The notes under the pieces: model-generated
What the model saw: only the letters and a program-made list of their open reading frames with translations
Databases searched by the model: none
What the model was told of the DNA's origin: nothing
In this document: piece by piece, positions 1-64,000 of the stretch
How positions within the stretch are numbered: the stretch's first letter is position 1
Layout of the letters: every line of letters starts with the position of its first letter
Sequence record: KY555144.1
DNA: 64,000 nucleotides
Reading direction: 5' to 3' (one strand)
Program-made: the position numbers and the translations under genes

Positions 1-2970
1 GACCTGAAGGACGCCACGGCGAACTTCAAGAAGGACCTGGAGCCGCTCAACTTCAACGACCTCTTCAAGCGCGCCTCGGCCCTGGCTGATGGCAGCTTCG
101 CACGCACCGCCGCCGCGTCCAAGCCGGGCGGCGTGATGGCGCCGCCGGCCGTGGCGACCCAACAGACCGCCGCCACCATCAAGACCGTCATGGCCTCGAT
201 GGGCGATCGCGTGTACGCGACGGCTGGTCAGCACCTCGGACAGACCGAGGCCAAGGATGCGGCGTCGCTGCAAGCCTACTTCAAGGCCAACGGCGTCACC
301 ATCGACCCCAAGAAGCTCTCCTGGTGCGCGGCCTTCGTCAACGCGGTCCTGGCCCAGAACGGGCTCTCGGGCTCGGGCTCGCTGGCGGCTTCGTCCTTCA
401 AGGACTATGGCGACGAGGTCTCGCGCACTGACGCCCGCAAGGGTGACATCGTCGTCCTCAAGCCCCAGGCGGCGGGCGCCACCGGTCACGTCGGCTTCCT
501 CGACGGCTTCGACCGTCAAGGCAACGTGCGGGTGCTGGGCGGCAACCAAGGCGCGGCCGGTGGTGGCGGCGTCAACGTCTCGACCTTCGCCTCCAATCAG
601 GTCGTCTCCTTCCGCCGCACGGGCAGCGGCGGGGCCTCCAACTTCCTGGGCGGCGGCATCACCGAGGCCCAGGGCGAAGAAGGCGGCTCGCGCTACGAGC
701 GCCGGATGAACGCCTTCAAGGCGCTCGGGACGATCACCGGCCAAGCCTCGCCGGCCGCCGACGCCCTGGCCGACTACCAAGGCAACCTCGAAAAGCTGCG
801 CGACATCATCGTCTCGGAAGAGAAGCTGATGAAGGACGTCGGAGGCGACGGCCAGTCGTTCTTCAACAAGACGAACCTGGAAGCCCTGGTCGCCGCCCAG
901 AAGAAGTGGAACCGCTCGATCGTCGAGGCGCTCAACCCGATCGCCAAGGAAGCCCGGAGCCTCTCCGAGGCCAACGACGTCCTGCAACTGCGCGCCAAGG
1001 GCCTGTCGCAGGAAGCCGACTGGCAAGAGCGCCTGACCGAACTGCGCAACTCCGGCATCAATGTCGACCTGATGCAGGACGAGGCCAAGTGGACCCAGTA
1101 CCTGAACGAGTTGAAGAAGCAGGGCCTGGAGATCGACGTCAAGGCCCTGCAACTGAAGCCGGACGAACTGCGCTACCAGCAAGGCCGCGCCGAGGCGCTC
1201 CAGGCTGAACTCGACCTGACCAAGGCGCTGAATGACGCCAAGCTGGCGGGCATCGCCCGCACCGGCTCCAGCTACGACCGCACTCTGTCGGGCCTCGTCG
1301 CCGGCAAGGGCCGCGACGGCGAGACGCTCGATCAGACCCGCCAGCGTCTGGCGGGGTCGGTCGGCAGCGACGGCCGCAACGCGCTGGAGGCCCTGCAAGA
1401 GCAGGCCGGCGTGATGGAAGGCTCGCGCATGGCCGACGTCAAGGCCAGCATGCAGTCGCAGCTTGAGATCATGCGCGAGAGCGCGCGCCTCAACAACACC
1501 CAGCGCGGCATCTACGACGACTACCGCAACATCCTGGGCGAACTGCTGAACAAGCAGGGCGCCTCGCTGAAGGAACTGCTGGACTCGGCCGACGAGGAGA
1601 CCAAACGTCTCGCCCAGTCGTTCGTCCGCGCCAAGGCGGACTTTGAAAACCCGCCCGGCTTCCAGAAGTGGGCCGACTCCCTGGAACCGCTGGACAAGCG
1701 CCTCCAGGACATCAAGGCCAACTTCCTCGACAACTTCTCCGGCGGCATCACCGATGCGCTGCTGGGTGAGAAGGTCGACTGGAAGGCGATGCTGCACGAC
1801 ACCTTCAAGCAGATGCTGCGCGCCCAGGTCGATGAGGGTCTGAAGAGCCTCACCTACAAGCTGCTCGGCCAGGGTGGCGACCAGGGCGCGGCCCAAACCC
1901 CCGAAGCCCAGGCGCTGGTCTCGGCGGCCGATGTCCAATTGCAGGCCGGCAACAGCCTGCAACAAGCCGCCGCGAGCCTGATGCAGGCGGCTCAGACCAC
2001 CGCGACCGCCGGCGCGGGCGGCGGCCTGGGCGTGATGACGGGCGGACCCGCGATGGGCGGCCTCGGCAGTCTCCTGGGCGGGGGCGGCGCCATGGGTGGT
2101 GGCGGCGGCCTCGGCGCGCTGGCCGGCGTCCTGGGCGGCGGCGACGGCACGGCGACCAACCCGTTCTCGATCGCCGACTCCATTCTCAAGCCCCTGGTCG
2201 TCGACCAGACCGGCGGACCGGGCTTCCAGGCGGCGGGCGCGGCGCTCCAGGGCCTGAACATCACCCCGCCGGGCGGCGGCGGTTTCCTGTCGGGCCTGGG
2301 CTCGATGTTCCAAGGCGGCCTGGGCTCGATGCTGCAAGGCGCCCTGAGCTTCGCCGGTCCGCTGCTGGGCGGCCTGCTGACGGGCGGCAAGAAGAGCCCC
2401 AAGACGCCGGCGAGCTACCGCATGCCGGGCGGCGTCATCGGGCAGGCGAGCACCAACAGCGTCTCGGGCCGCGTGGTTGGCCCCAAGCAAAACCTGATCG
2501 GCTCTCTGGCGAACCTGGGCTTCCAGTTGTTCGCGGGCGGCATGGGCGGCGGCGGCGGCCTGATGAGCATGTTCGGCATGGGCGGCGCTGGCGGCGCGGG
2601 AAGCTTCATTGGCTTCAAGGAAGGCGGCCTGACGGGCGCGCCGGTCAACCGTTATACCGTCTCCTCGCTGGGCTCGATGTTCGCCAACGCTCCGCACTAT
2701 GCCGAGGGCACCAGCAACACCAAGCTGGCCAACGGCGGCATGCCGGCGATCGTCCACCCGGACGAGGCGGTGATCCCGCTGTCGCGTGGCCGCAACGTCC
2801 CGGTGGAACTGAAGGGCGCCGGCGGCGGAAGCTCGACCACCGTGGTCTCGCCGATCACCGTCTACGCCAACGACGTCGATAGCTTCCGTCCGGCCCAGGC
2901 GCAGATCGCCCGCAAGCAGAACCGCACCCTGCGCCGCGCGGCCTTGCGCAACGCCTCGATGGTCAACTAG
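1..2970 (+). CDS. Tail tape measure protein, C-terminal part (5' end outside window), with TIGR02594-type peptidoglycan hydrolase domain
   Basis: Frame is open from base 1. WCAAFVN...KGDIVV...GHVGF...VLGGNQ motif near the start, long helical region, Gly-rich C-terminus; lies directly upstream of the DUF2460 gene. Confidence 0.85.
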   Translation, partial: DLKDATANFKKDLEPLNFNDLFKRASALADGSFARTAAASKPGGVMAPPAVATQQTAATIKTVMASMGDRVYATAGQHLGQTEAKDAASLQAYFKANGVTIDPKKLSWCAAFVNAVLAQNGLSGSGSLAASSFKDYGDEVSRTDARKGDIVVLKPQAAGATGHVGFLDGFDRQGNVRVLGGNQGAAGGGGVNVSTFASNQVVSFRRTGSGGASNFLGGGITEAQGEEGGSRYERRMNAFKALGTITGQASPAADALADYQGNLEKLRDIIVSEEKLMKDVGGDGQSFFNKTNLEALVAAQKKWNRSIVEALNPIAKEARSLSEANDVLQLRAKGLSQEADWQERLTELRNSGINVDLMQDEAKWTQYLNELKKQGLEIDVKALQLKPDELRYQQGRAEALQAELDLTKALNDAKLAGIARTGSSYDRTLSGLVAGKGRDGETLDQTRQRLAGSVGSDGRNALEALQEQAGVMEGSRMADVKASMQSQLEIMRESARLNNTQRGIYDDYRNILGELLNKQGASLKELLDSADEETKRLAQSFVRAKADFENPPGFQKWADSLEPLDKRLQDIKANFLDNFSGGITDALLGEKVDWKAMLHDTFKQMLRAQVDEGLKSLTYKLLGQGGDQGAAQTPEAQALVSAADVQLQAGNSLQQAAASLMQAAQTTATAGAGGGLGVMTGGPAMGGLGSLLGGGGAMGGGGGLGALAGVLGGGDGTATNPFSIADSILKPLVVDQTGGPGFQAAGAALQGLNITPPGGGGFLSGLGSMFQGGLGSMLQGALSFAGPLLGGLLTGGKKSPKTPASYRMPGGVIGQASTNSVSGRVVGPKQNLIGSLANLGFQLFAGGMGGGGGLMSMFGMGGAGGAGSFIGFKEGGLTGAPVNRYTVSSLGSMFANAPHYAEGTSNTKLANGGMPAIVHPDEAVIPLSRGRNVPVELKGAGGGSSTTVVSPITVYANDVDSFRPAQAQIARKQNRTLRRAALRNASMVN

Positions 2971-2985
2971 CTGTCACCCACGACA

Positions 2986-3000
2986 GTCGTGAATCTTGAC
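2986..3000 (+). promoter_or_regulatory. Recurring promoter motif GTCGTGAATCTTGAC (GANTC abutting a TTGAC -35 box)
   Basis: Exact motif 54 bp before the 3054 start; ATGGTTAA (reverse of TTAACCAT) at 3040-3047. Confidence 0.7.
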
Positions 3001-3053
3001 GTTCCTGGATGATCGTGGCATCCAGGGACACCTCCTTTCATGGTTAATGCCCG

Positions 3054-3704
3054 ATGCCGAGCTTCCACGACGTCCTGTTCCCCGAGACCATCAGCTACGG
3101 CTCGTCCGGTGGTCCGAAGTTCAAGACCACGATCTTCCAGGCCGACAGCGGCTTTGAGCAGCGCAACAAGGACTGGAGCGACATCCGCTGCGAGTACGAT
3201 GTCGCCCAGTCGATCCGCTCGACCGAGGACATGGACGAGCTTCGCGCCTTCTTCATGGCCCGCAACGGCCGCGCCCACGGTTTCCGCTACAAGGACTGGG
3301 GCGACTTCCGCCTCAAGAACCAGTTGATCGGCGTCGGCGACGGCCTCACCAAGGTCTTCCAGATCGTCAAGACCTATACCAGTGTCGCCCACGACGGCAC
3401 CGAGTACACCTACACCCGCACGATCCGCAAGCCCAAGTGGGACTCGATCGCCGGCGTCAAGGTCGGCGCCGTGGTCCAGGTCGCCCCGACCAACTACGAG
3501 GTCGACTATTCGACCGGCCTGATGACCTTCGTCACCGCGCCGCCGGCCGACGCCCCGGTCACCATTGGCCTGGGCGAGTTCCACGTCCCCGTCCGCTTCG
3601 ACACCGACTTCATGGACGTCACCCAGGAGTTCTGGATGCGCGAGACGTGGCCCAACATCCCGATCGTCGAAATCCGTGACTGGCAAGAGGCCCTGACGCC
3701 GTGA
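3054..3704 (+). CDS. DUF2460/TIGR02217 distal tail protein (GTA-like)
   Basis: FHDVLFP...YGSSGGPKFKT...SGFEQRN...FFMARNGRAHGFRYKDW...FHVPVRFDTD signature. Confidence 0.9.
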   Translation: MPSFHDVLFPETISYGSSGGPKFKTTIFQADSGFEQRNKDWSDIRCEYDVAQSIRSTEDMDELRAFFMARNGRAHGFRYKDWGDFRLKNQLIGVGDGLTKVFQIVKTYTSVAHDGTEYTYTRTIRKPKWDSIAGVKVGAVVQVAPTNYEVDYSTGLMTFVTAPPADAPVTIGLGEFHVPVRFDTDFMDVTQEFWMRETWPNIPIVEIRDWQEALTP

Positions 3705-5326
3705 AATCCGTCCCCGAAGACCTGATGGCGCACCTCCAGGAGGAGGTGACCACGCTGGCGACGTGCATCACGATCGTGCGCCAGGACGGCAAGGCGTTCT
3801 TCATGACCGACCACGACCGGCCGATCAAGTTCGAGAACCAGACCTACGTCCCCTACGACTCCTACCAGCGCACGTCGATCCTGATGTCGTCGGAACTGGA
3901 AGTCGACACCGCCGACATCACCGCCTTCCTGACCTCGAACGGGGTGACGCGCGACGACGTGGCCTCGGGCCTGTTCGACTACGCCGCGATCAAGGTCCAA
4001 TTGCTGAACTACGAGCGGCCCGAGGACGGGGCGACCCTGCTCCGCAAAGGCACGTTCGGCGAAGTGACCATGAACCAGGACGAGACCTTCTCGGCCGAAA
4101 TCCGGGGCATGACCCAGGTCCTGACCTACCGGGTCGGGGAGACCTACGCGCCCGAGTGCCGGGCCGACCTCGGCGACCGCCGCTGCAAGATCGGTCTGAT
4201 GCCTGAGGAGTGGCAGGCCAACAAATACTACGGCCTCGACGCCTGCGTGCTGGGCGAACTTGTGGCCCCGACGTCGTTCGTCAATCCCGTGGTCGTCAAC
4301 GGCAACTTCGAGGACGGCGCGCTCAACGCCGTCGTCACCGCGCCGACGGGCTGGGTGGCCTATGGCGATCCGACCAGCCGCTGGGTCTACAAGCACGACT
4401 GGTACAATCTGTCGCGCCCACAGGTCGGCAACCAGTTCATCGCCGCCACCCGCACCTCGATCTCCGACAAGCAGGAAGTCGCGGGCATCTACCAGGACAT
4501 CAACCTCGTCTCCGCCGGCGTGCCCGCCGCCGCGATCGACGGCGGCCTCTGCCGCGTGCGCTACAAGTCCTTCGCCGCCTGCCTCAACAACCGCGCCCAG
4601 TCGCGTGAGCGCCTGACCTGCATCAAGGCCGACGGCTCGGTGGAGACGATCTGGGACACCGGCGAGATCAAGTACCCCGAGGACCGCTGGATCGCGGTCA
4701 ACGCCGACGACATCCTGATCCCGGCGGGCACGCGCGTCCTGCGCATCGACCTGTGGTCCAAGAAGCGCAGCGTCCACGAGGAGGGCGCGGCCTATGACGG
4801 GATCAGCCTGTCGATCAACCTGCCGGCGGGCACGGCCGGCAACGCCCATGTCTATGGCGGGGTGATGTTCAAGTGCATCCAGGCGGGGATCAGCGGCGGC
4901 ACCCAGCCGGCCTGGACCAACGAACTGGGCGCCACCTATACCGACGGCACGGTCATCTGGCAGTGCGTGACCAACTACAAGAAGGTGGGCACGGTCGCCA
5001 CGGTCGCCTCCAACAAGTCGTTCACCTCGACCGACATCACCGAGCCGGCCGGTCACTATGACGGCGGCGTGCTCTACTGGGAGACCGGCCGCAACGCCGG
5101 ACGCGCCCAGGAGATCAAGACCTGGGCCGCCAACCTCTTCACGCTTTTCCAGCGCACCTACTATCCAATCACGGCGGGCGACCGCTTCGTGGTCTATCCC
5201 GGCTGCGACAAGCGCCGCGCTACCTGCGCCGACAAGTTCCACAATATCCACAATTTCCGCGCCGAGCCCGACGTGCCCGGTCAGGACATCTACTACCGCA
5301 CGCCCAACGCTCCGGAGCAGGAATGA
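3701..5326 (+). CDS. Baseplate hub protein (DUF2163/BR0599 family) with an internal insertion
   Basis: N-terminal TTLATC...FTDHDRP-like segment, CRADLGD.RC, C-terminal PGCDKRRATCADKFHNIHNFRAEPDVPG. Confidence 0.85.
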   Translation: MKSVPEDLMAHLQEEVTTLATCITIVRQDGKAFFMTDHDRPIKFENQTYVPYDSYQRTSILMSSELEVDTADITAFLTSNGVTRDDVASGLFDYAAIKVQLLNYERPEDGATLLRKGTFGEVTMNQDETFSAEIRGMTQVLTYRVGETYAPECRADLGDRRCKIGLMPEEWQANKYYGLDACVLGELVAPTSFVNPVVVNGNFEDGALNAVVTAPTGWVAYGDPTSRWVYKHDWYNLSRPQVGNQFIAATRTSISDKQEVAGIYQDINLVSAGVPAAAIDGGLCRVRYKSFAACLNNRAQSRERLTCIKADGSVETIWDTGEIKYPEDRWIAVNADDILIPAGTRVLRIDLWSKKRSVHEEGAAYDGISLSINLPAGTAGNAHVYGGVMFKCIQAGISGGTQPAWTNELGATYTDGTVIWQCVTNYKKVGTVATVASNKSFTSTDITEPAGHYDGGVLYWETGRNAGRAQEIKTWAANLFTLFQRTYYPITAGDRFVVYPGCDKRRATCADKFHNIHNFRAEPDVPGQDIYYRTPNAPEQE

Positions 5327-5748
5327 CCCGCGACGACATCGTGACCGAAGCGCGCCGCTATGTCGCGCTCCAAACCCCCTGGCGCCATCGAGGCCGCACC
5401 GAACGCGGCCTCGACTGCATCGGGCTGGCCGTCATGATCTTCGAAAAGTTCAACCTGGAGTATATGGACCAGGACGGCTACGCGCGCACGCCCGACGGCG
5501 AGAAGTTCGTCGATGTGATCCGCCAGCACATGACCCTGGCCGATCCGACGGCGCTCAAGCCGGGCATGCTGCTGTTGTTCAACGACGATGCCCGGCCCTG
5601 CCATGTCGGCATCCTGGCGCGCCAGCACGGACGCCTGACCCTGATCCACGCGACCGCCGACAAGAAGCGGACGGTCGAGGAAGTCTATGACCGCCGCTAT
5701 GCCGCCCGGTTCCGCATGGCCTTCGATTTCCCCGGCGTTGAGGACTAA
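5323..5748 (+). CDS. NlpC/P60 cell-wall peptidase (tail-associated)
   Basis: TPWRHRGR...GLDCIGL...HVGI...LIHA catalytic Cys/His pattern; GTA-like position. Confidence 0.9.
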   Translation: MTRDDIVTEARRYVALQTPWRHRGRTERGLDCIGLAVMIFEKFNLEYMDQDGYARTPDGEKFVDVIRQHMTLADPTALKPGMLLLFNDDARPCHVGILARQHGRLTLIHATADKKRTVEEVYDRRYAARFRMAFDFPGVED

Positions 5749-5750
5749 TC

Positions 5751-8700
5751 ATGGCCGCCGCCATTGCCCTTCCGATCGTCTCCGCCATTGTCAGCACGGC
5801 GATCAGCTACGCCTTCCCGAGCGACGGCCCGCGCCTGCGCGACACCAAGGTCTCGGCCTCGACTTACGGCAATGTGATCCCGGAAATCTACGGGACCGCC
5901 CGCGTCGGCGGCAACATGATCTGGTCCAAGCCGTTCACCGAGAAGAAGAAGAAGAAGCGGGCCGGCAAGGGCGGCTCCTACTACAATGAGTACACCTACT
6001 ACTGCGACTTCGCCATGGCGTTCTGCCGGGGTCCGGTCAAGGAAGTGCGCCGCATCTGGGCCGACGGCAAGGTGATCTACGACACCACCGGCGGCTCGGA
6101 GGTGATCGACAACAACAAGTACCGCTTCCGCTTCTATTCCGGCGACGAGGCGCAGCTTCCCGACAGCCTCATCGTCGAGGACAAGGGCGCCGACTACGCC
6201 CCCGCCTACCGGGGTCTCTGCTATGTCGTGTTCGACGACTTCGCCCTGGCCGATTTCGGCAACCGCATCCCGCAGATCATGGCCGAAGTCTATGCTGGAG
6301 ACGAAGGCGGCGCGGCGATCACCGACATCGTCCCGCTGCCCAGTTCTCCGGTCACCGGCGGCTCCTACCAGCTTGGCCAGATGATGATCGACGCCGACCG
6401 GGGCTACTTCTACCTCGTCGATCCGGTGTCCAACCCGGCGGGCACCGTCCTGCGCCGCTTCCTGCTGGCGAACGGCAAGGAAGACCGTCGCGAGATCGTC
6501 TCGATCCCGCAGGCCCAGTTCCCGCCCTCGCCCTATGACAGCCCCGATCTGACCTCGGTCCGGGCCGTCACTTCCAAGGGCGAGCTTCTCTGCGTCTTCG
6601 GTGGCATCAACAACTACATGCGGATCGAGAAACTCGATCCCTATTCCTGGCAGTCGCTGGGGACGATCGGCCGCAGTTATCCGTTCGCGGGCACGCCCGA
6701 GAACAGCCTGGAGCACTCCAACACCAACTTCGAGATTTCGCGGGACGAGAAAGGGAATTATCTCTGCCTGACGCTGGGGGTGTTTGGCGAGTACAACATC
6801 TTCGACCCGAGCGATATGTCGTTCAAGGCCAAGGGCGCCATGGCGGGCTGGAACGGACCAGCGACGCCGATGTACATCTGCGCCCGTCAGGGCGGCCCGG
6901 CGACCAGCCGCCGGTTCTACCACGTCACCTATGCCGGCGGGGCGTCCTTGCAGGTGTGCAGCCTGGGCGAGGTGCTCTACAACCATCCGGTGGAGTTCCC
7001 CGGCAATTCGCAGACCGCCACGGCTTGGGCCTTCTGGGACGAAGGCGATCCGGGCGTGGTCTTCTTCTATTCCGACGGCCCCAATCGCTACATCGCCAAG
7101 TGGTCGGAATCCACCGGCGTGCTCGCCTGGAAGACTCAGCTTCGCAACTCCGATCCGTTCTGCGGCTACGGGGTCTATGGCCTGCGGGCGCGGATCAAGG
7201 ACAACGAGTTCCACTGGGTCTACAACAAGCACCTGTTCTCGATCAACACCGCCACGGGCCAGTGGATCGACCGGACGTTCGACCAGGACTTCTACAAGAG
7301 CGACAACGACAAAACCGCCGAACAGGTCAACGACGGCGACAAGGGCCTGCTGCTGCCCCGCGACATCTCCGAGGACTATGTCATCTACGATCCGCGCCGC
7401 AACATCGTGATTTGCGTCGGACAGATTCAGGGCCAAAACGGCATCGTCCACGTCGGAGGCTACACGGGGGGCAAGACCTCGGTGGGGGCCATTGTCGAGC
7501 GTCTTCTGGTCTCGACGGGGCAGATGACCTCGAACGACTACGACCTGACGCCGCTCTACGACATCCCGGTCTACGGGTACGGCTACGCCTCCTCGACCGA
7601 CATCAAGTCGATCATCGCCGAACTGCGCAACCTCTTCATGTTCGACCTCGTCGAAAGCGACGGTCGACTGGTCGCGCGCGTGCGCGGCGATCAGGACCCT
7701 GACGCCGAGGTGCCCTGGAAGCTCCTGGGCTCCCAGAGCGGCCCGACCCCGGACAAGGCCGACTACTGGAAAGAGACCCGGATGTCGGAGTCCGACCTCC
7801 CGGCCTCGATCGATCTGACCTATTCGAACATCGATGACGACTACAATCCGTCAACGGCCAAGTCCAAGCGGATCGCCTCGCCGGTGGCGACCATGCTGTC
7901 GCGTCAACAGGTCAAGGCCGAGTGCAACCTCGTCATGGACGCGACCGAGGCCAAGAACCGCGTCAACATCATGCTCTACACCCAGTGGGAGGAGCGCACG
8001 CAGCACCAGACGGCCCTTCCCTGGCTCTACGCCAATCTCGACGCCTCGGACCTGATCTCGGTGACCATGGAGGACGGCCGCAACTATTTCGAGCGGATCG
8101 GTTCGATCGAGTTCGGCGCCGACTTCTCCTCGCGCCTGGAAACCTATGGCACCGACAGCGGTGCCTACCTTTCGGACAAGACCGGCGACGGCGGCGGCGC
8201 TGGCCGTCCGACCGTCGTGCCGGCCCCCAAGCCGGTGGTGGGCTTCATCCTCAACACCCCACTGCTGCGCGACACCCACGACAGCGGCGGCAACTTCTCC
8301 AACTGGTATAGCGCCATCGGCGCGGGCGCGCCGGGCGTGTTCCTCGGCGGCACGATGTTCAAGTCCGCCAACGCGCAGGACTATGTCGACCTCTACCAGG
8401 AGCCGGAGAGCGCCGAGTGGGGCACGGTGATGGGGGTTGTGCCCTCCCCCTCGCACGGCTGGTTCGCGCTCGACTGGGAGACGCGCATCACCATCACGCC
8501 AGCGGTGGACTTCTTCGAACTGGAGTCGATCACCGACGACGAGCTTTGGGAAGGGCTCAATCTCGTGGTGATCGGCGACGAGGTCCTCCAGTTCCGCGAC
8601 GCGGTCCAGAACGCCGACGGCACCTGGACGATCTGGAACCTGCTGCGCGGCCGGCGCGGGACGCAGTATGCCTGCGACAATCACAAGGCCGGCGAGCGGT

Positions 8701-9227
8701 TCGTGTTCCTCGACGAGCGCTCGATCGAGTTCCAGGCCGAGAACCTCGACACCTCGGGCCAGAACCGCTGGTATAAGGCCGTCGGCTCGGGCATGTCGCT
8801 GTTCGAGACCGATCCGATCCAGATCAACTACCAGCCCCGCGACCTCATGCCCTACCGCCCGGCCGACATCCGTCGGGCGGTCGCGGGCGGAGACGTCACC
8901 GTGACCTGGAAGCGCCGCACGCGCTTCACGGCCACGCTGAAGGACGGCACCGGCGTGGTCAGCCTCAACGAAGGCGCCGAAGCTTACGAGGCCTATGTGC
9001 TCGCCGCACCGTACTCGGGCGACCTGTCGCGTCAAGACGCGCCGACCGCCTACCGTCGCAAATACACCCTGACGAGCCCAAGCTTCACCTACACGGCGGC
9101 CGAGCAGACGGCTGATGGATTTGACGTGAATCTTGACACTCTGCACGTGGTGATCTATCAGTTGAGTTCGGTTGTTGGTCGGGGTTTCCCCGGCGCGCGC
9201 TCGATTGAGTCCTGGCAGGACTTCTAA
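5751..9227 (+). CDS. Large tail tip/host-specificity protein (GTA megatron/Phage-tail_3-like)
   Basis: YGNVIPEIYGTARVGGNMIW, PAYRGLCYVVF, NRIPQI, LLRGRRGT motifs; follows the NlpC/P60 gene. Confidence 0.85.
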   Translation: MAAAIALPIVSAIVSTAISYAFPSDGPRLRDTKVSASTYGNVIPEIYGTARVGGNMIWSKPFTEKKKKKRAGKGGSYYNEYTYYCDFAMAFCRGPVKEVRRIWADGKVIYDTTGGSEVIDNNKYRFRFYSGDEAQLPDSLIVEDKGADYAPAYRGLCYVVFDDFALADFGNRIPQIMAEVYAGDEGGAAITDIVPLPSSPVTGGSYQLGQMMIDADRGYFYLVDPVSNPAGTVLRRFLLANGKEDRREIVSIPQAQFPPSPYDSPDLTSVRAVTSKGELLCVFGGINNYMRIEKLDPYSWQSLGTIGRSYPFAGTPENSLEHSNTNFEISRDEKGNYLCLTLGVFGEYNIFDPSDMSFKAKGAMAGWNGPATPMYICARQGGPATSRRFYHVTYAGGASLQVCSLGEVLYNHPVEFPGNSQTATAWAFWDEGDPGVVFFYSDGPNRYIAKWSESTGVLAWKTQLRNSDPFCGYGVYGLRARIKDNEFHWVYNKHLFSINTATGQWIDRTFDQDFYKSDNDKTAEQVNDGDKGLLLPRDISEDYVIYDPRRNIVICVGQIQGQNGIVHVGGYTGGKTSVGAIVERLLVSTGQMTSNDYDLTPLYDIPVYGYGYASSTDIKSIIAELRNLFMFDLVESDGRLVARVRGDQDPDAEVPWKLLGSQSGPTPDKADYWKETRMSESDLPASIDLTYSNIDDDYNPSTAKSKRIASPVATMLSRQQVKAECNLVMDATEAKNRVNIMLYTQWEERTQHQTALPWLYANLDASDLISVTMEDGRNYFERIGSIEFGADFSSRLETYGTDSGAYLSDKTGDGGGAGRPTVVPAPKPVVGFILNTPLLRDTHDSGGNFSNWYSAIGAGAPGVFLGGTMFKSANAQDYVDLYQEPESAEWGTVMGVVPSPSHGWFALDWETRITITPAVDFFELESITDDELWEGLNLVVIGDEVLQFRDAVQNADGTWTIWNLLRGRRGTQYACDNHKAGERFVFLDERSIEFQAENLDTSGQNRWYKAVGSGMSLFETDPIQINYQPRDLMPYRPADIRRAVAGGDVTVTWKRRTRFTATLKDGTGVVSLNEGAEAYEAYVLAAPYSGDLSRQDAPTAYRRKYTLTSPSFTYTAAEQTADGFDVNLDTLHVVIYQLSSVVGRGFPGARSIESWQDF
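9123..9137 (+). promoter_or_regulatory. Recurring promoter motif GACGTGAATCTTGAC inside the 3' end of the tail-tip gene
   Basis: TTGACA-N17-TATCAG, upstream of the fibre gene at 9300. Confidence 0.55.
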
Positions 9228-9247
9228 GCCCCCTTTCCACAATCCCG

Positions 9248-9273
9248 CGATCCCGGCCTGGGCGCCGGGATCG
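9248..9273 (+). terminator. GC-rich hairpin (10-bp stem) between tail tip and fibre genes, no U-tract
   Basis: CGATCCCGGC / GCCGGGATCG. Confidence 0.4.
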
Positions 9274-9299
9274 TCCCTTGTCATAAAAGTCGTGGAACG

Positions 9300-10142
9300 A
9301 TGAGCAATACGCCGATCCTGAGCATCCCCCAGGTTGCCCCCAACCAGAACCAAAAAGAAGACACCATCAACACGGGTCTGGCGATCCTGGAGGCGGCCCA
9401 GAACGACGACATCCAGCTTACGGTGTCGTCGGGCACCTACAATATCACCACCGTTCAGTTCACCCGCGCCTTCCTGCACCGCTATGCGGGTCACACCAAC
9501 GCCACGGTCGTGGCCGTCGTCCCCAACACCCCGCGCTGGTTCGCCGTCTCCAATGAAGGCGGCTTCGCGATGGGCCTGAAGGTCTTCGGGCAAACCCCGG
9601 TGACGACGATCCAGCCGGGCAAGATCGTCCTCTTCCAGTCCGACGGGACCACGCTACGGGCGATCTCCGAGGGCGTCAGCCGCATCTTCGACCTCTCCGA
9701 CGTCGACGGCTCCGACACGCCGTCCGACGGACAGGTCCTGGTCTGGAGCACCACGACCAGCCGGTTCGAGCCGGCCGATCTGCCGGCCGACGTCGACTTC
9801 TGGACGACGGGGGTGACCCCCAACGACGGCGTCGTGCTGCGCAAGCTGTTCCTGCGTCCGGTGCGCTTCCTGGCCAATTTCCTGGGCTCGGTCGCCAAGG
9901 CGGGCGTCGCGGCGACCGCCAGCACCGTCTTCACGGTCAAGAAGACCACCGGCGTCACCACCACCACGGTCGGGACCATCACCTTCACGGGCTCCTCGGC
10001 CGCCTTCTCGACGGACCAAGGCAGCGGCGCGGTCACCGTCAATTTCGGGGCCGGCGACGTCATGACCATCACCGGACCGGCCTCGGCCGACGCCACCCTC
10101 GCTGACATCGTCGCTTCCCTCAAGGGCGTCATCCTGCAATGA
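9300..10142 (+). CDS. Short tail fibre-like protein (DUF2793-like N-terminus)
   Basis: TPILSIPQVAPNQNQKEDTIN N-terminus and DATLADI C-terminus, both shared with the next gene. Confidence 0.7.
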   Translation: MSNTPILSIPQVAPNQNQKEDTINTGLAILEAAQNDDIQLTVSSGTYNITTVQFTRAFLHRYAGHTNATVVAVVPNTPRWFAVSNEGGFAMGLKVFGQTPVTTIQPGKIVLFQSDGTTLRAISEGVSRIFDLSDVDGSDTPSDGQVLVWSTTTSRFEPADLPADVDFWTTGVTPNDGVVLRKLFLRPVRFLANFLGSVAKAGVAATASTVFTVKKTTGVTTTTVGTITFTGSSAAFSTDQGSGAVTVNFGAGDVMTITGPASADATLADIVASLKGVILQ

Positions 10143-13100
10143 CCGATTACACGCCGATCCTGAAGCTCCCTGAGGTCGCGCCGAACCAAAACCAGAAGGA
10201 AGACACGATCAACACCGCGCTCGCCATCCTGGAGAGCGCGATGAACAACGTGAAGGTCTACACCCTCACCGGCGCGGGGCCGCGCAACCTCACCGAGGAC
10301 GACTACACGCGCTACTTCCTGCATCGGTTCTCGGGACAGACCGCCGCCTACGAGGTCACCGTGCCGGCCGCCCTGCCGCGTTGGTTCGCGGTCGAGAACG
10401 CCGGCACGTTCGCCATCACCGTGCGCTGCCAGGGGGTCACCGGCGGCCTGCCGTTCGAGGTCCCGCCCGGCAAGATCGGGCTGGCGGTCTCCGATGGCTC
10501 GGACGTCCGCACCGTCGTGCCGCAGTCGGGCATGGGCTTGCTCCAGGACCTCTCGGACGTGTCGGGCGTGCCGACCGACAAGCAGGTCCTGCGCTACGAC
10601 GCCGCCACCAGCCTGTGGAAGCCCTCGACCTTCACGATGGCCTTCACCCAACTGACCGACGTGCCGGGCAGCTATTCGGCCCAGCAGGGCAAGCTCGTGG
10701 CGGTCAACGCCGCCGGCACGGGCCTGGAGTTCGTCACCTCGGCCTCCAACGTCAACGACTTCCTCGATCTCACCGACACGCCCAGTTCCTACGCGGGCGC
10801 GGCCGGCAAGACCGTCAAGGTCTCGTCGGGCGGCACGGGCCTCGTGTTCGGGAGCCCGACCTTCCTGGAGAGCACCGACACCCCGTCCAGCTACAGCGGC
10901 GGCGCCAACAAGTTCGTCCGGGTCAATCCCGGCTCCAGCGCCCTGATCTTCTCGGACGTCAAGCTGACCGACCTCTCGGACGGGCCGGGGACCTATACCG
11001 GCTTTGGGGGCATGTTCCTGCGCGTCAAGAACGACGGGACGGGGTTCGAATTCAACACCGGTTCGGGCGGCCCTGACAACTTCCTGGACCTGACCGACAC
11101 GCCTGACGCGTATACGGGTCAGGCAAGCAAGGCCGTGCGCGTCAAATCCGACGTCTCGGGACTGGAGTTCTATACCCCCAACTTCCTGCTGCTATCGGAC
11201 ACGCCGGCCGATTATTCGGGCGCGGCCAACAAGGTCCTGAGGGTCAACGGCGCGGGCAACGCCGTCATCTTCAGCACCCTGGCCTTCCAGGACCTCCAGA
11301 ACGTCCCGACGGCCCAGGCCAACAAGTGGCTGCGCTGGAACCCGACCGCCACGGCGTTGATCAACGACACCCCGACCTTCTTGGGTCTGTCCGACACCCC
11401 GGCGGCCTATACGGGCAACGAGGGCAAGTACGTCTACGTCAAGGGGGATGGCTCGGGCCTGGGCTTCACCGCGACCTCGGCCAACCTGTCGTTCCTGGAG
11501 TTGAACGACACGATCGACACGACCTATGATTCCAAGACCGACATGGTGCCGATCGTCACCATCGTCTCGGGCTCGCCGGTCCTGCAACTGGGCTATTACG
11601 CCTTCGCCAAGCTGGCGGGGGTCAGCCTGTCCTCGCCGACCAACGGGCAAATCCTCGGCTACAACGCCACCTCCGGCCTGTGGACCAACATCGACGCGCC
11701 CGAGGGCGGCGGCGGCTCGATCGGCGTGCCGTCGTATGGGACGCATCCCTATTGGCGCCTGCTCCTGCACGCCACCGACGGCTCGACTGTCGAGTACGGC
11801 ATCCAGGAGATCGAGTTCAAGCACACCAAGACCGGGGCTGATCTGGCCAATGGCGGCACCGCCTCGGCCTCCACGACGGCTGAAGGCTCGCCGGATGGGG
11901 CTTTCGACAATACTGTGGGCGCGGCGTGGTTCTCCTCGACGGCGGCGGACGGCGAGTGGATCAAATACCACTTCACCGCGCCGGTCGATGTGCGCTACCT
12001 GACCCTGAAGGGCTCGCAGTCGCGACCCAACGGTTCGCCCTCGGCCTTCTCGGTCCAGTACAGCGACGATGACTCGGTCTGGACCACCGCCTGGGAGGTG
12101 ACGGGCCAGACGGGGTGGGCGGCGGGTCAGACCCGCGAGTTCCACGCCCCGATCGACCTCTTCTTCACCGACCTCGCCGACGCTCCGCCCAGCTATATCG
12201 GGCAGGGGGGCAAGGCCCTGCGCGTCAACACCGGCGAGACGGCGCTGGAGTTCTTCACCCCCGCCACGACGCTGGCGACCATGGGGGATGTCGACTTCAC
12301 CTTCCCGCCGACCGATGGCCAGTTCCTGCGCTATGACAACGCGACCGGCAAGTGGAAACCCTATACGCTGACGTCCGAAGGGCAGAAGGCGGCCTTCCGG
12401 GGCGAATGGTCCGGCTCGGGCGAGAACATCACCCTGACCTTTGACGCCTTGACCATTCCGAGCGTCCTGTCGCCGGACGCGCCGGGCTGGACGATCGTCG
12501 GGCAGGCCGACGCGACGGCTGGCACCACGCAGGCGCTGAAGTCGCGCCCGATCGGCAATAGCGGGCTCTGCTACGTTGAGCAGACCGTCAATTTCGTCGG
12601 CGATACGCCGTTCAAGGTGCGCTACAAGGTCTCTTCCGAATCGGTCGACGTCTTCCGCATCCTGGTCGACGGCTCGGTCGTGCTTACCGACAGCGGCAAC
12701 AACGGGACGTTTGAAGAGTTCTCGACCACCCTGTCGGGTACGCACACCATTCGCTATCAGTATAGCAAAGACCCCAGCGTCGCGGTGGGCGACGACTGTG
12801 TCTATATCAGTCAAATCACCTACAAGAAAACGGCGGACACCCCGTTCATCTATGGTGACACCGTCACCTATCTCGGCAATACCTTCTTCTGCCTGATCGA
12901 CAACACCACCGAGACGCCGGGTGTGGGAACGGACTGGTCGATGTTCGGCGGCTCGGGCTCGGGCACCTTCCTGGGACTCACCGACACCCCGGCCAGCTAT
13001 TCGGGACAGTCGCTCAAGGCCGTGCGGGTCAAGGCCGACGAGACGGGCCTGGAGTTCTACACCGCCGCGACCGGCGGCAGCGGCGGTTCGGGCGGCGTCC

Positions 13101-14377
13101 TGCCCGAGCGCACGCGCCTGCATCGCACCACCACCCAGGCGATCCCGTCGGGGACCTGGACGGCCGTCCAATGGGACTCGGAAGTGGAGGACCCGGTCGG
13201 GGCCTTCGTGTCGAGCGCCAATACCCGCATCACCGTCCCGGCCGGCGTCCAGAAGGCGCGGGTGACGGCCTATACGACCTGGAACACCAGCCCGACCAGC
13301 GCGACGGTCGGCTTGGCGCTGCGCCGCAATGGCGTCGAGATCGGCGCCTCGGGCGGCACCAACATCGCCGCCACCCGGACGGGGTTCGCCGAAAGCCACC
13401 TGAACCTCACCTCCGAGTGGTTCTCGGTCACGCAGGGCGACTACTACGAGGTCTATGTCCTTCAGAACTCCGGCTCCTCTCAGTCCCTGAACGGACCGGT
13501 GTCGAAGTTCGGCGAGCACTCCTACGTCCAGTTCGAATGGGACGTGGGGCCGGCGGCCCAGCAGTATGAAGCCCACGCCGCCCATAAGGGCTGGCGCGTG
13601 ATCGTCACCGAGAGCCAGATCGACACCTTCGCCACGATGGCGGAATTGAAGTTCTACGACCGGTCCGGAACCCTGGTCCCGACGACGGGCGGCAAGGTCT
13701 ACGACACCAACTCCCATGGGACCTATCCGGCCTCCCAGGCGTTCGACGGCAACACCGCCACCTACTGGTCGTCGTTGCAGCAGACCTCGACCGACCTCCC
13801 CGGTGGTCCGGGCTATATCTTCGCCTCGGGCGTGGACGTGGGGTCGTTCAAGATCACCACCACCGGCTCGGACTTCAACACCACCAACTCGCCCAAGAAC
13901 TTCTCGCTGCAATATACCGACGACGATGGCGCGTCGTGGAAGACCTACGCCGTCTACACCAACCAGACGGGCTGGGGCGTCAGCGAGGAGCGCACCTTCA
14001 CCGTGCCGGTCGTCGGCGTGGCGGCCAACGCGCCGGGCGGCGGCGACACCACGGCCGACTTCGGCTCCTTCATCGCCGGCAAGCCCCTGGCCAGCGAGAA
14101 GGCGATCCGCTACGTGGTCGCCACCCCGTTCACGGTCACGACCGGTCTCCACCAGGGCTCGGCCGAGACGGCGGCGACCGCCTCTCGCACGTTCAGCTTC
14201 GCCAAGAACGGCGTCGAGTTCCTTACCGCGACCTTCGCGGCGGCGGGGACGGTCGCCACGTTCTCGGCCAACACCGCCACGAGCTTCGCCGCCGGGGACA
14301 TCCTGCTGATCACCGCCCCGTCGACCCAGGACGCCACCCTGGCGGACATCTCCTTCACCCTCAAGGGAATCCGATAG
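10139..14377 (+). CDS. Long tail fibre/receptor-binding protein with FLxLTDTPxxY repeats and discoidin (F5/8-type)-like domains
   Basis: DUF2793-like N-terminus, about ten LTDTPSSYxG-type repeats, two AFD(G)NT..W domains. Confidence 0.8.
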   Translation: MTDYTPILKLPEVAPNQNQKEDTINTALAILESAMNNVKVYTLTGAGPRNLTEDDYTRYFLHRFSGQTAAYEVTVPAALPRWFAVENAGTFAITVRCQGVTGGLPFEVPPGKIGLAVSDGSDVRTVVPQSGMGLLQDLSDVSGVPTDKQVLRYDAATSLWKPSTFTMAFTQLTDVPGSYSAQQGKLVAVNAAGTGLEFVTSASNVNDFLDLTDTPSSYAGAAGKTVKVSSGGTGLVFGSPTFLESTDTPSSYSGGANKFVRVNPGSSALIFSDVKLTDLSDGPGTYTGFGGMFLRVKNDGTGFEFNTGSGGPDNFLDLTDTPDAYTGQASKAVRVKSDVSGLEFYTPNFLLLSDTPADYSGAANKVLRVNGAGNAVIFSTLAFQDLQNVPTAQANKWLRWNPTATALINDTPTFLGLSDTPAAYTGNEGKYVYVKGDGSGLGFTATSANLSFLELNDTIDTTYDSKTDMVPIVTIVSGSPVLQLGYYAFAKLAGVSLSSPTNGQILGYNATSGLWTNIDAPEGGGGSIGVPSYGTHPYWRLLLHATDGSTVEYGIQEIEFKHTKTGADLANGGTASASTTAEGSPDGAFDNTVGAAWFSSTAADGEWIKYHFTAPVDVRYLTLKGSQSRPNGSPSAFSVQYSDDDSVWTTAWEVTGQTGWAAGQTREFHAPIDLFFTDLADAPPSYIGQGGKALRVNTGETALEFFTPATTLATMGDVDFTFPPTDGQFLRYDNATGKWKPYTLTSEGQKAAFRGEWSGSGENITLTFDALTIPSVLSPDAPGWTIVGQADATAGTTQALKSRPIGNSGLCYVEQTVNFVGDTPFKVRYKVSSESVDVFRILVDGSVVLTDSGNNGTFEEFSTTLSGTHTIRYQYSKDPSVAVGDDCVYISQITYKKTADTPFIYGDTVTYLGNTFFCLIDNTTETPGVGTDWSMFGGSGSGTFLGLTDTPASYSGQSLKAVRVKADETGLEFYTAATGGSGGSGGVLPERTRLHRTTTQAIPSGTWTAVQWDSEVEDPVGAFVSSANTRITVPAGVQKARVTAYTTWNTSPTSATVGLALRRNGVEIGASGGTNIAATRTGFAESHLNLTSEWFSVTQGDYYEVYVLQNSGSSQSLNGPVSKFGEHSYVQFEWDVGPAAQQYEAHAAHKGWRVIVTESQIDTFATMAELKFYDRSGTLVPTTGGKVYDTNSHGTYPASQAFDGNTATYWSSLQQTSTDLPGGPGYIFASGVDVGSFKITTTGSDFNTTNSPKNFSLQYTDDDGASWKTYAVYTNQTGWGVSEERTFTVPVVGVAANAPGGGDTTADFGSFIAGKPLASEKAIRYVVATPFTVTTGLHQGSAETAATASRTFSFAKNGVEFLTATFAAAGTVATFSANTATSFAAGDILLITAPSTQDATLADISFTLKGIR

Positions 14378-14587
14378 ATGGCCGATGGGACGGCTCGCGT
14401 AACACAGGAGACGGTGGAGGTCATCTCGACCTCCCCCAAGCCCGTTCGCCTGACCCAGGAGACGGTGGAGGTCATCTCGACCACCAAGCGCCCCGCCCGT
14501 TTGACCCAGGTCACCGTGGAGGTGATCCGATCGATCGGGATCGTGACGGAGCGCCCCCGCCGCCTCATCTTCATGCTCGGAGCCTGA
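14378..14587 (+). CDS. Small protein of three 17-aa repeats (QETVEVIS...)
   Basis: Abuts both neighbours; 51-bp period at 14405, 14456 and 14507, with 27 bp identical between the first two copies. Confidence 0.7.
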   Translation: MADGTARVTQETVEVISTSPKPVRLTQETVEVISTTKRPARLTQVTVEVIRSIGIVTERPRRLIFMLGA

Positions 14588-14588
14588 C

Positions 14589-15677
14589 ATGGCCTATATT
14601 TTCGTCGACGGCTGCGATAGCGGCAGCGGCTCCACCAATACCCCGATGGCTCAAAAGTGGAGTTGGGCTGTCACCAACACGAGCTACCTCAACTGGGGTG
14701 GTACGGGACGCTTCGGCGGTCAGGCCTACTACGGCGGAGCCACCACACTCAACATCTATGGCGCCGGGAAAGCCTTCCCGCTCACCGGGACGGCGGTCGG
14801 CACCGATGAGTTCTTCATGGGGTGCAGCCTCTACGCGGCAGGCACGGCGAGCGGCGGCTACATCATGGCGTTCCAGAACTCGACGCCGGTGCTCGACGGG
14901 TCGGTCACCTTCAGCACCGGGTCGGCGCCCACCCAGTTGTCGATCCGCCTGACCGGTTCGATGACCCTGGCGATCTATCGAGGCGCGACGCTCCTGGCGA
15001 CGGGAACCACGGTCCTGACGGCGGGCCAGTGGTATCGCATCGAGGCGCGGATCGTGATCTCCAACACCGGGGTGTTCGATATTCGCCTGAACGGCAATCC
15101 CGAGATCACCTTCTCGGGCGACACTTACGATACGGGCGACCTGGGCGTGCGGCAGTTCTGCATCGTTCCGACCGCCAACACCTCTGCGTCGCTGCGTTTC
15201 GACGACATCGTGCTCTACAACAGCGCGGCGGTCGAGGGAGAGCCGACGACGTGGCTGGGCGACCTACGGATCGACACCCTGCGACCGACCGCCAACGGCG
15301 ATGTCGTCAACTCCACGCCGCTCTCGGGCGCGGCCTATGCGGCGGTCGATGAGGTGGCTATCGATGGCGACACCACCTATACCGAGTCGACCAACATCGG
15401 CGACAAGGACCTCTACCAGCTTGGCGACTTGACCGAAACGCCGCAGACGATCCATGCCGTGGTCGTTACCGCCGTGGCCAAGTCGACGGGTACGACCAAT
15501 CGGGCGATCAAGCTCAAGGTCAAGTCGAGCGTCGAGGGTGATAGCGCCGCCAAGACCGTGCCGCTGAGCGCCTATGGAGGCCTGCAAGCGTCGTTCTCTC
15601 GCGATCCGGCGACGACGGCGGCCTGGACCGCGACCGCCGTCAACGGCATGCAGGCTGGCTGGCAGGTCGACACCTGA
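14589..15677 (+). CDS. Virion structural protein with concanavalin/lectin-like beta domain
   Basis: Beta-rich; WYRIEARIVISNTGVFDIRLNG and FDDIVLY segments; last gene of the tail module. Confidence 0.55.
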   Translation: MAYIFVDGCDSGSGSTNTPMAQKWSWAVTNTSYLNWGGTGRFGGQAYYGGATTLNIYGAGKAFPLTGTAVGTDEFFMGCSLYAAGTASGGYIMAFQNSTPVLDGSVTFSTGSAPTQLSIRLTGSMTLAIYRGATLLATGTTVLTAGQWYRIEARIVISNTGVFDIRLNGNPEITFSGDTYDTGDLGVRQFCIVPTANTSASLRFDDIVLYNSAAVEGEPTTWLGDLRIDTLRPTANGDVVNSTPLSGAAYAAVDEVAIDGDTTYTESTNIGDKDLYQLGDLTETPQTIHAVVVTAVAKSTGTTNRAIKLKVKSSVEGDSAAKTVPLSAYGGLQASFSRDPATTAAWTATAVNGMQAGWQVDT

Positions 15678-15682
15678 CGAAT

Positions 15683-15720
15683 GTCGTGAATCTTGACATC
15701 GGCATGTTTCCGGACCATAG
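15683..15720 (+). promoter_or_regulatory. Recurring motif plus sigma70-type promoter for the lysis cassette
   Basis: GTCGTGAATCTTGACA-N17-CATAGT. Confidence 0.7.
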
Positions 15721-15756
15721 TCAAGGCCTTGATTTTCAGCACTTCCGGAATTCCAC

Positions 15757-16398
15757 ATGCGTGTCTCCGACACCGGCCTGAAGCTGATCCAGGCCTGGGA
15801 AGGCCTCGGTGACGGGAACCCCGCCACGGTCGACCTGGAGCCCTATGTCTGCCCGGCCAAGGTCTGGACGGTCGGTTGGGGGCACGCCCTGAAGACGCCG
15901 ACCGGTCAGATCATCGACGTCGACGTCTTCGGCGCCGCCAGGGCCAAGGTCCTGGCGGCCGAATCCATGCAGCGCAAGTTCGGCAAGGGCGCGATCACCC
16001 GTGATCAGGCCGTCGCCCTGCTGCGCGAGGATGTCACCGGCTTCGAGCGCTCGGTCGACAAGATGATCGGCGCGGCCGGAGCCACTCAGGCCCAGTTCGA
16101 CGCCCTGGTCTCGTTCGCCTTCAACTGCGGCTCGGCCAACCTCCAGTCCTCGACCCTCCTGCGCCTGCACAACGCCGGCAAGCGCGTGGTGGGCGACGTG
16201 TCGATGTCGGCGCTCTGCAAGGAGAGCAAGCTCTCCACGCCGATCGGTAACATCGCCGTGGCCTTCTCGCGTTGGAACAAGGTCAACAAGGTCTGGGCGC
16301 TGGGACTGTTCCGCCGCCGGCTGTCCGAGGTCCTGGTCTATGGCGGGCATAATCCCGACGAGGCGGTCAAGGCCGCCCAGGGCTTCAAGGGCTGCTGA
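15757..16398 (+). CDS. Endolysin, GH24 phage lysozyme
   Basis: WEG...YVCPAKVWTVGWGH, QFDALVSFAFNCG and GLFRRRLSE motifs. Confidence 0.9.
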   Translation: MRVSDTGLKLIQAWEGLGDGNPATVDLEPYVCPAKVWTVGWGHALKTPTGQIIDVDVFGAARAKVLAAESMQRKFGKGAITRDQAVALLREDVTGFERSVDKMIGAAGATQAQFDALVSFAFNCGSANLQSSTLLRLHNAGKRVVGDVSMSALCKESKLSTPIGNIAVAFSRWNKVNKVWALGLFRRRLSEVLVYGGHNPDEAVKAAQGFKGC

Positions 16399-16400
16399 TC

Positions 16401-16889
16401 ATGAGCCTGTTCGGTGTCATCGCCCTGGCCTGGAAGTTCTTCCTCAACCCGGCCGTCATGGGCGTCGTCTTCGCGGCGATCGCCGCCCTGACGGGATTGT
16501 GGCTGCTGGGCGGCCCGGTCCTGTTTTGGAAGGTGGTGCGCGACGCGCGCCTCTGGCTCGTCGTCGCCTGCGCGGCGGTGATCTTCGGCTACGCCCATCT
16601 CCAGACCAAGCTCGAAAAGGCCGAGCAGCGCCTGGAGGAGATCGCCGACCAGAAGCAGGCCCATGACGACGGCCAGGAGGTCGTCAAGAACAACATCAAA
16701 AAGCAGGTCAAGCGCGCCAAGCAGGCGGCCAAGTACCAAGAGGTTATTCACGATGCCCCGACTGGCGAAAAGCTCGACGCGCTCCTCGACGAGTTCGCGC
16801 GTGATCAAGGCGGTGCTGCTCCCGTCCCTGGTGATGCTCAGCCTGACCCTGGCGGCGTGTCAAACCGTCCCGGTCGGGTTCTCCCCTGA
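16401..16889 (+). CDS. Inner-membrane spanin (Rz-like)
   Basis: N-terminal hydrophobic helices followed by a coiled-coil; follows the lysin and overlaps the lipoprotein gene. Confidence 0.7.
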   Translation: MSLFGVIALAWKFFLNPAVMGVVFAAIAALTGLWLLGGPVLFWKVVRDARLWLVVACAAVIFGYAHLQTKLEKAEQRLEEIADQKQAHDDGQEVVKNNIKKQVKRAKQAAKYQEVIHDAPTGEKLDALLDEFARDQGGAAPVPGDAQPDPGGVSNRPGRVLP

Positions 16890-17142
16890 CGACCTCTATC
16901 CCAAGGAACTACGGACCTGCGCGCCCGCGCCGCAGGTCCCGCCGCGCCCGGCGCCCGGCGCGCCACGCCCCGAGGACGTCCAGGCCGGCTACGTCAAGGA
17001 TGACCATCTCGCCGGCGCCGATTGCCGCGACAAGGTCGAATCCTGGAACGAGCGGGCCGTCAAGTACGAGGCCCAGTACAAGGCCATGAACGCCGGCCCG
17101 GTCGGCAAGTTCTTCGGCAAGCTCAAAGGGAAGAAGCAGTGA
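16753..17142 (+). CDS. Outer-membrane lipoprotein spanin (Rz1-like)
   Basis: Signal peptide with lipobox LTLAAC, Pro-rich; ATG at 16753 lies inside the i-spanin gene in another frame. Confidence 0.75.
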   Translation: MPRLAKSSTRSSTSSRVIKAVLLPSLVMLSLTLAACQTVPVGFSPDDLYPKELRTCAPAPQVPPRPAPGAPRPEDVQAGYVKDDHLAGADCRDKVESWNERAVKYEAQYKAMNAGPVGKFFGKLKGKKQ

Positions 17143-17618
17143 CGCCGCCCTGGATCGCCGCGCCGCTGCGAGTCTGCGGGAACTTCTTCCGCTGGGTCCG
17201 CCTGACCCTGGACACGCTCTGCGATCGCCCTGACCACCTCCAGCGCCTGTCGATCATCGGCTCGGGCATGGCGGCCTTCCCGCTGATCATCGGGATCATC
17301 GCGATCCTGGTGCATTTCGGTCTGCACGGGCCGGACAGCGCCGCCGCCCTGGCGACCATCCCGATCATCGGCAACATGGGCTACGGCGCCCTGGCGCTCT
17401 ACGCCCTCTCCCAGGTGGCGCTCCTGGGGATCATCAAGGGCGTGCGGCTTTCTGGCCCCGGCGGCGTCAATGTCGAGATCGAGACCACCTCGGGCGATGG
17501 CGACGGCCTGTCCGACACCCACACCACGATCGTCGAGCGCGGCCGGCGTCACGGCCGCGATCACGATTGTGCTCCCAACCCTCAAGCCGGCTCTGGCGCC
17601 GGCGCTATCACGGAGTAG
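17139..17618 (+). CDS. Putative holin (two transmembrane segments)
   Basis: GTG start overlaps the spanin stop (GTGA); two hydrophobic stretches; located in the lysis cassette. Confidence 0.55.
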   Translation: MTPPWIAAPLRVCGNFFRWVRLTLDTLCDRPDHLQRLSIIGSGMAAFPLIIGIIAILVHFGLHGPDSAAALATIPIIGNMGYGALALYALSQVALLGIIKGVRLSGPGGVNVEIETTSGDGDGLSDTHTTIVERGRRHGRDHDCAPNPQAGSGAGAITE

Positions 17619-17623
17619 GGACC

Positions 17624-17797
17624 ATGCGCGAAGGCTTCATGCTGGAAGGCTATGGCGGTCTGAAGATCGGTCCGGGCGGCGGGGCTGACCCGTACACGAC
17701 CTTGGGCGACGGCGGCTCGGAAGGCTGCATCCCGGTCAAGGACGACATCGCTCCGGATGGCGGGACCGAGATCATCTCCCCGCACGGCTACGGCTAA
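17624..17797 (+). CDS. Small Gly/Asp-rich hypothetical protein (57 aa)
   Basis: ATG 6 bp after the holin stop with GGAG/AGGG upstream; normal codon usage. Confidence 0.5.
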   Translation: MREGFMLEGYGGLKIGPGGGADPYTTLGDGGSEGCIPVKDDIAPDGGTEIISPHGYG

Positions 17798-17830
17798 CAC
17801 CCTGCGACATAACGTCGCATGTCATGATCC

Positions 17831-17859
17831 TTGACAGAACGACGATCTTCGAGTATGGT
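17831..17859 (+). promoter_or_regulatory. Sigma70-type promoter TTGACA-N17-TATGGT preceded by motif variant TGTCATGATCC
   Basis: -35 at 17831-17836, -10 at 17854-17859. Confidence 0.7.
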
Positions 17860-17865
17860 CGCGGC

Positions 17866-18127
17866 TCTTCGACGGCATCCCACCGTCACCTATGGCTCGC
17901 GACCCACCGTTCGCAGGGAGATGCTCGCGACCAAGGCGGTAGCCGGAACGACGCTAGGCTGCAAAGCCAAGCCTCCGGAACACGCAGCAGCCGGCTGGAA
18001 CGCTAGGCCGTTACGTCCAAACGGGGCCAGGACCTGTGAGGCGAAAGCCGAAAGGCCCCACCACCCGACAAGGGTTCACGCGTGATGCGGAAGAAGGACG
18101 TCAGTCCTGAAGTGTCTCAGGTACAGA
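17866..18127 (+). ncRNA. Candidate ~260-nt structured ncRNA of unknown family
   Basis: Bounded by a promoter and a terminator; no credible ORF; many hairpins, including GNRA loops. Confidence 0.5.
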
Positions 18128-18157
18128 AGGCCCGCCGGTTTCCCGGCGGGCCTTTTT
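18127..18157. terminator. Intrinsic terminator between convergent units
   Basis: GGCCCGCCGG/CCGGCGGGCC stem followed by TTTTT. Confidence 0.85.
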
Positions 18158-18176
18158 CTGGTCTGGAGACAGGGCC

Positions 18177-18977
18177 TTAGTCGACCGCTTCCAGGCGCCG
18201 GCGCTTGGGTGCGCTCGCCGGCAGGGACGGGGCCAGATCGCCGATCTTGCCGACCACCTTGCCGAGGAACACGATCCGCTTGGGATCGACGTCGACATGA
18301 TCCTTCAAGTCGGCGCTATAGACCCGGAACGCGCCGCCCTTGGAGGGACGGGTGACGTGCGCGACCTGCATGACCTTGTCCATGCCGTAGACGAACTCGC
18401 CGCCGGCGGCGCTGGGCTCGACATCGCGGCGGACCACCGCCATGTCGCCCGGCTTGAGACCAGGGGCGAAGTCGTGGATCGGCGCCAGGGCCAGATCGGT
18501 CGGTTCGGCCTCGAACCGTTCACGCAGCCAGTCAGGATCGAGGTTCCAGGTCCGGGCGCGCTTGAACTCGCCAAGGCGGCCTTTGAAGGTCACTTCCTCG
18601 ACCGGGTTGGGCGCGCCGACCCCGAAGGTGATGTATTCGGGCGTCGTCTTGAGGACGTGGGCGATCTGCTCCAGCACGTCGATGTGCGGCTTGACGCTGT
18701 CGGACTCGTACATGATGTACGCCGTGCGCGCCAGCGGCCGGCGCTCGCCAGCCTGCTTCGGCTCCCAGCCCGGCTTGGTGCTGGTGTCCTTGCGCGAATT
18801 GCTCTGTTGGGTCAAGTAGACCTGCGAGGCCACTTGCTCCTGGGTCATGTCCAGGGCCTTCCGGCAGGCGGTGATCCGCTGCCCGATGGTCTGAGGATGC
18901 GCAAGATCGGCATCCTTGTGGATCAAGGAACGAGCGCGATGGGGCACCATCGGCTTCAGTTCGGCCACGGCTTGCAT
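18177..18977 (-). CDS. XRE-family HTH regulator with S24/LexA-like C-terminal domain
   Basis: IGQRITACRKALDMTQEQVA...YESDSVKP...IAHVLKTTPEYITFG; C-terminal PGDMAVV...FLGKVVG. Confidence 0.75.
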   Translation of the reverse strand: MQAVAELKPMVPHRARSLIHKDADLAHPQTIGQRITACRKALDMTQEQVASQVYLTQQSNSRKDTSTKPGWEPKQAGERRPLARTAYIMYESDSVKPHIDVLEQIAHVLKTTPEYITFGVGAPNPVEEVTFKGRLGEFKRARTWNLDPDWLRERFEAEPTDLALAPIHDFAPGLKPGDMAVVRRDVEPSAAGGEFVYGMDKVMQVAHVTRPSKGGAFRVYSADLKDHVDVDPKRIVFLGKVVGKIGDLAPSLPASAPKRRRLEAVD

Positions 18978-19155
18978 TTCGTTCTCCTCCGTCCGTCGGG
19001 AACCGCGTCATTCGGTGTCGGGGTAACACCTGACATTTGCGATGGTTCCACGCCGCAACGTTTCCTTGTCGAAATTGACAAAGAGGGGATGTACACCCTC
19101 TTTGGCAACACATCAAGGCCAGAGATGAAAAAAGTTTGATACTCGACTTTAGGGG

Positions 19156-19839
19156 TCAGGCGCCCGTCGAGCCGAACCCGCCGGCGCCCCGCTCCGTCTC
19201 GTCCAGGCTCTCGACCTCGACGACCGGCACGATCAGGCACTGTTCGAGGATGATCTGGGCGATGCGATCGCCGGGCTTGATCTCCACGGTCTCCCCGAAG
19301 AAGGGCGCGCCGAAGACGTCGGCCTGCTTGCCGTGGTGGGTCAGGATGACCTTGACCTCGCCGGTGTAGTCCTCGTCCACCACGCCGGCCAGGACCCCGA
19401 TGCCCTTGACGCCCAGGCCCGAGCGCGGCGCGACGCGGGCATAGGTTCCCTCGGGCGCGGTGATCGAGAGGCCTGTCGACAGCAGGGCGCGATCGCCGGG
19501 GTTCAGGCGCACTGTCGTCTCGCCGTCGTAATAGACGTCCAGGCCGGCGGCCTTGGGCGAGCCCCGCGTCGGGAGCTTGGCGGTCTGGGTCAGGCGCTTG
19601 ACCTTCAGGACCGGGCCGTCGTGCTTCATCTTGGTCAAACCCCTCGCCTCCTCCCAGGACAGAAACTGGACGTCGCGCGTGAACCGCCCGTAGAGAGCGA
19701 CGTTCTGATCGACGCCTGAGCGGACGTCCGCCTCGATGCCGGCGCCCCGAAGGGCGTCGGCGAGGGTGTAGGCCTGCTCAGCTTGCGCAGCCCTTTGATA
19801 GAAGACGGTAGCTCGGCCGTAAAGGTGGGTCGGGGACAT
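19156..19839 (-). CDS. dut: dUTPase (trimeric type) with N-terminal extension
   Basis: PRSG, GVVDEDYTGEVKV, RIAQ and RGAGGFGSTG motifs. Confidence 0.95.
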   Translation of the reverse strand: MSPTHLYGRATVFYQRAAQAEQAYTLADALRGAGIEADVRSGVDQNVALYGRFTRDVQFLSWEEARGLTKMKHDGPVLKVKRLTQTAKLPTRGSPKAAGLDVYYDGETTVRLNPGDRALLSTGLSITAPEGTYARVAPRSGLGVKGIGVLAGVVDEDYTGEVKVILTHHGKQADVFGAPFFGETVEIKPGDRIAQIILEQCLIVPVVEVESLDETERGAGGFGSTGA

Positions 19840-19856
19840 TATTTTCGGGCCTCTGG

Positions 19857-21290
19857 TTAACGGGGGATGTCGAGGTGATCGGCCAGGGCGTCGGCGCCGC
19901 CAATGAAGGCTTCCTCCTCGCCGGCCGCGTCCAGCAGGAAGATCATCGGCGAGGTGTTCCAGGTCGGGTGGCCCCAGTTCTGGCGGACGTCCTCGAACTT
20001 GGCGCGGCGGTCCTCGTCGCTGGGCTGGACGGCGTCATAGGGGATGCCCTCACGATCCAGGTAGGCCTTAGCCCGGTCGCAGTGCGGGCAGTTGGCCTTG
20101 GTGTAGACCCGGTATTCCGGCGCGCCGGCCGGCGCGGTGACCGCCACCTCGTCGAGGCGCTTGACCGACCAGTAACGCGGCGTCTCGGGGATCGCGCAGA
20201 CGCCCTCCTCGGCGCAGCCGTCGTCCTCCAGAGGCGGCGTCCAGACCGGGCGCTGAAGGAAGCTGAACGCCCGTTCCCAGCCGGGGATTTCGCCCTTGCC
20301 GTACTCCGTCGAGCGCTGCTCGAAGAAGTTGGTGTGGGTCGGGGCGTTCATGATCCAGTCGAGCCAGTCGAACGGATTGTCCTTGACGCCGTAATTGGGC
20401 TTCAGGCCCAGTTGCAGCAGCCGGCGGTCGGCGATGTAGCGGATGTACTGCTTGGTGTCCTCGGGCGTGACGCCCTCGATCTGGAGCTTGCGGAACTTGC
20501 CCGAGCGGCGCTCGGCGCGGTTCTTCGCCGCCGGCTTGGCCTCGGACATGTCGGGGGCGATCGCGAAGGCCTGATCGATGAACGCGTCTTCGAGATCGAC
20601 CATGGCGCGGCAGGCGTCATAGATGCGCTTCTTGGTCTCGTCGTTCCAGGAGCGCGGGTGCTCCTTGATCAACTCGTGCAGGAGCTTGATCATCGACTCC
20701 ACGTGATGGCTCTCGTCGCGGATCGACCACTCGACGATCGTGGTCATGCCCTTCATGCGATTGCGACGCTGGAAGGACATCAGCAGGGCGAAGGACGAGA
20801 AAAGTTGCATCCCCTCGCCGAAGGCCGAGAACACGGCGATGTCGACCATCAGGTCGGCGATCGAGTTGCCGCTGTCCCGATTGAACATGTACTCGTGCTT
20901 CTCGCGCATCGCCTCGTAGTCGAGGAAGGCGCGGAACTCGACCTCGGGCAGGCCCAGGGTGTCGATCAGCGTCGAGTAGGCGTCGATGTGGTTGGCCTCG
21001 GCGGCGATGAACGCGCCCAGCATCATCCGCACTTCCGGGTGCGGGAAGCGCGGGCCGTACTTCTCGAAGTAGCCGCGCGCCACGTCGACGTCGGCCTGGG
21101 TGAAGAACCGGAAGAGTTGCGTCAGCAGGGACTTCTCGTCCGGCGTCAGCTTCTCGTTCCAGTCCTGGATGTCCTGGTCCATGGGGGCTTCGTGCGGAAG
21201 CCAGTGCATGGCCTGCATGGTCTTGTAGGCCTCGTAGGCCCAGGGGTAGACGAACGGCTTGTAGTAGTCGCGGGACTTGAGCAGGGACAT
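19857..21290 (-). CDS. nrdB: Ribonucleotide reductase class I beta subunit fused to a C-terminal glutaredoxin
   Basis: EANHIDAY, EGMQLFSSF, DESHH, NFFEQR; C-terminal VYTKANCPHC...TSPMIF...FIGG. Confidence 0.9.
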   Translation of the reverse strand: MSLLKSRDYYKPFVYPWAYEAYKTMQAMHWLPHEAPMDQDIQDWNEKLTPDEKSLLTQLFRFFTQADVDVARGYFEKYGPRFPHPEVRMMLGAFIAAEANHIDAYSTLIDTLGLPEVEFRAFLDYEAMREKHEYMFNRDSGNSIADLMVDIAVFSAFGEGMQLFSSFALLMSFQRRNRMKGMTTIVEWSIRDESHHVESMIKLLHELIKEHPRSWNDETKKRIYDACRAMVDLEDAFIDQAFAIAPDMSEAKPAAKNRAERRSGKFRKLQIEGVTPEDTKQYIRYIADRRLLQLGLKPNYGVKDNPFDWLDWIMNAPTHTNFFEQRSTEYGKGEIPGWERAFSFLQRPVWTPPLEDDGCAEEGVCAIPETPRYWSVKRLDEVAVTAPAGAPEYRVYTKANCPHCDRAKAYLDREGIPYDAVQPSDEDRRAKFEDVRQNWGHPTWNTSPMIFLLDAAGEEEAFIGGADALADHLDIPR

Positions 21291-21343
21291 GAAGGGGTCT
21301 CAGGAAAAGGAGGGAAGGGGAGGATGAAGGGGCCGACGGCCCC

Positions 21344-24151
21344 TTACCCCTCACATGCCAAGCAGTCGGACGAGGCCGTCGGATTGAGGGCCAGCATCGC
21401 GGCCTCCTCGGCGGAGCCCTCGGTCACGGGCTCCTCGGCGAACTCGATCTTCTTGCGCTCGACCTTGGCGTTGGTGTTCTCGGCCCGCTTGGGGGTCGAC
21501 GAGCGCAGGTAGTAGAACGACTTGACGCCGGCGCCCTCGCCCCAGCCCAGGAAGTGGAGTTCCGAGAGGTACTCGGCGTCCGCGTCGTGAGGCACGAAGA
21601 CGTTCAGGGACTGGCCCTGACAGATCGACTTGGAGCGGTCGACCGCCAGGGTCACGACCCAACGCTGATCCATCTCGCGGGCGGTCCGGTAGACCTTCAG
21701 GAGATGCAGGCGCTCGGCTTCCGGCATGGTCACGCCGTGCTCGGCCAGGAACTCGGGCGTGAAGTGCTGGATCGAACCCTCGGCCGCGACGATCGACTTC
21801 CAGACCGCCTCGGTGTTCAGGCCCAGTTCGCCCAGGCGCTTCTTCAGCCAGCGGTTCTTGACGGCGAACGAGCCCGACAGGGTCTTGTGCAGGAAGGTGT
21901 TGGCCGGGATCGGCTCGATCGACGGCGAGGTGCCCCCGCAGAGGATCGAGGACGAGGCGTTGGGCGCCACGGCCAGCTTGTGGGCGAACCGCTCGCCCGT
22001 GCCTTCCATGTCCGGCGCCTCGCCGCGCTCCTTGCCCAGCAGCAGGGAAGCCGCGTCGGCCTGCTTGCGCATGTGGGCGAACAGTTCCAGGTTCAGCCGG
22101 CGGGCGGCGTGACTCTCGAACGGGATGTCCAGCATCTGGAGCAGCGAGTGGAAGCCGAGCAGGCCCAGGCCCACCGACCGTTCGCGCACGGCGCTGTAGG
22201 CGGCGCGGTGCATCTCGTCCGGCGCGTTGTCGATGAACACCTGGAGGCAGTTGTCCAGCATGCGCAGCAGGTCTTCGATGAAGGTCGGGTGATCCCGCCA
22301 CTCCGGCCACTTCTCGGCGTTGACGCTGGAGAGGCAGCAGACGGCGGTCCGCATCTTGCCGAAGATGTCGCGGCCCGAGCCCAGCATGATCTCCGAGCAG
22401 TTGCCCGTCAGATAGCCGTTGAAGACCAGACGGTGGCGCAGGGGCTCGGTCGCGCAGAAGACGTCAGCCTTGTGCGCGAGCGGATGGACGTCGGCGACCG
22501 TCGCCGCCAGGATCGAGGCCACCCCGATCGCGGCGTCGCGCGGCTCGATCGCGTGGGCCAGGACGATGCCGCGATCCGACAGATAGGCCACATCCCACTC
22601 GGCGAGCGAGAAGGCGCTGACCGTGTCGGTCAGGCGGATGCGCGGGTGCAGGCCGGACTCGATGGCCATGAGGCGCATCTGGCGGATCAGGTCGACGTCG
22701 GTCGAGCCCACGGTCAGCCAACGCACGCCGTCGATCTCGACCCACTCGCCGGCCGCGTCCAGGGCGCCGGCCAGCCACGTCAGGCGGCGTTCGACGGTCC
22801 AGGCGAATGGCACCACGCCGGGATTGATCACCTGCGGGTCAAAGCGCAGGGTCGTGCCGTGCTCGTCGCCTTCCAGGTTGGTCGACAGCGTCGACAGGCG
22901 CTTGAGCACCTCGCCCGGCAGGCTCGCAGGCACGAAGGCCGACAGCCGGTTTTTGTCGTCGAAGCCGGCGAAGGTCGTCCACCCGGCGGCATAGGCCTGC
23001 TCGATCGGCGGCGTCGCCTCGGCCAGCCCCTCGATCACCGGCGCCTGGGCCTTGGCCAGCACGGTCCCGAGCTTCAGTTCGCCGGCCCGCACCTCCACGC
23101 CGTCCTGGGTGTAGAACTTGTGGTAGGGGGTGCAGTCGAGATAGTCGCCGTCCTCGAACCAGACGCGCACCAGCGAGGCCTTCTCGTCGGTGGGGTTGGT
23201 CTGCTGGATCAGGACGCGGCTGAATTCCTCGCCGTTCCAGACGTCGTGGTATTCGCCTTTCAGGGCCTCGATCGGCAGGTGGCCGTTGCGGGTCAGGATT
23301 TCGGTCTCGCCGGTCACGCAGAGGTTCGACTGGCGGACCTTGAGGCCGAGCTTCTTCTGCGCCTCGGGGAAGTGGCGGTTGGAGGTGTCGATGAAGTGGA
23401 TGTAGGGCTCGCCCGTCTGCATCCGCGTCTCGATCAGCAGGCGCCACAGTTCGCGCGCCCGCTCAACGCGGATCACCTCGCCGGTCTTGGGCGAGCGCAG
23501 GGCGAACTCGGTGTCGTCGCGCACCGCGATCATGAACTCGTCGGTGACGTTGACGGCGTTGTGCAGGTTGGTGATCTTGCGGTTCTGGTCGCCGCCGGTA
23601 GGCTTGCGGGCCGTGATGAACTCGCGGATTTCCGGGTGGCTAATGTCCAGATAGACGGCGTTGGAGCCCCGGCGCGTGCCGCCTTGGCTGACGGCGAGAA
23701 TCAGGCGATCGTCCACCGCCATGAACGGGATCACGCCGGTCGACTGCGAACCCTTCGAGGTCTTCTCGCCCAGGCCGCGCAGGGCGCCGTAATAGGAGCC
23801 GATGCCGCCGCCCATCGACGAGAGCCAGATGACCTCGTCATAGTGCTCGGAGATCGACTCGCGGCTGTCCTCGATCGCGGTGAGGAAGCAGGAGATCGGC
23901 AGGCCGCGCGCGGACCCGCCGTTCGACAGCAGGGGCGTGGCGAACATGAACCAGAGGTTCGAGACATAGTCGTAGAGCCGCTGGCCGTGCTCGGCGTCAT
24001 CCGCGAAGGCCGCACTCGCGCGCGCGAAGGCCTCCTGGGGCGAGCTTTCCCCAGGCAGCAGATAGCGTTCACGGAGGGTCTGAAGGGTGAAGTCGTCGAG
24101 CAGGGCGTCGCGGGTGAGATCGATCTTGATTTCGGAGGGTGCGACAGCCAT
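21344..24151 (-). CDS. nrdA: Ribonucleotide reductase class I alpha subunit containing an intein
   Basis: FATPLLSNGG, PISCF, QSNL|C...N|CSEI, VAPNASSS, C-terminal CLACEG; start taken at the ATG at 24151. Confidence 0.93.
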   Translation of the reverse strand: MAVAPSEIKIDLTRDALLDDFTLQTLRERYLLPGESSPQEAFARASAAFADDAEHGQRLYDYVSNLWFMFATPLLSNGGSARGLPISCFLTAIEDSRESISEHYDEVIWLSSMGGGIGSYYGALRGLGEKTSKGSQSTGVIPFMAVDDRLILAVSQGGTRRGSNAVYLDISHPEIREFITARKPTGGDQNRKITNLHNAVNVTDEFMIAVRDDTEFALRSPKTGEVIRVERARELWRLLIETRMQTGEPYIHFIDTSNRHFPEAQKKLGLKVRQSNLCVTGETEILTRNGHLPIEALKGEYHDVWNGEEFSRVLIQQTNPTDEKASLVRVWFEDGDYLDCTPYHKFYTQDGVEVRAGELKLGTVLAKAQAPVIEGLAEATPPIEQAYAAGWTTFAGFDDKNRLSAFVPASLPGEVLKRLSTLSTNLEGDEHGTTLRFDPQVINPGVVPFAWTVERRLTWLAGALDAAGEWVEIDGVRWLTVGSTDVDLIRQMRLMAIESGLHPRIRLTDTVSAFSLAEWDVAYLSDRGIVLAHAIEPRDAAIGVASILAATVADVHPLAHKADVFCATEPLRHRLVFNGYLTGNCSEIMLGSGRDIFGKMRTAVCCLSSVNAEKWPEWRDHPTFIEDLLRMLDNCLQVFIDNAPDEMHRAAYSAVRERSVGLGLLGFHSLLQMLDIPFESHAARRLNLELFAHMRKQADAASLLLGKERGEAPDMEGTGERFAHKLAVAPNASSSILCGGTSPSIEPIPANTFLHKTLSGSFAVKNRWLKKRLGELGLNTEAVWKSIVAAEGSIQHFTPEFLAEHGVTMPEAERLHLLKVYRTAREMDQRWVVTLAVDRSKSICQGQSLNVFVPHDADAEYLSELHFLGWGEGAGVKSFYYLRSSTPKRAENTNAKVERKKIEFAEEPVTEGSAEEAAMLALNPTASSDCLACEG
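22400..23320 (-). mobile_element. Intein (307 aa) with degenerate LAGLIDADG domain, inserted at the catalytic Cys of NrdA
   Basis: Starts CVTGETEIL, ends HRLVFNGYLTGN before Cys+1; contains WLAGALDAAG block-E-like motif. Confidence 0.9.
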
Positions 24152-24257
24152 GGGGTCTCGTTCTCGCGTCGAGGCGCGATGCGTTAAAAAGCCCTGAGAA
24201 ATCAGGGCCTTAGATTGACAGCAAAGGATGGTTAAGATAGCCTGAGGGGTCCCGAAA

Positions 24258-24272
24258 GTCAAGATTCACGAC
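24258..24272 (-). promoter_or_regulatory. Recurring motif and promoter for nrdA
   Basis: Minus strand GTCGTGAATCTTGACT-N17-TATCTT; TTAACCAT at 24228-24235. Confidence 0.7.
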
Positions 24273-24313
24273 ACTCGTGGACCCCTCAAAGATTCCTTGA
24301 CAGCCCCTCGGAT

Positions 24314-24565
24314 TTACTCGTCGGCGAACTTCATTCCGGCCGCCTGAAGGATGTCCTTGGTATTGCAGGGCTTTCCATCCAGGAGGAAACAGAGGCGGGT
24401 TTCGCGGACCCGATCCCCCAGCGCGGCGATCGCGCGTTCGAGGACCGTCATCCCATCGCCGAGGGGAGCGATCAGGGCTCCGGTCTCGCGCGGGAGGCGA
24501 GGGCCGCTGCCCTTCGCCTCCTTCGGGGTCTTGCTCCGCTTACCGGACAACGCCAGCCACCCCAA
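24314..24565 (-). CDS. Hypothetical protein (83 aa)
   Basis: ORF within a co-oriented cluster, overlapping the upstream gene. Confidence 0.55.
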   Translation of the reverse strand: MGWLALSGKRSKTPKEAKGSGPRLPRETGALIAPLGDGMTVLERAIAALGDRVRETRLCFLLDGKPCNTKDILQAAGMKFADE

Positions 24566-24887
24566 CCACCGCCTGGAACTCGGCCAGGGCTTGGTCGACG
24601 TCGTGCCCGGCGGCGATCTTCGCCGAGAGGTCCGCGACGGCGGTGTTGACCCGGTCGAGTTCGGCCTTGAAGTAGTCCGGGGTCTCCTTCAGGATGTTGA
24701 CCAGCGCCAGGGTGACGATGTCGACCACCGGGATGCGGATGGTCTCGCCGTCGGCTTCGTTGAACGAGGCCAGCGACAGGCCGATGGTGAAGCCGCTCGG
24801 ATTATCCGGCGTCTCGGTCAGGGCCAGGACCGCTTGGGCGAGCGAGCGCTCTTCTTGGACCTGGATGTCTTCAGTGGGGGAGGTCAT
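24540..24887 (-). CDS. Hypothetical protein (115 aa)
   Basis: Normal codon usage, overlaps neighbours. Confidence 0.65.
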   Translation of the reverse strand: MTSPTEDIQVQEERSLAQAVLALTETPDNPSGFTIGLSLASFNEADGETIRIPVVDIVTLALVNILKETPDYFKAELDRVNTAVADLSAKIAAGHDVDQALAEFQAVVGVAGVVR

Positions 24888-25176
24888 GGGATTCCTGCTG
24901 CATGAGGAGGGTGATGCGGTTGACGGCGTCGACTTCGCTGATCGGCCCGGCCTTCAACAGGGCGTCGATCGTGTCGGCGATCACCCCCTGCTGGTCGAGG
25001 GTCATGATCGCGAGGCCGTAGAGCAGCGCCTGGGACGCGTGGCGCCGGACGCTCGGGGTGGTGTGGTGGATGATCAGGTCGGCCTCGGCGCGGTCCCCGC
25101 TGGCGGGCACGAAGGCCGAAAGCGAGAATTCCGGGGCCAGATCGTCCGGGATATCGAGAGGGGCGGGGGAGGACAT
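24871..25176 (-). CDS. Hypothetical protein (101 aa)
   Basis: GGAG RBS upstream; downstream of the promoter motif at 25215-25230. Confidence 0.65.
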   Translation of the reverse strand: MSSPAPLDIPDDLAPEFSLSAFVPASGDRAEADLIIHHTTPSVRRHASQALLYGLAIMTLDQQGVIADTIDALLKAGPISEVDAVNRITLLMQQESHDLPH

Positions 25177-25190
25177 GCTCGGCTCCGGTG

Positions 25191-25231
25191 ATGTCGTGTC
25201 TCCTGACGATTGATGTCAGGATTCACGACAT
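25191..25231. promoter_or_regulatory. Inverted pair of motif variants
   Basis: ATGTCGTG-TC-TCCTGAC-N7-GTCAGGA-TT-CACGACAT. Confidence 0.6.
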
Positions 25232-25243
25232 CGGTCAACAAGG

Positions 25244-26203
25244 TTAATTCGCCGCAGGGGCGTCCCAGACGGCTTCGCCCGGCACGAACTTGCGGAACTG
25301 CTGGAAGCCCCGGAAATTGCCCTGGTGTGCCTTGGTCAGCGCGGCGCCCGGACGGGCGGCGCGGGCTTGGTGCTCCAGCGGCGAGGCGTGGACCGGCTGG
25401 GAGGCGGCCAGCTTCAGGAAGGTCCCGACGTCACGGGTGATCGAGGCCTTGGAGCCGTCGAAGTCGCGGTAGCTGGCGCGCGCGCAGCGCGACGCCGACG
25501 AGACGATCAGGAGGCGGTCGATCTCGGAGACCTCGCGCAGATTGACGAAGGCGAAGTCGATCAGGCCCAGATTGTAGTCGGCCTGAGCCCGCTCGTTGCG
25601 CAGGAAGCGCGAGATCGTGTCGATGTCTTCTTCCAGGTTGATGAACGGCAGGTGCCATTCGCCGGGCCGCAGCAGGCGCGGGGTCTGGGCATACAGGTCC
25701 GCCTTGATCCGCCGCGCCAGGGTCTGGATTTCGTCCTGGGCGCCGGCGTCGTCGCGCAGGGTTAGGAAGTTGATCCAGTCGGTGGCCGAGACCACGACCG
25801 AGATGTAGCCGAACCATTCGGTGGCGCGGTTGACCCATTGCTTGTGGATGTTGAGCCCGCCTTCCTCGCGCGGCAGGCCCAGCTTGGCGACGCCGGCGCG
25901 CACCGCGTCCGCCATCTCCATCCAGATCGCCTCGGCCGCCTCCTGGTCGGCGTTCGACAGGTACTCGCCCGGCTGCATGCCCGGCTTGTTCTCGCGGAAC
26001 AGCGGCACATAGGGTTCGTCCAGCAGCATCTTCTTGAGCGGGATGGCCCGGCTCGACGAGGCGTTGCGGCTGAAGACCCGATGGGTCATGAAATCGGCGT
26101 GGACCATGCGCGGGTAGCGCAGCAGCAGGCTGTCCAGGCGCTTGCCGTCCTGGGTGATCGACGCCGCCAGGGGCGTCGTTTGAACGAAGTCAAGAGTCGG
26201 CAT
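25244..26203 (-). CDS. thyX: FAD-dependent thymidylate synthase
   Basis: RMVHADFMTHRVFSRNASSSRAIP...AQDEI...SRCARASY...HASPLEH. Confidence 0.9.
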   Translation of the reverse strand: MPTLDFVQTTPLAASITQDGKRLDSLLLRYPRMVHADFMTHRVFSRNASSSRAIPLKKMLLDEPYVPLFRENKPGMQPGEYLSNADQEAAEAIWMEMADAVRAGVAKLGLPREEGGLNIHKQWVNRATEWFGYISVVVSATDWINFLTLRDDAGAQDEIQTLARRIKADLYAQTPRLLRPGEWHLPFINLEEDIDTISRFLRNERAQADYNLGLIDFAFVNLREVSEIDRLLIVSSASRCARASYRDFDGSKASITRDVGTFLKLAASQPVHASPLEHQARAARPGAALTKAHQGNFRGFQQFRKFVPGEAVWDAPAAN

Positions 26204-26206
26204 GGA

Positions 26207-26743
26207 TCAGTCCTGGTCGGCGTCGAGCACGATCATCGCGATCGCGTTGTGAAGGTCTTCGATCCCCCGGTCGTTGGTGATGGTCCAGTCGGGGACGATC
26301 AGGTCCATCTCCAGTTCGGAGGCGTGCTGGGAGGCCGCGTCCTTGGTGACCTTGCGAGGGTCATCGACACGGATGATGCGGCCCTTCAAGGCGCGCACGG
26401 CGGCGGCCTCGTTGAGGAAGCGGCAGTCCGAGCAGACGACGTGGCTGTAGCCGCCGGCCGCCCGCTTGAAGGCCTCGATCCAGGTGTCCTGCTCGTAGGA
26501 GCGGAACATCTCGGTGCCGATCTTCTGGAGAATGTCGCGAGGGCTCTTGAAGGGATAGCGGTCCAGGACCTGCTCCTTCAGCACGGGGTCCGACATCTCA
26601 AGGTCGGTCACCCCGTAGGCGATCTTGGCGATCTCCCGCAGCGGGTCGGCGAAGTTGATGTGGCGATAGCCGGCGGCTTCCAGGCGGCGCGCGGCCGTCG
26701 TCTTGCCGTGCCCGCGCTTGCCAGTGATGGCGATCAGGTCCAT
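26207..26743 (-). CDS. Deoxynucleoside monophosphate kinase
   Basis: ITGKRGHGKTT P-loop, INFADPLRE, PRDILQKIGTE, SDCRFLNE, HASE. Confidence 0.88.
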   Translation of the reverse strand: MDLIAITGKRGHGKTTAARRLEAAGYRHINFADPLREIAKIAYGVTDLEMSDPVLKEQVLDRYPFKSPRDILQKIGTEMFRSYEQDTWIEAFKRAAGGYSHVVCSDCRFLNEAAAVRALKGRIIRVDDPRKVTKDAASQHASELEMDLIVPDWTITNDRGIEDLHNAIAMIVLDADQD

Positions 26744-26752
26744 GGGGGTCTC

Positions 26753-28087
26753 CTAGCGAAGGATGGTGAGGGTCTTGGCCGCGCGGGTGATGCCCGTGTA
26801 GAGCCACTTGTCTTCGTCGGCCCGGAAGCAGCCGCTTTCGTCGATCAGGACGACGTCGTCCCACTGCGAGCCCTGGCTGGCGTGGCAGGTGATTGCGTAG
26901 GCCCAGTCGGCGACGATCGAGCTTTTCAGCGCCCGCCAAGCCTTCTGCTCGGGAGCGGTGTAGCCCTTGTTGGTGCGCGAGAAGTGCTCCTCGAACATCC
27001 CCTGGAACATCGTCTTGTCGTGGTACTCGACACCGTTCTCGTCGCTGAACGAGCCCAGGAACGTCGCGTCGCCGTGGGTGAACTCGACCGACTTGAGCGA
27101 GGTCACCTCGGTGCCGTTGGTCAGGTCCGGGTTGTCGCGGACGTTCTTACGGATGATCAGCGGCTCGTTCTTCTGAGGCCCGACGCGTTCGCCGGGATAG
27201 TCGACGTAGCCGAACTCCGAACGCAGTTGCTGATTGACGTTCCAGCGCGTCTTGTTGCGACCCACGATGAACTGCGGGCGGTCCTCGAAGTCGAAGACCT
27301 CCTCGTATTCGGCGCGGCGCATCACTTTGACGCCGCCTCCGTAGTCACGGAACGGCAGGTCCTTGCCCTCGCGCGCCAGGGTCGACAGGTGGATGATCGG
27401 ATTGTCCTTGGCCTGCCGGTGGATTTCCGACAGGAAGAAGTCGGGGTCATTGGCGAGCAGGCCCGCGTCGTCCTCGACCGGCGGAAGCTGCCCCGGATCG
27501 CCCATGGCGAAGATGGGCACCCCGTATTCCATGAGGTCGTCGGTCATCCGGCGCCCGACCATGGACGCCTCGTCGACGACGATCAGGCTCGCCAACTGGA
27601 TGGCGCTGTCGGGGTTCAGTTGGAAGTTGATCTTGTCCTCGCGGTAGGCCGCGCTGAGTTCGGCCTCCAGACGCTTGATCAGCTTCTTTTGCGTGAAGAT
27701 GTGCTGGTCCTTGTCCGGATCGCCGCCTTCCATGGCGCAGATGTAGAGCGCTTCGCTGAGCGCTTCCCGGTGGTTTTCCAGGTCGGTTTCGAGTTGTGAG
27801 ATCGGGGCCGGCTTGGCGCGGTAGATCGCCGAATGGATCGTGCCCGCGTTGGTGTTGGCGTAGCCCTGGGCCTTCAGCTTGGTCCGCATGACCTTGGCGG
27901 CCTTGCCCGTCGGGGCGACGAAGGCCACGGTCTCGGGCGCGATGCCGAGGCTGTCGAGAATGAACGGCAGGATGGTGGACTTGCCCGAGCCGGCGAAGCC
28001 GGTCATCGTCGTCAGGGGTTGCCCGTCCTTGATCTTTTCGACAACGACCTTGCGGGCCGTGTCCTGTTGTGCGCTGAGCGTAGTCAT
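26753..28087 (-). CDS. RecD/Dda-like SF1B helicase
   Basis: GFAGSGKST, APTGKAA, DEASMV, GDPGQLPPV, YAITCHASQGS, LYTGITRA. Confidence 0.9.
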   Translation of the reverse strand: MTTLSAQQDTARKVVVEKIKDGQPLTTMTGFAGSGKSTILPFILDSLGIAPETVAFVAPTGKAAKVMRTKLKAQGYANTNAGTIHSAIYRAKPAPISQLETDLENHREALSEALYICAMEGGDPDKDQHIFTQKKLIKRLEAELSAAYREDKINFQLNPDSAIQLASLIVVDEASMVGRRMTDDLMEYGVPIFAMGDPGQLPPVEDDAGLLANDPDFFLSEIHRQAKDNPIIHLSTLAREGKDLPFRDYGGGVKVMRRAEYEEVFDFEDRPQFIVGRNKTRWNVNQQLRSEFGYVDYPGERVGPQKNEPLIIRKNVRDNPDLTNGTEVTSLKSVEFTHGDATFLGSFSDENGVEYHDKTMFQGMFEEHFSRTNKGYTAPEQKAWRALKSSIVADWAYAITCHASQGSQWDDVVLIDESGCFRADEDKWLYTGITRAAKTLTILR

Positions 28088-28112
28088 CGGAGACTTTCGG
28101 ACGAGACGAGGG

Positions 28113-28139
28113 AACCCGCCCGGACGCGCCGGGCGGGTT
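28113..28139. terminator. 11-bp-stem hairpin between the SSB-like and helicase genes
   Basis: AACCCGCCCGG/CCGGGCGGGTT. Confidence 0.5.
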
Positions 28140-28160
28140 GGTCGAAGGGATCAGGAGCGC

Positions 28161-29249
28161 TTAGAAGCGACCCCGGCCGCGCGAGGCGCGTTCGGTGCGC
28201 TCCTCGCCTTCGTCCTCGTCGTCGCGACCCCGGCCGCGCGTCGGACGCTCGTCACGGTCGTCCTCGTCGTCGCGGCTGCGACGGGCGGGGCGCTCGTCAC
28301 GCTCCTCGCGGTCGTCGTCGCGGCTGCGGCGCGCCGGGCGCTCGTCTTCCTCGTCGCGCGAGCGACGGGCCGGACGTTCGTCCTCGTCGTCACGGCTGCG
28401 GCGGGCGGGACGCTCTTCCGGTTCGTCGTCGCGCGCGGCGCGGCGGCTCGAACGCTCTTCGCGCTCTTCCGGCTCGTCATCGCGGCTGCGGCGGCTCGAA
28501 CGCTCTTCGCGCTCTTCGCGGTCGTCGTCACGCGAACGACGGGCCGGACGCTCGTCCTCGTCGTCGCGGCTGCGACGCGAGCGCTTGTCCTCGACGGCCT
28601 TGGGCTTGTCGTCGTAGTCGTCCGGCGTGCCTTCCAGCAGCGCGGCCAGTTCCGTCTCCGGCATCCAGCGCACGATCTTGAACTTCGGCGCGTACTTGGT
28701 GACCTTCCGGCCGCCCTTGGTCTTGCCCTCGAAGGGGTTGGAGTCCAGGGCGATGATCGGCACCTCGCCGGGGTGGTTGCGGAAGCTGTTGCCGAAGTCC
28801 TTCAGGAACGCGGCCAGCGCCCGGCGCTTGGAGACGTTGTTGGCCTGGAAGACCATCTCGACGTAGGGCTCGTCGATCAGACGGAAATCGATCGTGTACT
28901 GCTCGACCGGGCCGTCTTCCTCGCCGTAGGGACCGTGGTCCGGCAGGCTGTTCTTCGACGGCTGCGGGCCGTCTTGCAGGGCGACCATTTCTTCGTAGAC
29001 GACCTTGCCGTCCACCCAGATCACCCAGCCGCGCTTGTAGGAGCGCAGGTTGGCGGCCATTTCAGTGCCGTTCTTCAGCGGCTCGTCTTCGGCGCCGTAG
29101 GAGTACGTGCCGTCGTTGCCGTCGAACTTCATGAAGGCCTTGCCGTCGCCGCCGCCCTTGAGGTTGTTGGCCTCGTTGGCGATCGCGGCGTAGAAATCGT
29201 CCTGGCTGGCCAGATAGCCGCCGGCCGAACGCGTGGTGAGTTCACCCAT
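28161..29249 (-). CDS. Putative ssDNA-binding/annealing protein with a long Arg/Asp/Glu/Ser repeat tail
   Basis: Globular N-terminal ~230 aa, then ERPARRSRDDEDE-type repeats; sits between helicase and nuclease in the replication cluster. Function inferred from position. Confidence 0.5.
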   Translation of the reverse strand: MGELTTRSAGGYLASQDDFYAAIANEANNLKGGGDGKAFMKFDGNDGTYSYGAEDEPLKNGTEMAANLRSYKRGWVIWVDGKVVYEEMVALQDGPQPSKNSLPDHGPYGEEDGPVEQYTIDFRLIDEPYVEMVFQANNVSKRRALAAFLKDFGNSFRNHPGEVPIIALDSNPFEGKTKGGRKVTKYAPKFKIVRWMPETELAALLEGTPDDYDDKPKAVEDKRSRRSRDDEDERPARRSRDDDREEREERSSRRSRDDEPEEREERSSRRAARDDEPEERPARRSRDDEDERPARRSRDEEDERPARRSRDDDREERDERPARRSRDDEDDRDERPTRGRGRDDEDEGEERTERASRGRGRF

Positions 29250-29361
29250 TTGCTGATACCTATTTTCTGTGGAGTTCCTCGGAGGCGCGAGTGCCTCCGA
29301 GGCTGTTACTAGGACTAGGCTGAGACTAGGCTAGGACTGGTGGAAGACTTCGTAAGTTGAG

Positions 29362-30498
29362 CTACTCCTCGTCCGCCTTCTGAGCACCCTTTTCAGAGAT
29401 GTTCAGGCGACCGTGGCCTTCGCCTTCCCTCATGTAGTCTTCGATGTTGAGACCATTTTCCGCCAGCGCTTCGCGAACGGCGCTGGTGTCGAGGGTCTTG
29501 CGACCCTTGATCCACGAGATGGAGGCCTTGATCTTTCCGTCTGCCGACTTCGCGACCCGGACTCCGGTGTTGTGGAACCACTGCTTCAGAGCCTCCGAAG
29601 CAGCCTTGTGTCCCACTTCGGCCGCCTTTTTCGCAGCCGAGGCGCACCGCTCCTCGGCCACAAGGCGTTCGAACTCTTCCAGGATCGGCGCGGGCGTCGT
29701 CTTCGAGTTGGCCTCGCCGCTCGTGGGGGTGGACTTCTTGGTCGTCTGGGCGCAGGCGACCTTGAACGGGCAGTAGGTGCAGGAGCTATCGATCTTGCCC
29801 TCGGCCATGACCTCCGACGGGTCCTTGATGGCGAAGACGTCGTGCGCGCGCTGCATGGCGACGTCGAACACCTTCTGGTCGAAGGGGACGACGAACACCT
29901 CGATGTCGTCGAAGAACGAAGCGTCGATGTAGATGATGACCGCGTAGTTGGGCCGCCAGGACGAAAGCTGGCGCGTCAATCCCATCTGGACGATCGTCTG
30001 GCCCCTATGGATGCTCTTCTCCTCCTTCAGGTTCACCCGAGGATCGATCGACTTGATCTCCAGGTTGAAGCAGTTGGAGGGGTGCTCGACGTCCTTGCGC
30101 GAGCCGCCCAGGGAGGCGATGCCGTACTCGGCCAGGGCGTCGTCGTCGGCGTAGATCACCAGACCGTCGGGCGTGGCCGACAGGGGCGCTTCGGGCGAGA
30201 TGAGGGTCCGCTGGTTCGCGCCGCCCCAGATCAACTGGGCGTCGCGGGTCAGGTTCTCGGTGATCCACTTCACGCCGGGCTCGACGAAGTGGTTTTCGAT
30301 CAGGTCGCCGCGTTGCAGCGCGCCCCAGGACTGCTCGTAGTCCGGGTCCTTCGGGGCGCCGTTCTTGGCGAACCACACCTTGCGCAGGCACCCGAACGCT
30401 TCCGAGGCGCCGACCGACTTGCTGCGGTCGTGCTTCCACACCTTCTGGTGGGCCTCGACGTATTCGTTAAACCCGGATTTGAAGTTGATCGCAGCCAT
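29362..30498 (-). CDS. Cas4/RecB-like PD-(D/E)XK exonuclease
   Basis: SVGASEAFGCLRK, LSATPDG, EIKS, Q..MG, CTYCPF...C. Confidence 0.8.
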   Translation of the reverse strand: MAAINFKSGFNEYVEAHQKVWKHDRSKSVGASEAFGCLRKVWFAKNGAPKDPDYEQSWGALQRGDLIENHFVEPGVKWITENLTRDAQLIWGGANQRTLISPEAPLSATPDGLVIYADDDALAEYGIASLGGSRKDVEHPSNCFNLEIKSIDPRVNLKEEKSIHRGQTIVQMGLTRQLSSWRPNYAVIIYIDASFFDDIEVFVVPFDQKVFDVAMQRAHDVFAIKDPSEVMAEGKIDSSCTYCPFKVACAQTTKKSTPTSGEANSKTTPAPILEEFERLVAEERCASAAKKAAEVGHKAASEALKQWFHNTGVRVAKSADGKIKASISWIKGRKTLDTSAVREALAENGLNIEDYMREGEGHGRLNISEKGAQKADEE

Positions 30499-30569
30499 CG
30501 CGCACCGTCACATTTCTCTGGTATCGTGACTTGGGTTCATCCAGGGTCACGAGCCTGGGGCGCGGCGCG

Positions 30570-30653
30570 CTAGGGGCGATCGAGCTTGCTACGCAGCCAG
30601 ATCAGGAAGGCGGCCCCGATGCAGCCGGCGGCGATCCAAAAGAGGTCGGTCAC
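30570..30653 (-). CDS. 27-aa single-TM peptide (absent from the ORF track)
   Basis: GTG start overlaps the stop of the exonuclease gene (GTGA); VTDLFWIAAGCIGAAFLIWLRSKLDRP. Confidence 0.5.
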   Translation of the reverse strand: MTDLFWIAAGCIGAAFLIWLRSKLDRP

Positions 30654-31279
30654 GCGGCTTTCTCCCGCATCTTGGCCGCGACCATGTCTTCCATGGCGTA
30701 GTAGCAGCGCTGGGTGGCGAGGACGTCGGCGATGGCGGTGTGGGCGTCCTCGAACCCCTCGCCGATGAGATGCTTGTGGAGATCGATCAGCTTGGGCTTG
30801 CGATAGCCGCCCTGGCGCGCCGGCAGCTTCATCAGCGGCATGCCGGCCAGGATGGTGTCGAACATCGCCTTGCCCGCGAACGGATCGGCGTCCGGGCGGC
30901 CCAGGACGCGCCGCACGACGTTGGTCATGATCTTGTTGTCGAACGAGACATGGTTGTGGCCGACGACCACGTCAGCGACCGCGACGAGGTCGCAGAAGGC
31001 CTCGATGACCAGCACCTCGGTGATCCCGATCTGCTCGGAAAGCTCGGGGCTGATCCCGTGGATGGCGGCGGCCCCGCCCTTGCCGTCCTTGCCGACGGTC
31101 CAGTCTTGCAGCACGTTCGCCGGGACATCGCCCAGGCGCAGGATCATGTCCAGGCGCTGCATCTCCTTGCGTTCCGGATTGGCCAGGATCGCGCCCAGTT
31201 GGACGACGCGAGGCTGTTCGTCCAGGGAGCGTTTGCTGTCCGGAAAGCCGGTGGTTTCGGTGTCGTAGAAAAGGATCAT
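30650..31279 (-). CDS. DEDDh 3'-5' exonuclease (DnaQ-like)
   Basis: YDTETTG, GHNHVSFD, FDT, HTAIADV. Confidence 0.88.
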   Translation of the reverse strand: MILFYDTETTGFPDSKRSLDEQPRVVQLGAILANPERKEMQRLDMILRLGDVPANVLQDWTVGKDGKGGAAAIHGISPELSEQIGITEVLVIEAFCDLVAVADVVVGHNHVSFDNKIMTNVVRRVLGRPDADPFAGKAMFDTILAGMPLMKLPARQGGYRKPKLIDLHKHLIGEGFEDAHTAIADVLATQRCYYAMEDMVAAKMREKAA

Positions 31280-31327
31280 CGGGCGATCTCGTTCGGGAGT
31301 GTCTTGTTAACCAAGTTCCGGATGGGT

Positions 31328-31342
31328 GTCAAGATTCACGAC
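31328..31342 (-). promoter_or_regulatory. Recurring motif and promoter
   Basis: Minus strand GTCGTGAATCTTGACA-N17-TAACAA. Confidence 0.65.
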
Positions 31343-32025
31343 ATAGAAAGTCGCGAAGCACGACTCACGCCCTGGGCTTTGATGATCTCGTAGATGCGCT
31401 GGGCCGACAGGCTGTAGGCCTCGGCCAGTTGCGCCACCGGCTCGCCCTTGGCGTAGCAGTCGGCGATCTCGGCGTAGAACCGCTTCTTGGCCTCCTCCCG
31501 GCGCAGCTTGGCGTCGGGGGCGTGGCGGTCGATGAAGCGGTAGATCGCGATCCGGCTGACCCCGTAGTCCTTGGCGATCAAGGGCACAGGGGCGAAGGCG
31601 GCGTAGCTTTCGATGATGTCGGCGGCGTGGTCGGCGAGGGCCATGGTGTTCTCCAGGAGGGCGAGAGCGCGGTCGATCACCACCGCCGCGCGCTTCGAGG
31701 GCTGTTTGGTCAGGAAGCCGCAGCGGCGGCCGGCGGCGTAGGGCGGCTCCAGCCCTTCGCAGAGGTACTGGTCGGCGGTCGGGTCCGCGCGGTAGCCGCC
31801 GGCGGCCTCAAGCCACCAGTGGGTCCCGCCGTCGGGGTCGCGTCCGACCATCGGCCGCCAGCCGCCGTCCCAACCGTCCAGCAGATGCCAGAGCGCCTCG
31901 GAGGCGACATAGCAGTGCCCGGCGGTCGGGTTGGAAGCCGTGTACGCGGAACGATAGGGCTCGTGCAGAAGCTCGGGTGTGAGGCTCTTCTGGACCGCGA
32001 TAAGGGTTTCGAGCGGCGCCTGCAT
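31336..32025 (-). CDS. Hypothetical protein with C-terminal tandem HTH-like segments (229 aa)
   Basis: ATG overlaps the polymerase stop (ATGA); IAKDYGVSRIAIY and LAEAYSLSAQRIYEII. Confidence 0.6.
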   Translation of the reverse strand: MQAPLETLIAVQKSLTPELLHEPYRSAYTASNPTAGHCYVASEALWHLLDGWDGGWRPMVGRDPDGGTHWWLEAAGGYRADPTADQYLCEGLEPPYAAGRRCGFLTKQPSKRAAVVIDRALALLENTMALADHAADIIESYAAFAPVPLIAKDYGVSRIAIYRFIDRHAPDAKLRREEAKKRFYAEIADCYAKGEPVAQLAEAYSLSAQRIYEIIKAQGVSRASRLSMS

Positions 32026-34271
32026 CAGTGCGTCTCCGCCCAGGTGCGGCCCCACTTGACGTCGACGTCGACCGGCAGGCGGAAATCGAACCGCTCGCCG
32101 GCTTCCTTCGCCGCGTCGACGATGTTGCGGCGGCAGATTTCCTTGATCGCCGGATCGTCGCGCACCGCCACCTGCATTTCGTCGTGGACCCAGGCCAGGA
32201 CGGCGTAGTCGCCGTGCCAGCCATGGACGAGCCCGTCGTCTTCGTTGAAGGTCTCGAAGTTGACGCACCAGCCCTTGGCGATCGTGGCGCCGGCGCCCTG
32301 GAGCTTGGTGTTGAGGGCCGAGTGCTTGGCCCGCACGAAGAGGTGGCGGCCGTCGAGGGCGTCGACATAGCCGCGCTTGGCCTCGCGCTGGACGGACTTG
32401 ACCACCTGTTGCAGCGCCGGGATGCGCGTCATGATCCGCCGCCGCATTTCCGCGCCCAGGGCCTTGGCCTTGGCGACGTTCATGGTCAGGGACGGGTCGA
32501 CGGTGCAGCCCAGCTTGTAGTCCTGGGCGCCGTAGATCATGGCGTAGATGAAGGTCTTGGCGGTGTCGCGCGACTCCATCTCCATGGCCGCTTGGTGGAC
32601 GCCGTGGACATCGCCATCGAGCACGATCTTGCCGTACTGCCCGTTGTCGAACTCCGCCATGAAGTGGGCCAGACAGCGCAGTTCGATACCGGCTTGGTCG
32701 GCGCCCATCAGGGTCCAGCCCTCGGGGACGTAGAAGAGGTCGCGGCAGTCCCAGCCGTGATCGCCCTCGCGGCCCTTCATCAGGACCTTCTTGGTGACCA
32801 CCTCGCCCTTTTCGTTCAGGGTGAACTCGCCCTCGGGCGTCAGCACCGGGCGGCCCCGGATTTGCTTGCCGTCCGGGCCGAGCAGCGGGATCGTCTTGGC
32901 CTCGTCCTTCCACTGCGGCGGCGACTTGAAGACGACGCGGGGGACCTGGGCGATGTTGGGGTTGGAGTGCGAGGCCCGGTTGGTCACCGTGCCCCCGACG
33001 TTGACGCGGCCGTGAATCTTGCCGTCGCCGTTCCACTCCTCGCACTTGACCAGCCAGCCGTTCTTGCCGTCGACCAACTGCCCCAGGCGCTTCTTGTAGT
33101 AGAAGATTTCCGCCAGGGTCTCGCAGATCGGGATCACCAGCTTCTTGGTGTTCTCGTCCTCGGCCTTGGCCAGATCGCGCAGCACCTCGTCGTCCACCAC
33201 CGGCGAGCCGGTTTCGGTGAACTCCTGGGGTTGCCAGCCATAGACCTTGGTCAGGCGGTCGATGATCTGCGGACGCGAGTTGGGGTTGAACGGCGTCAGC
33301 TTGACCGGGCAGAAGGCCGCGCCGGCGGTGCGGTCCCCCTTCATCGGGTCCTTGTACTTGACATCGCGCGTCGGGACCGTCACCTCGGCCCAGTGCTCGC
33401 GGCTGTCGTCCTCGCCGAACTCGGGGCGCGGCTTGTAGGCGACCTGCTCCTTCTCGGGCTTGCCGGTCTCGGGCGAGGTGTAGGTGGTCGACTTGTGGCG
33501 CTTGAGCCACTTGCCCGGCACCCACCAGGAGCCAAAGTGCGCGATCGCCTCGTCCGACATCCTAGTGTGGGCGGTGCGCAGTTCCTCTTCCAGGCGGCGC
33601 GCGCGCTCGCGGTGGAACGGGAAGCCGTTGCGCTGCACCCGCTCCATCATGTCGTGGATCATGTGTTCGAGCGTGATCGCGGTCTTCGACCACGGCCGGC
33701 TCTCGATCTTGCGCCACAGGGCCTCGGTGACCTCGACGTCTTGAATCGCGTAGTCTTCCATGTCCTGGTTCCAGGACCCCCAGACGTAGCGACTGATCTC
33801 GGCCTTGTCGGTGATGCCCTTGGCCTTGGCCTCTTCCTCGGCCACGTCGGCGTAATCGCCCTTGGGGAAGCCCAGGCGCTGGCCCCAGGCGCCCAGTTCA
33901 TGCGAGCCGATATAGCCGCCCCACAGGTCGCCGCGCTTCCACATCCGGAAGTCGTCGTCCTTGAGGTCGGCGAACAGCATGCGCGTCATCACCAGGGTGT
34001 CGCGGATGATCCCCTGGGGATTGAACTTGTCGCCGTAGACCTTCCACAGGGCCTCGCAGTCGAAGCCGATGATGTTGTGGCCGATCAGCATGTCGGCGTC
34101 GTTCAGCATCGCGACGCCTTCGAGGATGTTGTCCTCGCGCTTGTTGCGGTGGAAGACCCAGCGCTGACGGGTGTCGGCGTCCTTGATCACCAGGATGTGG
34201 ATGCGCGTCAGTTGCAGCAGCAGCCCATCGGTTTCCAAGTCGAACAGGAGCCGGCGCTTACGGAGCTTCAT
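32025..34271 (-). CDS. Family A (T7-like) DNA polymerase with 3'-5' exonuclease domain
   Basis: FDLETDG, GHNIIGFD, YAIQDV, GADQAGIELR, RDTAKTFIYAMIYG, VHDE. Confidence 0.95.
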   Translation of the reverse strand: MKLRKRRLLFDLETDGLLLQLTRIHILVIKDADTRQRWVFHRNKREDNILEGVAMLNDADMLIGHNIIGFDCEALWKVYGDKFNPQGIIRDTLVMTRMLFADLKDDDFRMWKRGDLWGGYIGSHELGAWGQRLGFPKGDYADVAEEEAKAKGITDKAEISRYVWGSWNQDMEDYAIQDVEVTEALWRKIESRPWSKTAITLEHMIHDMMERVQRNGFPFHRERARRLEEELRTAHTRMSDEAIAHFGSWWVPGKWLKRHKSTTYTSPETGKPEKEQVAYKPRPEFGEDDSREHWAEVTVPTRDVKYKDPMKGDRTAGAAFCPVKLTPFNPNSRPQIIDRLTKVYGWQPQEFTETGSPVVDDEVLRDLAKAEDENTKKLVIPICETLAEIFYYKKRLGQLVDGKNGWLVKCEEWNGDGKIHGRVNVGGTVTNRASHSNPNIAQVPRVVFKSPPQWKDEAKTIPLLGPDGKQIRGRPVLTPEGEFTLNEKGEVVTKKVLMKGREGDHGWDCRDLFYVPEGWTLMGADQAGIELRCLAHFMAEFDNGQYGKIVLDGDVHGVHQAAMEMESRDTAKTFIYAMIYGAQDYKLGCTVDPSLTMNVAKAKALGAEMRRRIMTRIPALQQVVKSVQREAKRGYVDALDGRHLFVRAKHSALNTKLQGAGATIAKGWCVNFETFNEDDGLVHGWHGDYAVLAWVHDEMQVAVRDDPAIKEICRRNIVDAAKEAGERFDFRLPVDVDVKWGRTWAETH

Positions 34272-35316
34272 GGAGCACCTTGAGGATTTGATCGCCGATC
34301 CAGTCCACCATCGGGACGATCAGGCTGTTGCCGACGATGGTCCGGCGCTCGGTGTCCGAGAGCCCTTCGATCGCGGTGTGGCCGACGGGCATGCCCATCA
34401 GGCGCTCGTACTCGGACACGGTGTGATTGCGGATGCGCCAGTCCTCGCCTTCCTTGACGAGCAGCATGGCGACGCTGGAGCCGCCGCCGGCCGTGCGCAG
34501 GCAGTTGGCGATTACGCCGCGCTCTTCGATTTGCTGGTCGGGGCGTCCGCGAACAGCGAGGGATCGAGCCCGTGGGACAGGGCGGCCGTCAATTCCGGCG
34601 ACAAGGTCCGACCGGCTCGGATCGCGTTGTTCAGGAGGGTCAAACGCCGGGACGGGCTCATGTACAATCCGGCGGGGATCGATTCCGGAGCGTCGAGTAC
34701 ACGCGACAAGCACAAGCCGGGGGCGGGACTGGGGGATTCCGAACTGGGGACCGTCGAAGACCGTCCAGGCGATCGCGCGGCGCGGTCCCAGCACATAACC
34801 ACAGTCCGGCCACCGATTCCCTGCCGCGTCGTCGTCACCTTCGGGCTTTCCGTAGGGATAGAGGGGTTCTCGCTCGCCGGCGAGGCGTCCGAGGAATTGT
34901 CCAAAGGCGTTGTCCTTGTTGGAGAGGAGCTTGACCACGTTCTCGAAGCAGAAGATCGGAGGATCGACCTCGTCGATCACCCGCAGGCCCGAAAGGGTCA
35001 GTTGTCCGCGCGGGTCGGCCAGACCCAGGCCCTTGCCGGCCTCGCTCCACGGCTGGCAGGGGAACGACGCCCACAGGACGTCGACCTTGCCCTCGTGAGG
35101 CGTGCCGTCGATCTGTTCGAGGTTCCCGAGGTTCGGGACGGCCTTCCAGTGCGTCTCCAGGAGACGGATCGGGGCCGAGGCGATCTCGCTGAAGAAGCGG
35201 GCCTTGCCGCCCTTCTTCTCCCACGCCACCGAGGGGACGTCGGCGCCGGAGCAAAGGGTCGCAAAGACCCACGGCGTGACGCCGGAGGCGTCCGCAGGGG
35301 AGGGGTTCGGGGACAT
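34258..35316 (-). CDS. DNA (cytosine-5) methyltransferase
   Basis: SFPCQPWS catalytic PC, FENV, QSRPR and C-terminal VGNS; motif I appears as LCSGA. Confidence 0.88.
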   Translation of the reverse strand: MSPNPSPADASGVTPWVFATLCSGADVPSVAWEKKGGKARFFSEIASAPIRLLETHWKAVPNLGNLEQIDGTPHEGKVDVLWASFPCQPWSEAGKGLGLADPRGQLTLSGLRVIDEVDPPIFCFENVVKLLSNKDNAFGQFLGRLAGEREPLYPYGKPEGDDDAAGNRWPDCGYVLGPRRAIAWTVFDGPQFGIPQSRPRLVLVACTRRSGIDPRRIVHEPVPAFDPPEQRDPSRSDLVAGIDGRPVPRARSLAVRGRPDQQIEERGVIANCLRTAGGGSSVAMLLVKEGEDWRIRNHTVSEYERLMGMPVGHTAIEGLSDTERRTIVGNSLIVPMVDWIGDQILKVLHEAP

Positions 35317-35371
35317 GGCTCTATGGTTAACGGATGTCGTGAATCACGTCAAGAAATGTCGTCAACGACGA

Positions 35372-36160
35372 CTACTCTTGAGGGGCGGCGGGCCGTTGCA
35401 GGCGCGCGTGCATGGCCTCGATCTCCTCGTCCGACAGGGGCCGGCGGCCCGTGGTCTTGACCTCGCCACGCCAGATGACGTCGGCGAGCTTGAGGAACGC
35501 CTTGGCGAGCTTCTGCTTGTCGGTGTGCCCGATCGCGCGCTGAAGGCCCTCGGGCCAGCGCGGCGGCAGGGCGTAGAAATACATCAGCCCCGGCCGGGTC
35601 CAGACGTCGACGGCGAAGTCGCCCGCCTGCCGCTTTCCCACCGCGAACGACTGGTCGCCCAGCATCGCGACGTTGTTCTCGTCGTAGTAGCCGATCCCCA
35701 GCCTGATCTTGTCGATCTCACTGTCATAGGCCAGCCACAGGCAGCGCCCGTCGCCCAGGGGGACGTTCTCGATCTCCCAGTCCTGGGGATGGCCCCAGAC
35801 CGCGTCGTGGGCTTCGCGGATGGCGTCGGCCAGCATGCCGGTGATCGTCTTGGGCGAGACCGAATCCCCGACCACCAGGAACGAGCCGGGCTCGATCTCC
35901 AGGGTCTTGTCGACCCCGAAGTGCTCGGCCAGCCGCCCGGCCTTGAACGAGAAGCCCTCGCGCTCGATGCGGTCGGCGATCTCGTAGGCGAATCCAGGCT
36001 TGAGGTTGAGCGTCATCACGTGCGAGACGTTCAGGCCCGAGGCCGATTCATGCCCGAGCCCGATCTGGATCGAGTGGGTCTCAGACGTCACCAGGGCATA
36101 GAGGAAGCCCCCGGAGGGCCGGGTCGGATAGGCGACCCGGCGGGAGAAGAGAAGGGTCAT
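35372..36160 (-). CDS. Hypothetical protein (262 aa)
   Basis: Normal codon usage, co-oriented. Confidence 0.65.
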   Translation of the reverse strand: MTLLFSRRVAYPTRPSGGFLYALVTSETHSIQIGLGHESASGLNVSHVMTLNLKPGFAYEIADRIEREGFSFKAGRLAEHFGVDKTLEIEPGSFLVVGDSVSPKTITGMLADAIREAHDAVWGHPQDWEIENVPLGDGRCLWLAYDSEIDKIRLGIGYYDENNVAMLGDQSFAVGKRQAGDFAVDVWTRPGLMYFYALPPRWPEGLQRAIGHTDKQKLAKAFLKLADVIWRGEVKTTGRRPLSDEEIEAMHARLQRPAAPQE

Positions 36161-36162
36161 GA

Positions 36163-36615
36163 TTACTCCTGAAGGCTTTCGTAGAAACTAACCAGGGCCT
36201 TGAGGTCCTTTAGATTGCCACTGTTTTTGAGGCGATTGGCTTTCCAACTCACGATCACGACGTTTCCAGGGACATAGCCTTGGGTGTTGTCGATACGATC
36301 AAGAGATGGCGAGTGATCGTGCATCCGTCCGGAACCCGCCGAAAGACGAAGTCCTAGCGCCGGACAGACTTCGGGAATCGTGAGGTCAGCTTCCGTCAGC
36401 GTGAAGGGGATGCCTGCCTGCTTCGCTCGTCCACGCGCGGTCGACAGGAGGGCAGAAAGAAACCCTCCCGTCGCATAGCGGAACCGCCGTTTAGCGGAAC
36501 GACAAACCGAACACGTGCGTCGCCGCCCATTATTTCTCGACCGGTCTTTGGAGAACTGGTCGAGGGTTTTACGAACTCCGCAGGCATTGCATCGCTGCGT
36601 GATCACAAGCGCCAA
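36163..36615 (-). CDS. HNH-type free-standing endonuclease with N-terminal CxxC/CxxC
   Basis: CNACG...CSVC, CPALG, PSLDRIDNTQGYVPGNVVIVSWKAN; visibly more AT-rich than neighbours. Confidence 0.7.
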   Translation of the reverse strand: MALVITQRCNACGVRKTLDQFSKDRSRNNGRRRTCSVCRSAKRRFRYATGGFLSALLSTARGRAKQAGIPFTLTEADLTIPEVCPALGLRLSAGSGRMHDHSPSLDRIDNTQGYVPGNVVIVSWKANRLKNSGNLKDLKALVSFYESLQE

Positions 36616-38306
36616 TACCTGCCGTTGAAGGTGATCAGCGCCCGCTTGCCGTTCGGGTACTGCACGCAGTGGGTGTGCGCCCAGGACGAGGGGCCGGTGT
36701 TGTAGCCCATGTCCAGCTTCGAGGTCGTGCCGGTGTTGTAGGCGCTCTCGAAAATGCCGGGCGAGTGGGTATGACCAAACGTAGTCTTCGGGCCGATCTT
36801 GGCGAACTGCTGGATGTTGCCGCGCGAGCCGTTGGCGCCGTTATGCCCGTGGTTGGAGTGCTCGACCCCGCCAACGACGCAGGACTCGTCCTCGCGCAGG
36901 AACTTCACGCCGTTGCAGTTCCAGACGTCGAAGGCGTTGGTCATCACCTCCTCGAAGATCGAGAAGTTCTTTTCGCCGGTCCGGATCGAGGCGTAGACCG
37001 CCCGCTGGCAGGTGAGGAAGAACTCGGCGTTGACCGGGTCGGCGCGGTAGTCGGCCGTCTTCAGCCATTTGTTGAGCGCCAGATCGTGGTTGCTCTCGAC
37101 CACCGTGACCTTCGAGTCCGGGGCCTGCCGGCCCAGGATGGTCAGGAACATCGCCACCTCGCGTAGTTCCTGCTCGACGCTTTCGGAGCCCTTGACATAG
37201 AGCCGGAAGCGATCGTGCGGATCGGCGATGTTGTGGTGGTTGCGCGCCCGGAAGTCGGAGACGTCGTGGACGAAGATGTGCTCGGGCCGCAGGACGTCGA
37301 TCATCGACGGCGTCGCCACGCTACCCCACACCCGGCTCCCGTCGGCCGAGCGCTGCTCGGTCGGGAAGAAGCCGAAGGTGGCGGCCGACACCTCGGGATC
37401 GATCTGCGCCACGTGGACGTCGCCGGGCGTCAGGCAGGCCACGCGATGGCCCTCGGTGACCACGCCGTCCTTGACGAAGACGTCCAGGTCATAGAACGAG
37501 CCGTCGGTGTCGCCCAGCAGGTGGCGGCAGAAGAACTTGCCGTCCTCGTCGACCTCGACCAGCACCGCGCCCAACTGGTGGTGGAAGCTGGCCTTGATCC
37601 CGGCCTTCTTGGGAACGTAGTTCGGCTTGGTGACCGCGCCCGTCGTCATGATCTGCTTGGACGGGGTGTGCTTCATCGTCGGAACGCTGACGAGTTGCAC
37701 CTTGGCGTGGGGGAAGATGCCCCAGCGCTCGCGGGTGTAGGAGTGGAAGCCCGACAGCGGGTTCTCGGCCGTGGGGAGGGTGTTCATCTCGCCGCAGAAG
37801 TCGATCCGGTCGGCGATCCGCACGCGCTCGGCGACGAGGTATTCCATCACCCGCTTGTGGAAGAACGCCGCGTGCTTGGCGTGGTCCTCGAACAGGCGCT
37901 TGGAGTAGGTGAAGCCAGCGATCATGATCTCGCACGGCGCGTCCCGGCGCAGGTGCTCGGCATAGGCCTCCAGGTTGTCGACGAACTCCTCGTGGATGTG
38001 CGTCGAATCCTGGGCCGAGGACAGGATGAACCGCCGGCGCCCGGTGGTCTCATCCACCGTCACGGTCCGGGCGGCGGGCGCCGGCCGGTGCGACAGCGGG
38101 TCCTTGCGCATCGAGTAGAGGCGGTTCTGGAGCGTCGTGCGCTTGACGCTGTACTTGCGCGAGAACGCCCGCTGGCCGCCGGCCTTCTTGACCATCGCGT
38201 TCAGTTCTTCCGGCGACACCGAGTAGATGTCGAACGGACCCTCGGCCGGCAGGGCGGCCTTGGGCTTCTTGCCCGCCTTGGAAGCGTGTTCGAACTCAGC
38301 CGGCAT
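36603..38306 (-). CDS. Calcineurin-like metallophosphoesterase with N-terminal HTH-like region
   Basis: GDVH, HDVSDF, ESNHD, HGH and GHTH metal-binding motifs. Confidence 0.7.
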   Translation of the reverse strand: MPAEFEHASKAGKKPKAALPAEGPFDIYSVSPEELNAMVKKAGGQRAFSRKYSVKRTTLQNRLYSMRKDPLSHRPAPAARTVTVDETTGRRRFILSSAQDSTHIHEEFVDNLEAYAEHLRRDAPCEIMIAGFTYSKRLFEDHAKHAAFFHKRVMEYLVAERVRIADRIDFCGEMNTLPTAENPLSGFHSYTRERWGIFPHAKVQLVSVPTMKHTPSKQIMTTGAVTKPNYVPKKAGIKASFHHQLGAVLVEVDEDGKFFCRHLLGDTDGSFYDLDVFVKDGVVTEGHRVACLTPGDVHVAQIDPEVSAATFGFFPTEQRSADGSRVWGSVATPSMIDVLRPEHIFVHDVSDFRARNHHNIADPHDRFRLYVKGSESVEQELREVAMFLTILGRQAPDSKVTVVESNHDLALNKWLKTADYRADPVNAEFFLTCQRAVYASIRTGEKNFSIFEEVMTNAFDVWNCNGVKFLREDESCVVGGVEHSNHGHNGANGSRGNIQQFAKIGPKTTFGHTHSPGIFESAYNTGTTSKLDMGYNTGPSSWAHTHCVQYPNGKRALITFNGRYWRL

Positions 38307-38997
38307 AGAGAAGCTCCGGTTTGGCGCTGACCGGCTTGGACCAATCCCAGACGTACCAAGCGTAGGCGAAGCGCGGGGCGCCCTTGGTGCCGGCGATCCA
38401 GCGGGGGCGGTGACGAAGGGTGACCTTCGCGGTGAAAGCGGGGTGATCGAACAGGTCCGCGCGCGAGCGCGCCGCGTCCCATTCGTGGCGGCAGAGGAAG
38501 GCCACGAGGCCCTGGTCGGCCTCCATCAGGTCCAGCGCGTGGCGCGCGGCGCGCTCGGCGTCCTTGCCGTAGGGCGGGTTGGTGATGATCGCGTCCGGAC
38601 GCGGCGGCAACGGCGTGCTCTTGCGCTCCTCGCCCTTCTCGTCGACAACCGTCTCGGGCCGGACCTTCAGCGCGCCCAGGCGGTCGAGGTCGGCCGGCGT
38701 CAGCTTGAAGAAGTCCTCGACCGCGTCGACCTCGAAGCCCTCGTAGCGGTGGATGTCCGTGGCGAGGACTTCCTGCACGAAGGGCTTGAGCGGCGTGGCG
38801 ATGGCGCCGTTGCCGGCGAAGGGCTCCCAGGCGAAGAACGGGGCGAAATCATCGCCCAGGGCCTCGATCAGGGCGTCGAAGGCCGGCCGAGGAGTCGGGT
38901 AAAAGTCCAGCGGGGTCCTGGCATATCCGGAGGCGCCCAGCATGGAGGGGTCTTTGCGACCAGCATCGGAGAGAGACATGGTCGTGAGGGATGTCAT
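38296..38997 (-). CDS. Amino (N6-adenine-type) DNA methyltransferase
   Basis: DFYPTP, WEPFAGNGAI (motif I), IITNPPY (motif IV). Confidence 0.82.
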   Translation of the reverse strand: MTSLTTMSLSDAGRKDPSMLGASGYARTPLDFYPTPRPAFDALIEALGDDFAPFFAWEPFAGNGAIATPLKPFVQEVLATDIHRYEGFEVDAVEDFFKLTPADLDRLGALKVRPETVVDEKGEERKSTPLPPRPDAIITNPPYGKDAERAARHALDLMEADQGLVAFLCRHEWDAARSRADLFDHPAFTAKVTLRHRPRWIAGTKGAPRFAYAWYVWDWSKPVSAKPELLYAG

Positions 38998-39054
38998 GGT
39001 TAACGAAGGGTGTCAAGATTCACGACATTGACTGTCGTGACGCAGCACGTTAAT
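38996..39054. promoter_or_regulatory. Divergent promoter region
   Basis: Minus-strand motif at 39012-39027, TTAACCAT at 38996-39003, inverted repeat TCACGACA/TGTCGTGA, and plus-strand TTGACT-N17-TAATCA (-35 at 39028). Confidence 0.65.
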
Positions 39055-39059
39055 CAGGA

Positions 39060-39690
39060 GGCAACGGGCCGTCCTTCTGCATTAGCCCCGCCGCCGCGCC
39101 TTCCAGGCGGCACGGGCCGGGACGGTGGTTGGTGACGAGCAGGCCGAGGCAGCGGCGGGCGAGTCGAAGGAGAACCCGGCGAGCGGCGGAAGGCGTCGTT
39201 GACGCCCTCGGACTCGACAAGCACGTGGTGATGCCGGAAATCACCGCGATCGCGCGGACGTCTGGACGTTGCTAGGCGTAAGGCAGGCCTGCCGAGAAGT
39301 GGAAACGGCCGGGGCGGGCGGGACTTGATCTCGTCCGCCTTTCCGCCTAAGCTTCCCTCATTGCAGGCGCAGCACCGCCCTTCGCTAACGGCCCCGAGGG
39401 GTACGCAAGGGCTAGAAGCCTTGCCTGGGACAGGACTGCCTCTGATCCAGGAACGCCCTGGGCCGCGTAGCGCCCATGACGCGAACGCCGGCCGAGAATG
39501 GGCGACTAGGCGTGACGGCGGCCAGAGGCCGCAGCGACATTCCAAGCTCGATAGAGCGATCGGCGGGCCGGGGCGAAAGCCCTGTTTCGAGAGCCAGGGC
39601 AACCCGTCATAGGTCCTGGTCGGGCGACGAGGCAGCAAGTCCCGCGAACGGAGCCTCTGAGGTGGCGTCACCAAGATGCAGCAGACGCAA
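39060..39690 (+). ncRNA. Candidate ~630-nt highly structured ncRNA, family unknown
   Basis: Own promoter and terminator; no protein-like ORF; 5'/3' closing helix (CTGCAT 39077-39082 with ATGCAG 39676-39681); many local stems and GNRA loops. Confidence 0.6.
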
Positions 39691-39721
39691 AAAGGCCCCG
39701 ATCGCGAGATCGGGGCCTTTT
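39689..39721. terminator. Bidirectional intrinsic terminator
   Basis: AAAAA-GGCCCCGATC-GCGA-GATCGGGGCC-TTTT. Confidence 0.9.
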
Positions 39722-39726
39722 CATGT

Positions 39727-39815
39727 TGGAGCTTCGGGAGGGACTCGAACCCTCATAGGTGTTCCCACCAGCAGAGATTTGCAATCCCGCGCCTAACCTC
39801 TCAGTCCACCGAAGC
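39727..39815 (-). tRNA. tRNA-Cys(GCA) with long variable arm
   Basis: GCTTCGG/CCGAAGC acceptor, U73, encoded CCA, TT-GCA-AA loop, GAGGG-TTCGAGT-CCCTC T-arm, V-arm GGTG-GGAA-CACC. Confidence 0.88.
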
Positions 39816-39862
39816 ACAAAAGGACCTCGACGCCCGAAGGCCCGAGGTCCGATCCGTAACCA

Positions 39863-39990
39863 GGGGAGGGCCGTAGCTGTCCCCTGACCCTGAACGACAG
39901 GTGGCGGGCTTGGTCGTCATCCCGTCAGGCTCGCGGCGCCGCTCGCCTGAACCGCCGATATGCCACGAGGGCAGTGATCCGCAGGTCCCC
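39863..39990 (+). ncRNA. 6S RNA-like molecule
   Basis: Rod with ~20-nt central bubble: GGGGA/TCCCC, CTGTCC/GGGCAG, GGCGGGC/GCTCGCC; GTCCCCTGACC and CCTGAACC resemble recalled 6S motifs; G-U pairs favour the + strand. Confidence 0.5.
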
Positions 39991-39999
39991 ACAAATAGC

Positions 40000-40034
40000 A
40001 AAAAGGCCACGATCCGCGAGGACCGTGGCCTTTT
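40000..40034. terminator. Bidirectional intrinsic terminator between the 6S-like and GOLLD-like RNAs
   Basis: AAAAA-GGCCACG...CGTGGCC-TTTT. Confidence 0.85.
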
Positions 40035-40040
40035 CGTTTT

Positions 40041-40913
40041 CCGATGGGCTGAGACTACACCCATCAGCAATCCCGCTTCGAGGATTATTCCCCAGGTGCG
40101 ACCCCAGGTATTCCCTCGACGTCCACCAGACCCCTTGCGGTAGTCCAGTCCGAGATCATCGCCGCCGTTCTTGCGCACCCCGAAGGGATTGCGGGTCTGG
40201 CGTTTGACCCATCATGGCGAACTACTCGACAGTTCCTTCCCCGCTGGGCTTGCGACCCACTCACCGGCGCTAACCGGCTGACGAAGCTCTTCCTATCGAC
40301 ACCTCGCGGGCTTGCGACCCTTGAGATGACTCCGTTACCCGAAGGCCGGAGCATTTGGCGACTTACGTCCGCCACTGGACCAGTCTTTGCGTTTTTCATC
40401 GAAGCGGGGATTGAACCCGCGACCGACAGCTTAAGAGGCTGTTGCACTACCACTGTGCTATTCGCAAACCCACCAAGACGTGCTGGTCCAGTTGTTCCCA
40501 GAGCTTTTGACCCCGGAAATGCAACACGCCTCATATCTTTCGCCTTGCGGGCTACTCGACTGCTCTTCAGGACTCCGTCTCCCCCAACCTTTCGGCCAGG
40601 ATGCCCAGCACCCCTCGAACTGAAGCAAAGCTCTTCACCGCGAAGTGTCGAACCCTGCAACCCAAACGGTTATCCGTACTCCCTAGACACGCTTGCACGG
40701 GATAGTCCGCTTGCGACGGACTGGCGGTTAAAGCCTCGGAGTTACCCCGGCCCCGCCTTGTCTCCCACGGTCTTCAGGTCTATCCCCTTTTGCAAGAGGC
40801 GGCCAGCTTCCCAGCCCGGACCCGTCGGCTTCCTCTGTCCTCTTGCGAGGTCGGGCGGCCTATGGGAGACCGTCCCTGTCACCCCGTCGCCGGGGCTTTC
40901 GTCAGAAGCGACG
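40041..40913 (-). ncRNA. GOLLD-like giant structured RNA (~870 nt)
   Basis: Promoter TTGACG-N15-GCTAGA upstream and terminator downstream; about ten GCAA tetraloop hairpins plus GAAA/UUCG loops on the minus strand; central tRNA-like domain; segments resembling recalled GOLLD consensus. Confidence 0.6.
40396..40467 (-). tRNA. tRNA-Lys(CTT)-like domain with defective acceptor stem, embedded in the GOLLD-like RNA
   Basis: Good D-arm, ACAGC-CT-CTT-AA-GCTGT anticodon arm, GCGGG-TTCAATC-CCCGC T-arm; only 4 Watson-Crick acceptor pairs and no CCA. Confidence 0.7.
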
Positions 40914-40920
40914 ATGACGT

Positions 40921-41030
40921 TCTAGCGACAGCCCACGTCGTCGTCAACGACTTTTTCCGTCTCGATGTCGAATTTTTTCGACAGTCGTGGATGACGACAG
41001 TGCTTGACATTCTCGTAAGCCCATGCTAGG
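40921..41030. promoter_or_regulatory. Divergent Caulobacter-type sigma70 promoters (GOLLD-like RNA on -, tmRNA on +)
   Basis: Minus: TTGACG (40942-40947)-N15-GCTAGA. Plus: TTGACA (41004-41009)-N15-GCTAGG. Confidence 0.75.
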
Positions 41031-41036
41031 TGTCGG

Positions 41037-41406
41037 AAATCGTTGTAATTCGGACAACGGAACTGGCGGCAAGACAGGGGTGCGAATCCCCTCGCCTCCA
41101 CCATCGACGCCCGGCGCTGGGAGTACGCGACTCCTGGGCAGGGAGTGTTACCCTGGCGGGCTGCGGCCCGAGCCAAAGGTAGCCGGGCGTCGTTGATGGG
41201 GGCGACTAGCTTTCGATTGGCGCTCGGGACTGAAAGACGCAACGGTGGGTGACCTCCACATCGGCTTGCCGGTGATCGGGTCAGGCAACAGTAAATGTCG
41301 CCGACAATGACAACGACGTCGTGGCTTTCGCCTCGGCTCGTGAAGCCATCGCCGCCTAATAAGCGGTAGAGGAGCCCGCCGGGAGCTTGGCAACAGAATC
41401 CCGGCA
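41037..41406 (+). ncRNA. ssrA: Two-piece circularly permuted tmRNA (alphaproteobacterial type)
   Basis: Acceptor piece ends CGCCTCC-A-CCA at 41103; coding piece starts GGGGGCG at 41198, giving a 7-bp stem with G3-U70; tag frame (V)ADNDNDVVAFASAREAIAA followed by two stops (41297-41362); GGCAACAGAA near the 3' end. Confidence 0.9.
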
Positions 41407-41540
41407 ACCCCCTTTCGCAGGCGGGAACACCAACAGGCGATCTGTCGGGCGACCGATTTCCGATCCGTGTTCCCGTCTTCGAAAGGTGGTCAGGCCTACC
41501 CTCTTGGTGTGCTATCCAAGGGTCTGGCCACTTTACAGAA

Positions 41541-41619
41541 CGCGGGGTAGAGGAGTCCGGTTGTCCTCGTCTGGCTCATAACCAGGAGATCGTGGGTTCA
41601 AATCCCACTCCCGCTCCCA
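41541..41619 (+). tRNA. tRNA-Met(CAT), partly initiator-like
   Basis: C1xU72 mismatch, CT-CAT-AA loop, GTGGG-TTCAAAT-CCCAC T-arm, encoded CCA; only two G-C pairs next to the anticodon loop. Confidence 0.85.
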
Positions 41620-41900
41620 ATGCGAACGCCGGCTGTTGAGAACGACGGCGTGACAAGCTCGGAGAGAACGAGCACTCCAGTCCGGGGTATGAGGCCGGAC
41701 TAGCGGACGCCGTAGCGATTGCAGGCGTGACACCCGGAGATAGCGGGACCGGCTTTCCGAGCCGCATGCTCGGCGCGTAAGACCGCAGGCCTCGGCCATC
41801 GGGCAGTGTCAGGGGATGAGGCTAGTCCTCGGCTAACCACCTAGCGGTGAAGCTAGGGCATGCGGTTCGGAAAGCTGGGTTCGCGGTTCGTCCGCTACGA
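41620..41900 (+). ncRNA. Structured RNA domain of unknown class, directly 5' of the permuted tRNA-like element
   Basis: Stems ACGCCG/CGGCGT, GCTCG/CGAGC, AGTCCGG/CCGGACT, CCTAGC/GCTAGG and long-range CCGCATGC/GCATGCGG. Confidence 0.5.
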
Positions 41901-41977
41901 GATGGAGATGTCGCCGGTTCGAGTCCGGCAGGTCCCCCAAAAGGAGGCCTTAGCTCAGTCGGTAGAGCGCTCCTATC
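41901..41977 (+). ncRNA. Circularly permuted tRNA-like element (3' half upstream of 5' half)
   Basis: T-arm and acceptor 3' strand with CCA at 41913-41939, then acceptor 5' strand and D-arm at 41943-41969; acceptor and anticodon stems both pair between the halves. Confidence 0.55.
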
Positions 41978-41985
41978 CCACCTTT

Positions 41986-42070
41986 GGTACGGTGGCTCGA
42001 CAGGTAAGGCATCGGCCTCATAAGCCGAGGGTTCGTCCCAATCCTGGTTCAAATCCAGGTCGTACCTCCA
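41986..42070 (+). tRNA. tRNA with CAT anticodon (Met or Ile2), long variable arm and U73
   Basis: GGTACGG/TCGTACC acceptor, TCGGC-CT-CAT-AA-GCCGA, 14-nt variable region, CCTGG-TTCAAAT-CCAGG, encoded CCA. Confidence 0.88.
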
Positions 42071-42144
42071 AATCGACGCTTGACCCCAGGCCGCAGGCTG
42101 CTAAGCTTCCCCGGTCGGGATCGTCCCGCGTCCTTTCCAAGGTC

Positions 42145-42175
42145 AAGCCCCCGGAGCTTCGCTTCGGGGGCTTTT
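42145..42175. terminator. Intrinsic terminator closing the tmRNA/tRNA transcript
   Basis: AAGCCCCC...GGGGGCTT-TT. Confidence 0.8.
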
Positions 42176-42528
42176 CAGTTCTTGACCACCCGCAGGCGCC
42201 GGGCCTCGATGGCGCGCTCCTCCGCCGCCACGCGCGAGACGTCTTGCAGGTGCGCCTTGGCGATCAGGTCGGGCGCGCCCACGGCCCGGAAGGGCACCTT
42301 GACGGAGAGGTCGACATAGCGCCGCAAGAGAGGCTCGAATTCCAGACCCCGCGCCTGGGCGATCCGCGACAATGCGCCGGCGACGATCGCCACGACCAGG
42401 ACGTTGGTCGGGGTCTCCTTGGTCAGGGTCCAGATGCCCGGTATCGATTGTCCAGGATGGAGTTCCTGCCGCGACACGTCATCGGCGGCGGCGCGGAAGA
42501 GGTTCTCGTAAGGGACGTTTTCGAGCAT
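42175..42528 (-). CDS. Hypothetical protein (117 aa)
   Basis: Normal codon usage; converges on the RNA island terminator. Confidence 0.6.
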   Translation of the reverse strand: MLENVPYENLFRAAADDVSRQELHPGQSIPGIWTLTKETPTNVLVVAIVAGALSRIAQARGLEFEPLLRRYVDLSVKVPFRAVGAPDLIAKAHLQDVSRVAAEERAIEARRLRVVKN

Positions 42529-42607
42529 GCGACAACGATAGCGATCTTTTTCCGCCTGTCTACCCTCTACTCTTGATAGTAGTAAAGCCCTGATTTCAAC
42601 ACAAGCG

Positions 42608-43000
42608 CTAAAGACGTCCGCCGTAATAGTCCCGCCACATCCCCTCCCAATAGTCGATGTGGTAGTCGGTGCAATCCGGGCAGAGCCGGCGATCCCTGTT
42701 GGGGTCCTCGCCCTTGCCGTCCCAATGGTAGCAGGTCATCGACGAGACCATGCCCAGGCGCCAGAAGGTCCCACATCGCTCGCAGCCGCCCAGGGCGATT
42801 TGCTGCATCTGCCGGTGACCGTTCCATTTCGCCAGCGGCCGGGACCAGAGGAGATCGACCACCGCGTGGCGGATGCTCCCGTACTGGGTGAGCCCGACTT
42901 GCACGACCTTGCGCTTACCCGTCCGCCGGGACACACCGCCCATGAACCGGTAGGCGTCGGTGTAATAGATGCGCACCTTTGGGAGGCGGAGCTTCTTCAC
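42608..43000 (-). CDS. Hypothetical protein with CxxC...CxxC (130 aa)
   Basis: GTG start overlaps the helicase stop (GTGA); CERC and CPDC. Confidence 0.55.
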   Translation of the reverse strand: MKKLRLPKVRIYYTDAYRFMGGVSRRTGKRKVVQVGLTQYGSIRHAVVDLLWSRPLAKWNGHRQMQQIALGGCERCGTFWRLGMVSSMTCYHWDGKGEDPNRDRRLCPDCTDYHIDYWEGMWRDYYGGRL

Positions 43001-44943
43001 GTGTCCATGACCTTTGCGATGTTGTCCTCCTTCTCCTTGGCGGCCTGGGCGATGCGTGCGTCGAGCGAGCCGTTCGCCACCAGGAAGAAGCACATGATTT
43101 TCTCGGCTGTCTGCCCGATCCGGCAGGCGCGGTCCTCGGCCTGCTCGATCAGAGTCGGCGTCCAGTCCCCCTCGGCGAACGCCACGTCGTGCGCCCGCGT
43201 CATGGTGAAGCCTACACCGGCGGCCTGGAGGTTGCAAACGATGACCCGGCAGGTCTCGTCGTCCTGGAACTTGTCGACCTGAAGCTGGCGCTTGTTGACG
43301 GGGGTCCCGCCATAGATCATCGCCGGATTGTAGTCCGCCAACGCCTCGGCGAGCGCCCTGACGACGTCGGAGTGGTAGGCGAACAGGATCAGCTTGTCGC
43401 CGCCGTCGAGGAAGTTCTTGACCCAGGGGATGATCGCCGGGAGCTTGGCCATCCCCAGTTCGCGGCGGACGGCGGCGATCTCCTCGAAGAGCACCGCCAC
43501 GGCCGGCGGCGCGAGCCCCAGAACGGCGGCGGCGTAGTCGAGATTGAGCGCCCGCGAGTTGGGCTTGTCGGGATCGCCGTCCTGTCCCACCGCCTTGTCG
43601 AAGCCGTAGCGCTGGGCCGTCTCCAGGATCGACAAACCCAGGCGGATGTCGCGCTGGTCCTCGGTCTCGTTCTCGCCGGCCAGCACCGTGGCCTCGTAGA
43701 GCTTCAGCGCCTGGGAAAGCTCGTCCTCGCGCGCCACGACCTCGCGGATTTCCGGGCTGTCGAGGAGGACGATCTGGCGGAACTTCGGCGGAAGCTCGGG
43801 TAGCACCTCGCGCTTGTTCCGCCGCACCATGAAGGTCGAGCGCAGCCGATAGCCCAGTTCCTCCAGGTTGGAGGCCCCGGTGAAATTGTAGGCGCCGTGC
43901 TTGCCACGCGTGTTGTCGAACCAGCCGTCGCAGTAGCGGTAGCCGAAGTCGTTGTAGCTCTTCCCCAGGCCGTCGGGATCGAAGGCCTTGACGATCGACC
44001 ACATCTCGATCGGGCGGTTCATCATCGGCGTGCCCGACAGGAACACGCGGCGCTTGGCGTCGACCGGGTTGAACCAGATGTCGGCCAGCACCGGCTCGCG
44101 GTTCTCGGCCTCGGCCTTCTTGATCTCGGCGGCGTTGGCTTCCTTGCGCTTCTTGCGCACCGCCGCCTTCGAGCGCGCATCCATCTGCTCGCCGCCGAGG
44201 ATGAAGATCGTGCGCCCGCTGTCGGGGGTCTTGATCGCGTGACATTCGTCGCAGACCAGGAGGTCCCACGGCTGCTCGTGGATTTCCTTGGAGAAGCGTT
44301 CCAGGATGTCGTAGTTGATGATCACGACATCGGTCTTGGGCCACCAGCGCGGGTGGACGACCTTCTTGAAACGCGGCTTGCCGTTCTTGTAGAAGCCGTC
44401 GCGCACGGTCTCGCGATAGCGCGTCTCGGCGATCCCGACGCTCAGGCCCTTGCTGCACCAGAGCAGCCATTCGCGCCGCCAGTTCTCCTTCAGCGAGGCG
44501 GGGACCACCACCAGCACGCGGCGGATTTTCTTGATCGCGTTGGAGACGCCGATCGCCTGGATCGTCTTGCCCAGACCCGGCGGATCGGCGATCAGGGTGT
44601 CGCGCCGCCCCGGCAGGGTGGCGAAGTCGATCCCGGCCCGCTGGAAGGGCTTGAAGTCCCAGCCCTTGGCCTCGACCGCCTTGGAGATCGGCGGCCAGAA
44701 ATCACAGTCGGCCTTGTAGGACAGCGCCCGGCTGATGTTGGCCAGATGCTCGCGGCGCCCCAGTTCGTCGAGCGCGTTGGTCTTCCAGACCACGCCGGGC
44801 ACCGCCAGGGCGACGGCCGGGTTGTGGGTGATCAGCGCCCGGCGCGGCGGGCTCCAGGTGAAGCCGGCCTCCTGGAACCGCTTGCGGTCTTCCCATTCGG
44901 TGACGGCCCAGAAGTAGCCGTCGCGATAGTCGATAAAAGCCAT
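42997..44943 (-). CDS. SNF2-family (SMARCAL1/HARP-like) helicase
   Basis: ADPPGLGKTIQ, VVVPAS, DECH, LSGTPMMNRP, MVRRNK, AAGVGFT, QAEDRACRIGQ. Confidence 0.92.
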   Translation of the reverse strand: MAFIDYRDGYFWAVTEWEDRKRFQEAGFTWSPPRRALITHNPAVALAVPGVVWKTNALDELGRREHLANISRALSYKADCDFWPPISKAVEAKGWDFKPFQRAGIDFATLPGRRDTLIADPPGLGKTIQAIGVSNAIKKIRRVLVVVPASLKENWRREWLLWCSKGLSVGIAETRYRETVRDGFYKNGKPRFKKVVHPRWWPKTDVVIINYDILERFSKEIHEQPWDLLVCDECHAIKTPDSGRTIFILGGEQMDARSKAAVRKKRKEANAAEIKKAEAENREPVLADIWFNPVDAKRRVFLSGTPMMNRPIEMWSIVKAFDPDGLGKSYNDFGYRYCDGWFDNTRGKHGAYNFTGASNLEELGYRLRSTFMVRRNKREVLPELPPKFRQIVLLDSPEIREVVAREDELSQALKLYEATVLAGENETEDQRDIRLGLSILETAQRYGFDKAVGQDGDPDKPNSRALNLDYAAAVLGLAPPAVAVLFEEIAAVRRELGMAKLPAIIPWVKNFLDGGDKLILFAYHSDVVRALAEALADYNPAMIYGGTPVNKRQLQVDKFQDDETCRVIVCNLQAAGVGFTMTRAHDVAFAEGDWTPTLIEQAEDRACRIGQTAEKIMCFFLVANGSLDARIAQAAKEKEDNIAKVMDT

Positions 44944-44994
44944 GGACGCCGCACGTGGTTAACGCGCGGACTGTCGCCCATCACGACACTAGAT

Positions 44995-45030
44995 GTCAAG
45001 ATTCATGACTTGACCCAAGGCGTTAACCAT
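44995..45030. promoter_or_regulatory. Recurring motif (minus strand) plus TTAACCAT in a divergent intergenic region
   Basis: GTCAAGATTCATGAC at 44995-45009; TTAACCAT at 45023-45030. Confidence 0.65.
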
Positions 45031-45081
45031 GTCACGTTCGCCGCACGGCCGAGAGATCGGCCGGTCACAAGGAGAACTATC

Positions 45082-45381
45082 ATGACCCTGATCGTCAAGA
45101 TCATGTCGGGCGAGGACCTGCCCGACACCGCGCCCGAAAAGCGCTTCACCCTCCACGCCGGCGTCAAGTCCTTCCATCCGGTGGTCCAGCCCCCGGAGGC
45201 TCCCGGCGGCCAGCCCTACTGCTATGTCCGGCTCTACATCGCCGACCCGGTCAAGACCGCCGCCGTGCCCGGCTTTGTCGAGCATGAGGTCACGGTCGAG
45301 GCGCCGGGCAACGTCTATGTGATGAACGAGGCCGGCAAGACCATCGCCACCTGGACCCCGCCCTGCGGCAGGCCGAACTAG
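45082..45381 (+). CDS. Hypothetical protein (99 aa)
   Basis: AAGGAG RBS, ATG at 45082. Confidence 0.7.
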   Translation: MTLIVKIMSGEDLPDTAPEKRFTLHAGVKSFHPVVQPPEAPGGQPYCYVRLYIADPVKTAAVPGFVEHEVTVEAPGNVYVMNEAGKTIATWTPPCGRPN

Positions 45382-45614
45382 GTTTCGCCAGCTTCCGAAC
45401 CCGGCGCGTCATCCCAGGCCGCCGGGTTCTTCTGCCAGCCCATCCGCTCCAGGACGGCTTGACAGTTCAGAGGCGCACTACCGTCCTTGGGCTCGTCCCC
45501 CAGGACCAGGAAGACGAACCGCCGCCCCTTGGGAGCCCGGTAACGCAAGCGCAGGTCCCCGTCCTCCGAGACGATCTCGCAAGACGTCATATTGACGACT
45601 TCACCAGCACGCAT
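45378..45614 (-). CDS. Hypothetical protein (78 aa)
   Basis: ATG overlaps the upstream stop. Confidence 0.55.
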   Translation of the reverse strand: MRAGEVVNMTSCEIVSEDGDLRLRYRAPKGRRFVFLVLGDEPKDGSAPLNCQAVLERMGWQKNPAAWDDAPGSEAGET

Positions 45615-46186
45615 CACGCAGCTTCCTTGATTTCCCGAGCCCGCTCGGTCCAGATCATCAGGTCGTAGTCGGCCGGGCTCATCCCGGCGCGATCGGCCAG
45701 CGCCAGGAAGGCCTCCTCCAGCCGCCGATAGACCTTGGCGTTGCCCGGCGTGGCCTTGGGGACCTCGACCCCGTGTTCGGCCAGATGCGCCAGGATGTGG
45801 GTGTCGAGCGCCGCCAGCCGCTGGTTGGGGCGCGAGTGCATCAGGAACATTCGGGCCGTCTTCGGTCCGACGCCGTGGATCGTCTCGAACTTCTCGACCG
45901 GGTCGGCGCGCAGGTCCAGGCCCCAGACGCTCTGGGTGAAGCAGGCCTCCAGGCGCCCGTACTGACCGATGCCGAACATCTCCATGTAGCGCCGCAGCTT
46001 GTCCTCGTGGATCGCGCACCGCAGCTTGTCGAACGGCGAGACGCCGGTCATGGCGTAGAGCATACGGTCAAGCTTGGCGGCCTGGACGTCGGCGGTCTTG
46101 CCCGCGACGATGCAGGAAAACAGCCACCACTCCTCCAACTCGGCGTCGGTGCGGTCGAACTTGGTGACGTTGCGCGGGTCGATCAT
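45614..46186 (-). CDS. HhH-GPD superfamily DNA glycosylase-like protein
   Basis: IHGVGPKTARMFL helix-hairpin-helix with Lys, then AALDTHI with the catalytic Asp. Confidence 0.72.
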   Translation of the reverse strand: MIDPRNVTKFDRTDAELEEWWLFSCIVAGKTADVQAAKLDRMLYAMTGVSPFDKLRCAIHEDKLRRYMEMFGIGQYGRLEACFTQSVWGLDLRADPVEKFETIHGVGPKTARMFLMHSRPNQRLAALDTHILAHLAEHGVEVPKATPGNAKVYRRLEEAFLALADRAGMSPADYDLMIWTERAREIKEAA

Positions 46187-46665
46187 CAGGAGGCCTTTGC
46201 GGCGGTGGTGGTCTTGTACTTCTTGGCGTGGCGCAGGCCCTTCCACGAGGCCTTGTAGCCGTCGAGGTTGCGCCAGCCGCTACAGCAGGGCGAGCCGCAG
46301 GAGCAGCGCATGTAGGCCTTCTCGGCGTGCCCGCGATTGACCAGGACCTTCATCGCCGAGGTGTTGTAGTCCTCCGGCGCCGGGAAGACCTTCTCGGGCT
46401 CGGCCGCCATCTCGATCAGCAGCCGCTTGGGGCCGTCGTTCTGACATTTGCGGCAGTAGGCGACCTCGTCATAGGCCAGGGCCTCGGCTTCTAGCTCGGC
46501 CTGGGCCTTGACCTCCTCGGCGAACTCCTCGTAGGTCTGCGCACCGCTCAGATAGCGCGAGACCTCGTGGGTCTTCGGGATCGCCTTGGCGCAGTCCCGG
46601 CAGTGGACGGTGTACTGCGCCGTCCAGGTAGCCCGTTCGATATGGTCGAGGTCGTAGGATGTCAC
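46186..46665 (-). CDS. Hypothetical Cys-rich protein (159 aa)
   Basis: CRDC, CRKC, CSCGSPCC; translationally coupled to both neighbours. Confidence 0.6.
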   Translation of the reverse strand: MTSYDLDHIERATWTAQYTVHCRDCAKAIPKTHEVSRYLSGAQTYEEFAEEVKAQAELEAEALAYDEVAYCRKCQNDGPKRLLIEMAAEPEKVFPAPEDYNTSAMKVLVNRGHAEKAYMRCSCGSPCCSGWRNLDGYKASWKGLRHAKKYKTTTAAKAS

Positions 46666-47111
46666 AGGTGCGGGGCCAGTTCGCGGTCCATGCGGTCGAG
46701 TTCCCCCCGCTTATGGAGTTCGGCGACCCGGTGCAGGGCGATCAGCTTCTGCTCGATATAGGTCATGGTCGCCGGCGAGCGGGTCGGGAGTTCCGACAGG
46801 CCCGTGCCGATGCCGTCCGAGGGCCAGACCACGATGCCGCCCTTCTTGACGTGGGTGAAGAGCCGGCGGAAGTCCTCGTCGATCGTCCGGCACTGGGCGT
46901 CGACCGCCACCGGATCGTCGGAGAAGAAGTCGGTGTCGTGCATGCCCGGCGTGCGCTTGGTCGCCACGCCCACGGCGTTGGGCTCGCCACGCATGTGGCC
47001 GGCCTGCCCGCCCATGCCCTTGCGGATCATGTTGTCCCCAAAGACGTAGAGCACGTCGGAATTGCGGCGCAGGTCTTCGCGGAAGATGCGGTGCTGGTAG
47101 ATGAGGGGCAT
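46662..47111 (-). CDS. Conserved phage protein, possibly macrodomain-like
   Basis: LYVFGDN...GMGGQA...GEPNAVGVATK...GIGTG pattern. Confidence 0.45.
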   Translation of the reverse strand: MPLIYQHRIFREDLRRNSDVLYVFGDNMIRKGMGGQAGHMRGEPNAVGVATKRTPGMHDTDFFSDDPVAVDAQCRTIDEDFRRLFTHVKKGGIVVWPSDGIGTGLSELPTRSPATMTYIEQKLIALHRVAELHKRGELDRMDRELAPHL

Positions 47112-47125
47112 CGAAACGATCCTTG

Positions 47126-47154
47126 AAAAGGCGGGGACCGGCGAACCGGTCCCC
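47126..47154 (-). terminator. Intrinsic terminator after rIIB
   Basis: Minus strand GGGGACCGG-TTCG-CCGGTCCCC followed by a T-tract. Confidence 0.8.
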
Positions 47155-47170
47155 TGGAGGTGGGGTTCTG

Positions 47171-48787
47171 TTAGGCGCCGTGCGCCGCGACATAGGCCTT
47201 GGCGTAGGCCTCGCGGTAGGCGGCCTCGTGGACCACGCCCGCTTCGTCGGTGAGGTCCTCGAACGCCTCGTAATGGACGCCATTGGAGGCGTCCAGGTCG
47301 AAAACGCCGTCGAGCCGGGCCTGCTGGGCGTCGGCGCGCCCGTCGATGTCGCCCACGAGCTTGGCCCAGGCCGCATATTGCGCCTCGACCACCGCGTCGA
47401 AGGCGGCGATGTAGGCGTTGCTCATCGCCGCCTCGCTGTCGAGCGGCGATTCGGTGACGTCGTTGTAGCGCTCGCCCTCGAAGCCGTCGAGGATATCGAC
47501 GATCGCGTCGGCCAACGCGTCCTCGTCGGTTTCGGCCATCGCCTCGGCGATCGCCTTATGGGCGTCCTGCTCGCCCCAGGTCCGAGCGATGCTCTCGCCC
47601 AGGACCGCGTCCTCGGTCGGGAAGCCGTTCTCGTCGAGCACCGGGCCGGCGGCCTCGGGCGTCTCGGCGGTGTCCTCGTCCTGCTCGGCGTCAAGTTTGC
47701 CGGCGGCGAAGGCCTCGCCATAGCCGCGCACATAGCCCTCCGAGTATGCCTGCCGGGCCGAATCGGGGCCGTCGTTGAGTTCGCCCGGCATGTCGAAAGA
47801 CGCGTCGTACTCCCAGCCGTTCTCGGCGTCGGCGGTGCCGGCCTTGCGACCCGCCTCCTCGCCGGCCTTGTCCCAGTCGGCCTCGCTGGCGGACTCGAAC
47901 GAGGCCTGCACTTCCGTCGTGGGCTCGGCTTCGGGCGCCGAGGCCGTCACGGTCACGCCGTCGGCGGCGGTGGCGTCGGTGGCGTCTTCCGGGTCCTCGG
48001 CCTGGGCGGCGGCCTTCTCGTCGGCGAAGCGGCGCTCGACGGCGGCCGAGAAGTAGTTCTTGGCGTCGGCCTCGGGGATTTCAGCCAGCACTTCCATCTT
48101 GCAGCAGCGCAGCTTGGCTTGGTTGTAGTCGGTCGGGATCGCCGTCACGTCGCTGGGATTGATCTCGACGATGATGATCTTGCCGACGCCGTTGTGGAAC
48201 TGGAGCAGGTAGTCGAACGAGCAGGCGTGCAGGCCACGCGAGCAGAGCGCGTTGCGGTTGGGGTCGCACTTGTCGCGGTCCATCTCGACCGTCGAGCCGA
48301 TCTTGTATTCGACCGTGCCCGAGTGGTGGTCGAAGAAGTCGGCGCGCACGCGCTTGAAGGCGTGGAAGTTGCCGTCCGGGGTCAGGGGCAGGCGACCCTT
48401 CTCCAGGAAGGCGTAGAGGTCCGCCGCGATCGACTTGTCGGGGTTGAGGTGAACCTTCTCGATGAACTTGGTCAGCGGCTCGATGTCGAAGCCTTCCGAC
48501 AGCACGCGCTTGAAGGTGCCGGCCGCCACGTAGTCGATCACATGGCCGTCCAGGCGCAGACGGTCGCGGTCGTCGAGGATGACGCGCCCGAACGACTGGG
48601 CCGCGACATAGGCGGCGACGTCGGCGATCAGGCGGATTTCGTCGATGTCCTGCGGCACCTTGCGCAGGGCTTCCTCCAGTTTCTTGGCCTGGGCCGAGGC
48701 GCGGGGGAACACGCGGTAGCGACCATCGAGCGTGATCGAGATCACGTCGTTGGTGATCGTCGACGCGATCTTCTTGGGGGTGGTCAT
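47171..48787 (-). CDS. rIIB: rIIB-like protein with acidic C-terminal extension
   Basis: LPLTPDGNFHAFKRVR...VEMDRDKCDPNRNALCSRGLH...IVEINPSDVTAIPTDY...KLRCC. Confidence 0.88.
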   Translation of the reverse strand: MTTPKKIASTITNDVISITLDGRYRVFPRASAQAKKLEEALRKVPQDIDEIRLIADVAAYVAAQSFGRVILDDRDRLRLDGHVIDYVAAGTFKRVLSEGFDIEPLTKFIEKVHLNPDKSIAADLYAFLEKGRLPLTPDGNFHAFKRVRADFFDHHSGTVEYKIGSTVEMDRDKCDPNRNALCSRGLHACSFDYLLQFHNGVGKIIIVEINPSDVTAIPTDYNQAKLRCCKMEVLAEIPEADAKNYFSAAVERRFADEKAAAQAEDPEDATDATAADGVTVTASAPEAEPTTEVQASFESASEADWDKAGEEAGRKAGTADAENGWEYDASFDMPGELNDGPDSARQAYSEGYVRGYGEAFAAGKLDAEQDEDTAETPEAAGPVLDENGFPTEDAVLGESIARTWGEQDAHKAIAEAMAETDEDALADAIVDILDGFEGERYNDVTESPLDSEAAMSNAYIAAFDAVVEAQYAAWAKLVGDIDGRADAQQARLDGVFDLDASNGVHYEAFEDLTDEAGVVHEAAYREAYAKAYVAAHGA

Positions 48788-48808
48788 GGTCGTCTCCTTG
48801 AGACCGGC

Positions 48809-50932
48809 TTAGCTGAACGCCAGGGTGAGCGGGATGGCCTTGATCAGACCCGGCAGGGCCTTGATGCAGGCGGTGATCTGCGCCTCGGTCGAGGCGTGGT
48901 TCATCATGTCCAGGTATTTCCGGACCGGGTGGTTGTAGTGCTTGTAGACCTTCTGGTGGCCCTCTTCGATGATCTGAATCGTCTTGCTCTTGGGCGGCGC
49001 CTTGTAGGAGCCGTTCTCCTCATAGAGCGACTTCAGGTAGGAGCGCTCGCGCTCGGTCCACTCGGCGATGTTCGCCGCCAGGAACGGCTTGAGCGCCACG
49101 AAGAAGGCCGCCAGCGGCGAGGAGGTCATGCGGCCCAGGGCGTCGTATTCCGCCGGGCAGTGCTTGACCGCGCGGGTGAAGAACCCGAAGGCCGTCGACG
49201 AGGAGGAGAACTTCCCCAGCAGGTTGACGCACTCGTCGAGCGCGATCTTGTGCTTGGCTTGCAGGGCCGCGTCCACGGCCGCGCGCAGCGACGGGATGTT
49301 GGCCTCCTCGACGTGCTTCTGGGCGGTCGGCGAGGCGATGTAGATGTGCTTGATCCCGAACTTGTTGGCCACCACGAAGGTGTCCTCGGGCTTCTTGCGG
49401 TACTGGTCCGACGAGACCCAGGCCACGCCGCCATCGAGATTGGTCTCGACCTCGACCACCGCCCGCTGCTCGCCCGCCCGCTTGGCCAGGGCCAGACCCC
49501 GGATCGGCGGGGTGTAGACCGCCTGCGGCTTCTTGCCCTCGACCCGGCGCGGCACGACGCCGCGCAGGTCGTCGATGTCGACCTCGACGAACTTGGCCTT
49601 CGGCAGGGCGCATTTCCAGAACTTGGCGGGCTTGTCGAACGCCAGCAGGAAGTCGCCGGACTTCACCTTCAGCTTCTCCTCCAGGTAGAGGCGGAAGAGC
49701 CGGGCCAGACGGCGGGTCTCGCTCTGGCTGAACTCGCTCTGCGTCGAGGCGTCGCGCGAGGGGTCCATCAGGTCGGAGACGTCGCGGATCACGTAGAAGG
49801 TTCGCTCGGCGTCATTGTCGAGCGACAGGGTCTTCTCGATGCGGTAGCCCCAGCGCTCGCGGTACTGGTCGAACGTGGCCTTGTAGATGCACGACACGCC
49901 CGAGAAGGAGATGCTGGAGGTGGTCAGGCCCGTCGCCGGATGGGTCACCGACTTATTGAGGAACTGCGGCTTGAGCTTGTTGTAGGTCTTGAAGAACTCG
50001 ACCACCGGCTCGATGTCCTTGACCTTGTCCCAGATCACCATCTCGACCTCGGTGGTGATCTCGCCGATCTTCTTGATCAGGGCCTCGACCGCGTCGGGCT
50101 TGTACTGAATCTCTTCCCGCGACGGGATCGGCTCCACCGTGCCGATCGGCACCGTGATCAGCCATTTGCGGCCCATGTCGTGCGGCAGCGTCAGCCCGCC
50201 CTTGTTGGCCAGCGGATAGATCACGCAGCCCTGGCGCACGTTCCAGGTCGAGGGCAGCGACGAATTCTCGTAGGCCGCCCAGGTGCCGTCGGTGGCCTCG
50301 AACTGCGGGGTCCCCAGGCCCTGTCCCAGGTCAATGTTGGTGTCGAACATCGGCGAGTAGCCGAGCGCGACGTTGCGGATCGCCTTCTCGAAGGCGGGGA
50401 AGTCCTTGGCCGCCACGCCGACCGTGACGCGCACCCCGACCGGCTCGGCGCACTCCTCGGTGCCCTGGAGCATGATCCGGGGGCGCCCGCCCTCGCCGAT
50501 CGCGGCGGTATAATGACGCACCACGTCGCCGTCATAGCAGGACACCGAGAACTGGCTGGTGTAGGCGAACGGGCTCTTGGAGCCCAGGCCGAAGGCGCCG
50601 ACCAGATCGTCGGTCTGGTCCTTGTCCGACTCGAACAGCGTCGAGTAGAGGAACATCACCTTCTCGTGGTTCATGCCAACGCCGTAGTCGCGGACGTAGA
50701 ATTCCGGACGCAGTTCGTTCGGAGCGTGGACGAAGAAGGTGCCCTTGTAGCCCGAAACCAGTTGGGAGTCGTAGGCGTTGGTGGTGACTTCGCGCACCAT
50801 CGAGCCGATCTTGTCCGAATAGAGGCCGTCGATCAGCATCCGGAAGGCCTTGCCGGAGGCCTTGATCGTGAACTCCTGCTCCTCCTCGACCCCGATGGTT
50901 TCAAGGATGACGGGCTCGGCTCCAAGACGCAT
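48809..50932 (-). CDS. rIIA: rIIA-like protein (GHKL ATPase N-terminus)
   Basis: LYSDKIGSMVREVTTNAYDS, VRDYGVGM, GAFGLGSKSPFAY; directly upstream of rIIB. Confidence 0.9.
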   Translation of the reverse strand: MRLGAEPVILETIGVEEEQEFTIKASGKAFRMLIDGLYSDKIGSMVREVTTNAYDSQLVSGYKGTFFVHAPNELRPEFYVRDYGVGMNHEKVMFLYSTLFESDKDQTDDLVGAFGLGSKSPFAYTSQFSVSCYDGDVVRHYTAAIGEGGRPRIMLQGTEECAEPVGVRVTVGVAAKDFPAFEKAIRNVALGYSPMFDTNIDLGQGLGTPQFEATDGTWAAYENSSLPSTWNVRQGCVIYPLANKGGLTLPHDMGRKWLITVPIGTVEPIPSREEIQYKPDAVEALIKKIGEITTEVEMVIWDKVKDIEPVVEFFKTYNKLKPQFLNKSVTHPATGLTTSSISFSGVSCIYKATFDQYRERWGYRIEKTLSLDNDAERTFYVIRDVSDLMDPSRDASTQSEFSQSETRRLARLFRLYLEEKLKVKSGDFLLAFDKPAKFWKCALPKAKFVEVDIDDLRGVVPRRVEGKKPQAVYTPPIRGLALAKRAGEQRAVVEVETNLDGGVAWVSSDQYRKKPEDTFVVANKFGIKHIYIASPTAQKHVEEANIPSLRAAVDAALQAKHKIALDECVNLLGKFSSSSTAFGFFTRAVKHCPAEYDALGRMTSSPLAAFFVALKPFLAANIAEWTERERSYLKSLYEENGSYKAPPKSKTIQIIEEGHQKVYKHYNHPVRKYLDMMNHASTEAQITACIKALPGLIKAIPLTLAFS

Positions 50933-51025
50933 GGCAAACTCCGAAAGGCAGGCTTGAGTGAATGTGTTGCCGATCCTTCTAGCGAGGCGTTCTGGCTCTG
51001 TCAACACACTCCAGCCTGCCGGGAT

Positions 51026-51040
51026 GTCGTGAATCTTGAC
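51026..51040 (+). promoter_or_regulatory. Recurring promoter motif
   Basis: GTCGTGAATCTTGAC at the divergence point of the rII and + strand units. Confidence 0.65.
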
Positions 51041-51232
51041 GTTCCGCAACGCCTGAGGCATGCTCGTATTCATGCGGAACATCACGGCTGAAGCGACGGG
51101 CAAGACCCGCACTTGCACGTCCGAGGATTATCCCTGGCCCCCGCGCGGGTCCGAGGGATGCGATTGCATGGAAAAGTCCAGCAACCCCAAGCGTGACTTC
51201 ATGCTGATCGCCGACCGCACCGGTGTAATCGT

Positions 51233-51658
51233 ATGGTACGCGAGGATGACATGCCCGATTCACGGCCCGAAGATCAAGACGTCGGACGTCGCAACCGAAT
51301 CCACGACCTGATCGTCGGCGACCCTCGGGAGGACGCCCGCTACGCCCGCAAGCTCAGTAACCGCGACAAGACGATGTTCGTCTGCGGGGTCCTCAACCAT
51401 CCCGCCTCGGCCTTTGATCTCGATCTCCCGTTCCCGATCGAGGACTGGATCGCCTCGGACGACAATTCCCTGGTCTGCGCCGGGCTCTACCTGACCGATC
51501 TGCGCCTCCAGTTCTACGAGGCCCTGGCGCCGGCCCAGGACGACGAGCAGGCCTTCGTCCGCCAGGGCGAGGCCGAGTTCTGGTATCACCGCTTCAACGT
51601 CATGATCGAGCGGCGCGCCCACGGCGTGCTGGTCACCGACGGGCGCGTCCTCCATTGA
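51233..51658 (+). CDS. Hypothetical protein (~135-141 aa)
   Basis: Normal codon usage; start may be the second ATG. Confidence 0.65.
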   Translation: MVREDDMPDSRPEDQDVGRRNRIHDLIVGDPREDARYARKLSNRDKTMFVCGVLNHPASAFDLDLPFPIEDWIASDDNSLVCAGLYLTDLRLQFYEALAPAQDDEQAFVRQGEAEFWYHRFNVMIERRAHGVLVTDGRVLH

Positions 51659-52029
51659 GCAGCGATCTGCCTCTCTACGATGGCGCGCTGACGGGCAAGC
51701 TCGTCGGCCGCTTCGTGCGCGCCGGGCAGGCGTTCGACGTCGTGCGTCCCGGCTTCGACGCCCAGGGGATCAAGCGCCAGACCTGGACCCAGATCGTGCA
51801 TGGCGGCGTTCCCGTCTTCGAGGTCAAGGTCCGCACCGATCTCGACAACGTGATCGACCGCTTCGACGAACTGTGGGAGCGTCATATCGGCGAGGACGAG
51901 GACCTGCTCGCCCGCGCCCTGGCCTCGGTCAAGAAGGAGCGGACCGCCAAGTTCCGGGATGGCAAGTCGGGGGTCACGCCGGCCCCGACCGTCCACGACG
52001 TCCGCATCCCCACCGCCTATAGCGGTTGA
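51655..52029 (+). CDS. Hypothetical protein (124 aa)
   Basis: TTG start overlaps the upstream stop. Confidence 0.65.
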   Translation: MSSDLPLYDGALTGKLVGRFVRAGQAFDVVRPGFDAQGIKRQTWTQIVHGGVPVFEVKVRTDLDNVIDRFDELWERHIGEDEDLLARALASVKKERTAKFRDGKSGVTPAPTVHDVRIPTAYSG

Positions 52030-52108
52030 CATTTTGTTGGCGTTCGAGGGTTGACAGCCCGGATTTCATGACTTAGATGCCTCCTCGACGACAACGAAGG
52101 AGGCTCTC

Positions 52109-52735
52109 ATGCCCAAGCGGATCAAAGGCAAGCGCATCGCCCTGCACCGGGCCAAGGTGCTCGACGCCGACGAGTTCAACAACCTGATCGAGGGCGTGTC
52201 CCGTCGCGAGCACGGTCTGCGTGACCGCGTGCTCTTCAAGCTCTCCTTCTATTGCGGCCTGCGCGTCGCCGAGATCGCCGGCCTGGAATGGCGCAAGCAC
52301 CTGCTGGACGCCAGCGGTCGTCTGCGCCCCGCCATCCACGTCACCCACGACATCGGCAAAAACTCGGTCGAGCGCTTCATCCCGATTGAAGCCTCGCTGG
52401 CCGAGGACCTGCGCGCCCTGCGCAAGACCTGCCGCGACAACCGCTTCGTCATCTACCCCCTGCGCGTGACCATGCGGGGCGGCCCGGAGAAGACCGACGC
52501 CAACACCCTGGCGCAATACATGCGCCGGACGTTCCTGGAGTTTGGCCTGGACGGCGCTTCGTCGCACTCGGGCCGTCGCACCTTCATCACCGACCTCGCG
52601 CGGAAAGCGAACCTCGTGGGTTGCTCGCTCCGGGACATCCAGGGCATGGTGGGTCACAAGCGGATCGAGACCACCGGCAGCTATATCGAGACCAGCCGGC
52701 AGCAGGACCAACTCGTCGCCCTGGTCCTGCGATAG
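52109..52735 (+). CDS. Tyrosine recombinase, catalytic domain only
   Basis: [26 protein letters not shown] give the R-H-R-H-Y residues. Confidence 0.9.
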
Positions 52736-52744
52736 GAGGGCGCG

Positions 52745-53158
52745 ATGACCTATGTCTGCACCGCCGAGACCGACGAGATCATCAACGCCCAGCCCGTTGA
52801 TCTGGACGCGGCCGAGGCCCTGCTGCGTCCGCGTCCGAACTTCGCCAAGGCCAGAGGCGTCTGCCGCGAGTGCGGCGCGCCCAAGAACGAACGGCGCCTG
52901 GGTGCGGACTTCTGCTCGACCCGCTGCCGCTCGGACTTCCACAACCGGGCCAAGATCGAGGGCGCGTCGCTGATCCACATCGTCAAGCGCTGGCGGCGCT
53001 ATCGTCGCCCTGGCGACTTCGCCTTGATGACCAAGATGGCGGATGACCTGATCCGCGCCGACAAGCTCGCCAACCGCAGCTTCTATCCCGACCCGCCGGC
53101 CACGGCTCACGCCAAGGTCGTCGCCACCAACATCGCCGGGCGCCGCAAGGCCCGTTAG
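52745..53158 (+). CDS. Hypothetical Zn-finger protein (137 aa)
   Basis: CRECG...FCSTRC; GGAGG RBS. Confidence 0.7.
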   Translation: MTYVCTAETDEIINAQPVDLDAAEALLRPRPNFAKARGVCRECGAPKNERRLGADFCSTRCRSDFHNRAKIEGASLIHIVKRWRRYRRPGDFALMTKMADDLIRADKLANRSFYPDPPATAHAKVVATNIAGRRKAR

Positions 53159-53172
53159 TCCAGGAGTACAGT

Positions 53173-53427
53173 TTGACCACGCCGAACCAAGCCCCCGTCC
53201 ACACCATCGAGAGCGGTGGTCACCTCTTCCAGGTCTATGCGGCCCCGGAGAACCACACCCACCGCTACATCGGCTATTGCGACGGGGCGATCAGCGTCAG
53301 CGGCTCCAGCGTTGACGTCGTTCTGCGGGCCTTGGTGACCAAACATCCGGCGGTGCGGCCCAGCGGCGAGGTGATCGATTTCACCGCCTATCGCCTCAAA
53401 CGCCTGGGCGAGGAATTCGCCGCCTGA
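53173..53427 (+). CDS. Hypothetical protein (84 aa)
   Basis: AGGAG RBS before a TTG start. Confidence 0.6.
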   Translation: MTTPNQAPVHTIESGGHLFQVYAAPENHTHRYIGYCDGAISVSGSSVDVVLRALVTKHPAVRPSGEVIDFTAYRLKRLGEEFAA

Positions 53428-53444
53428 CGTCGTGATTTAACACT

Positions 53445-53514
53445 GTCATGAATCTTGACACCTGTCGGGATTGGAGGCTAGATGGCTCCCGCCTTTCACC
53501 CCCGTCCCGACAGG
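53445..53514 (+). promoter_or_regulatory. Recurring motif followed by a 10-bp inverted repeat before the primase start
   Basis: GTCATGAATCTTGACA at 53445-53460; CCTGTCGGGA (53461-53470) / TCCCGACAGG (53505-53514). Confidence 0.6.
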
Positions 53515-53518
53515 CTTC

Positions 53519-56500
53519 ATGTCCCACTCTTTCGATTTCCTCGCCGCGCTGTTCGCGGCGCATGAAGGCCCGATCGCCTTCGAGCACAACAACAAGACCG
53601 TCAAGACCCGCGATCCCGCGTTCGTGGAAGAGCACGACGGCGAACTCTATGTCTCTCCGACGACCCCGGACGGCCGCGTGGCCTTCGTGTTCGGCACGGA
53701 CCAGGACGTCGACGCCGACGTCTGGGAGGCGTTTCGCCTCAAGCCGACCGTCGTCCTCTACAAGGAAAAGACCGGCGACATGATCGTGGCCTGGGCCTTC
53801 GAGGAGACCCAGGACATCGACGACGTGCGCCGCCTCGCCGAGGCGCTGGGCATGGCCGATCTGGAAGAGCCGATCCCGCTGCCCGGCACCAACGGCTGGT
53901 CGCTGGTCCGCGCCGAGGAGAGCGACTACTACCTCCTCGACGAGGTCGAGCGCGTCTATGCCCCGGCCAAGAAGACCGGCTACGACGACCCGCCGAAGAA
54001 CCGGCAAGAAAATCGGCAAAATTCTGACACGCAATCGGCGCAAGCTTCGGAAAAGGCTGGCAAAAAAGCCTCTTCCAAGACCGGCAAAAAGACCGGCGCC
54101 GACGCGCCGCCGTGGGACGAGGACCTCGGGACCTACGCCGACGCCGTGATCAAGCGCCCCTATGACGAGGGCGACCCGGCGCTGGCCCAGGAGATCATCG
54201 TCTCCGTCGGGGCCAACAGCAAGTCGATGAACTGGCAACCCAAGGCCATGCCGCTGGGCGCGTTCGTCGCCCAGTTCTGCCAGCACCGCGAGGGCGCCAA
54301 GGACGGCGTCTCCTTCGTGCTGGGCGACATGGTGCCGGGCCAGCGCAAGAAGACGGCGATCAAGGCCCTCTACGCCGTGGGCCTGGACGTCGACGTGGGC
54401 ATGTCCTCGGCGGCGATCGACGCGGCCCTGGCCAAGTTCGGGCGCATGGCCGTCCGCTATACGACCCATTCCCACCTGAAGGCGGTCACGGACGTCAAGA
54501 AGGACGTCCTGATCAAGTGGTGCGAGCAGGAAGCCGACGGCGCCGACTACGAGGAGGACGAGGTCCTCCAGCGCTACTTCCTGGCCAAGGAACTGATGAC
54601 CCCGGACGTCGCCAAGACGGTCGAGTTCAACGGGACCGAGCACAAGGACGGCGGCATCATGGTCACCGTCAAGCACGCGCCGATCGCCAAGCACCGGATC
54701 ATCGTCCCCCTGGCGGCGGCCTTCGACATCTCCAAGGTCGCGCCGACCCAGAAAGAGGCGATGGACAAGTGGGCCAAGGTCCCGACCGCGCTCGCCCGCG
54801 AACTGGGCGTGCCGCTGGACAAGTCGTGCCTGGACCCCTCGCGCCTGTTCTATCTGCCGCGCCACGCCAAGGGCAAGCCGTTCGAGATCAGCCTGTTCGG
54901 CGGCGACCTGTTCGACTGGAAAAGCCTGACCCTCGACGATCCGTTCGAGGCCGAGATCGCCAAGCTGACCAAGGGGACCAGCAAGTCCAAGACCGAGGCC
55001 GGTCGCAACCTGGGCCGCTGGTCGATGAAGGCCGCCCACGGCTTCCAGGTCGTCCAGGTCATGGAGGAGCACTGCCCCGACAAGCTGCGCCACCAAGTCT
55101 CGGCCGGCTACGAGATCGAGTGCCCGTTCGACGAGCTTCACTCCAACGCTGGCGACACCGAGGATCGCGCCTGTCTGGCGGTCAACGCCGGCGATGGTCC
55201 GAGCGAGTGGTTCACCGTCCGCTGCCAGCACGAGTCCTGCCGCGAGTTCACCAATCTCGACATGCTCGGCAAGATGGTCGAGGACGGCTGGTTTGACCGC
55301 GACGTGCTCGACGACGAGACCTACAACATCGTCGAGGCCGAGAACGCCCCCAACCCGCAGGCGGCCAAGAAGATCGAGAAGGAGGACAAGGCCAAGGAAG
55401 CCTATATGCAGGCGATCTTTGACCTCCCCGAATCCGACTTCACCGACGACGACGTCGAGAAGGTCCTGCGCGTCTGCTGCGAGGCCAATCTGGGGACCCT
55501 GGCCGAGAACAAGGCCAAGGAAGCCCTCAAGGCGCGCCTGGGCGTCACCGGCACGGTGATCAACAAGATGTTCAAGGACATGAAGGCCACGGTCGCGCGC
55601 GAGCAGAACGCCGAGGGCGCGGTCAAGGACCCGCTGGGCCGCAGCATCTTCGCCTATGCGGGCGAGTTCAACTTCGACGAGGCCTTCGCCTGCTGCTTCC
55701 GCGCGCTGGTCAACACCAACCGCGAGAAGGACCAGCCGATCTTCTCCTGCTTGCAGGACAAGCCCGTGCGCATGGCTCCCGAGCCGGATGGTCGTCTGAA
55801 GTTCACCGAGATCGGCACGGCCGCCTCCATGGGGGCCGAACTGAACGAGCTTGTCACCTTCGTGCGCAAGAACGAGCAGGGCCAGGGCGCGCGCGGAAGG
55901 GTTCCCGACGACGTGGCGCGCCACGTGTTCGAGAAGGCCTACACCCGCCTGCCGCGCACGCCCGAGATCATGTACACCCCGATCTATACGGCCGAGGGTG
56001 ACCTGATCCGCAAGCCCGGCTGGTATCAGAACCTCGACATCCTGATGGCCGACATCGGCTTCGACGTTCCGAAGGTGTTCAGCGATCCGACGCCCGAGGA
56101 GGTCGAGGACGCCGTGAAGCTCCTGACCGACGAGGTCCTGATCGACTTCCCGTTCCTGGACTATGACACCGCCGGCAACGAGCGGCGCGAGCCGTCCATG
56201 GCCAACGCCCTGGCGATGCTGATCACCCCGTTCATGCGCCGCATGATCGATAGCTGCACGCCGGTGTTCTTCGTCTCCAAGCCGACGCCGGGCACGGGCG
56301 GGACCTTCCTGGGGATGGTGCCGATCATCCTGTTCGACGGTGAGGAGCCGGCCCCGATCCGCTACACCCAGAACGAAGAGGAAATGCAGAAGGCGCTTTT
56401 GGCTTCTCTCATGAATTCAAAGGCTTACCTCTTCTTCGACGACGTCAAGGAGTTCAACAACCGGGTGTTGCTGATGGCGATTACCTCGCGTTATATTGGT

Positions 56501-57175
56501 GGTCGCGTCCTCGGCTCCTCGAAGAACATCGAGATGCCGAACAACTCGATCTGGATCGCCACGGGCAACAACCCGCTGATCTCCTCGGAAATGGCCCGGC
56601 GGGTGGTCGACATCCGCCTCAACGCCAAGACCTCGGACATCCAGAAGCGCACCTACAAGCACCCCGACTACGTCCAGTGGCTCAAGGCCAATCGCGGCGA
56701 GATCGTCCACGCGATCCTCACCCTGATCGCCCATTGGATCAACTGCGGCATGCCGAAGTTCACGGCCCGCAAGCGCGCGTCGTTCGAGGACTGGTCCGAG
56801 AAGGTGGGCGGCGTGCTGATGTGCGCCAACATCGAGGGCTTCCTGGACAACCGCCGCTCGGTCGCCGCCGACATGGATGAGGCCGCGATCAAGCAACTGG
56901 TCCGCGATTGGCTGCTCAAGTGGGGCGAGAAGACCCAGGTCAAGATCGCCGACCTGTGGAGCTACGCCTACGACATGGAACTCGACATCGTTTCGGGGGC
57001 CAACGACGACCAGAAGAAGGCCCGCTTCATGCGCATCCTTCCAACCCTGGACGGCCGGACGTTCAAGATGCCGCGCGGCGACTGCATGGTCCGCGCCGGC
57101 TCCGACGCCGACGGCAATGTCACCTATCATCTGGAGCGCCTGAGCGCGACGGAGGAGGTCCTGGAGACTGCCTGA
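53519..57175 (+). CDS. Primase-helicase (AEP-type primase, Zn-binding domain, SF3-like C-terminus)
   Basis: YTTHSH, HRIIVPL, DPSRLFYLP, CPFDELH...CQHESC, Walker-A-like PTPGTGGT, FFDDV, ATGNN. Confidence 0.75.
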   Translation: MSHSFDFLAALFAAHEGPIAFEHNNKTVKTRDPAFVEEHDGELYVSPTTPDGRVAFVFGTDQDVDADVWEAFRLKPTVVLYKEKTGDMIVAWAFEETQDIDDVRRLAEALGMADLEEPIPLPGTNGWSLVRAEESDYYLLDEVERVYAPAKKTGYDDPPKNRQENRQNSDTQSAQASEKAGKKASSKTGKKTGADAPPWDEDLGTYADAVIKRPYDEGDPALAQEIIVSVGANSKSMNWQPKAMPLGAFVAQFCQHREGAKDGVSFVLGDMVPGQRKKTAIKALYAVGLDVDVGMSSAAIDAALAKFGRMAVRYTTHSHLKAVTDVKKDVLIKWCEQEADGADYEEDEVLQRYFLAKELMTPDVAKTVEFNGTEHKDGGIMVTVKHAPIAKHRIIVPLAAAFDISKVAPTQKEAMDKWAKVPTALARELGVPLDKSCLDPSRLFYLPRHAKGKPFEISLFGGDLFDWKSLTLDDPFEAEIAKLTKGTSKSKTEAGRNLGRWSMKAAHGFQVVQVMEEHCPDKLRHQVSAGYEIECPFDELHSNAGDTEDRACLAVNAGDGPSEWFTVRCQHESCREFTNLDMLGKMVEDGWFDRDVLDDETYNIVEAENAPNPQAAKKIEKEDKAKEAYMQAIFDLPESDFTDDDVEKVLRVCCEANLGTLAENKAKEALKARLGVTGTVINKMFKDMKATVAREQNAEGAVKDPLGRSIFAYAGEFNFDEAFACCFRALVNTNREKDQPIFSCLQDKPVRMAPEPDGRLKFTEIGTAASMGAELNELVTFVRKNEQGQGARGRVPDDVARHVFEKAYTRLPRTPEIMYTPIYTAEGDLIRKPGWYQNLDILMADIGFDVPKVFSDPTPEEVEDAVKLLTDEVLIDFPFLDYDTAGNERREPSMANALAMLITPFMRRMIDSCTPVFFVSKPTPGTGGTFLGMVPIILFDGEEPAPIRYTQNEEEMQKALLASLMNSKAYLFFDDVKEFNNRVLLMAITSRYIGGRVLGSSKNIEMPNNSIWIATGNNPLISSEMARRVVDIRLNAKTSDIQKRTYKHPDYVQWLKANRGEIVHAILTLIAHWINCGMPKFTARKRASFEDWSEKVGGVLMCANIEGFLDNRRSVAADMDEAAIKQLVRDWLLKWGEKTQVKIADLWSYAYDMELDIVSGANDDQKKARFMRILPTLDGRTFKMPRGDCMVRAGSDADGNVTYHLERLSATEEVLETA

Positions 57176-57202
57176 CGGGGGTGAGTGCTCCAGGCCCACG
57201 AG

Positions 57203-57233
57203 AAAGGCCCCAGGATCGCTCCTGGGGCCTTTT
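57203..57233. terminator. Bidirectional intrinsic terminator
   Basis: AAA-GGCCCCAGGA-TCGC-TCCTGGGGCC-TTTT. Confidence 0.88.
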
Positions 57234-57253
57234 GAGTGTCTGAGGCTGGCCGA

Positions 57254-57598
57254 CTAGAGCCAGATGATCTGAGGGGCCTTGCCGCGCTTCCTGACGATCT
57301 GCACGAGGCCTTCGGCGACGAGCTTGCCGTACAACCGGTCGAGCGAGGCGGTCTTGGTCCGGCCTTTGTCCCCGGCTTGCTGGCGCCGCCGCGCCTTGCG
57401 GTTCATCGCCTCCCGTCCGTAGGTCATCTCGATCCCGGTCTGGAGGTCCTGGCGCGTCAGCTTGCCGCTGGCGAGGGCTTGATCGAGCACATCCACGGCC
57501 TCGGGCGGGTACTTCTCCCGCGCGGCCTTCAGATAGGCCGCCTTCTCCTCGGGGGACAGGGTTTCGACGGGGTCTTGTTCGGGGGTCGGCGCGGTCAT
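57254..57598 (-). CDS. Hypothetical protein (114 aa)
   Basis: ATG at 57598 with GGAG upstream; normal codon usage. Confidence 0.6.
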   Translation of the reverse strand: MTAPTPEQDPVETLSPEEKAAYLKAAREKYPPEAVDVLDQALASGKLTRQDLQTGIEMTYGREAMNRKARRRQQAGDKGRTKTASLDRLYGKLVAEGLVQIVRKRGKAPQIIWL

Positions 57599-57713
57599 GA
57601 AAATCTCCAGGCGCGGGAATGTCACCCCTGATGACACACCCAGCACGAGACGTAAAGTGTTGACAGACGACACTCGAAGCCGGTATTGAACCTCCTGTAC
57701 GGTAAGGGAAAAC

Positions 57714-58313
57714 ATGATCGACGACGAGTCAGACTGGCAGGAAGGCGAGCTTTCGCCGCCCCGCGCCCCGATCACCACCAAGGACCTGACGGCCGCCGCC
57801 CAGAGCGTCGCCGGCGGGCGCATGGCGGCGATGCGGGCGGCTGGAGAATCCCATCGACGCGATTTCCTGATCCTGCGTGGACCGCTGGGCGTTGTCCGGC
57901 TCTCGTTCGCGCATGTTCCGGTCCTCCAGGCGCTTTGGCGTGTCTGGGCTCGCAAGCGGCTCCAGCGGATCGATGATCCCGGCGCCAATCTTGCAGAGAT
58001 CGGAGCCGAGATGGGTTTGGAGGTCAGCGCGGTCCGCCCGGTGATCACCAGCCTGCACAAGAACCGACTGATCCGCACGCGCCGCAGCCACCACGGCTGG
58101 CAGGGCGTGCGGGCGACCTACTACCCGTCGGAGATCGCCGTCCAGGCCCTGGGCTTGGCGGAGGTCCTCGGCCCTGGTCACGCCGTCCAGGTGGGGCGTA
58201 ACGCCTCGGCCTGGGCGAGCCGCAGCCAGACCGAGCCCGGCAACCTGTTCCAACACGCCGCGCTGTTGCGGGGCGGGGCTCATGCCAGGGCCTACGATTC
58301 GGAGTATTCATGA
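57714..58313 (+). CDS. Winged-helix DNA-binding protein (putative)
   Basis: NLAEIGAEMGLEVSAVRPVITSLHKNRLIRTRR. Confidence 0.55.
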   Translation: MIDDESDWQEGELSPPRAPITTKDLTAAAQSVAGGRMAAMRAAGESHRRDFLILRGPLGVVRLSFAHVPVLQALWRVWARKRLQRIDDPGANLAEIGAEMGLEVSAVRPVITSLHKNRLIRTRRSHHGWQGVRATYYPSEIAVQALGLAEVLGPGHAVQVGRNASAWASRSQTEPGNLFQHAALLRGGAHARAYDSEYS

Positions 58314-58314
58314 A

Positions 58315-58731
58315 ATGCCGCAAACCGCGAAAGACCTCAAAGCCGCCGACGTCCAGCCCGCCGGGGCTAAGGGAAGCGCGCAGCCTGGAGGTGCTGAAGG
58401 GGCGACCTCCACGGGTGCGGTCCTTCTGAGCAAGGAGGCCATCGGGCAGATCGGGGAAGCCCTCGGCGGCCGGACCCATTGGCAGGCCTCGATCGCGCGT
58501 CGGGTCGGCGTCTCCAAGTCGCAGATCACCCGCTATCTCAATGGCGATCGCACGCCCAACACCGCCCTGGGCGACATCTTCATGGACCTGATCGTCGGGA
58601 ACATCGAGGAACTGTCCGACCTCCTGAGCACGCCCGGCCTGCCCGAGGCCGAGGGCGCGGTGGTCGCCGAAGCCCAGCGCCACATCCAGCAAGCCGTGCA
58701 GTTGCTGCGCGACAAAATCCTGTATTCCTGA
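58315..58731 (+). CDS. XRE/Cro-like HTH protein
   Basis: QASIARRVGVSKSQITRYLNGDRTP. Confidence 0.75.
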   Translation: MPQTAKDLKAADVQPAGAKGSAQPGGAEGATSTGAVLLSKEAIGQIGEALGGRTHWQASIARRVGVSKSQITRYLNGDRTPNTALGDIFMDLIVGNIEELSDLLSTPGLPEAEGAVVAEAQRHIQQAVQLLRDKILYS

Positions 58732-58739
58732 GGTCCCGC

Positions 58740-59210
58740 ATGTCCCTGATCGAGAAGCTCAACAACGACGCCCTGGCCGCCCGCAAGGCGGCGATGCGCA
58801 AGGAAGCCGGCGGCGAGCACGCCGTTCTCCTGGCGACGGTCGCGGCGGACGCCGCCATGATCGCCAAGAACGACCGCCAGAACCCCGGCCGCGACGTCAC
58901 GGACGAGGACGTCGTCGCCACGCTGAAGAAGCACATCGGCGGCATCGACACCACCCTGGCGGAACTGACCAAGCGCGGCCGGTCCGAGGAGGAGCAGTCG
59001 CGCTTCATCGTCGAGCGCCGGCGCCTGGAGGCCTATCTGCCCCAGACCCTGTCGGGCGGCGATCTGACCGACGCGATCCACGCCACGGCCGCCAAGCTCG
59101 GCGTCGACCTGCACGTCAAGAGCACCAAGGCGATCGTCGCCGATCTGCAAGAGCAGTTCCCTGGCCAGATTGATTCTTCGGAAGTCGCGCGCTATCTTAA
59201 GAACGTCTGA
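58740..59210 (+). CDS. GatB/YqeY domain protein
   Basis: MSLIEKL...AAMRK...VTDEDVVATLKKHI...LEAYLPQTLS. Confidence 0.75.
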   Translation: MSLIEKLNNDALAARKAAMRKEAGGEHAVLLATVAADAAMIAKNDRQNPGRDVTDEDVVATLKKHIGGIDTTLAELTKRGRSEEEQSRFIVERRRLEAYLPQTLSGGDLTDAIHATAAKLGVDLHVKSTKAIVADLQEQFPGQIDSSEVARYLKNV

Positions 59211-59237
59211 TCCCAGACGAAATCCCAGTCAGAACTT

Positions 59238-59268
59238 AAAAGGCCCCGGAGCGATCCGGGGCCTTTTT
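59238..59268. terminator. Bidirectional intrinsic terminator
   Basis: AAAA-GGCCCCGGA-GCGA-TCCGGGGCC-TTTTT. Confidence 0.9.
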
Positions 59269-59288
59269 CTATTGGTGGACCGGAAGCT

Positions 59289-60353
59289 TTACGCCGCCGC
59301 TTCCGTTTCGGGACCGTCCTCGATCCAGGCCGCGTAGAGGTCTTCCAGGACCTTGACGCGAGCCGGGTCCATGTCGGACGGATCGCGGATGCCTTCGAAG
59401 ACCCCGTGGCGCGGCAGGTCGTAGTCGCCGGCCAGGGCGTAGCTCATCTTGATGAACTGCCCCAGCGGTGGGTTCTCGTAGAACTCCGCCTTCTGCTTGG
59501 CGTTGAGCCCCGAGGCGATCCTGGCGACCTTGCCGGGCCATTCAGGGAAGATGACCAGCAGGCCGCCGGCGATGCCCTTGCCGACCTTGCCCGCCTTGTG
59601 GGTCGAGCGCTTGGTGTAGCCGCGCTCGTCGAGCGTGGCCTCGTTGGTGTTGGCCTTCTCCTCGTAGCGCCCGATGCAGACGCCCTCCAGATCGGCCTTG
59701 TCCTTGGCCTTGACGTTGAACCCCTCCAGGACGGTCGAGCGGCCGGGCTTGTAGGGGCCGTCGATCGCGCAGAAGATCAGCCCCTCGTCGTCGTTTTCGA
59801 GGGCCTCGTAGAACATCGCCACCGCCTGTTCGGCGGTTTCGAGCAGGCGCTGCTCCAGGACGATGACCCAGGGCGGCAGGTCCCCTTCCAGCGCCTTGAG
59901 GGCGGCGAGACGCTCGGCCTTGCCGCCCGGCGCCAGGAAGTGCTCGAAGACGTAGTAGCGGATGTCCGGCTCGCCCTCCTGGGTCATGACCGCCGAGGTC
60001 GAGCCCCGGAAGTTCAGCTTGCCGTCGGTCAGGATGCCGATTTCGCCATCCAGGCCGTGCGGCAGGGTCGACAGGAGCCGGCGCACGTGGTGATTGGGGA
60101 TGTACTTGAGCGAGCGAGTGATCCCGTGTCCGATCTCATCGACCTCGGTCGTCACCCAGCCCTGCTCCGTATGGACCAGCGCCGCCTCGATCTTGTCGGG
60201 ATGCACCGGAGAGACGCTGGCCCGCACCCCGTCTTTCTTGAACGAGGCATAGCACGGGAATTTGATCCGCGCGGCGAACTCGCTCGGCTTGACCGAGTCG
60301 GTGTCGGCCAAGGCGATGCGGAATCGCTTGTAGGGCTTGAACGGCTTGCTCAT
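59289..60353 (-). CDS. ATP-dependent DNA ligase
   Basis: KKDGVRA (KxDG), LDGEI, YVFE, DEGLIF, VKAK motifs. Confidence 0.9.
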   Translation of the reverse strand: MSKPFKPYKRFRIALADTDSVKPSEFAARIKFPCYASFKKDGVRASVSPVHPDKIEAALVHTEQGWVTTEVDEIGHGITRSLKYIPNHHVRRLLSTLPHGLDGEIGILTDGKLNFRGSTSAVMTQEGEPDIRYYVFEHFLAPGGKAERLAALKALEGDLPPWVIVLEQRLLETAEQAVAMFYEALENDDEGLIFCAIDGPYKPGRSTVLEGFNVKAKDKADLEGVCIGRYEEKANTNEATLDERGYTKRSTHKAGKVGKGIAGGLLVIFPEWPGKVARIASGLNAKQKAEFYENPPLGQFIKMSYALAGDYDLPRHGVFEGIRDPSDMDPARVKVLEDLYAAWIEDGPETEAAA

Positions 60354-60802
60354 CTCAACTTTCCCTCGATCAGTTTGAGGCCGGGCTGATCCCGGTTCAT
60401 TTGGTAGACGGCGTAGCGATCGCCATTGAACTCGACGCTGTAGACGGTCATGTCGGCGTTGAGGCACTGCATCCACATGTTCCGCGTGCCCGGTCCGCCG
60501 GGGAAGGCCACGCAGACATCGGCCCCGCTCTCCTTGCGCATCCGGGTGTTGCGGTTCTTCGGCGCGTCGTCGCCTTCGCCGTCCAGGGCCGGATCGACGG
60601 GATAGACCTCGATGCCAAAGCCCCACTTCTCGGCCCAGGCGCGGCAGAGCCGGTCATAGCCCTCGGCGTCGCCGTCGACCCAGATCATGTCGCGCGGCCA
60701 GCGTAGCATCGACACCAGGGCCGAAAGGACCAGTCGCGGGGCCTGCTCGACGACCCCGACCCGGCCGCCGCAGACCACCGCCTTGAACGGATCAGGCTTC
60801 AT
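60350..60802 (-). CDS. SLOG-superfamily protein (YspA/DUF2493-like)
   Basis: VVCGGR, GDAEGYD, RNTRM...VAFPGGPGT..M. Confidence 0.8.
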   Translation of the reverse strand: MKPDPFKAVVCGGRVGVVEQAPRLVLSALVSMLRWPRDMIWVDGDAEGYDRLCRAWAEKWGFGIEVYPVDPALDGEGDDAPKNRNTRMRKESGADVCVAFPGGPGTRNMWMQCLNADMTVYSVEFNGDRYAVYQMNRDQPGLKLIEGKLR

Positions 60803-62390
60803 CGCCGAAAATCTCCGGATCGAGCACGTCTTCCTCCATGTCGATGAACCCCTGTAGCGGCTGGCGCGGCTCGACGCGCCTGTTCTCCAGCATGATCTCG
60901 TCATGCACCCGCATCTGCGGGATGTAGTCGTACTCGAAGCGCCGCTGCCGGAGGCCGAGCGCGTCGAGGCTCATGTGCCGGCCGTGATGGCGCTGGGCGT
61001 CGGACAGGAATTCCTGATAGGCGGCCCGCGTCGAGGTGGCATGGCTGGCGGCGTCGGACAGCGCGGCGGTCAGGGGCTTGAACGAGGTGGCTCCGTCGCT
61101 CATCTCGGTGATGGTGTCGAAGAAGGGCTCCAGGTCCGCCACCCCGCGCGGGCCGATCCCCAGCCATCCCGCCAGTCGTTCAGGCTTGACGTCGTAGCAC
61201 GAGCCGTCGATCGCCCAGGCGCCCTCCTTGGGGTCCCAGGTCCAGGGCGCGTCGTTCATCGTCGCCAACACCCCGAAGGCGTCGCAGCGGTCCTTGCCGT
61301 CGCGCAGCACCCCGTAGCCGAACTTGGCCTTGCCAAGCATCGTGGTCCATTCGAGCAACACCGTCGGCTCGATGTTCAGCGCCGAAAGATGCCGGGCCAG
61401 ACGGCGCGTGTTGGCGGAGGCCGGCGAGGAAATGCCCAGCACGTCGTGCTCGAAGATCGCCCAGTCCTCGTAGTCGGCGAACCGGCAATGTTCGGGATAG
61501 TCCTCGAACACGCGGTCGCGGTCGTATTTCGGGTCGTAGATGTCGCGGAAGTCATAGTGCCGCCCGCCACCGCGAATCAAGGTGGGGTTCGTGTTGAGTC
61601 TCAGGGCGTAGCCGAGTTCGATGTAGCGATTTTGGCGCTCGGCCGCGCGCCCCAGCGTCGAGGAATCAGGCATCCAGCATCCGGTCCACTCCCCTTCCGG
61701 CCCCCAGATGAACAACTGCGCGATCTCCGGGCGGATGTTGCGCAGGTGCGGCTCGGTGGGCGGCAAGTAATAGGCCAGATCACCGATCTTGACCCGCATG
61801 CTCTGGACGTGATGCTCGTAGCGGCGCACGGCGTCGTTATAGCGACCGCCTGAAAAAGGCTCGATCATCCTGGTCGCCATCGCGTAGTCCTTACTCATCA
61901 GCCAGTCCATGGCTTGCTTCTGATAGGGGTAGGGCTGAAAGGCCTTGACCATCTTCTGGCTTATGACCGTCTCGGACTTCAGTATCTGGGCCATGGTCTC
62001 CTGGAGGCGCGACTTGCCGGCTTGCCGGGGCGCGACGAGGAGGTCTCCCAGGCCCAGGGTGGTGTCCTCGATGATCTTGAGGTCGTTCCAGGACGTCGCG
62101 TGCGTGGTGACGCTCCCCACCGGCGAGGCGGGGTCGACCCCGAGGATCATCTTGCCGATCTTGTGGTCGAACGCCGCCACGATCTGCTCGATCTTCGAGA
62201 GCGGCGCGGTGTCGTCGAGCGGATAGGCCACGTCGAGCGTGCTCGACGGCAGCGGCGGCTTGGCGTAGGCTTCCCGCAGCTTCATGAGCGCGTCGGCCGC
62301 CTTGCCGGTTGGGGCGATGACCTGGGCGATCGCCGTTTCCGGCGGACGGGCGGTCTTGCCGCCCAGGCCCAGATTGCTCAGGAAGGCCGG
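60792..62390 (-). CDS. Large hypothetical protein (start uncertain) carrying fragmentary motifs
   Basis: Long ORF with normal codon usage between the DUF1643 and SLOG genes. Confidence 0.55.
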   Translation of the reverse strand, partial: PAFLSNLGLGGKTARPPETAIAQVIAPTGKAADALMKLREAYAKPPLPSSTLDVAYPLDDTAPLSKIEQIVAAFDHKIGKMILGVDPASPVGSVTTHATSWNDLKIIEDTTLGLGDLLVAPRQAGKSRLQETMAQILKSETVISQKMVKAFQPYPYQKQAMDWLMSKDYAMATRMIEPFSGGRYNDAVRRYEHHVQSMRVKIGDLAYYLPPTEPHLRNIRPEIAQLFIWGPEGEWTGCWMPDSSTLGRAAERQNRYIELGYALRLNTNPTLIRGGGRHYDFRDIYDPKYDRDRVFEDYPEHCRFADYEDWAIFEHDVLGISSPASANTRRLARHLSALNIEPTVLLEWTTMLGKAKFGYGVLRDGKDRCDAFGVLATMNDAPWTWDPKEGAWAIDGSCYDVKPERLAGWLGIGPRGVADLEPFFDTITEMSDGATSFKPLTAALSDAASHATSTRAAYQEFLSDAQRHHGRHMSLDALGLRQRRFEYDYIPQMRVHDEIMLENRRVEPRQPLQGFIDMEEDVLDPEIFGDEA

Positions 62391-62391
62391 C

Positions 62392-63039
62392 TCAGGCGGA
62401 ACGGAGGGGGACGACAGGCTGATCACCTCGGAGATAGAGGGGATGGCGCGGGTGGCCGTCCTTGGACTTCCCGAGGCACTTGACCTCGACCCCGGTGATT
62501 TCCGCCTGTTGGACCGCGCCATAATCCTGATCCTTGAACTCTCCATGCACGCCCCAGGCGGCGATCACGTCGGCGCCGGCGGTCATGGCATATTCGAACA
62601 CGTGCTGGAGGACGCGGGCGTTCATCGGCCCGATCGGGTCCTCGGCGGCCTTCATCTCCGCCGGCGAGGGCGAGCGGAAGGCGAAGAGATTGGCGACGAT
62701 GATCCCGCCATAGTCGTCCCGACGCGCGAAGCCCATGCAGCGGCGGATCGTCGGATCGTCCAGCCGCGCCGTCGCGGTCGACGGGTTCAGCATCAGGAAG
62801 ATCAGCAGCGGCTTGCCAGGGTCCCAGACCCGCATGAGGAGATAGCGGAAGGTCTCGCACCGCGACAGCAGGGCGGCCTTGATCACGCCATCCTCCACCA
62901 CCGCGTCGCCGTAGACATCGGTCAGGTCGGGATCGAACACGGCCTCCAGCGAGGTTCCGTCCAGGACCTGGAGCAGGCCCTTCCAGGTGGCTTCCACCGC
63001 CTCGGCGGTGATCTGGGGTGCTGTCGTCATTCCTGACAT
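62392..63039 (-). CDS. DUF1643 family protein
   Basis: RYLLMRVWD, MLNPSTA...DDPTIRRC, NLFAFR, AWG, CLG...GHPRHPLY. Confidence 0.88.
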   Translation of the reverse strand: MSGMTTAPQITAEAVEATWKGLLQVLDGTSLEAVFDPDLTDVYGDAVVEDGVIKAALLSRCETFRYLLMRVWDPGKPLLIFLMLNPSTATARLDDPTIRRCMGFARRDDYGGIIVANLFAFRSPSPAEMKAAEDPIGPMNARVLQHVFEYAMTAGADVIAAWGVHGEFKDQDYGAVQQAEITGVEVKCLGKSKDGHPRHPLYLRGDQPVVPLRSA

Positions 63040-63077
63040 TTGCCTTGAAACGCCGGGGCCTGTCAACGCTTGAAATC

Positions 63078-63107
63078 AAAAGGGCCGCCCCAGCGGGACG
63101 GCCCTTT
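63078..63107. terminator. Intrinsic terminator
   Basis: AAAA-GGGCCG...CGGCCC-TTT. Confidence 0.75.
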
Positions 63108-63328
63108 CTCGATCTTGTCGAACTTCGCCGATCCGAAACCGGGGCTTCCCGGCGACCGCCTCGGAGTTCGACCTTGTAGCGCCTCTAACGCTTGCCCCGC
63201 GTCGCGGCTTGGGAGCACCGAGCCTTGACGCTGATCTAGTGGGCGGCAGGTGATCGCGGCGGTCATTGCCTCCTTCAAGGGCGAGGCCCTCTCATGCCCG
63301 CGCAGCTTAGGCGGCGGCGCGGATCACG

Positions 63329-63640
63329 TCAATCCCCCGGATAGCTGGCGCAGACCTCGCGCAGGATAGAGCGCAGCGGCTCGCCCGGCACCGCCAGGGG
63401 CTTGAGCTTGCGGCTCTCGTCCCAGGCCATGGCGTTGGCGTGCAGAAGCCAGAGCACGAAGGCGCGCAGGTCCTTGACCCCGTCGGGCAGCGGGATGCCG
63501 CGCGCGGTGGGGACGTGGAAGACCCGCCCATCATCCGTGTACGCGAGAACCTCGTCGAGCACCGTGGCCCGCTTCTTAGCTTCGGCGAGGACAGCGACAC
63601 CCTTCTGGAACTCACTGACCTGGATGAGCGCCCGGCGCTC
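63329..63640 (-). CDS. Hypothetical protein (~100 aa, start uncertain)
   Basis: Protein-like 3' part of ORF 63329..63712. Confidence 0.45.
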   Translation of the reverse strand, partial: ERRALIQVSEFQKGVAVLAEAKKRATVLDEVLAYTDDGRVFHVPTARGIPLPDGVKDLRAFVLWLLHANAMAWDESRKLKPLAVPGEPLRSILREVCASYPGD

Positions 63641-63641
63641 C

Positions 63642-63905
63642 TTAGGGAAGTGGGTCTTGGTCCACCAGGAGGGCTTGCTGTTTGAGGACACGGTTACGCT
63701 CCAGGAGGGCACGCAGCGAGGGGATGTCGCCGTCCGCCATCTGGTAGAGGCGGACGAACTCGTCGTAGTCGTACTCGTTGATGAGGTCCCGCATCGCCTG
63801 CGGGAGCTTGTCGATGGTCTTGAAGAGCCGGCGCCTATAGCGCTGGGCCTCCATGCGCCGGCGGATGGCGGCGTGGCGCGTCTTGGCCGCCCGAACGCGC
63901 CGCAT
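63642..63905 (-). CDS. Hypothetical basic protein (87 aa)
   Basis: ATG overlaps the TGA of a partial upstream gene at the window edge. Confidence 0.55.
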   Translation of the reverse strand: MRRVRAAKTRHAAIRRRMEAQRYRRRLFKTIDKLPQAMRDLINEYDYDEFVRLYQMADGDIPSLRALLERNRVLKQQALLVDQDPLP

Positions 63906-64000
63906 CAGGCCGCCGGGGCGATCCAGTCCTCGCGGTCGTCGGCGTAGAGCACCGCCGCCAGCTTCCCCGTGCCGATGTCGCACTTGGCCGCCGCCTCGAC

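What the first reader, a model, noticed from the sequence alone, without database searches (positions are those of the whole stretch)
2986..53460. Window-wide promoter motif TGTCRTGAATCTTGAC places a CcrM GANTC site against the -35 box
Seen: near-exact copies at 2986(+), 9123(+), 15683(+), 24258(-), 25215(-), 31328(-), 39012(-), 44995(-), 51026(+) and 53445(+), with variants at 17820 and 35335. They lie upstream of genes and point in the direction of transcription. Several have a -10-like hexamer 17 bp after TTGACN. The half-site TGTCRTGA also occurs as inverted pairs (25191-25231, about 39020-39040). Known: GANTC is the CcrM methylation site, and GcrA activates sigma70 promoters near methylated GANTC. 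Inference: phage promoters are gated by methylation state or by a phage regulator such as the XRE proteins at 18177 or 58315.
Basis: partly seen in the sequence, partly recalled or inferred. Interest (0 to 1): 0.68.

Follow-up and report, generated by a model that had tools for sequence, protein, structure and literature searches.

The report
Phage promoter family with built-in operator
The repeated 16-base motif is real and marks one of two promoter families of Caulobacter phage Ccr5; it looks like a normal host-type -35 box fused to the binding site of a regulator made by the phage, and the host methylation site inside it is most likely a by-product of that site, not a cell-cycle switch.

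Summary
The window is Caulobacter phage Ccr5 (phiCbK-like), record positions 62001-126000. The motif is real: 11 copies with at most 2 mismatches against 0.07 expected. Genome-wide there are about 24 copies. They head the virion, lysis and DNA-replication operons and are absent from the early-gene arms, which use a second promoter family (GTGTTGACA-N17-CTAGAAG).

The motif reads best as a 17-bp dyad, TGTCGTGA-N-TCACGACA, whose right half is replaced by the sigma-73 -35 box (TCTTGACA).
- Near-perfect palindromes occur without a -35 box.
- Weaker second sites sit exactly 22 bp away at 7 of 17 promoters.
- The left half changes by phage lineage (TGTCGTGA, TGCCAGGA, TGACGY, TGCCGTAA).

GANTC arises only where the half-site ends in GA. 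It is present in about 79% of copies here, 48% in Brevundimonas phage Bajun and 13-30% in more distant relatives.

For host GcrA the site is in the wrong place (about -38, upstream of the -35) and in the worst-ranked flank context (TGAATCT). Relatives without a phage GcrA gene still carry the motif.

The sign of control is unresolved and no transcription start data could be obtained. Other agents of this scan reached the same reading on sister phages.

The parts
2985..3001 (+). class A promoter-operator copy (AGTCGTGAATCTTGACG), 54 nt upstream of gp093 (tail module)
9122..9138 (+). class A copy (TGACGTGAATCTTGACA) inside the 3' end of gp096, 163 nt upstream of gp097
15682..15698 (+). class A copy, -10 CATAGT at 17 bp, 60 nt upstream of the lysozyme gene gp101 (lysis cassette)
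17820..17836 (+). class A copy without GANTC (TGTCATGATCCTTGACA), -10 TATGGT; no annotated gene downstream; the GANTC-less state is kept at the same place in Rogue and Bajun
17860..18165 (+). about 300-nt unannotated stretch between the 17820 promoter and a terminator-like hairpin (about 18128-18160); candidate non-coding RNA
24258..24274 (-). class A copy, -10 TATCTT, 107 nt upstream of ribonucleotide reductase alpha (gp109c)
25214..25230 (-). class A copy with CTGACA as -35, 39 nt upstream of gp112c
25192..25208 (.). auxiliary weak operator exactly 22 bp from the 25214 site, on its downstream side (over the -10 region)
31327..31343 (-). class A copy, 49 nt upstream of gp118c (exonuclease)
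31349..31365 (.). auxiliary weak operator 22 bp upstream of the 31327 site
35335..35351 (.). near-perfect 17-bp palindrome TGTCGTGAATCACGTCA between gp122c and gp121c. On the gene (-) strand its other arm supplies a TTGACG -35 box, so the operator fills the spacer of the C5-methylase/DNA-polymerase promoter. A weaker site follows at 35357-35373
39011..39027 (-). class A copy, 69 nt upstream of the annotated start of gp124c (putative N6-adenine methylase), which is followed by the A1-like gene
39033..39049 (.). auxiliary weak operator 22 bp upstream of the 39011 site
44994..45010 (-). class A copy (R = A, the most palindromic form), 52 nt upstream of helicase gp127c; auxiliary site at 44972-44988
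51025..51041 (+). class A copy, 32 nt upstream of gp135 (little or no leader); back to back with a class B promoter
51000..51007 (-). class B (early-type) promoter core GTGTTGAC, facing rIIA/rIIB-like gp134c/gp133c
53444..53460 (+). class A copy, -10 CTAGAT, 60 nt upstream of gp141
18177..18977 (-). gp106c, an XRE-type HTH protein with a C-terminal part that looks like a cI/LexA oligomerisation domain; best candidate for the protein that binds the operator
58315..58731 (+). gp144, a small HTH protein in an operon headed by a class B promoter at 57657; second candidate regulator
38296..38943 (-). gp124c, annotated hypothetical; a small gamma-class amino-methyltransferase (EPFAGNG ... NPPY) of unknown target

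Best explanation
The motif is the core of one of two promoter families of phage Ccr5, here called class A. Each copy is a host sigma-73 promoter with a consensus -35 box (TTGACA) and a weak -10. The -35 box doubles as the promoter-proximal half of a 17-bp dyad-symmetric operator, ideally TGTCGTGA-N-TCACGACA and in promoters TGTCGTGA-A-TCTTGACA, centred near -38.

A dimeric DNA-binding protein made by the phage binds this operator, often together with a weaker site exactly 22 bp away. In this way it sets the activity of the replication, virion and lysis operons. The early-gene arms use a different, self-sufficient promoter family (class B).

The GANTC is simply the inner ends of the two half-sites (..GA N TC..).

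Shown: the motif family, its placement, the dyad, the 22-bp register and the lineage-specific half-sites.

Inferred: that a phage protein binds it; that this protein is the XRE/cI-like gp106c (18177-18977); and the sign of control. I lean about 55:45 to activation, because the -10 boxes are weak. At sites whose partner operator covers the -10 or the spacer, repression is more likely.
For: 1. Reality and placement.
- 11 copies in the window against 0.07 expected.
- A mixture model on all TTGAC sites gives a class of 26, about 24 of them convincing. All lie at 19-115 kb, plus two at 201-203 kb.
- Ten of the 11 window copies lie 32-163 nt upstream of same-strand genes.

2. A second family.
- cTGGC..GTGTTGACA-N17-CTAGAAG has 22 copies, all at 113-200 kb.
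- -10 information is 4.7 bits in class B against 2.9 bits in class A.
- No sigma-70 region 2 or 4 domain is found in five related phages, so host sigma is used.

3. Operator features.
- TGTCRTGA occurs 31 times against 10.9 expected, with extra copies beside promoters.
- Window 35335 is one mismatch from a perfect 17-bp palindrome and lacks a -35 box on that strand. Colossus has three sites one mismatch from TGCCAGGA-N-TCCTGGCA.
- Seven of 17 strict Ccr5 copies have a second site (at least 11 of 16 matches) at exactly +/-22 bp, and none at 21 or 23 bp. The same holds in Rogue and Bajun, and at -23 bp in Colossus.

4. Co-evolution.
- The left half is TGTCGTGA in Ccr5 and Rogue, CGTCGTGA in Bajun, TGCCAGGA in Colossus and CcrPW, TGACGY in BL9, TGCCGTAA in Domovoi and GTCCAGTA in Cp1R7A-A1. 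Several of these phages infect the same host strain.
- At the orthologous methylase/polymerase promoter both arms carry the lineage's own half-site in Ccr5, Rogue and Colossus.

5. Candidate protein.
- A gp106c homologue is found in all nine phages that have the motif class. The A1-like protein and gp144 are missing from Cp1R7A-A1.
- The only Ccr5-type palindrome with at most one mismatch in the 280-kb Colossus genome lies in the 340-bp gap upstream of the gp106c orthologue. The same is true in CcrPW. A 3-mismatch one lies upstream of the BL9 orthologue, and ATGTCGTCTCACGACAT lies upstream of the Cp1R7A-A1 one.
- gp106c matches HTH_3 and PHROG 4 'transcriptional repressor' over both domains.
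Against: - No transcription start, binding or expression data could be obtained. The public RNA runs are held only as contigs, and the per-gene phage table of the published time course is cut off in the held copy.
- An operator centred at -38 that covers a perfect -35 box is an unusual geometry for an activator.
- In Colossus the palindrome upstream of the gp106c orthologue (TGYCGTGA type) differs from that phage's own class A half-site (TGCCAGGA). One protein may therefore not serve both.
- Ccr5's own gp106c upstream region has a different palindrome (TGTCAATTTCGACA).
- The recognition-helix residues of the five gp106c orthologues do not track the half-site types in any clear way.
- The cI/LexA-like C-terminal domain is only hinted at (Peptidase_S24 E = 0.047 in Bajun), and the structure job failed.
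- According to the published summary, the genes behind class A promoters are expressed at different times: replication early, virion and lysis later (PMC10688885). The operator alone therefore cannot set timing.
Confidence: 0.6

Rival explanations
1. Host GcrA/CcrM gating. CcrM methylates the GANTC beside the -35 box, and host GcrA, riding on sigma-73, activates the promoters according to their methylation state or the cell-cycle stage.
For: - GANTC is depleted in the phage: 284 sites against 652 (mononucleotide) or 1091 (Markov-1) expected. Yet it is present in about 19 of 24 class A copies.
- GAATC can serve as a GcrA box in PcsM.
- The weak -10 boxes would suit a factor that helps open-complex formation.
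- At 35335 the GANTC lies in the spacer of the gene-strand promoter, near a known GcrA position.
Against: - The site is centred near -38. Known boxes are at -20+/-1, -30+/-2 or +5 to +30, and sigma region 4 plus the linker length are reported to bar the GcrA DNA-binding domain from DNA upstream of the -35.
- TGAATCT = AGATTCA is ranked 32nd of 32 for GcrA occupancy.
- The central N is almost always A, which a CcrM site does not need.
- GANTC-less copies keep the rest of the motif and stay GANTC-less at orthologous places (17820 in three phages).
- GANTC is a minority state in Domovoi (4/18), Gurke (3/10), Cp1R7A-A1 (3/14) and BL9.
- phiCbK-type phages infect swarmer cells, which lack GcrA (PMC3556154).
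Confidence: 0.07
2. The phage's own GcrA homologue (Ccr5 gp224c, outside the window) is a re-tuned sigma-70 cofactor. It reads GAATC at -38 and steers host RNA polymerase to class A promoters, possibly without needing methylation.
For: - The phage protein keeps the sigma-binding domain and the CCCH zinc finger.
- It has changes at four of the base- or methyl-contacting residues (R33K, N34S, I37C, H41D), and its linker is about 10 residues longer.
- The three lineages with a full-length GcrA gene have the highest or near-highest GANTC shares: about 79%, 78% and 48%.
Against: - Colossus, CcrPW, BL9 and Cp1R7A-A1 have no GcrA gene yet carry the same promoter class. CcrPW has 10/18 GANTC, more than the GcrA-positive Bajun at 15/31.
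- The trend is confounded with phylogeny.
- A monomeric GcrA domain explains neither the dyad, the 22-bp partner sites nor the lineage-specific left half.
Confidence: 0.08
3. No dedicated factor. The 11 bases upstream of the -35 are an extended -35 or UP-like element that strengthens binding of host RNA polymerase by itself, and the copies look alike because they spread by duplication or gene conversion.
For: - The AWTC just upstream of TTGAC is shared by nine phages of Caulobacter, Brevundimonas and Mesorhizobium. WWTCTTGAC occurs 15-26 times per genome against 0-3 in the reversed control. This suits a contact with conserved host polymerase.
- Flanks outside about 20 bp are not conserved.
Against: - Class B promoters of the same phage lack this element and have the stronger -10.
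- The left half changes in concert in all copies of a genome but differs between phages of the same host strain.
- Left half-sites and full palindromes occur without a -35 box, and partner sites sit at exactly 22 bp.
- A scan of 596 Gb of bacterial genomes found only single matches, at most one per locus.
Confidence: 0.12
4. Host CtrA (with SciP) is the main switch. The promoters are held off in swarmer cells through TTAACCAT half-sites, and the upstream element is secondary.
For: - TTAAC lies within -60 to +90 of 14 of 31 class A hits against about 2 expected, and 0 of 22 class B. Most lie between the -35 and about +12.
- TTAACCAT is the ungapped CtrA motif, and half-sites over the -10 go with repression (PMC6180460).
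- CtrA binds and regulates phiCbK terminal-repeat promoters (PMC9437464).
Against: - Half of the class A copies have no TTAAC.
- Its position varies over about 35 bp.
- It cannot explain the conserved 17-mer.
- This reading is compatible with the best explanation as an added layer of control, not a replacement for it.
Confidence: 0.1

Closest known systems
Lambdoid operators OR1/OR2 at PRM/PR (cI, Cro)
   Same: A 17-bp dyad-symmetric site abuts or overlaps a -35 box. A second site lies about two helical turns away (22 bp here, 23-24 bp in lambda). The candidate binder has an XRE-type HTH plus a C-terminal oligomerisation-like domain. In lambda the same protein can activate or repress depending on the site's position.
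   Different: This is a strictly lytic 219-kb phage with about 24 copies spread over the genome, not one immunity region. The site is centred near -38 and covers a consensus -35 box. No binding has been shown.
T4 middle promoters (MotA box with AsiA)
   Same: A phage-specific element at or near the -35 region defines a temporal class of promoters that host sigma-70 polymerase reads with phage help. A separate early class needs no help.
   Different: The MotA box replaces the -35 box and needs sigma remodelling. Here the -35 box is a perfect host consensus, and no MotA or AsiA relatives were sought or seen.
GcrA-dependent methylated promoters of Caulobacter crescentus
   Same: A GANTC lies inside a sigma-73 promoter, and the phage encodes a GcrA homologue.
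   Different: The position (-38 against -20, -30 or +5 to +30), the flanks (TGAATCT against YGAKTCK) and the loss of GANTC in relatives all depart from the defined class.
CtrA-regulated promoters in the terminal repeats of phiCbK-like phages (Mascolo et al. 2022, PMC9437464)
   Same: Same phage group. Host cell-cycle regulator sites are embedded in phage promoters, and TTAACCAT half-sites also accompany class A promoters.
   Different: Those sites are full CtrA boxes clustered in the terminal repeats and were shown to bind CtrA. The motif studied here is a different sequence in the central modules, and I did not find it described in that paper.

Membership tests
Sigma-70/sigma-73 housekeeping promoter | -35 hexamer close to TTGACA | tested here: met
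   TTGAC is invariant in 10 of 11 window copies (CTGAC in one), followed by A, G or T
Sigma-70/sigma-73 housekeeping promoter | -10 element 16-18 bp downstream | tested here: inconclusive
   Three of five copies in 14000-33900 pass a generic scan. Overall -10 information is only 2.9 bits, against 4.7 in class B
Sigma-70/sigma-73 housekeeping promoter | Transcripts start a few bases after the -10 | not testable with these tools
   The RNA runs that hold the phage are kept only as assembled contigs
GcrA/CcrM-dependent promoter | GANTC within the promoter | tested here: met
   About 19 of 24 Ccr5 copies
GcrA/CcrM-dependent promoter | Box centred at -20+/-1, -30+/-2 or +5 to +30 | tested here: not met
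   GANTC occupies -40 to -36 when TTGACA is -35 to -30.
GcrA/CcrM-dependent promoter | Flanks near YGAKTCK | tested here: not met
   TGAATCT = AGATTCA, ranked 32nd of 32
GcrA/CcrM-dependent promoter | Activity depends on methylation and on GcrA | not testable with these tools
   Needs reporters in ccrM and gcrA strains
Operator of a dimeric HTH regulator (lambda type) | Dyad symmetry of the site | tested here: met
   Promoter copies match 15 of 17 positions of TGTCGTGA-N-TCACGACA. 35335 matches 16 of 17, and Colossus has three sites at 16 of 17 of its own palindrome
Operator of a dimeric HTH regulator (lambda type) | Helically phased neighbouring sites | tested here: met
   Seven of 17 have a partner at exactly +/-22 bp, none at 21 or 23 bp
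Operator of a dimeric HTH regulator (lambda type) | The site co-varies with a cognate phage protein | tested here: inconclusive
   Half-sites differ by lineage. Palindromes lie upstream of gp106c orthologues in Colossus, CcrPW, BL9 and Cp1R7A-A1. Recognition-helix residues do not track them clearly
Operator of a dimeric HTH regulator (lambda type) | Protein binding shown | not testable with these tools
   Needs EMSA, DAP-seq or ChIP-seq
CtrA-regulated promoter | TTAA-N7-TTAA or TTAACCAT near the -35 or -10 | tested here: met
   True for a subset: 14 of 31 class A hits against about 2 expected, and 0 of 22 class B

The most novel reading that the evidence does not exclude
The operator is methylation-sensitive by design. 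Because its dyad centre is a GANTC in the phiCbK, Rogue and Bajun lineages, N6-adenine methylation would change the regulator's affinity. The methylation could come from host CcrM or from the phage's own uncharacterised NPPY methylase gp124c, which sits behind one of these promoters. The phage could then tell incoming or unreplicated DNA from newly replicated DNA. Combined with the CtrA half-sites over the -10 regions, this would tie the switch to virion and lysis gene expression to phage replication and to the host's swarmer-to-stalked transition.
Probability: 0.1. Interest if true: 0.75.

Novelty: new member of a known kind. Interest (0 to 1): 0.42.

Why it matters
phiCbK is the standard phage of the Caulobacter cell-cycle model, yet I found no description of its promoters. 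The 2012 genome paper mentions no promoter motif, and a full-text search for the core string gave only unrelated papers.

Knowing that the genome runs on two promoter families gives a concrete map of the transcription programme:
- a self-sufficient early class;
- a class carrying an operator for a phage regulator, often with CtrA half-sites.

It also names testable regulators, gp106c first, and explains where the apparent CcrM sites come from. That should keep others from over-reading them as an epigenetic switch.

Tried and rejected
- **Published time course.** The RNA-seq table of PMC10688885 (S3) is cut off in the held copy before the phage sheet, so no per-gene temporal class was available.
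- **Public RNA runs.** Four 2023 RNA-seq runs hold a 98%-identical phage, but only as contigs spanning the whole stretch. They carry no start sites, strand or levels (5,901 letters were laid, within the operators' limit).
- **Bacterial genome scan.** There is no sign of a host regulon.
- **Full-text search.** A search for GAATCTTGAC returned only unrelated papers.
- **CcrM-type methylase.** None (PF01555) was found in five related phages.
- **Phage sigma factor.** None was found: PF04542 and PF08281 gave only sub-threshold hits.
- **Solved structures.** Sequence searches for gp106c and gp124c found nothing.
- **Rfam.** No family covers the 17860-18165 stretch; only terminator-driven sub-threshold hits appeared.
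- **GANTC share against a phage GcrA gene.** The ranges overlap (Bajun 48% with GcrA, CcrPW 55% without), so I rejected it as evidence.
- **Repeat or mobile element.** Rejected, because conservation ends within about 20 bp.

Full report
**Identity of the window**

The window is 100% identical to Caulobacter phage Ccr5 (KY555144.1), record positions 62001-126000. Ccr5 is a phiCbK-like siphophage of 218,729 bp. The window covers the end of the tail module, the lysis cassette, the DNA-replication module on the minus strand, a tRNA/RNA island and the start of one early-gene arm. I rebuilt the whole record from six annotated pieces. For comparison I fetched the full genomes of CcrRogue, Brevundimonas phage Bajun, CcrColossus and CcrBL9. 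I also fetched motif neighbourhoods from Gurke, Domovoi, CcrPW and Mesorhizobium phage Cp1R7A-A1.

- TGTCRTGAATCTTGAC has 11 matches with at most 2 mismatches, against 0.07 expected.
- Ten copies lie 32-163 nt upstream of same-strand annotated genes.
- A generic sigma-70 scan of a 20-kb stretch finds three sites, and all three are motif copies.
- Conservation is confined to about 20 bp (a/tTGTCGTGAATCTTGACA). The -10 signal at a 17-bp spacer is only weak.

**Two promoter families**

A mixture model over all 508 TTGAC sites of Ccr5 separates two classes.
It has 26 members, about 24 of them convincing. All lie at 19-115 kb, plus two at 201-203 kb, in front of virion, tRNA, tail, lysis and replication genes.
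- Class B is cTGGC...GTGTTGACA-N17-CTAGAAG followed by a GACGACAAC..GGAGG leader. Its 22 copies all lie at 113-200 kb, in the two arms of small unknown genes.

Class B has the better -10 (4.7 against 2.9 bits). None of five related phages encodes a recognisable sigma-70 domain, so both classes must be read by host sigma-73.

**The motif is an operator fused to a -35 box**

The 17-mer TGTCGTGA-A-TCTTGACA is two mismatches from the perfect palindrome TGTCGTGA-N-TCACGACA. Those two mismatches are exactly what turns the right arm into TTGACA.

- Window 35335 (TGTCGTGAATCACGTCA) is one mismatch from the palindrome. On the gene strand it fills the spacer of the promoter for the C5-methylase/DNA-polymerase operon.
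- Colossus has three sites one mismatch from its own palindrome, TGCCAGGA-N-TCCTGGCA.
- The half-site TGTCRTGA occurs 31 times against 10.9 expected, with extra copies next to promoters.
- Seven of 17 strict Ccr5 copies have a second, weaker site with at least 11 of 16 matches at exactly +/-22 bp, and none at 21 or 23 bp. Rogue and Bajun show the same, and Colossus shows it at -23 bp.

Dyad symmetry plus helically phased partner sites is the signature of a dimeric regulator that binds cooperatively.

**The regulator is most likely made by the phage**

The left half differs by lineage:
- TGTCGTGA in Ccr5 and Rogue;
- CGTCGTGA in Bajun;
- TGCCAGGA in Colossus and CcrPW;
- TGACGY in BL9;
- TGCCGTAA in Domovoi;
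- GTCCAGTA in Cp1R7A-A1.

Ccr5, Rogue, Colossus, CcrPW and BL9 all grow on C. crescentus. At the orthologous methylase/polymerase promoter both arms carry the lineage's own half-site in Ccr5, Rogue and Colossus.

Three candidates were compared across the nine phages.
- The XRE-type protein gp106c (18177-18977) has homologues in all nine, though the Cp1R7A-A1 hit is weak, E = 7e-6.
- The A1-like protein is absent from Cp1R7A-A1.
- The small HTH protein gp144 is also absent from Cp1R7A-A1.

The placement of palindromes also points to gp106c.
- The only Ccr5-type palindrome with at most one mismatch in the whole Colossus genome lies in the 340-bp gap upstream of the gp106c orthologue.
- CcrPW has the same site.
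- BL9 has a 3-mismatch version upstream of its orthologue.
- Cp1R7A-A1 has ATGTCGTCTCACGACAT upstream of its own.

gp106c matches HTH_3 and PHROG 4 'transcriptional repressor' over both halves. A Peptidase_S24-like C-terminal domain is only hinted at. In Ccr5, Rogue and Bajun the gene sits behind a class-B-like promoter, so it would be made early.

This is circumstantial, and there are counter-points.
- The Colossus autoregulatory-looking palindrome is not of that phage's class A type.
- Ccr5's own gp106c leader has a different palindrome.

**GANTC is a by-product**

A half-site that ends in GA, with one central base, gives GA-N-TC automatically. Where the inner end differs, GANTC is gone but the promoter class remains:

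| Phage | Common linker(s) | Copies with GANTC |
|---|---|---|
| Domovoi | AAATC (10 of 18) | 4 of 18 |
| Gurke | AATTC, AAATC | 3 of 10 |
| Cp1R7A-A1 | AATTC | 3 of 14 |
| BL9 | WWTC | 2 |
| Colossus | mixed | about 10 of 25 |
| CcrPW | GAATC | 10 of 18 |
| Bajun | GAATC, plus a CGATC subfamily of six | 15 of 31 |

Within Ccr5, five copies lack GANTC. The one at 17820 is GANTC-less at the same place in Rogue and Bajun. What is shared by all nine phages is AWTC directly before TTGAC.

**Against host GcrA**

- Known boxes are centred at -20+/-1, -30+/-2 or +5 to +30.
- Sigma region 4 on the -35 box, together with the linker length, is reported to keep the DNA-binding domain from DNA upstream of the -35 (PMC4647560, PMC9976885, PMC5887438). 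Here the site is at -40 to -36.
- Its heptamer, TGAATCT = AGATTCA, is the lowest-ranked of the 32 contexts.

**The phage's own GcrA homologue**

The phage GcrA homologue lies at record positions 162434-162982, outside the window.
- It keeps the sigma-binding domain and the zinc finger.
- It has R33K, N34S, I37C and H41D in the DNA- and methyl-reading helix.
- Its linker is about 10 residues longer.

A re-tuned cofactor therefore cannot be excluded. But Colossus, CcrPW, BL9 and Cp1R7A-A1 lack the gene and still have the promoter class, and the GANTC shares overlap between GcrA-positive and GcrA-negative phages.

**Methylases**

No CcrM-type methylase is encoded. The phage does encode a small NPPY methylase, gp124c, behind the 39012 copy. 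Its target is unknown.

GANTC is strongly depleted in the phage: 284 sites against 652-1091 expected.

**CtrA half-sites**

TTAAC, the core of the ungapped CtrA motif TTAACCAT, lies within -60 to +90 of 14 of 31 class A hits. About 2 are expected, and none of 22 class B promoters has one. Most lie between the -35 and about +12. Half-sites over the -10 are associated with repression by CtrA (PMC6180460). CtrA is already known to act on phiCbK terminal-repeat promoters (PMC9437464). This may add a cell-cycle layer to class A promoters and deserves its own test.

**What remains open**

- No start-site, binding or per-gene expression data were reachable.
- The sign of control is unknown.
- Class A operons are reported to differ in timing: replication early, virion and lysis later (PMC10688885). 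The operator therefore cannot be the only determinant.

**Other reports of this scan**

Seven earlier reports of this scan on sister phages (Rogue, Karma and others) reached the same general reading. They are not independent evidence. I re-derived the points here and added:
- the palindrome reading and the 22-bp register;
- the nine-phage linker census;
- the link between palindromes and the gp106c gene;
- the comparison of GcrA residues;
- the CtrA half-site enrichment.

Noticed in passing
window 51000-51007 (-) and 57657-57664 (+); genome-wide record positions 113-200 kb: A second promoter family: cTGGC..(A/T)GTGTTGACA-N17-CTAGAAG followed by a conserved GACGACAAC..GGAGG leader. It has 22 copies, confined to the early-gene arms. 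The -10 is close to the Caulobacter sigma-73 consensus as I recall it (GCTANAWC).
   Followed up: partly
near class A promoters, e.g. window 39000-38990 (-), 31305 (-), 24235 (-), 44960 (-): The CtrA half-site TTAACCAT/GTTAAC is enriched around class A promoters (14 of 31 against about 2 expected) and absent from class B. It lies mostly between the -35 and about +12, a placement linked to repression by CtrA.
   Followed up: partly
window 17860-18165 (+): The GANTC-less motif copy at 17820 faces about 300 nt without an annotated gene, ending in a terminator-like hairpin. Sequence blocks and part of a predicted fold are conserved in Rogue and Bajun. No Rfam family matches. Possibly a phage non-coding RNA.
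   Followed up: partly
window 40046-40532 (-) and 41041-41359 (+): Rfam gathering-level hits to GOLLD RNA (171 bits, with a tRNA embedded at 40400-40464) and to a permuted tmRNA (72 bits). Both lie in the tRNA island, and neither is annotated in the Ccr5 record.
   Followed up: no
window 38296-38943 (-): gp124c, annotated 'hypothetical protein', has motif I (EPFAGNG) before motif IV (NPPY) and matches PHROG 799 'DNA methyltransferase' (E = 6e-53). It is a small gamma-class amino-methyltransferase of unknown target. It is conserved next to the A1-like gene in Rogue, Bajun, Colossus and BL9.
   Followed up: partly
L005:2434-2982 (-), Ccr5 record 162434-162982, outside the window: The phage GcrA homologue keeps the sigma-binding domain and the CCCH zinc finger. 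It differs from host GcrA at four DNA- or methyl-contacting residues (R33K, N34S, I37C, H41D), and its linker is about 10 residues longer.
   Followed up: partly
whole Ccr5 genome: GANTC is about 2- to 4-fold under-represented: 284 sites in 208 kb against 652 (mononucleotide) or 1091 (Markov-1) expected. By my own estimate (4542 sites over a host genome of about 4 Mb) this density is similar to the host chromosome's.
   Followed up: partly
Mesorhizobium phage Cp1R7A-A1 (L217-L230): A distant relative (42% DNA-polymerase identity) has about 14-20 promoters of the form GTCCAGT-AATTC-TTGACA. Some are back-to-back pairs that form near-perfect palindromes (GTCAAGAAATTCTTGAC). The promoter-operator design is therefore older than the Caulobacter phages.
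   Followed up: no

Follow-up and report, generated by a model that had tools for sequence, protein, structure and literature searches.

Organisation of the locus

The window, meaning the whole 64 kb stretch of DNA analysed, shows 100% identity to the phiCbK-like Caulobacter phages Ccr5 and Karma. At 39005-42180 it contains tightly packed RNA genes and no coding signal (Table 1): frame-specific GC3 signal is absent throughout 39050-42150, with flanking genes having a GC3 of 0.90-0.98. Together, these features bear out the claim of an earlier note, made from the letters of the sequence, that this 3.1 kb stretch holds RNA genes only. The island is situated between DNA-methylase genes on one side and helicase genes on the other, and is syntenic in the Dolichocephalovirinae phages examined. 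Its content varies between phages, because Rogue-type phages are without GOLLD RNA and the GOLLD of Bajun scores below threshold (104 bits). The phiCbK genome paper reports tRNAs as the only RNAs (PMC3556154), and the available portions of the text and supplements of a phiCbK infection RNA-seq paper are silent on these intervals (PMC10688885).

Table 1. Features of the RNA island in window coordinates; promoters, transcript ends and strands are as predicted from sequence
Feature	Position	Strand	Evidence or description
Promoter P1	39014..39058	+	Caulobacter sigma73-type: TTGACT at 39028, then GTTAAT
gp130 CDS	39054-39635	-	Sole annotated CDS inside island
Small-RNA unit 1	39062..39320	+	3' end is degenerate module copy GGACGUC..GGCGUAAG at 39256-39300
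Covarying hairpin	39312..39352	+	Loop has CUUGA(U/C); CCTAAGCT next
Small-RNA unit 2	39358..39543	+	3' end is best module copy, 39471-39543
Unit 3 or 3' tail	39544..39721	+	Conserved blocks in alignment; bidirectional terminator (39689-39721) at end
tRNA-Cys (GCA), 89 nt	39727..39815	-	ARAGORN; Rfam tRNA model, 33.8 bits
Structured leader or small RNA upstream of tRNA-Cys	39816..39998	-	Alignment, fold
GOLLD transcript, ~915 nt	39999..40913	-	Own promoter and terminator (39999-40036)
tRNA-like domain in GOLLD linker, annotated tRNA-Lys (CUU)	40395..40468	-	ARAGORN, Rfam
GOLLD promoter	40921..40949	-	TTGACG, 15-nt spacer, GCTAGAAC; pattern match
tmRNA promoter	41004..41032	+	TTGACA, 15-nt spacer, GCTAGGTG; pattern match, sequence read
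Two-piece (permuted) tmRNA	41041-41359 / 41011-41450	+	ARAGORN; RF04321, 71.9 bits, gathering score 47
tRNA-Met (CAU)	41541..41619	+	ARAGORN; Rfam, 48.4 bits
X RNA, ~265 nt, 7 helices	41620..41882	+	RNAalifold, pair counts, CM matches
Permuted tRNA-like module	41900..41977	+	T arm, closed acceptor-like hairpin, D arm, closing stem
Second CAU tRNA (tRNA-Met), 85 nt	41986..42070	+	ARAGORN; Rfam, 47.4 bits
Terminal promoter and small RNA	42080..42176	+	TTGACC..GCTAAGCT, then ~65-nt small RNA

The four terminators proposed previously were recovered as loci at 39689-39721, 39822-39843, 39999-40036 and 42157-42169 by a scan giving 9 matches against 3.3 expected. Three 'sigma70-type' promoters had also been proposed; an E. 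coli-type scan found none inside the island, its single match (42562-42535) falling outside, and a Caulobacter-type pattern (TTGAC..N..GCTA) occurs five times in these 3.2 kb, compared with nine in the remaining 60.8 kb. The predicted GOLLD promoter is kept in BL57 as TTGACG..GCTACAAC. The small RNA at the end of the island, which is conserved in BL57 (fold z = -3.78), shares its terminator with the convergent gene gp131. This RNA (42112-42176), the tRNA-like domain embedded in GOLLD and the repeated module described below were absent from the earlier note. A YqeY-domain gene that it placed elsewhere in the window was found at 58740-59210 (+; PF09424, 39.3 bits).

Probable tandem small RNAs opposite an annotated CDS

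Most GenBank records of the group annotate gp130 as a hypothetical protein, and a 206-aa ORF is present; were this a true protein-coding gene on the minus strand, the island would be shorter than claimed. That is highly improbable, as gp130 lacks GC3 periodicity, carries 1-nt indels between close relatives and has its variable sites spread evenly over codon positions (17/24/24, versus 6/4/25 in the methylase gene and 24/14/54 in gp131), with control genes behaving as coding. Furthermore, a Pfam search with gp130 gave no match, the gene would sit 3' of a terminator without its own promoter, it is left unannotated in RBC57 and BL10, and an invariant promoter, the conserved module and a terminator all lie on the strand opposite. 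The GenBank CDS is wrongly annotated, and the + strand opposite is non-coding sequence.

P1 lies in a 40-nt block invariant in seven phages of three genera and fits the Caulobacter-type promoter pattern. Unit 1 has homologues in Shapirovirus, BL57, Rogue and BL10, among which indels do not come in multiples of three and changes preserve hairpins; it folds better on the + strand than the - strand (z = -2.46 versus +0.59). The stem of the following hairpin changes from GGGAC/GTCC to GGGAG/CTCCC in Rogue and BL57, and a promoter pattern match at 39325 makes this segment an uncertain candidate for an internal promoter, P2. The module copy of unit 2 scores 83.5 bits (covariance model (CM) R1, E = 1.7e-22), and the core was also detected by blastn in Colossus, CcrPW, Bajun and the 350-kb Brevundimonas phages. 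The '~630-nt RNA' described previously holds as non-coding + strand sequence opposite gp130, but seems to comprise two or three small-RNA units in tandem, not a single RNA.

tRNAs, tmRNA and GOLLD

The tRNAs, tmRNA and GOLLD are ordinary known parts, and their identity, like the absence of coding signal, is established. The tRNA-Cys, two CAU tRNAs and two-piece tmRNA named in the earlier note were all recovered by ARAGORN and Rfam. The tRNA-Cys folds as a cloverleaf with an extra arm, its variable arm being long, and carries U73 and an encoded CCA; the second CAU tRNA, also folded, has an extended variable arm and likewise U73 and an encoded CCA. The first CAU tRNA is initiator-like, based on its C1xU72 mismatch.

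Upstream of tRNA-Cys, 39816-39998 had been interpreted as a '6S-like rod', but this was not borne out: a 6S (RF00013) search of the region gave no match at E <= 5, and the fold is multi-hairpin (z = -1.3). Its likeness to 6S extends only to being a ~170-nt non-coding stretch with hairpins, since 6S is a rod with a central bubble whereas this leader comprises several short hairpins, the last of which, with a U-tract (39822-39843), ends 6 nt before the tRNA. As nothing 6S-like is present, the proposed takeover of transcription through 6S is without basis. The leader is conserved in Ccr5, BL57, Rogue, BL10 and Bajun, with compensatory changes at 17 of 39 predicted pairs, although these five sequences are mostly close relatives and so offer few independent changes.

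The tmRNA consists of an acceptor piece with its CCA end at 41103 and a coding piece starting near 41197, with the tag ORF at 41297-41362; ARAGORN gives the tag as VADNDNDVVAFASAREAIAA followed by two stop codons. Like alphaproteobacterial two-piece tmRNAs (RF04321 / RF01849), it has the acceptor piece first, a T arm, CCA, G3.U70 in the acceptor stem as read from the sequence, and a tag ending AA before two stops, and the gene form is that of the Caulobacter host (PMC11915505). It keeps the NDN motif and C-terminal AA, and differs in being phage-encoded and in its longer tag, 20 codons by ARAGORN, ending AIAA. The older alpha_tmRNA model was not reached by the tmRNA in the window. The records of Karma, Ccr5 and phiCbK leave the gene unannotated, but it is annotated in Bajun, and a tmRNA has been counted in phage Shash (PMC13459779).

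The GOLLD-like RNA of the earlier note was borne out, at ~915 nt rather than ~870 nt: it matches RF02032 at 171.2 bits (gathering score 150, model positions 1-416). A variable 5' domain (40533-40913), conserved with compensatory changes, precedes the Rfam-modelled part (40046-40532). It resembles the family in its full-length model match, many GCAA-type loops, phage origin, adjacency to tRNA genes, tRNA-like linker insert, and variable 5' domain before a conserved 3' domain (PMC12286853, PMC6582537). GOLLD is known near phage tRNA islands, with tRNAs carried in its linker (PMC12286853, PMC6582537); unlike known examples, the host here is a high-GC alphaproteobacterium, and in the embedded tRNA the acceptor stem is 4 bp long and the anticodon loop hypervariable. 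GOLLD is absent from the sister genus Poindextervirus, and a literature search did not find it linked to Caulobacter phages. Because GOLLD is a phage and prophage RNA class (PMC12286853) and 6S is absent, the description of the island as a copy of the host housekeeping toolkit is upheld only for the tmRNA and tRNAs.

The 4-bp length of the embedded domain's acceptor stem follows from a model match limited to positions 4-67. Its anticodon loop reads CUCUUAA here, CGUCCUA in phiCbK and CAUCCUA in BL57, the latter two losing U33, while the body is identical. This 'tRNA' is probably a structural tRNA-like domain, judging by its short acceptor stem and the loss of U33 in relatives.

X RNA and a repeated module

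RNAs matching no known family are also present, as previously claimed. The '270-nt domain' of the earlier note corresponds to the X RNA, in which 97% of cells are paired (28-44% in slid controls) and 8 pairs have compensatory changes (0/500 shuffles), drawn from seven sequences that are mostly close relatives and hence provide few independent changes. A 26-bp helix (41749-41775 with 41856-41882) encloses a conserved apical hairpin, GUCAGGGGAUGAGGCUAGUCC, and two copies of the module lie at 41612-41684 and 41695-41758.

The permuted tRNA-like element downstream is likewise present, but its match to YrlA is confined to the tRNA module (RF02553 positions 23-85, 29.7 bits, gathering score 69, E = 1e-4), with the same order and conserved nucleotides (PMC4201824). 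By contrast with YrlA, the Ro60-binding part of the model is unmatched, the GNCGAA(N)G motif is absent from the insert, and the insertion is recent, in one sub-lineage: it is absent from BL57, Rogue, BL10 and RBC8, and Magneto has other sequence instead. The annotation of the window includes no rsr/TROVE gene.

The 60-70-nt module comprises a GAACGCC...GGCGUGAC stem, then a hairpin with a purine-rich loop; its shared elements are an ACGCC/GGCGU stem, GUGAC and the purine-loop hairpin. A regex search found it in 15 related phages, as ~28 distinct copies that all lie on the + strand and inside the island, with the hairpin fixed in position but formed by ~13 different stems. Similarly, every CM match with E < 0.1 is on the + strand in the island, the best elsewhere in the window having E = 0.58. 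Both helices covary, with compensatory changes at 10 of 11 pairs (0/500 shuffles), a CM-based count from an alignment fitted to the model. Conservation of secondary structure is thus shown for the X RNA, the leader and the module. No family in Rfam 15 matches the module; it and the X RNA are candidate new RNA families.

Modules occur at the 3' end of units without an intrinsic terminator, or beside tRNAs. Only 0-10 nt separate each module from the next TTGAC promoter or from tRNA-Cys, which lies 3' of it, in Colossus, CcrPW, Kabachok, Gurke and a metagenome contig. In its tRNA-adjacent or unit-boundary position and strongly conserved unpaired nucleotides, the module recalls the self-cleaving ribozymes (HDV-like theta, hammerhead) beside phage tRNAs. 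The HDV-like fold requires a conserved P2 strand after the hairpin; nothing is conserved there, and on reading the sequence the hammerhead core is absent. Rfam ribozyme models gave no match over the module.

Interpretation

We consider it likely (probability about 0.8) that this is a stable-RNA gene island of the phage, conserved between DNA-methylase and helicase genes in the Dolichocephalovirinae examined. Alternatively, the unclassified stretches might be leaders, spacers and trailers of tRNA, tmRNA and GOLLD precursors, their hairpins being processing signals. Modules do adjoin tRNA-fMet (2-6 nt downstream) and, in Colossus and CcrPW, tRNA-Cys (6 nt upstream), a leader hairpin lies 6 nt before tRNA-Cys, and the X RNA apical hairpin recurs within the excised spacer of the Bajun tmRNA. 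Yet such a reading appears unlikely given that the first block has its own invariant promoter and terminator but no tRNA, that Colossus-type phages carry three or four tandem promoter, RNA and module units, and that the seven helices of X RNA, including the compensated 26-bp stem, far exceed the needs of a spacer. Still less probable is that the module acts as DNA, binding replication or transcription factors in an origin or regulatory region: the position of the island between methylase/A1-like and helicase genes, the ACGCC..GGCGT inverted repeat and the frequent location directly upstream of a -35 element would fit, but half-site spacing ranges from 12 to 26 nt, all copies share one orientation, hairpin stems covary with loops remaining purine-rich, and the X RNA and pre-tRNA-Cys copies have no promoter 3' of them.

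The island might instead be devoted to counter-defence: tRNA-like RNAs serving as spares or decoys, together with a spare tmRNA, would replace or shield host RNAs cut by anticodon nucleases or other defence RNases. A known target of anticodon nucleases such as PrrC, and of the PARIS system, is tRNA-Lys, and phages are known to respond with variant tRNAs; the GOLLD tRNA-like body is identical between sister phages whose anticodon loops differ at 4 of 7 positions (CUU Lys-type versus UCC), and one lineage alone has gained a second tRNA mimic by insertion. This explanation is doubtful, since U33 loss in phiCbK and BL57 is equally compatible with relaxed constraint, and retention of tRNA-Cys and the CAU tRNAs in all genera is expected of plain decoding support.

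In the stable-RNA island that we favour, host RNA polymerase would read three blocks from approximately five Caulobacter sigma73-type promoters: two or three small structured RNAs (+ strand, 39029-39721); GOLLD, the terminator-ended leader and tRNA-Cys (- strand, from 40949); and a permuted tmRNA precursor, tRNA-Met, X RNA, the YrlA-like tRNA module, the second CAU tRNA and the ~65-nt small RNA (+ strand, from 41004). Host tRNA-processing enzymes would cut the polycistronic precursors, and GOLLD may self-assemble as known for its family. The shared module could, as a guess based on position, be a common element recognised by one processing or stabilising factor, which would set RNA ends.

With its tRNA cluster and large structured RNA, in a phage genome that is itself large, this locus resembles the tRNA islands of phages that carry large ornate RNAs (GOLLD, ROOL) (PMC12286853), from which it differs in also having a tmRNA and a family of small RNAs that share a module without a match in Rfam 15. 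The one hint bearing on function comes from the GOLLD-embedded domain, whose anticodon loop is hypervariable. The tRNAs would supplement decoding, and the phage tmRNA, with host SmpB, would free ribosomes that have stalled and mark peptides for ClpXP; tRNA supply, ribosome rescue and replacement of RNAs cut by defence nucleases are plausible functions of the island.

Setting and coding potential of the island

The interval 39005-42180 of this phiCbK-like genome appears to be free of protein genes, contrary to its GenBank annotation, and is most likely an island of stable-RNA genes expressed by the host polymerase, the known components of which most likely support translation through tRNAs and ribosome rescue. 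The earlier note's description of such an island was largely right: the island is real, but neither a 6S identity nor a single ~630-nt RNA is upheld within it. It is located within the replication and nucleotide-metabolism module of the genome, where its sequence has 100% identity to Ccr5 and CcrKarma (genus Shapirovirus, subfamily Dolichocephalovirinae; Karma coordinates less 62,810 give window coordinates) and 97-98% identity to phiCbK, Magneto, Swift and others. The neighbouring genes are the same in Shapirovirus, Poindextervirus, Colossusvirus and the Brevundimonas phages Bajun, Kabachok and Gurke, which also have in common the order tRNA-Cys, tmRNA, tRNA-Met, spacer RNA, tRNA-Met.

The genes flanking the island carry the frame signature of a 66%-GC genome (GC3 0.90-0.98, GC2 near 0.45); no frame bias was found in any 180-nt window from 39010 to 42150. 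A hypothetical protein, termed gp130, gp128 or gp126, is nevertheless annotated at 39054-39635 (-) in Karma, Ccr5, phiCbK, Ccr10 and Magneto, opposite small-RNA units on the + strand. Variable sites in this frame are distributed over codon positions 1/2/3 as 17/24/24 among four close relatives, and as 112/111/120 when three more distant phages are added, compared with 6/4/25 and 18/13/60 for the methylase gene and 24/14/54 for gp131 as controls. Single-nucleotide indels separate close relatives at 39126, 39238 and 39534, and the gp130 product had no match in Pfam. The GC3, codon-position and indel tests agree with the earlier claim that protein genes are absent, and on this sequence evidence gp130 is judged to be really non-coding.

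Other annotated coding sequences also overlie island RNAs, covering the small-RNA array, X RNA (a structured domain at 41620-41882, +) or the 5' domain of the GOLLD RNA, and are probably spurious like gp130. In excerpts of the relatives' genomes, these are Rogue gp125 (L004 1623-2036), the RBC8 'DNA transfer protein' (L012 1781-2194), Colossus gp163 (L006 2936-3145), BL57_146c (L003 2515-2721), BL57_145 (L003 870-998) and a CDS at L010 3406-3531.

The four terminators previously proposed correspond to four loci in a terminator scan, which gave nine hits against 3.3 expected. The three sigma70-type promoters fared less simply: a scan for E. coli-type promoters had only one match, at 42562-42535 (-), which falls outside the island, and the search was therefore made with a Caulobacter-type -10 element. 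This gave five matches in the 3.2 kb of the island and nine in the remaining 60.8 kb, in line with the earlier count. One of these signals precedes a ~65-nt RNA at the right end, which has a terminator in common with gp131, folds with z = -3.78 and is kept in BL57. The accessible portions of the text and supplements of the phiCbK-infection RNA-seq paper contain nothing on the island intervals (PMC10688885).

Features of the RNA island, its flanks and equivalent elements in relatives (window coordinates, or those of genome excerpts where an L-number is given)
Feature	Position	Strand	Basis
T5 A1-like and DNA-methylase genes	end 38910	-	island flank, annotation
Promoter block, invariant 40 nt, TTGACT..GTTAAT	39014-39058	+	alignment
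Degenerate module copy	39256	+	regex
Covarying hairpin, loop CUUGAC, then CCTAAGCT	39312-39352	+	alignment
Strongly conserved module copy	39471-39543	+	alignment; covariance model, 83.5 bits
Bidirectional terminator	39689-39721	both	3' end of block 1
tRNA-Cys (GCA), 89 nt	39727-39815	-	ARAGORN, Rfam
Terminator-like hairpin and U-tract	39822-39843	-	6 nt upstream of tRNA-Cys
GOLLD (RF02032)	40046-40532	-	171.2 bits vs gathering 150, whole model (positions 1-416), E = 2.5e-46
Embedded tRNA, called Lys (CUU)	40395-40468	-	ARAGORN, Rfam
Embedded domain in relatives	L002 1940-2013; L003 2168-2241		
GOLLD promoter, TTGACG then GCTAGAAC	from 40947, ending 40919	-	pattern match
Permuted tmRNA (RF04321)	41041-41359	+	71.9 bits vs gathering 47
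tRNA-Met (CAU)	41541-41619	+	ARAGORN, Rfam
Module hit	41612-41684	+	covariance model, 22.6 bits
Module hit	41695-41758	+	covariance model, 12.9 bits, E = 0.08
Permuted tRNA-like element	about 41900-41977	+	YrlA RF02553 positions 23-85 of 114
Second tRNA-Met (CAU), 85 nt	41986-42070	+	ARAGORN, Rfam
~65-nt RNA with upstream promoter TTGACC..GCTAAGCT	promoter 42080, 3' of second CAU tRNA	+	pattern match
gp131, gp132, helicase	start 42175	-	island flank, annotation
Tandem units, Colossus	L006 1250-2130		
Tandem units, CcrPW	L008 600-2130		
Tandem units, Kabachok	L139 4700-5600		

RNAs of known kinds

The tmRNA, GOLLD and tRNAs are RNAs of known kinds that standard tools find and the records omit; in the phiCbK genome paper, Rfam was reported to give no functional RNA besides tRNAs (PMC3556154). 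The proposal of a two-piece tmRNA is borne out by Rfam and by ARAGORN, which places a permuted tmRNA at 41011-41450 with a 20-codon tag, VADNDNDVVAFASAREAIAA, and two stop codons. Read from the sequence, the acceptor stem pairs GGGGGCG (41197-41203) with CGCCUCC (41093-41099), followed by ACCA (41100-41103), such that the G3.U70 alanine identity pair and an encoded CCA are kept. Were translation to resume at the GCC codon, the predicted tag would be ADNDND...AIAA, resembling what we take to be the host tag, AANDNFAEEFAVAA. The window has no annotated smpB, and host SmpB is assumed for trans-translation. Bajun, a related Brevundimonas phage, also has an annotated tmRNA, and one has been counted in phage Shash (PMC13459779).

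The GOLLD-like RNA, previously put at ~870 nt, matches the whole Rfam model and has a predicted transcript of ~915 nt, extending from about 40913 to a strong terminator at 39999-40036 (-). Its promoter, which we take to fit the Caulobacter sigma73 consensus, has the form TTGACG..GCTACAAC in BL57. The model scores 169.7 in BL57 and 104, below threshold, in Bajun; neither Rogue nor BL10 has GOLLD. Within Shapirovirus the 5' domain (40533-40913) hardly varies, and BL57 shows a few compensatory changes in it. This layout is the same as that described for the family, in which a variable 5' domain and a linker, optionally containing a tRNA, accompany a conserved 3' domain, and of which the env-38 member self-assembles into a 14-mer cage (PMC12286853). 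Here the context is a lytic phage genome, with tRNA-Cys 230 nt away and a tRNA-like domain in the linker; a literature search found no paper linking GOLLD with Caulobacter phages.

The body of this embedded 'tRNA' is identical in all relatives, and its anticodon loop differs at four of seven positions: Ccr5, Karma and Magneto have the canonical CUCUUAA (CUU, 'Lys'), whereas phiCbK and Ccr10 have CGUCCUA and BL57 has CAUCCUA (UCC, 'Gly'), both lacking U33 and purine 37. As only positions 4-67 of the tRNA model are matched, leaving a 4-bp acceptor stem, and as the anticodon loops differ with loss of U33 and purine 37, we read it as a tRNA-like structural domain, comparable to the mycobacterial GOLLD pseudo-tRNA for which a structural role has been suggested (PMC6582537). 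The GenBank tRNA-Lys and tRNA-Gly labels are doubtful.

The tRNA-Cys, tRNA-Met and second CAU tRNA recognised earlier were all recovered by both ARAGORN and Rfam at curated thresholds. In tRNA-Cys and the second CAU tRNA the variable arm is long or extended and the D arm resembles that of tRNA-Ser; both have U73 and encode their CCA. This shape is kept in Colossus, Bajun and Kabachok; to our knowledge, class-II-shaped tRNAs with Cys GCA or CAU anticodons are unusual.

Elsewhere in the window, the YqeY-domain gene already noted does exist, at 58740-59210 (+), beside an HTH gene and 17 kb from the island; it matches PF09424 at 39.3 bits (cut-off 27), and Karma labels it 'tRNA amidotransferase domain protein'. 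A 149-aa protein encoded at 46662-47111 (-), with the placeholder tag 'CcrKarma_xxxxx' in Karma, matches DUF7831 strongly (150 bits), and the Karma annotation places an intein within the ribonucleotide reductase alpha subunit gene (21344-24151, -).

The tRNA-Cys leader and the permuted tRNA-like element

The unclassified parts of the island are genuine conserved structured RNAs; among them, the repeated module, the leader of tRNA-Cys and X RNA may each represent a new family. The leader (39816-39998, -) contains an invariant GGGACAGCUA block and is conserved across Ccr5, BL57, Rogue, BL10 and Bajun; in Rogue, which is without GOLLD, it is preceded by a TTGCGG..GCTATAAG promoter. Its consensus fold across five relatives consists of four or five separate hairpins with compensatory changes in 17 of 39 pairs, the last having a UUCG loop and covarying stems followed by a U-tract, and ending 6 nt 5' of tRNA-Cys in three genera. 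Since this terminator-like hairpin means tRNA-Cys may be reached by read-through only, it could attenuate tRNA-Cys expression. The earlier note had seen a 6S-like rod here. No 6S RNA (RF00013) was found for 39816-40045 at E <= 5, searching both strands of 38800-42400, and separate hairpins with an MFE z of -1.3 on the transcribed strand replace the rod with a central bubble. The stretch is thus genuinely structured RNA, serving as a leader or forming a small RNA, and is not 6S-like; the earlier interpretation of a takeover of host functions is partly right, the tmRNA and tRNAs fitting it and 6S not.

The suggested permuted tRNA-like element matches the tRNA module of YrlA at 29.7 bits (E = 1e-4), below that family's gathering threshold of 69. 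Alignment and folding give it the T arm, closed acceptor-like hairpin and D arm of YrlA, but the Ro60-binding part of the model is unmatched. The YrlA motif GNCGAA(N)G (PMC4201824) is absent from 41878-41985 as read from the sequence, and there is no Ro/TROVE (rsr) gene among the annotated genes of the window. The element appears to be like a Y RNA tRNA module, not qualifying as a YrlA member. It forms a ~104-nt insertion in Ccr5, Karma, phiCbK, Ccr10 and RBC57, is missing from BL57, Rogue, BL10 and RBC8, and is replaced by other sequence in Magneto and Swift.

A repeated structured module

The leftmost block, 39005-39725, has full-length homology in Shapirovirus, BL57, Rogue and BL10, and folds better than shuffled sequences on the + strand (z = -2.46) but no better on the - strand (z = +0.59). 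The ~630-nt RNA proposed there stands as conserved, structured + strand sequence, but we read it as two or three tandem small-RNA units rather than one; the hairpin with loop CUUGAC and the CCTAAGCT that follows it may be a second promoter. One element, 39471-39543, is distinctive: its core was the sole part of a 706-nt query with blastn matches in Colossus, CcrPW, Bajun and the 350-kb Brevundimonas phages, often with several matches in one genome.

Using a regex and then a covariance model, this module was defined as 60-70 nt comprising yUGAnGnGAACGCC, a 12-26-nt loop, GGCGUGAC and a hairpin of 4-7 bp with an AGA or GAGAGAA-like loop. It is present in 28 distinct copies from 15 sources, whose hairpins have about 13 different stems. 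At E < 0.1 the covariance model gives 42 hits, all of them on the + strand inside the island; beyond the three tabulated hits there are no others at this threshold within the 64-kb window. Compensatory change is seen in 10 of 11 pairs, with 0/500 shuffles reaching the observed values, in a model-fitted alignment that leans towards the model and so makes this covariation support, not proof; pairing is 87.5%, compared with 30-49% for slid controls. Each module stands at the end of a 180-250-nt unit in Colossus, CcrPW, Kabachok, Gurke and one metagenome contig, and 0-10 nt after it comes the next TTGAC promoter or, after the last unit, tRNA-Cys; none of these units contains a U-tract terminator. 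The larger relatives have three or four tandem arrangements of promoter, ~200-nt RNA and module 5' of a + strand tRNA-Cys, indicating that the small-RNA family has expanded there.

The module also occurs twice in X RNA, the first copy 2-6 nt past the CCA of tRNA-Met and the second internal. In its 3' part X RNA forms a 26-bp helix, which encloses a variable apical domain bearing an invariant hairpin, GUCAGGGGAUGAGGCUAGUCC. Across seven relatives, its seven helices are 97% paired, against 28-44% for slid controls, with compensatory changes in eight pairs and 0/500 shuffles matching, bearing out the structured 270-nt domain reported previously. In the Bajun tmRNA (L007 2884-3316), the spacer between the two pieces holds the X apical hairpin, GUCAGGGGAUGAGGCUAGUCCCCGGC, at 3010-3045; this conserved hairpin is thus reused in different RNAs, and modules move between them.

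Identity and role of the module

We give about even odds (0.5) to the GAACGCC...GGCGUGAC stem and purine-loop hairpin being an undescribed class of phage structured RNA, a functional module common to the small RNAs and X RNA of Dolichocephalovirinae phages. Rfam 15 assigned no ribozyme, riboswitch or other family to the module copies, and a three-copy Colossus stretch had no Rfam match whatever at E <= 10. HDV-like and hammerhead identities were rejected, their topologies clashing with the conserved positions. Likewise a pseudoknot between the 16 nt upstream and the internal loop, for which complementarity looked good in Ccr5 (CGCCCAU/AUGGGCG), was discarded on scoring 4.25 against 4.03 for shuffled loops in 20 copies. 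An IMG/VR search for wider relatives returned known isolates only, and a metagenome scan one Colossus-like contig; a loose pattern gave at least 120 chance matches in coding sequence of genome contigs and has no bearing on absence from bacteria.

That the module acts at the DNA level is unlikely, given the single orientation of its copies, the variable spacing of its half-sites and the covariation of its hairpins. As an RNA, it could offer a host or phage protein a place to dock, form a 3' end that blocks exonucleases, or act as a new self-processing element separating the terminator-less units. Its position at unit ends and beside tRNAs leads us to favour a common recognition or end-defining element, which would serve a processing or stabilising factor. 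If the module is such a class of structured RNA, gp130, Rogue gp125, the RBC8 'DNA transfer protein' and Colossus gp163 would be mis-annotated RNA arrays.

Implications for the phiCbK group

The practical outcome is a set of annotation corrections in some 30 phage genomes. For the phiCbK group, the analysis identifies a GOLLD RNA and a two-piece tmRNA, a 'protein gene' that appears non-coding, and conserved structured RNAs outside known families. For the Caulobacter cell-cycle model, phiCbK and its relatives serve as the standard phages. The findings provide a genetically tractable pair of host and phage for studying the function of GOLLD and the reason for a lytic phage to carry a ribosome-rescue RNA of its own, as well as a route to the purpose of a new, strongly conserved RNA module.

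Follow-up and report, generated by a model that had tools for sequence, protein, structure and literature searches.

What is transcribed from the region between a DNA methylase gene and a tRNA-Cys gene in the 64,000-nt stretch of sequence record KY555144.1 that was analysed here (the window)? A preliminary description had proposed a single ornate RNA of about 630 nt, possibly of a new or very divergent class of large non-coding RNA. The whole predicted transcribed region spans 39062-39721 on the plus strand, from the predicted start at promoter P1 to the end of the terminator. The methylase gene on one side and the tRNA-Cys gene (39727-39815) on the other are both located on the minus strand, the latter convergent to the RNA locus. 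Sequence comparison of the 731 bases around the locus showed 100% identity to Caulobacter phage CcrKarma (JX100811), the phage that the window represents, 90-96% identity to phiCbK, Ccr10, Swift, and Magneto, and about 71% identity to the Poindextervirus phages Rogue, BL10, RBC8, and RBC63. BL57 matched part of the RNA region only, and a stretch of about 55 nt was matched in CcrColossus, CcrPW, and Brevundimonas phages. The full RNA is confined to Caulobacter and Brevundimonas phages, and a short module within it ranges widely.

In GenBank, the region carries a minus-strand ORF, annotated as gp130 in Karma and gp128 in phiCbK, and a frame of 206-222 codons (39054-39635/39674) is open in Karma, phiCbK, and Ccr10, in favour of a hypothetical protein being encoded here. 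However, its GC content by codon position is flat (.69/.68/.68, compared to.67/.50/.885 in the adjacent methylase gene), close relatives differ as often at second as at third positions, and 1-nt indels shift the frame among phages that are at least 91% identical. Moreover, the frame shrinks from 222 to 173 codons and at most 118-150 remain open in Poindextervirus and BL57, no Pfam family matched the gp130 region, and several annotators left the region empty in other records. We consider a coding function hardly credible. The protein-gene annotation is wrong and the locus is a non-coding RNA rather than the gp130 gene, in line with the earlier impression that its ORFs are not protein-like. With this, all phiCbK-like genomes lose a wrongly annotated 'hypothetical protein', and a conserved RNA locus takes its place.

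Conserved secondary structure was assessed with RNAalifold on a MAFFT (not structural) alignment of ten phages, which yielded 146 predicted base pairs with 95.8% of cells paired. Changes on both sides were found for 41 pairs, compared to 8-13 in slid controls, a count that overstates the number of independent events because the ten sequences represent only three or four clades. The covariation score was 0.331 versus 0.05-0.09 for slid partners, and none of 500 shuffles equalled the observed values. Among the predicted pairs, 189 G.U cells faced 14 A.C cells, indicating a structured RNA on the plus strand, and the orientations of both P1 and the module agree with this strand. The folding-energy z-score was -1.46 for the plus and -0.18 for the minus strand, with stems alone not above chance; because the former is just -1.46, thermodynamic stability was set aside as evidence and covariation was used instead. 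Conservation could also act on the DNA itself, as a promoter/operator cluster or a replication or packaging site, given that palindromes surround the -35 TTGAC of several promoters here and that the promoter region is 100% conserved. This is very improbable, since the G.U/A.C strand asymmetry, the covariation of a pseudoknot, and a module that strictly keeps to the sense strand of genes and tRNAs all indicate RNA. The region 39062-39721 is a real, non-coding, structured RNA on the plus strand.

The predicted fold falls into several parts. The 5' domain (39062-39305) contains several covarying hairpins (helices 2, 3, and 7-11) and the invariant CGAGGCAGCG motif (39145-39154), and is followed by a long hairpin (39306-39345; helix 12) of 16 pairs, five of them double-changed, with TTGAT in its loop. 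Next is a conserved core RNA of about 175 nt ('unit 2', 39359-39535) with the module at its end, and then a 3' domain (39536-39688; helices 23-27) comprising a GNRA hairpin (39570-39584) and helices at about 39588-39661. The local stems listed in the preliminary description fared differently upon comparison across phages. GGCGTC/GACGCC (39192-39206) has two compensatory changes within Shapirovirus (Ccr10/Swift), and GGTGAT/ATCACC, GCGGCC/GGCCGC, and GGGC-GAAA-GCCC are likewise backed by covariation, the GNRA loop of the latter being kept as GCGA. GCTC-GATA-GAGC is conserved but does not covary, GCCCAT/ATGGGC is present in Karma but weakened in Swift, and phiCbK, at 95.8% identity, no longer forms CGAGTC/GACTCG. 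The proposed 5'/3' closing helix (39071-83/39675-86) forms in Karma and throughout Shapirovirus (9/9), where one A>G change leads to a G.U pair, and BL57 retains 7/9 pairs; only about 1/9 pairs form in four Poindextervirus phages, and the helix is therefore clade-specific. A long-range helix of 4 bp (39073-76/39659-62) is common to all ten phages. The RNAalifold long-range helices 4-6 were distrusted: helix 6 clashes with the local GGCGUC/GACGCC hairpin, which bears compensatory changes of its own, and helix 4 competes with a local hairpin found in every clade.

Searches against Rfam 15 upheld the earlier statement that no known RNA core is recognizable, both at the gathering score and at E≤10. 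With permissive filters, no family matched the RNA locus at E≤10 in the region 38900-40700, and this included OLE, RNase P, group I/II introns, riboswitches, and self-cleaving ribozymes. No such family was found at 14 module-bearing loci at E≤1, or in two tRNA-Met modules alone at E≤10. Like the RNA locus, GOLLD (RF02032) is a large ornate phage RNA that lies beside or contains tRNAs. Its model found nothing in 39060-39720; the sole match in the window is a true GOLLD copy at 40046-40532 (171 bits, tRNA-Lys inside), which is located 330 nt away on the opposite (minus) strand, with the RNA locus being a separate transcription unit. ROOL RNAs are reportedly about 580 nt long, phage-associated, and found near tRNAs. 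The likeness to ROOL (RF03087) drawn in the preliminary description held for the size class (~660 nt) and for the position next to tRNA-Cys in a phage RNA island, but is a resemblance only: the ROOL model found nothing, whether at the gathering score or, with filters relaxed, at E≤10 in 38900-40700, and the RNA locus, in contrast to ROOL, appears modular with an internal promoter and has a narrow range (Caulobacter/Brevundimonas phages). In the searchable literature on Caulobacter GOLLD, phiCbK non-coding RNA, and Dolichocephalovirinae RNA, neither the locus nor the module was found described. Either could be among some 10,000 viral RNA candidates that have been catalogued without names (PMC10690425). 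The RNA locus is genuine and unclassified, and lies outside ROOL, GOLLD, OLE, and every Rfam family. The suggested new or very divergent class is thus in agreement with Rfam 15, but its description as one large RNA is only partly supported, as detailed below.

The locus heads an island of stable RNAs. To its right follow the GOLLD copy, a permuted, two-piece tmRNA (41041-41359), and two tRNA-Met genes, one of them at 41541-41619. The order array, tRNA-Cys, GOLLD (in some), two-piece tmRNA, tRNA-Met, modules, tRNA-Met is conserved in all phiCbK-like phages (Dolichocephalovirinae). In Poindextervirus and Colossusvirus, the RNA locus is kept and GOLLD is absent from this position. These model Caulobacter phages hence carry a dense, mostly unannotated stable-RNA island, consisting of the RNA locus, GOLLD, the two-piece tmRNA, tRNAs, and modules, which is experimentally accessible in a well-developed laboratory host.

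Upstream of the RNA, the TTGACT-N17-TAATCA promoter noted earlier is present about 2 nt from the position then implied. This predicted promoter P1 (39028-39056, plus strand) comprises TTGACT at 39028-39033, a 17-nt spacer, and TAATCA at 39051-39056. Its -35 region is 100% conserved in the ten phages and located in the loop of a perfect palindrome, CACGACA/TGTCGTG, and the stretch 38998-39040 is identical in all ten; the -10 region varies (TAATCA, TAGACA, TAGATA, TACACA). P1 was not called by the promoter scan, which is of E. coli type. It fits the pattern TTGAyN-N15-nCTAn, which is shared by the promoters of the tmRNA (41004) and GOLLD as well as by a promoter at 42080, and resembles the Caulobacter sigma-73 consensus. 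A similar element, TTGATC-N15-CCTAAGCT at 39325-39353 on the plus strand, is probably an internal promoter (P2). The pattern TTGAC-N15-nCTAn is retained here in all three clades with divergent spacers, CTAAGCTTCCC is common to P2 and the promoter at 42080, and the distance from P2 to the invariant GCGCAGCAC motif equals that in related units of other phages (see below). The -35 of P2 lies within the loop of the covarying 16-pair hairpin 39306-39345. On the other hand, P2 could resemble a promoter merely by chance, as part of a structural hairpin. At the downstream end, the bidirectional terminator proposed earlier (39689-39721) was found as a hairpin flanked by an A-run and a T-run; it is of the intrinsic type and shared with the convergent tRNA-Cys gene, its helix (helix 28) is nearly invariant, and the scan calls it on the minus strand.

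To what extent does this transcript represent one molecule? Searches with nhmmer recovered the core RNA in CcrPW (L005:2369-2563, E 2.7e-20), an IMG/VR contig (L020:4820-5032, E 8e-18), and Brevundimonas phage Kabachok (L007:2109-2298, E 1e-8). The CcrPW and IMG/VR units have a clear TTGACA promoter upstream, at an equal distance from GCGCAGCAC, while the promoter in Kabachok is less clear. In CcrPW, the core unit sits after a genuine protein gene (GC by codon position.69/.41/.69). Within the core, a predicted helix between GCAGCACC (39369-76) and GGACUGC (39433-39), both invariant, would close the variable middle of the unit. All 17 hits of a metagenome scan for the core were rejected as chance matches, and it is therefore known solely from isolates and the one IMG/VR contig. 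Between the methylase gene and tRNA-Cys, Bajun has one unit, Colossus and Kabachok have three each, PW has four, and the IMG/VR contig L020 has at least six. These array units are about 200-250 nt long and vary in sequence except for the ~58-nt module at the end of each, after which the next promoter or tRNA-Cys follows within about 6 nt. Neither a reverse transcriptase nor any other partner protein turned up within the arrays or next to them. An inverted tRNA-Cys always accompanies the 3' domain (39536-39688); Colossus, PW, and L020 lack this domain, and their tRNA-Cys begins 5-6 nt after the module. The locus is the Shapirovirus version of a lineage-specific array with variable copy number.

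These observations have to be weighed against the original picture of one ornate RNA of about 650 nt, which would run from P1 to the terminator in a single fold closed by its 5' and 3' ends and might, as in ROOL or GOLLD, serve for example in multimeric assembly. A strong, conserved promoter and one terminator do bracket the region, the closing helix is kept in Shapirovirus and BL57, and both the size and the tRNA/GOLLD surroundings recall ROOL and GOLLD. The long-range helices predicted by RNAalifold (39073-76/39659-62 and helices 4-6) would join the parts into one fold, and the first of them is found in each of the ten phages; at 4 bp, however, it is too short to rule out chance. The closing helix is lost in Poindextervirus, the core is autonomous elsewhere, the 3' domain is never found with a tRNA-Cys in the non-inverted orientation, the pattern of an internal promoter is conserved, and neither ROOL nor GOLLD matched. 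Altogether, a single closed RNA appears rather unlikely, and the same applies to its corollary that the module is merely one domain of a large RNA. What stands of the original proposal is a non-coding, structured RNA with conserved promoter and terminator; the closed single molecule is not supported as proposed, given the loss of the closing helix in one clade, the probable internal promoter, the autonomous core, and the one to at least six tandem units in relatives. Instead, we lean, by a modest preference, towards a stable-RNA locus that heads the phage tRNA/tmRNA/GOLLD island and is built on a new, cis-acting punctuation element.

This element is the module, an H-type pseudoknot followed by an AGAG-loop hairpin, which is the most conserved part of the locus. 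The preliminary description had covered this region without recognizing that the 58 nt conserved best within it belong to an RNA module with many copies among phages, which is a more important result than the picture of a single 630-nt RNA. In the RNA locus, the module (copy 1) is located at 39475-39532 on the plus strand. Its parts are S1 (39481-82 with 39491-92), GA (39483-84), S2 (ACGCC at 39485-89 with GGCGU at 39509-13), GAC (39514-16), and P3 (39518-22 with 39528-32, loop CAGAG), all on the plus strand. More generally, a 2-3-nt S1a is followed by GA, S2a (ACGCC), G, S1b, a loop of 2-20 nt or more, and S2b (GGCGU), and the 3' part consists of GAC(A) and a hairpin of 4-6 bp with a GAGAGA or CAGAG loop. 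A covariance model of the family (R1) detected three copies in all across the 64-kb window, each of them on the plus strand and within the RNA island: copy 1 (25.9 bits; E 2e-4 over 106 kb, 7e-6 locally), copy 2 (41616-41673; 33 bits), which starts 1-2 nt after the CCA of tRNA-Met, and copy 3 (41697-41747; 26.2 bits). Copies 2 and 3 lie between the tRNA-Met genes. All three Karma copies share the features of the R1 family, namely the S1/S2 pseudoknot, GA...UGAC, and an AGAG-type P3 loop.

A pattern scan found the module in at least 120 IMG/VR contigs, with no matches in shuffled sequence, and nearly all of the listed IMG/VR matches have a perfect hairpin, yet differ in sequence. R1 identified 107 copies in 100 IMG/VR loci, some of them in tandem. 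The S1 pseudoknot helix lay outside every search pattern used. Its pair 8:17 is nevertheless formed in 69 of 73 sequences with six pair types (score 0.765, compared to at most 0.27 for slid partners). Family-wide, all five P3 pairs covary, and S2 is never broken, with compensatory ACGUC:GACGU and ACGAC:GUCGU variants and a CACC:GGUG variant family. The module is compact, very strongly covarying, common in genomes of uncultivated phages, and absent from Rfam. It is a widespread, so far unclassified phage RNA element that appears to act in cis, and it marks the borders of tRNAs, other stable RNAs, and highly expressed genes.

Several known elements were compared with the module. Theta ribozymes are minimal, HDV-like ribozymes that occur directly 3' of phage tRNAs and as isolated, sense, non-coding copies (PMC10879173). 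The distribution pattern of the module is equal to theirs, but its fold is different. HDV-like ribozymes are nested double pseudoknots with the strand order P1-P2-P3-P1-P4-P2, a G.U at the cleavage site, and a catalytic C in J4/2. Inspection of 73-107 aligned modules showed that S1 closes over S2a and that as few as 4 nt may separate S1b from S2b, not enough for P2 plus P3, so that this strand order does not fit. In addition, and unlike in HDV-like ribozymes, there is no G.U at the base of P1, and no HDV-family match in Rfam. Known small and theta/HDV-like ribozymes were therefore rejected as the identity of the module, based on topology mismatch and the lack of Rfam matches. The put RNA of phage HK022, which works in cis without any phage protein, is about 60-75 nt long, has two structured parts, and has been described as two irregular stems with a short triple helix (PMC9378689). 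The likeness is one of concept, with half-modules being found in the PL leader of a Hendrixvirinae phage, while the module is an H-type pseudoknot and put has been described otherwise. As R1 gave no match at putL/putR in HK022, put was rejected as a relative. The arrays of the phiCbK-like phages resemble the non-coding RNA arrays associated with UG27 reverse transcriptases, in which tandem phage units of about 150 nt each contain a hairpin and a pseudoknot (bioRxiv 10.64898/2026.09.22.753630), in being phage-encoded and tandem and in combining hairpin and pseudoknot. They differ in that no reverse transcriptase was found beside them, in units that vary save for the terminal module, and in their tRNA/tmRNA island.

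The module is always sense relative to the flanking genes. Among the listed IMG/VR cases with a same-strand tRNA, it is 5-18 nt from the tRNA in 10 of 18 and within 300 nt in 16 of 18. S1a starts 1-6 nt past tRNA 3' ends. In contigs without tRNAs, the module occupies short intergenic gaps, often 7-50 nt after a stop codon, and the upstream gene encodes the major head protein in four of nine tested cases, and RecT, an exonuclease, or a terminase in others. The tRNA-end fit, the location at the 3' end of array units, and the position after capsid genes together suggest that the module sets or protects RNA ends. The next start codon, however, lies a median of about 27 nt downstream, and many copies are found about 15-35 nt upstream of starts, which would also suit a translational or transcriptional role.

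In the reading we favour, host RNA polymerase would initiate at P1, a host-type early promoter, and probably also at P2, and would stop at the bidirectional terminator, giving rise to a modular product with 5' domain, core, and 3' domain. The module would act in cis on its own transcript as punctuation, defining or protecting RNA ends. It might cleave itself, as theta ribozymes do next to phage tRNAs, or else direct or block an RNase that is universal. In this way, the primary transcript might mature into discrete stable RNAs, whose association with tRNAs, tmRNA, and GOLLD would be consistent with a role in translation, RNA metabolism, or counter-defence. A bolder version, which we put forward tentatively and without expecting it to hold in full, is that the module represents a new, widespread class of cis-acting RNA (self-cleaving ribozyme, punctuation, or antitermination signal) that matures a new family of stable RNAs. 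If so, the Karma transcript and the tandem units of its relatives would constitute such a family beside tRNAs, tmRNA, and GOLLD. The placement of the module at tRNA ends and after capsid genes suggests that phages may have a general means of setting RNA boundaries or sustaining transcription.

Instead of setting RNA ends, the module may keep RNA polymerase going, as an element that modifies the polymerase in the manner of HK022 put and makes it resistant to pausing as well as to Rho-dependent and intrinsic termination on its way through long untranslated stable-RNA operons and late operons; the Karma RNA would then mainly be its carrier. In Colossus, PW, and L020, copies recur every ~220-250 nt in untranslated arrays of 1-4 kb, and these run on one strand into tRNA-Cys, tmRNA, and tRNA-Met. 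A universal partner such as RNA polymerase would also explain the spread of the module across phage types. Half-modules (UGAC-A-GCCGG-GARAGA-CCGGC) are intergenic in phage isolates of Cronobacter, E. coli (mEp390), Pseudomonas, Stenotrophomonas, and cyanobacteria. In line with a put-like role are their positions in the lambdoid phage mEp390, whose early-left leader holds two of them and has no annotated N gene, and in Cronobacter phage CS01, where a promoter lies about 40 nt upstream. In contrast, the HK022 put sites are not matched by R1, sigma-70-type promoters are not enriched upstream of modules (3 versus 2 in the control), and the Karma module is followed 150 nt downstream by a strong terminator, which must work because the convergent tRNA lies beyond it. 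We therefore regard a put-like function as unlikely and retain RNA-end punctuation as the preferred reading. Among the matches listed from a scan of the genome collection, about half of the loci passed a loose hairpin filter, most of them apparently by chance, and about 7-8 loci have a convincing GAGAGA hairpin.

The window carries a two-piece (permuted) tmRNA of the alphaproteobacterial type (41011-41450, plus strand), which has its own promoter (TTGACA at 41004), was found in every relative examined, and goes unannotated in Karma's GenBank entry. Also missing from the GenBank annotation is a full GOLLD RNA (40046-40532, minus strand; 171 bits), of which only the internal tRNA is annotated there. 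This GOLLD RNA probably reaches on to ~40915, and is accompanied by a promoter (~40951-40920) and a terminator (40036-39999), both on the minus strand. The tRNA within GOLLD is a tRNA-Lys(CTT) in Karma, Swift, and Magneto and, at the same position, a tRNA-Gly(TCC) in phiCbK, Ccr10, and BL57. GOLLD is absent from the corresponding locus in Poindextervirus, Colossusvirus, Bajun, or the IMG/VR contig L020. Between tRNA-Cys and the GOLLD terminator lie ~170 nt without annotation (39822-39995), with a terminator-like hairpin on the minus strand (39843-39822).

Many promoters of the RNA island have an inverted repeat around the -35 element TTGAC, which then occupies its centre or its loop, as in CACGACA-TTGAC-TGTCGTG and CCTTGACAAGG. 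Such repeats were located in the window at 39020-39040, 39306-39345, and ~40934-40951, as well as in CcrPW (L005:2325-2337), L020 (4780-4792), and a further phage locus (L004:2085-2100). Their arms vary from promoter to promoter, and they may serve as operators bound by a dimeric regulator or else form RNA hairpins in read-through transcripts.

Within the structured RNA, a short motif, CGAG(A/G), occurs five times at conserved and mostly unpaired positions (39145-39154, 39291-39306, 39492-39506, 39588-39600, and 39627-39637; site sequences GCCGAGGCAGCG, GCCGAGAAGUGGAAAC, GGCCGAGAAUGGGCGAC, UUUCGAGAGCCAG, and GCGACGAGGCAGC), and may represent a repeated tertiary-contact or protein-binding motif.

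The pseudoknot-hairpin module was also found in tandem in other, uncultivated phages, with 2-4 copies spaced by 70-130 nt in non-coding stretches of 300-400 nt (L024:8480-8900; L117:700-1100; and, on the minus strand, L046:2950-3420 and L112:2300-2614). These loci include a second module sequence family, GCGACACCUGC ... GUGGUGUGAC-N-stem-GAGAGA-stem, whose pseudoknot helix S2 is CACC:GGUG. In E. coli phage mEp390, the early-left leader (27192-27972, minus strand; about 780 nt), following the repressor gene, harbors two module-like elements, one of which falls within gp36, an annotated gene of 80 codons. The annotation of this operon includes no N-like antiterminator gene.

Because no promoter-like site was seen upstream of the second tRNA-Met of the window, this tRNA probably relies on read-through over the two preceding modules. 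The 230 nt from the third module to this tRNA (41750-41985, plus strand) appear structured and contain tRNA-like pieces, namely a T-arm-like GCCGGTTCGAGTCCGGC (about 41913-41929) and a D-arm-like TAGCTCAGTCGGTAGAGC (about 41951-41968); ARAGORN called no tRNA in this stretch. A promoter-like site at 42080 (plus strand), TTGACC-N15-GCTAAGCT, shares CTAAGCTTCCC with the probable internal promoter of the structured RNA (at 39346) and is followed about 60 nt downstream by an intrinsic terminator (42149-42175, plus strand); the segment 42080-42175 may constitute a small RNA gene.
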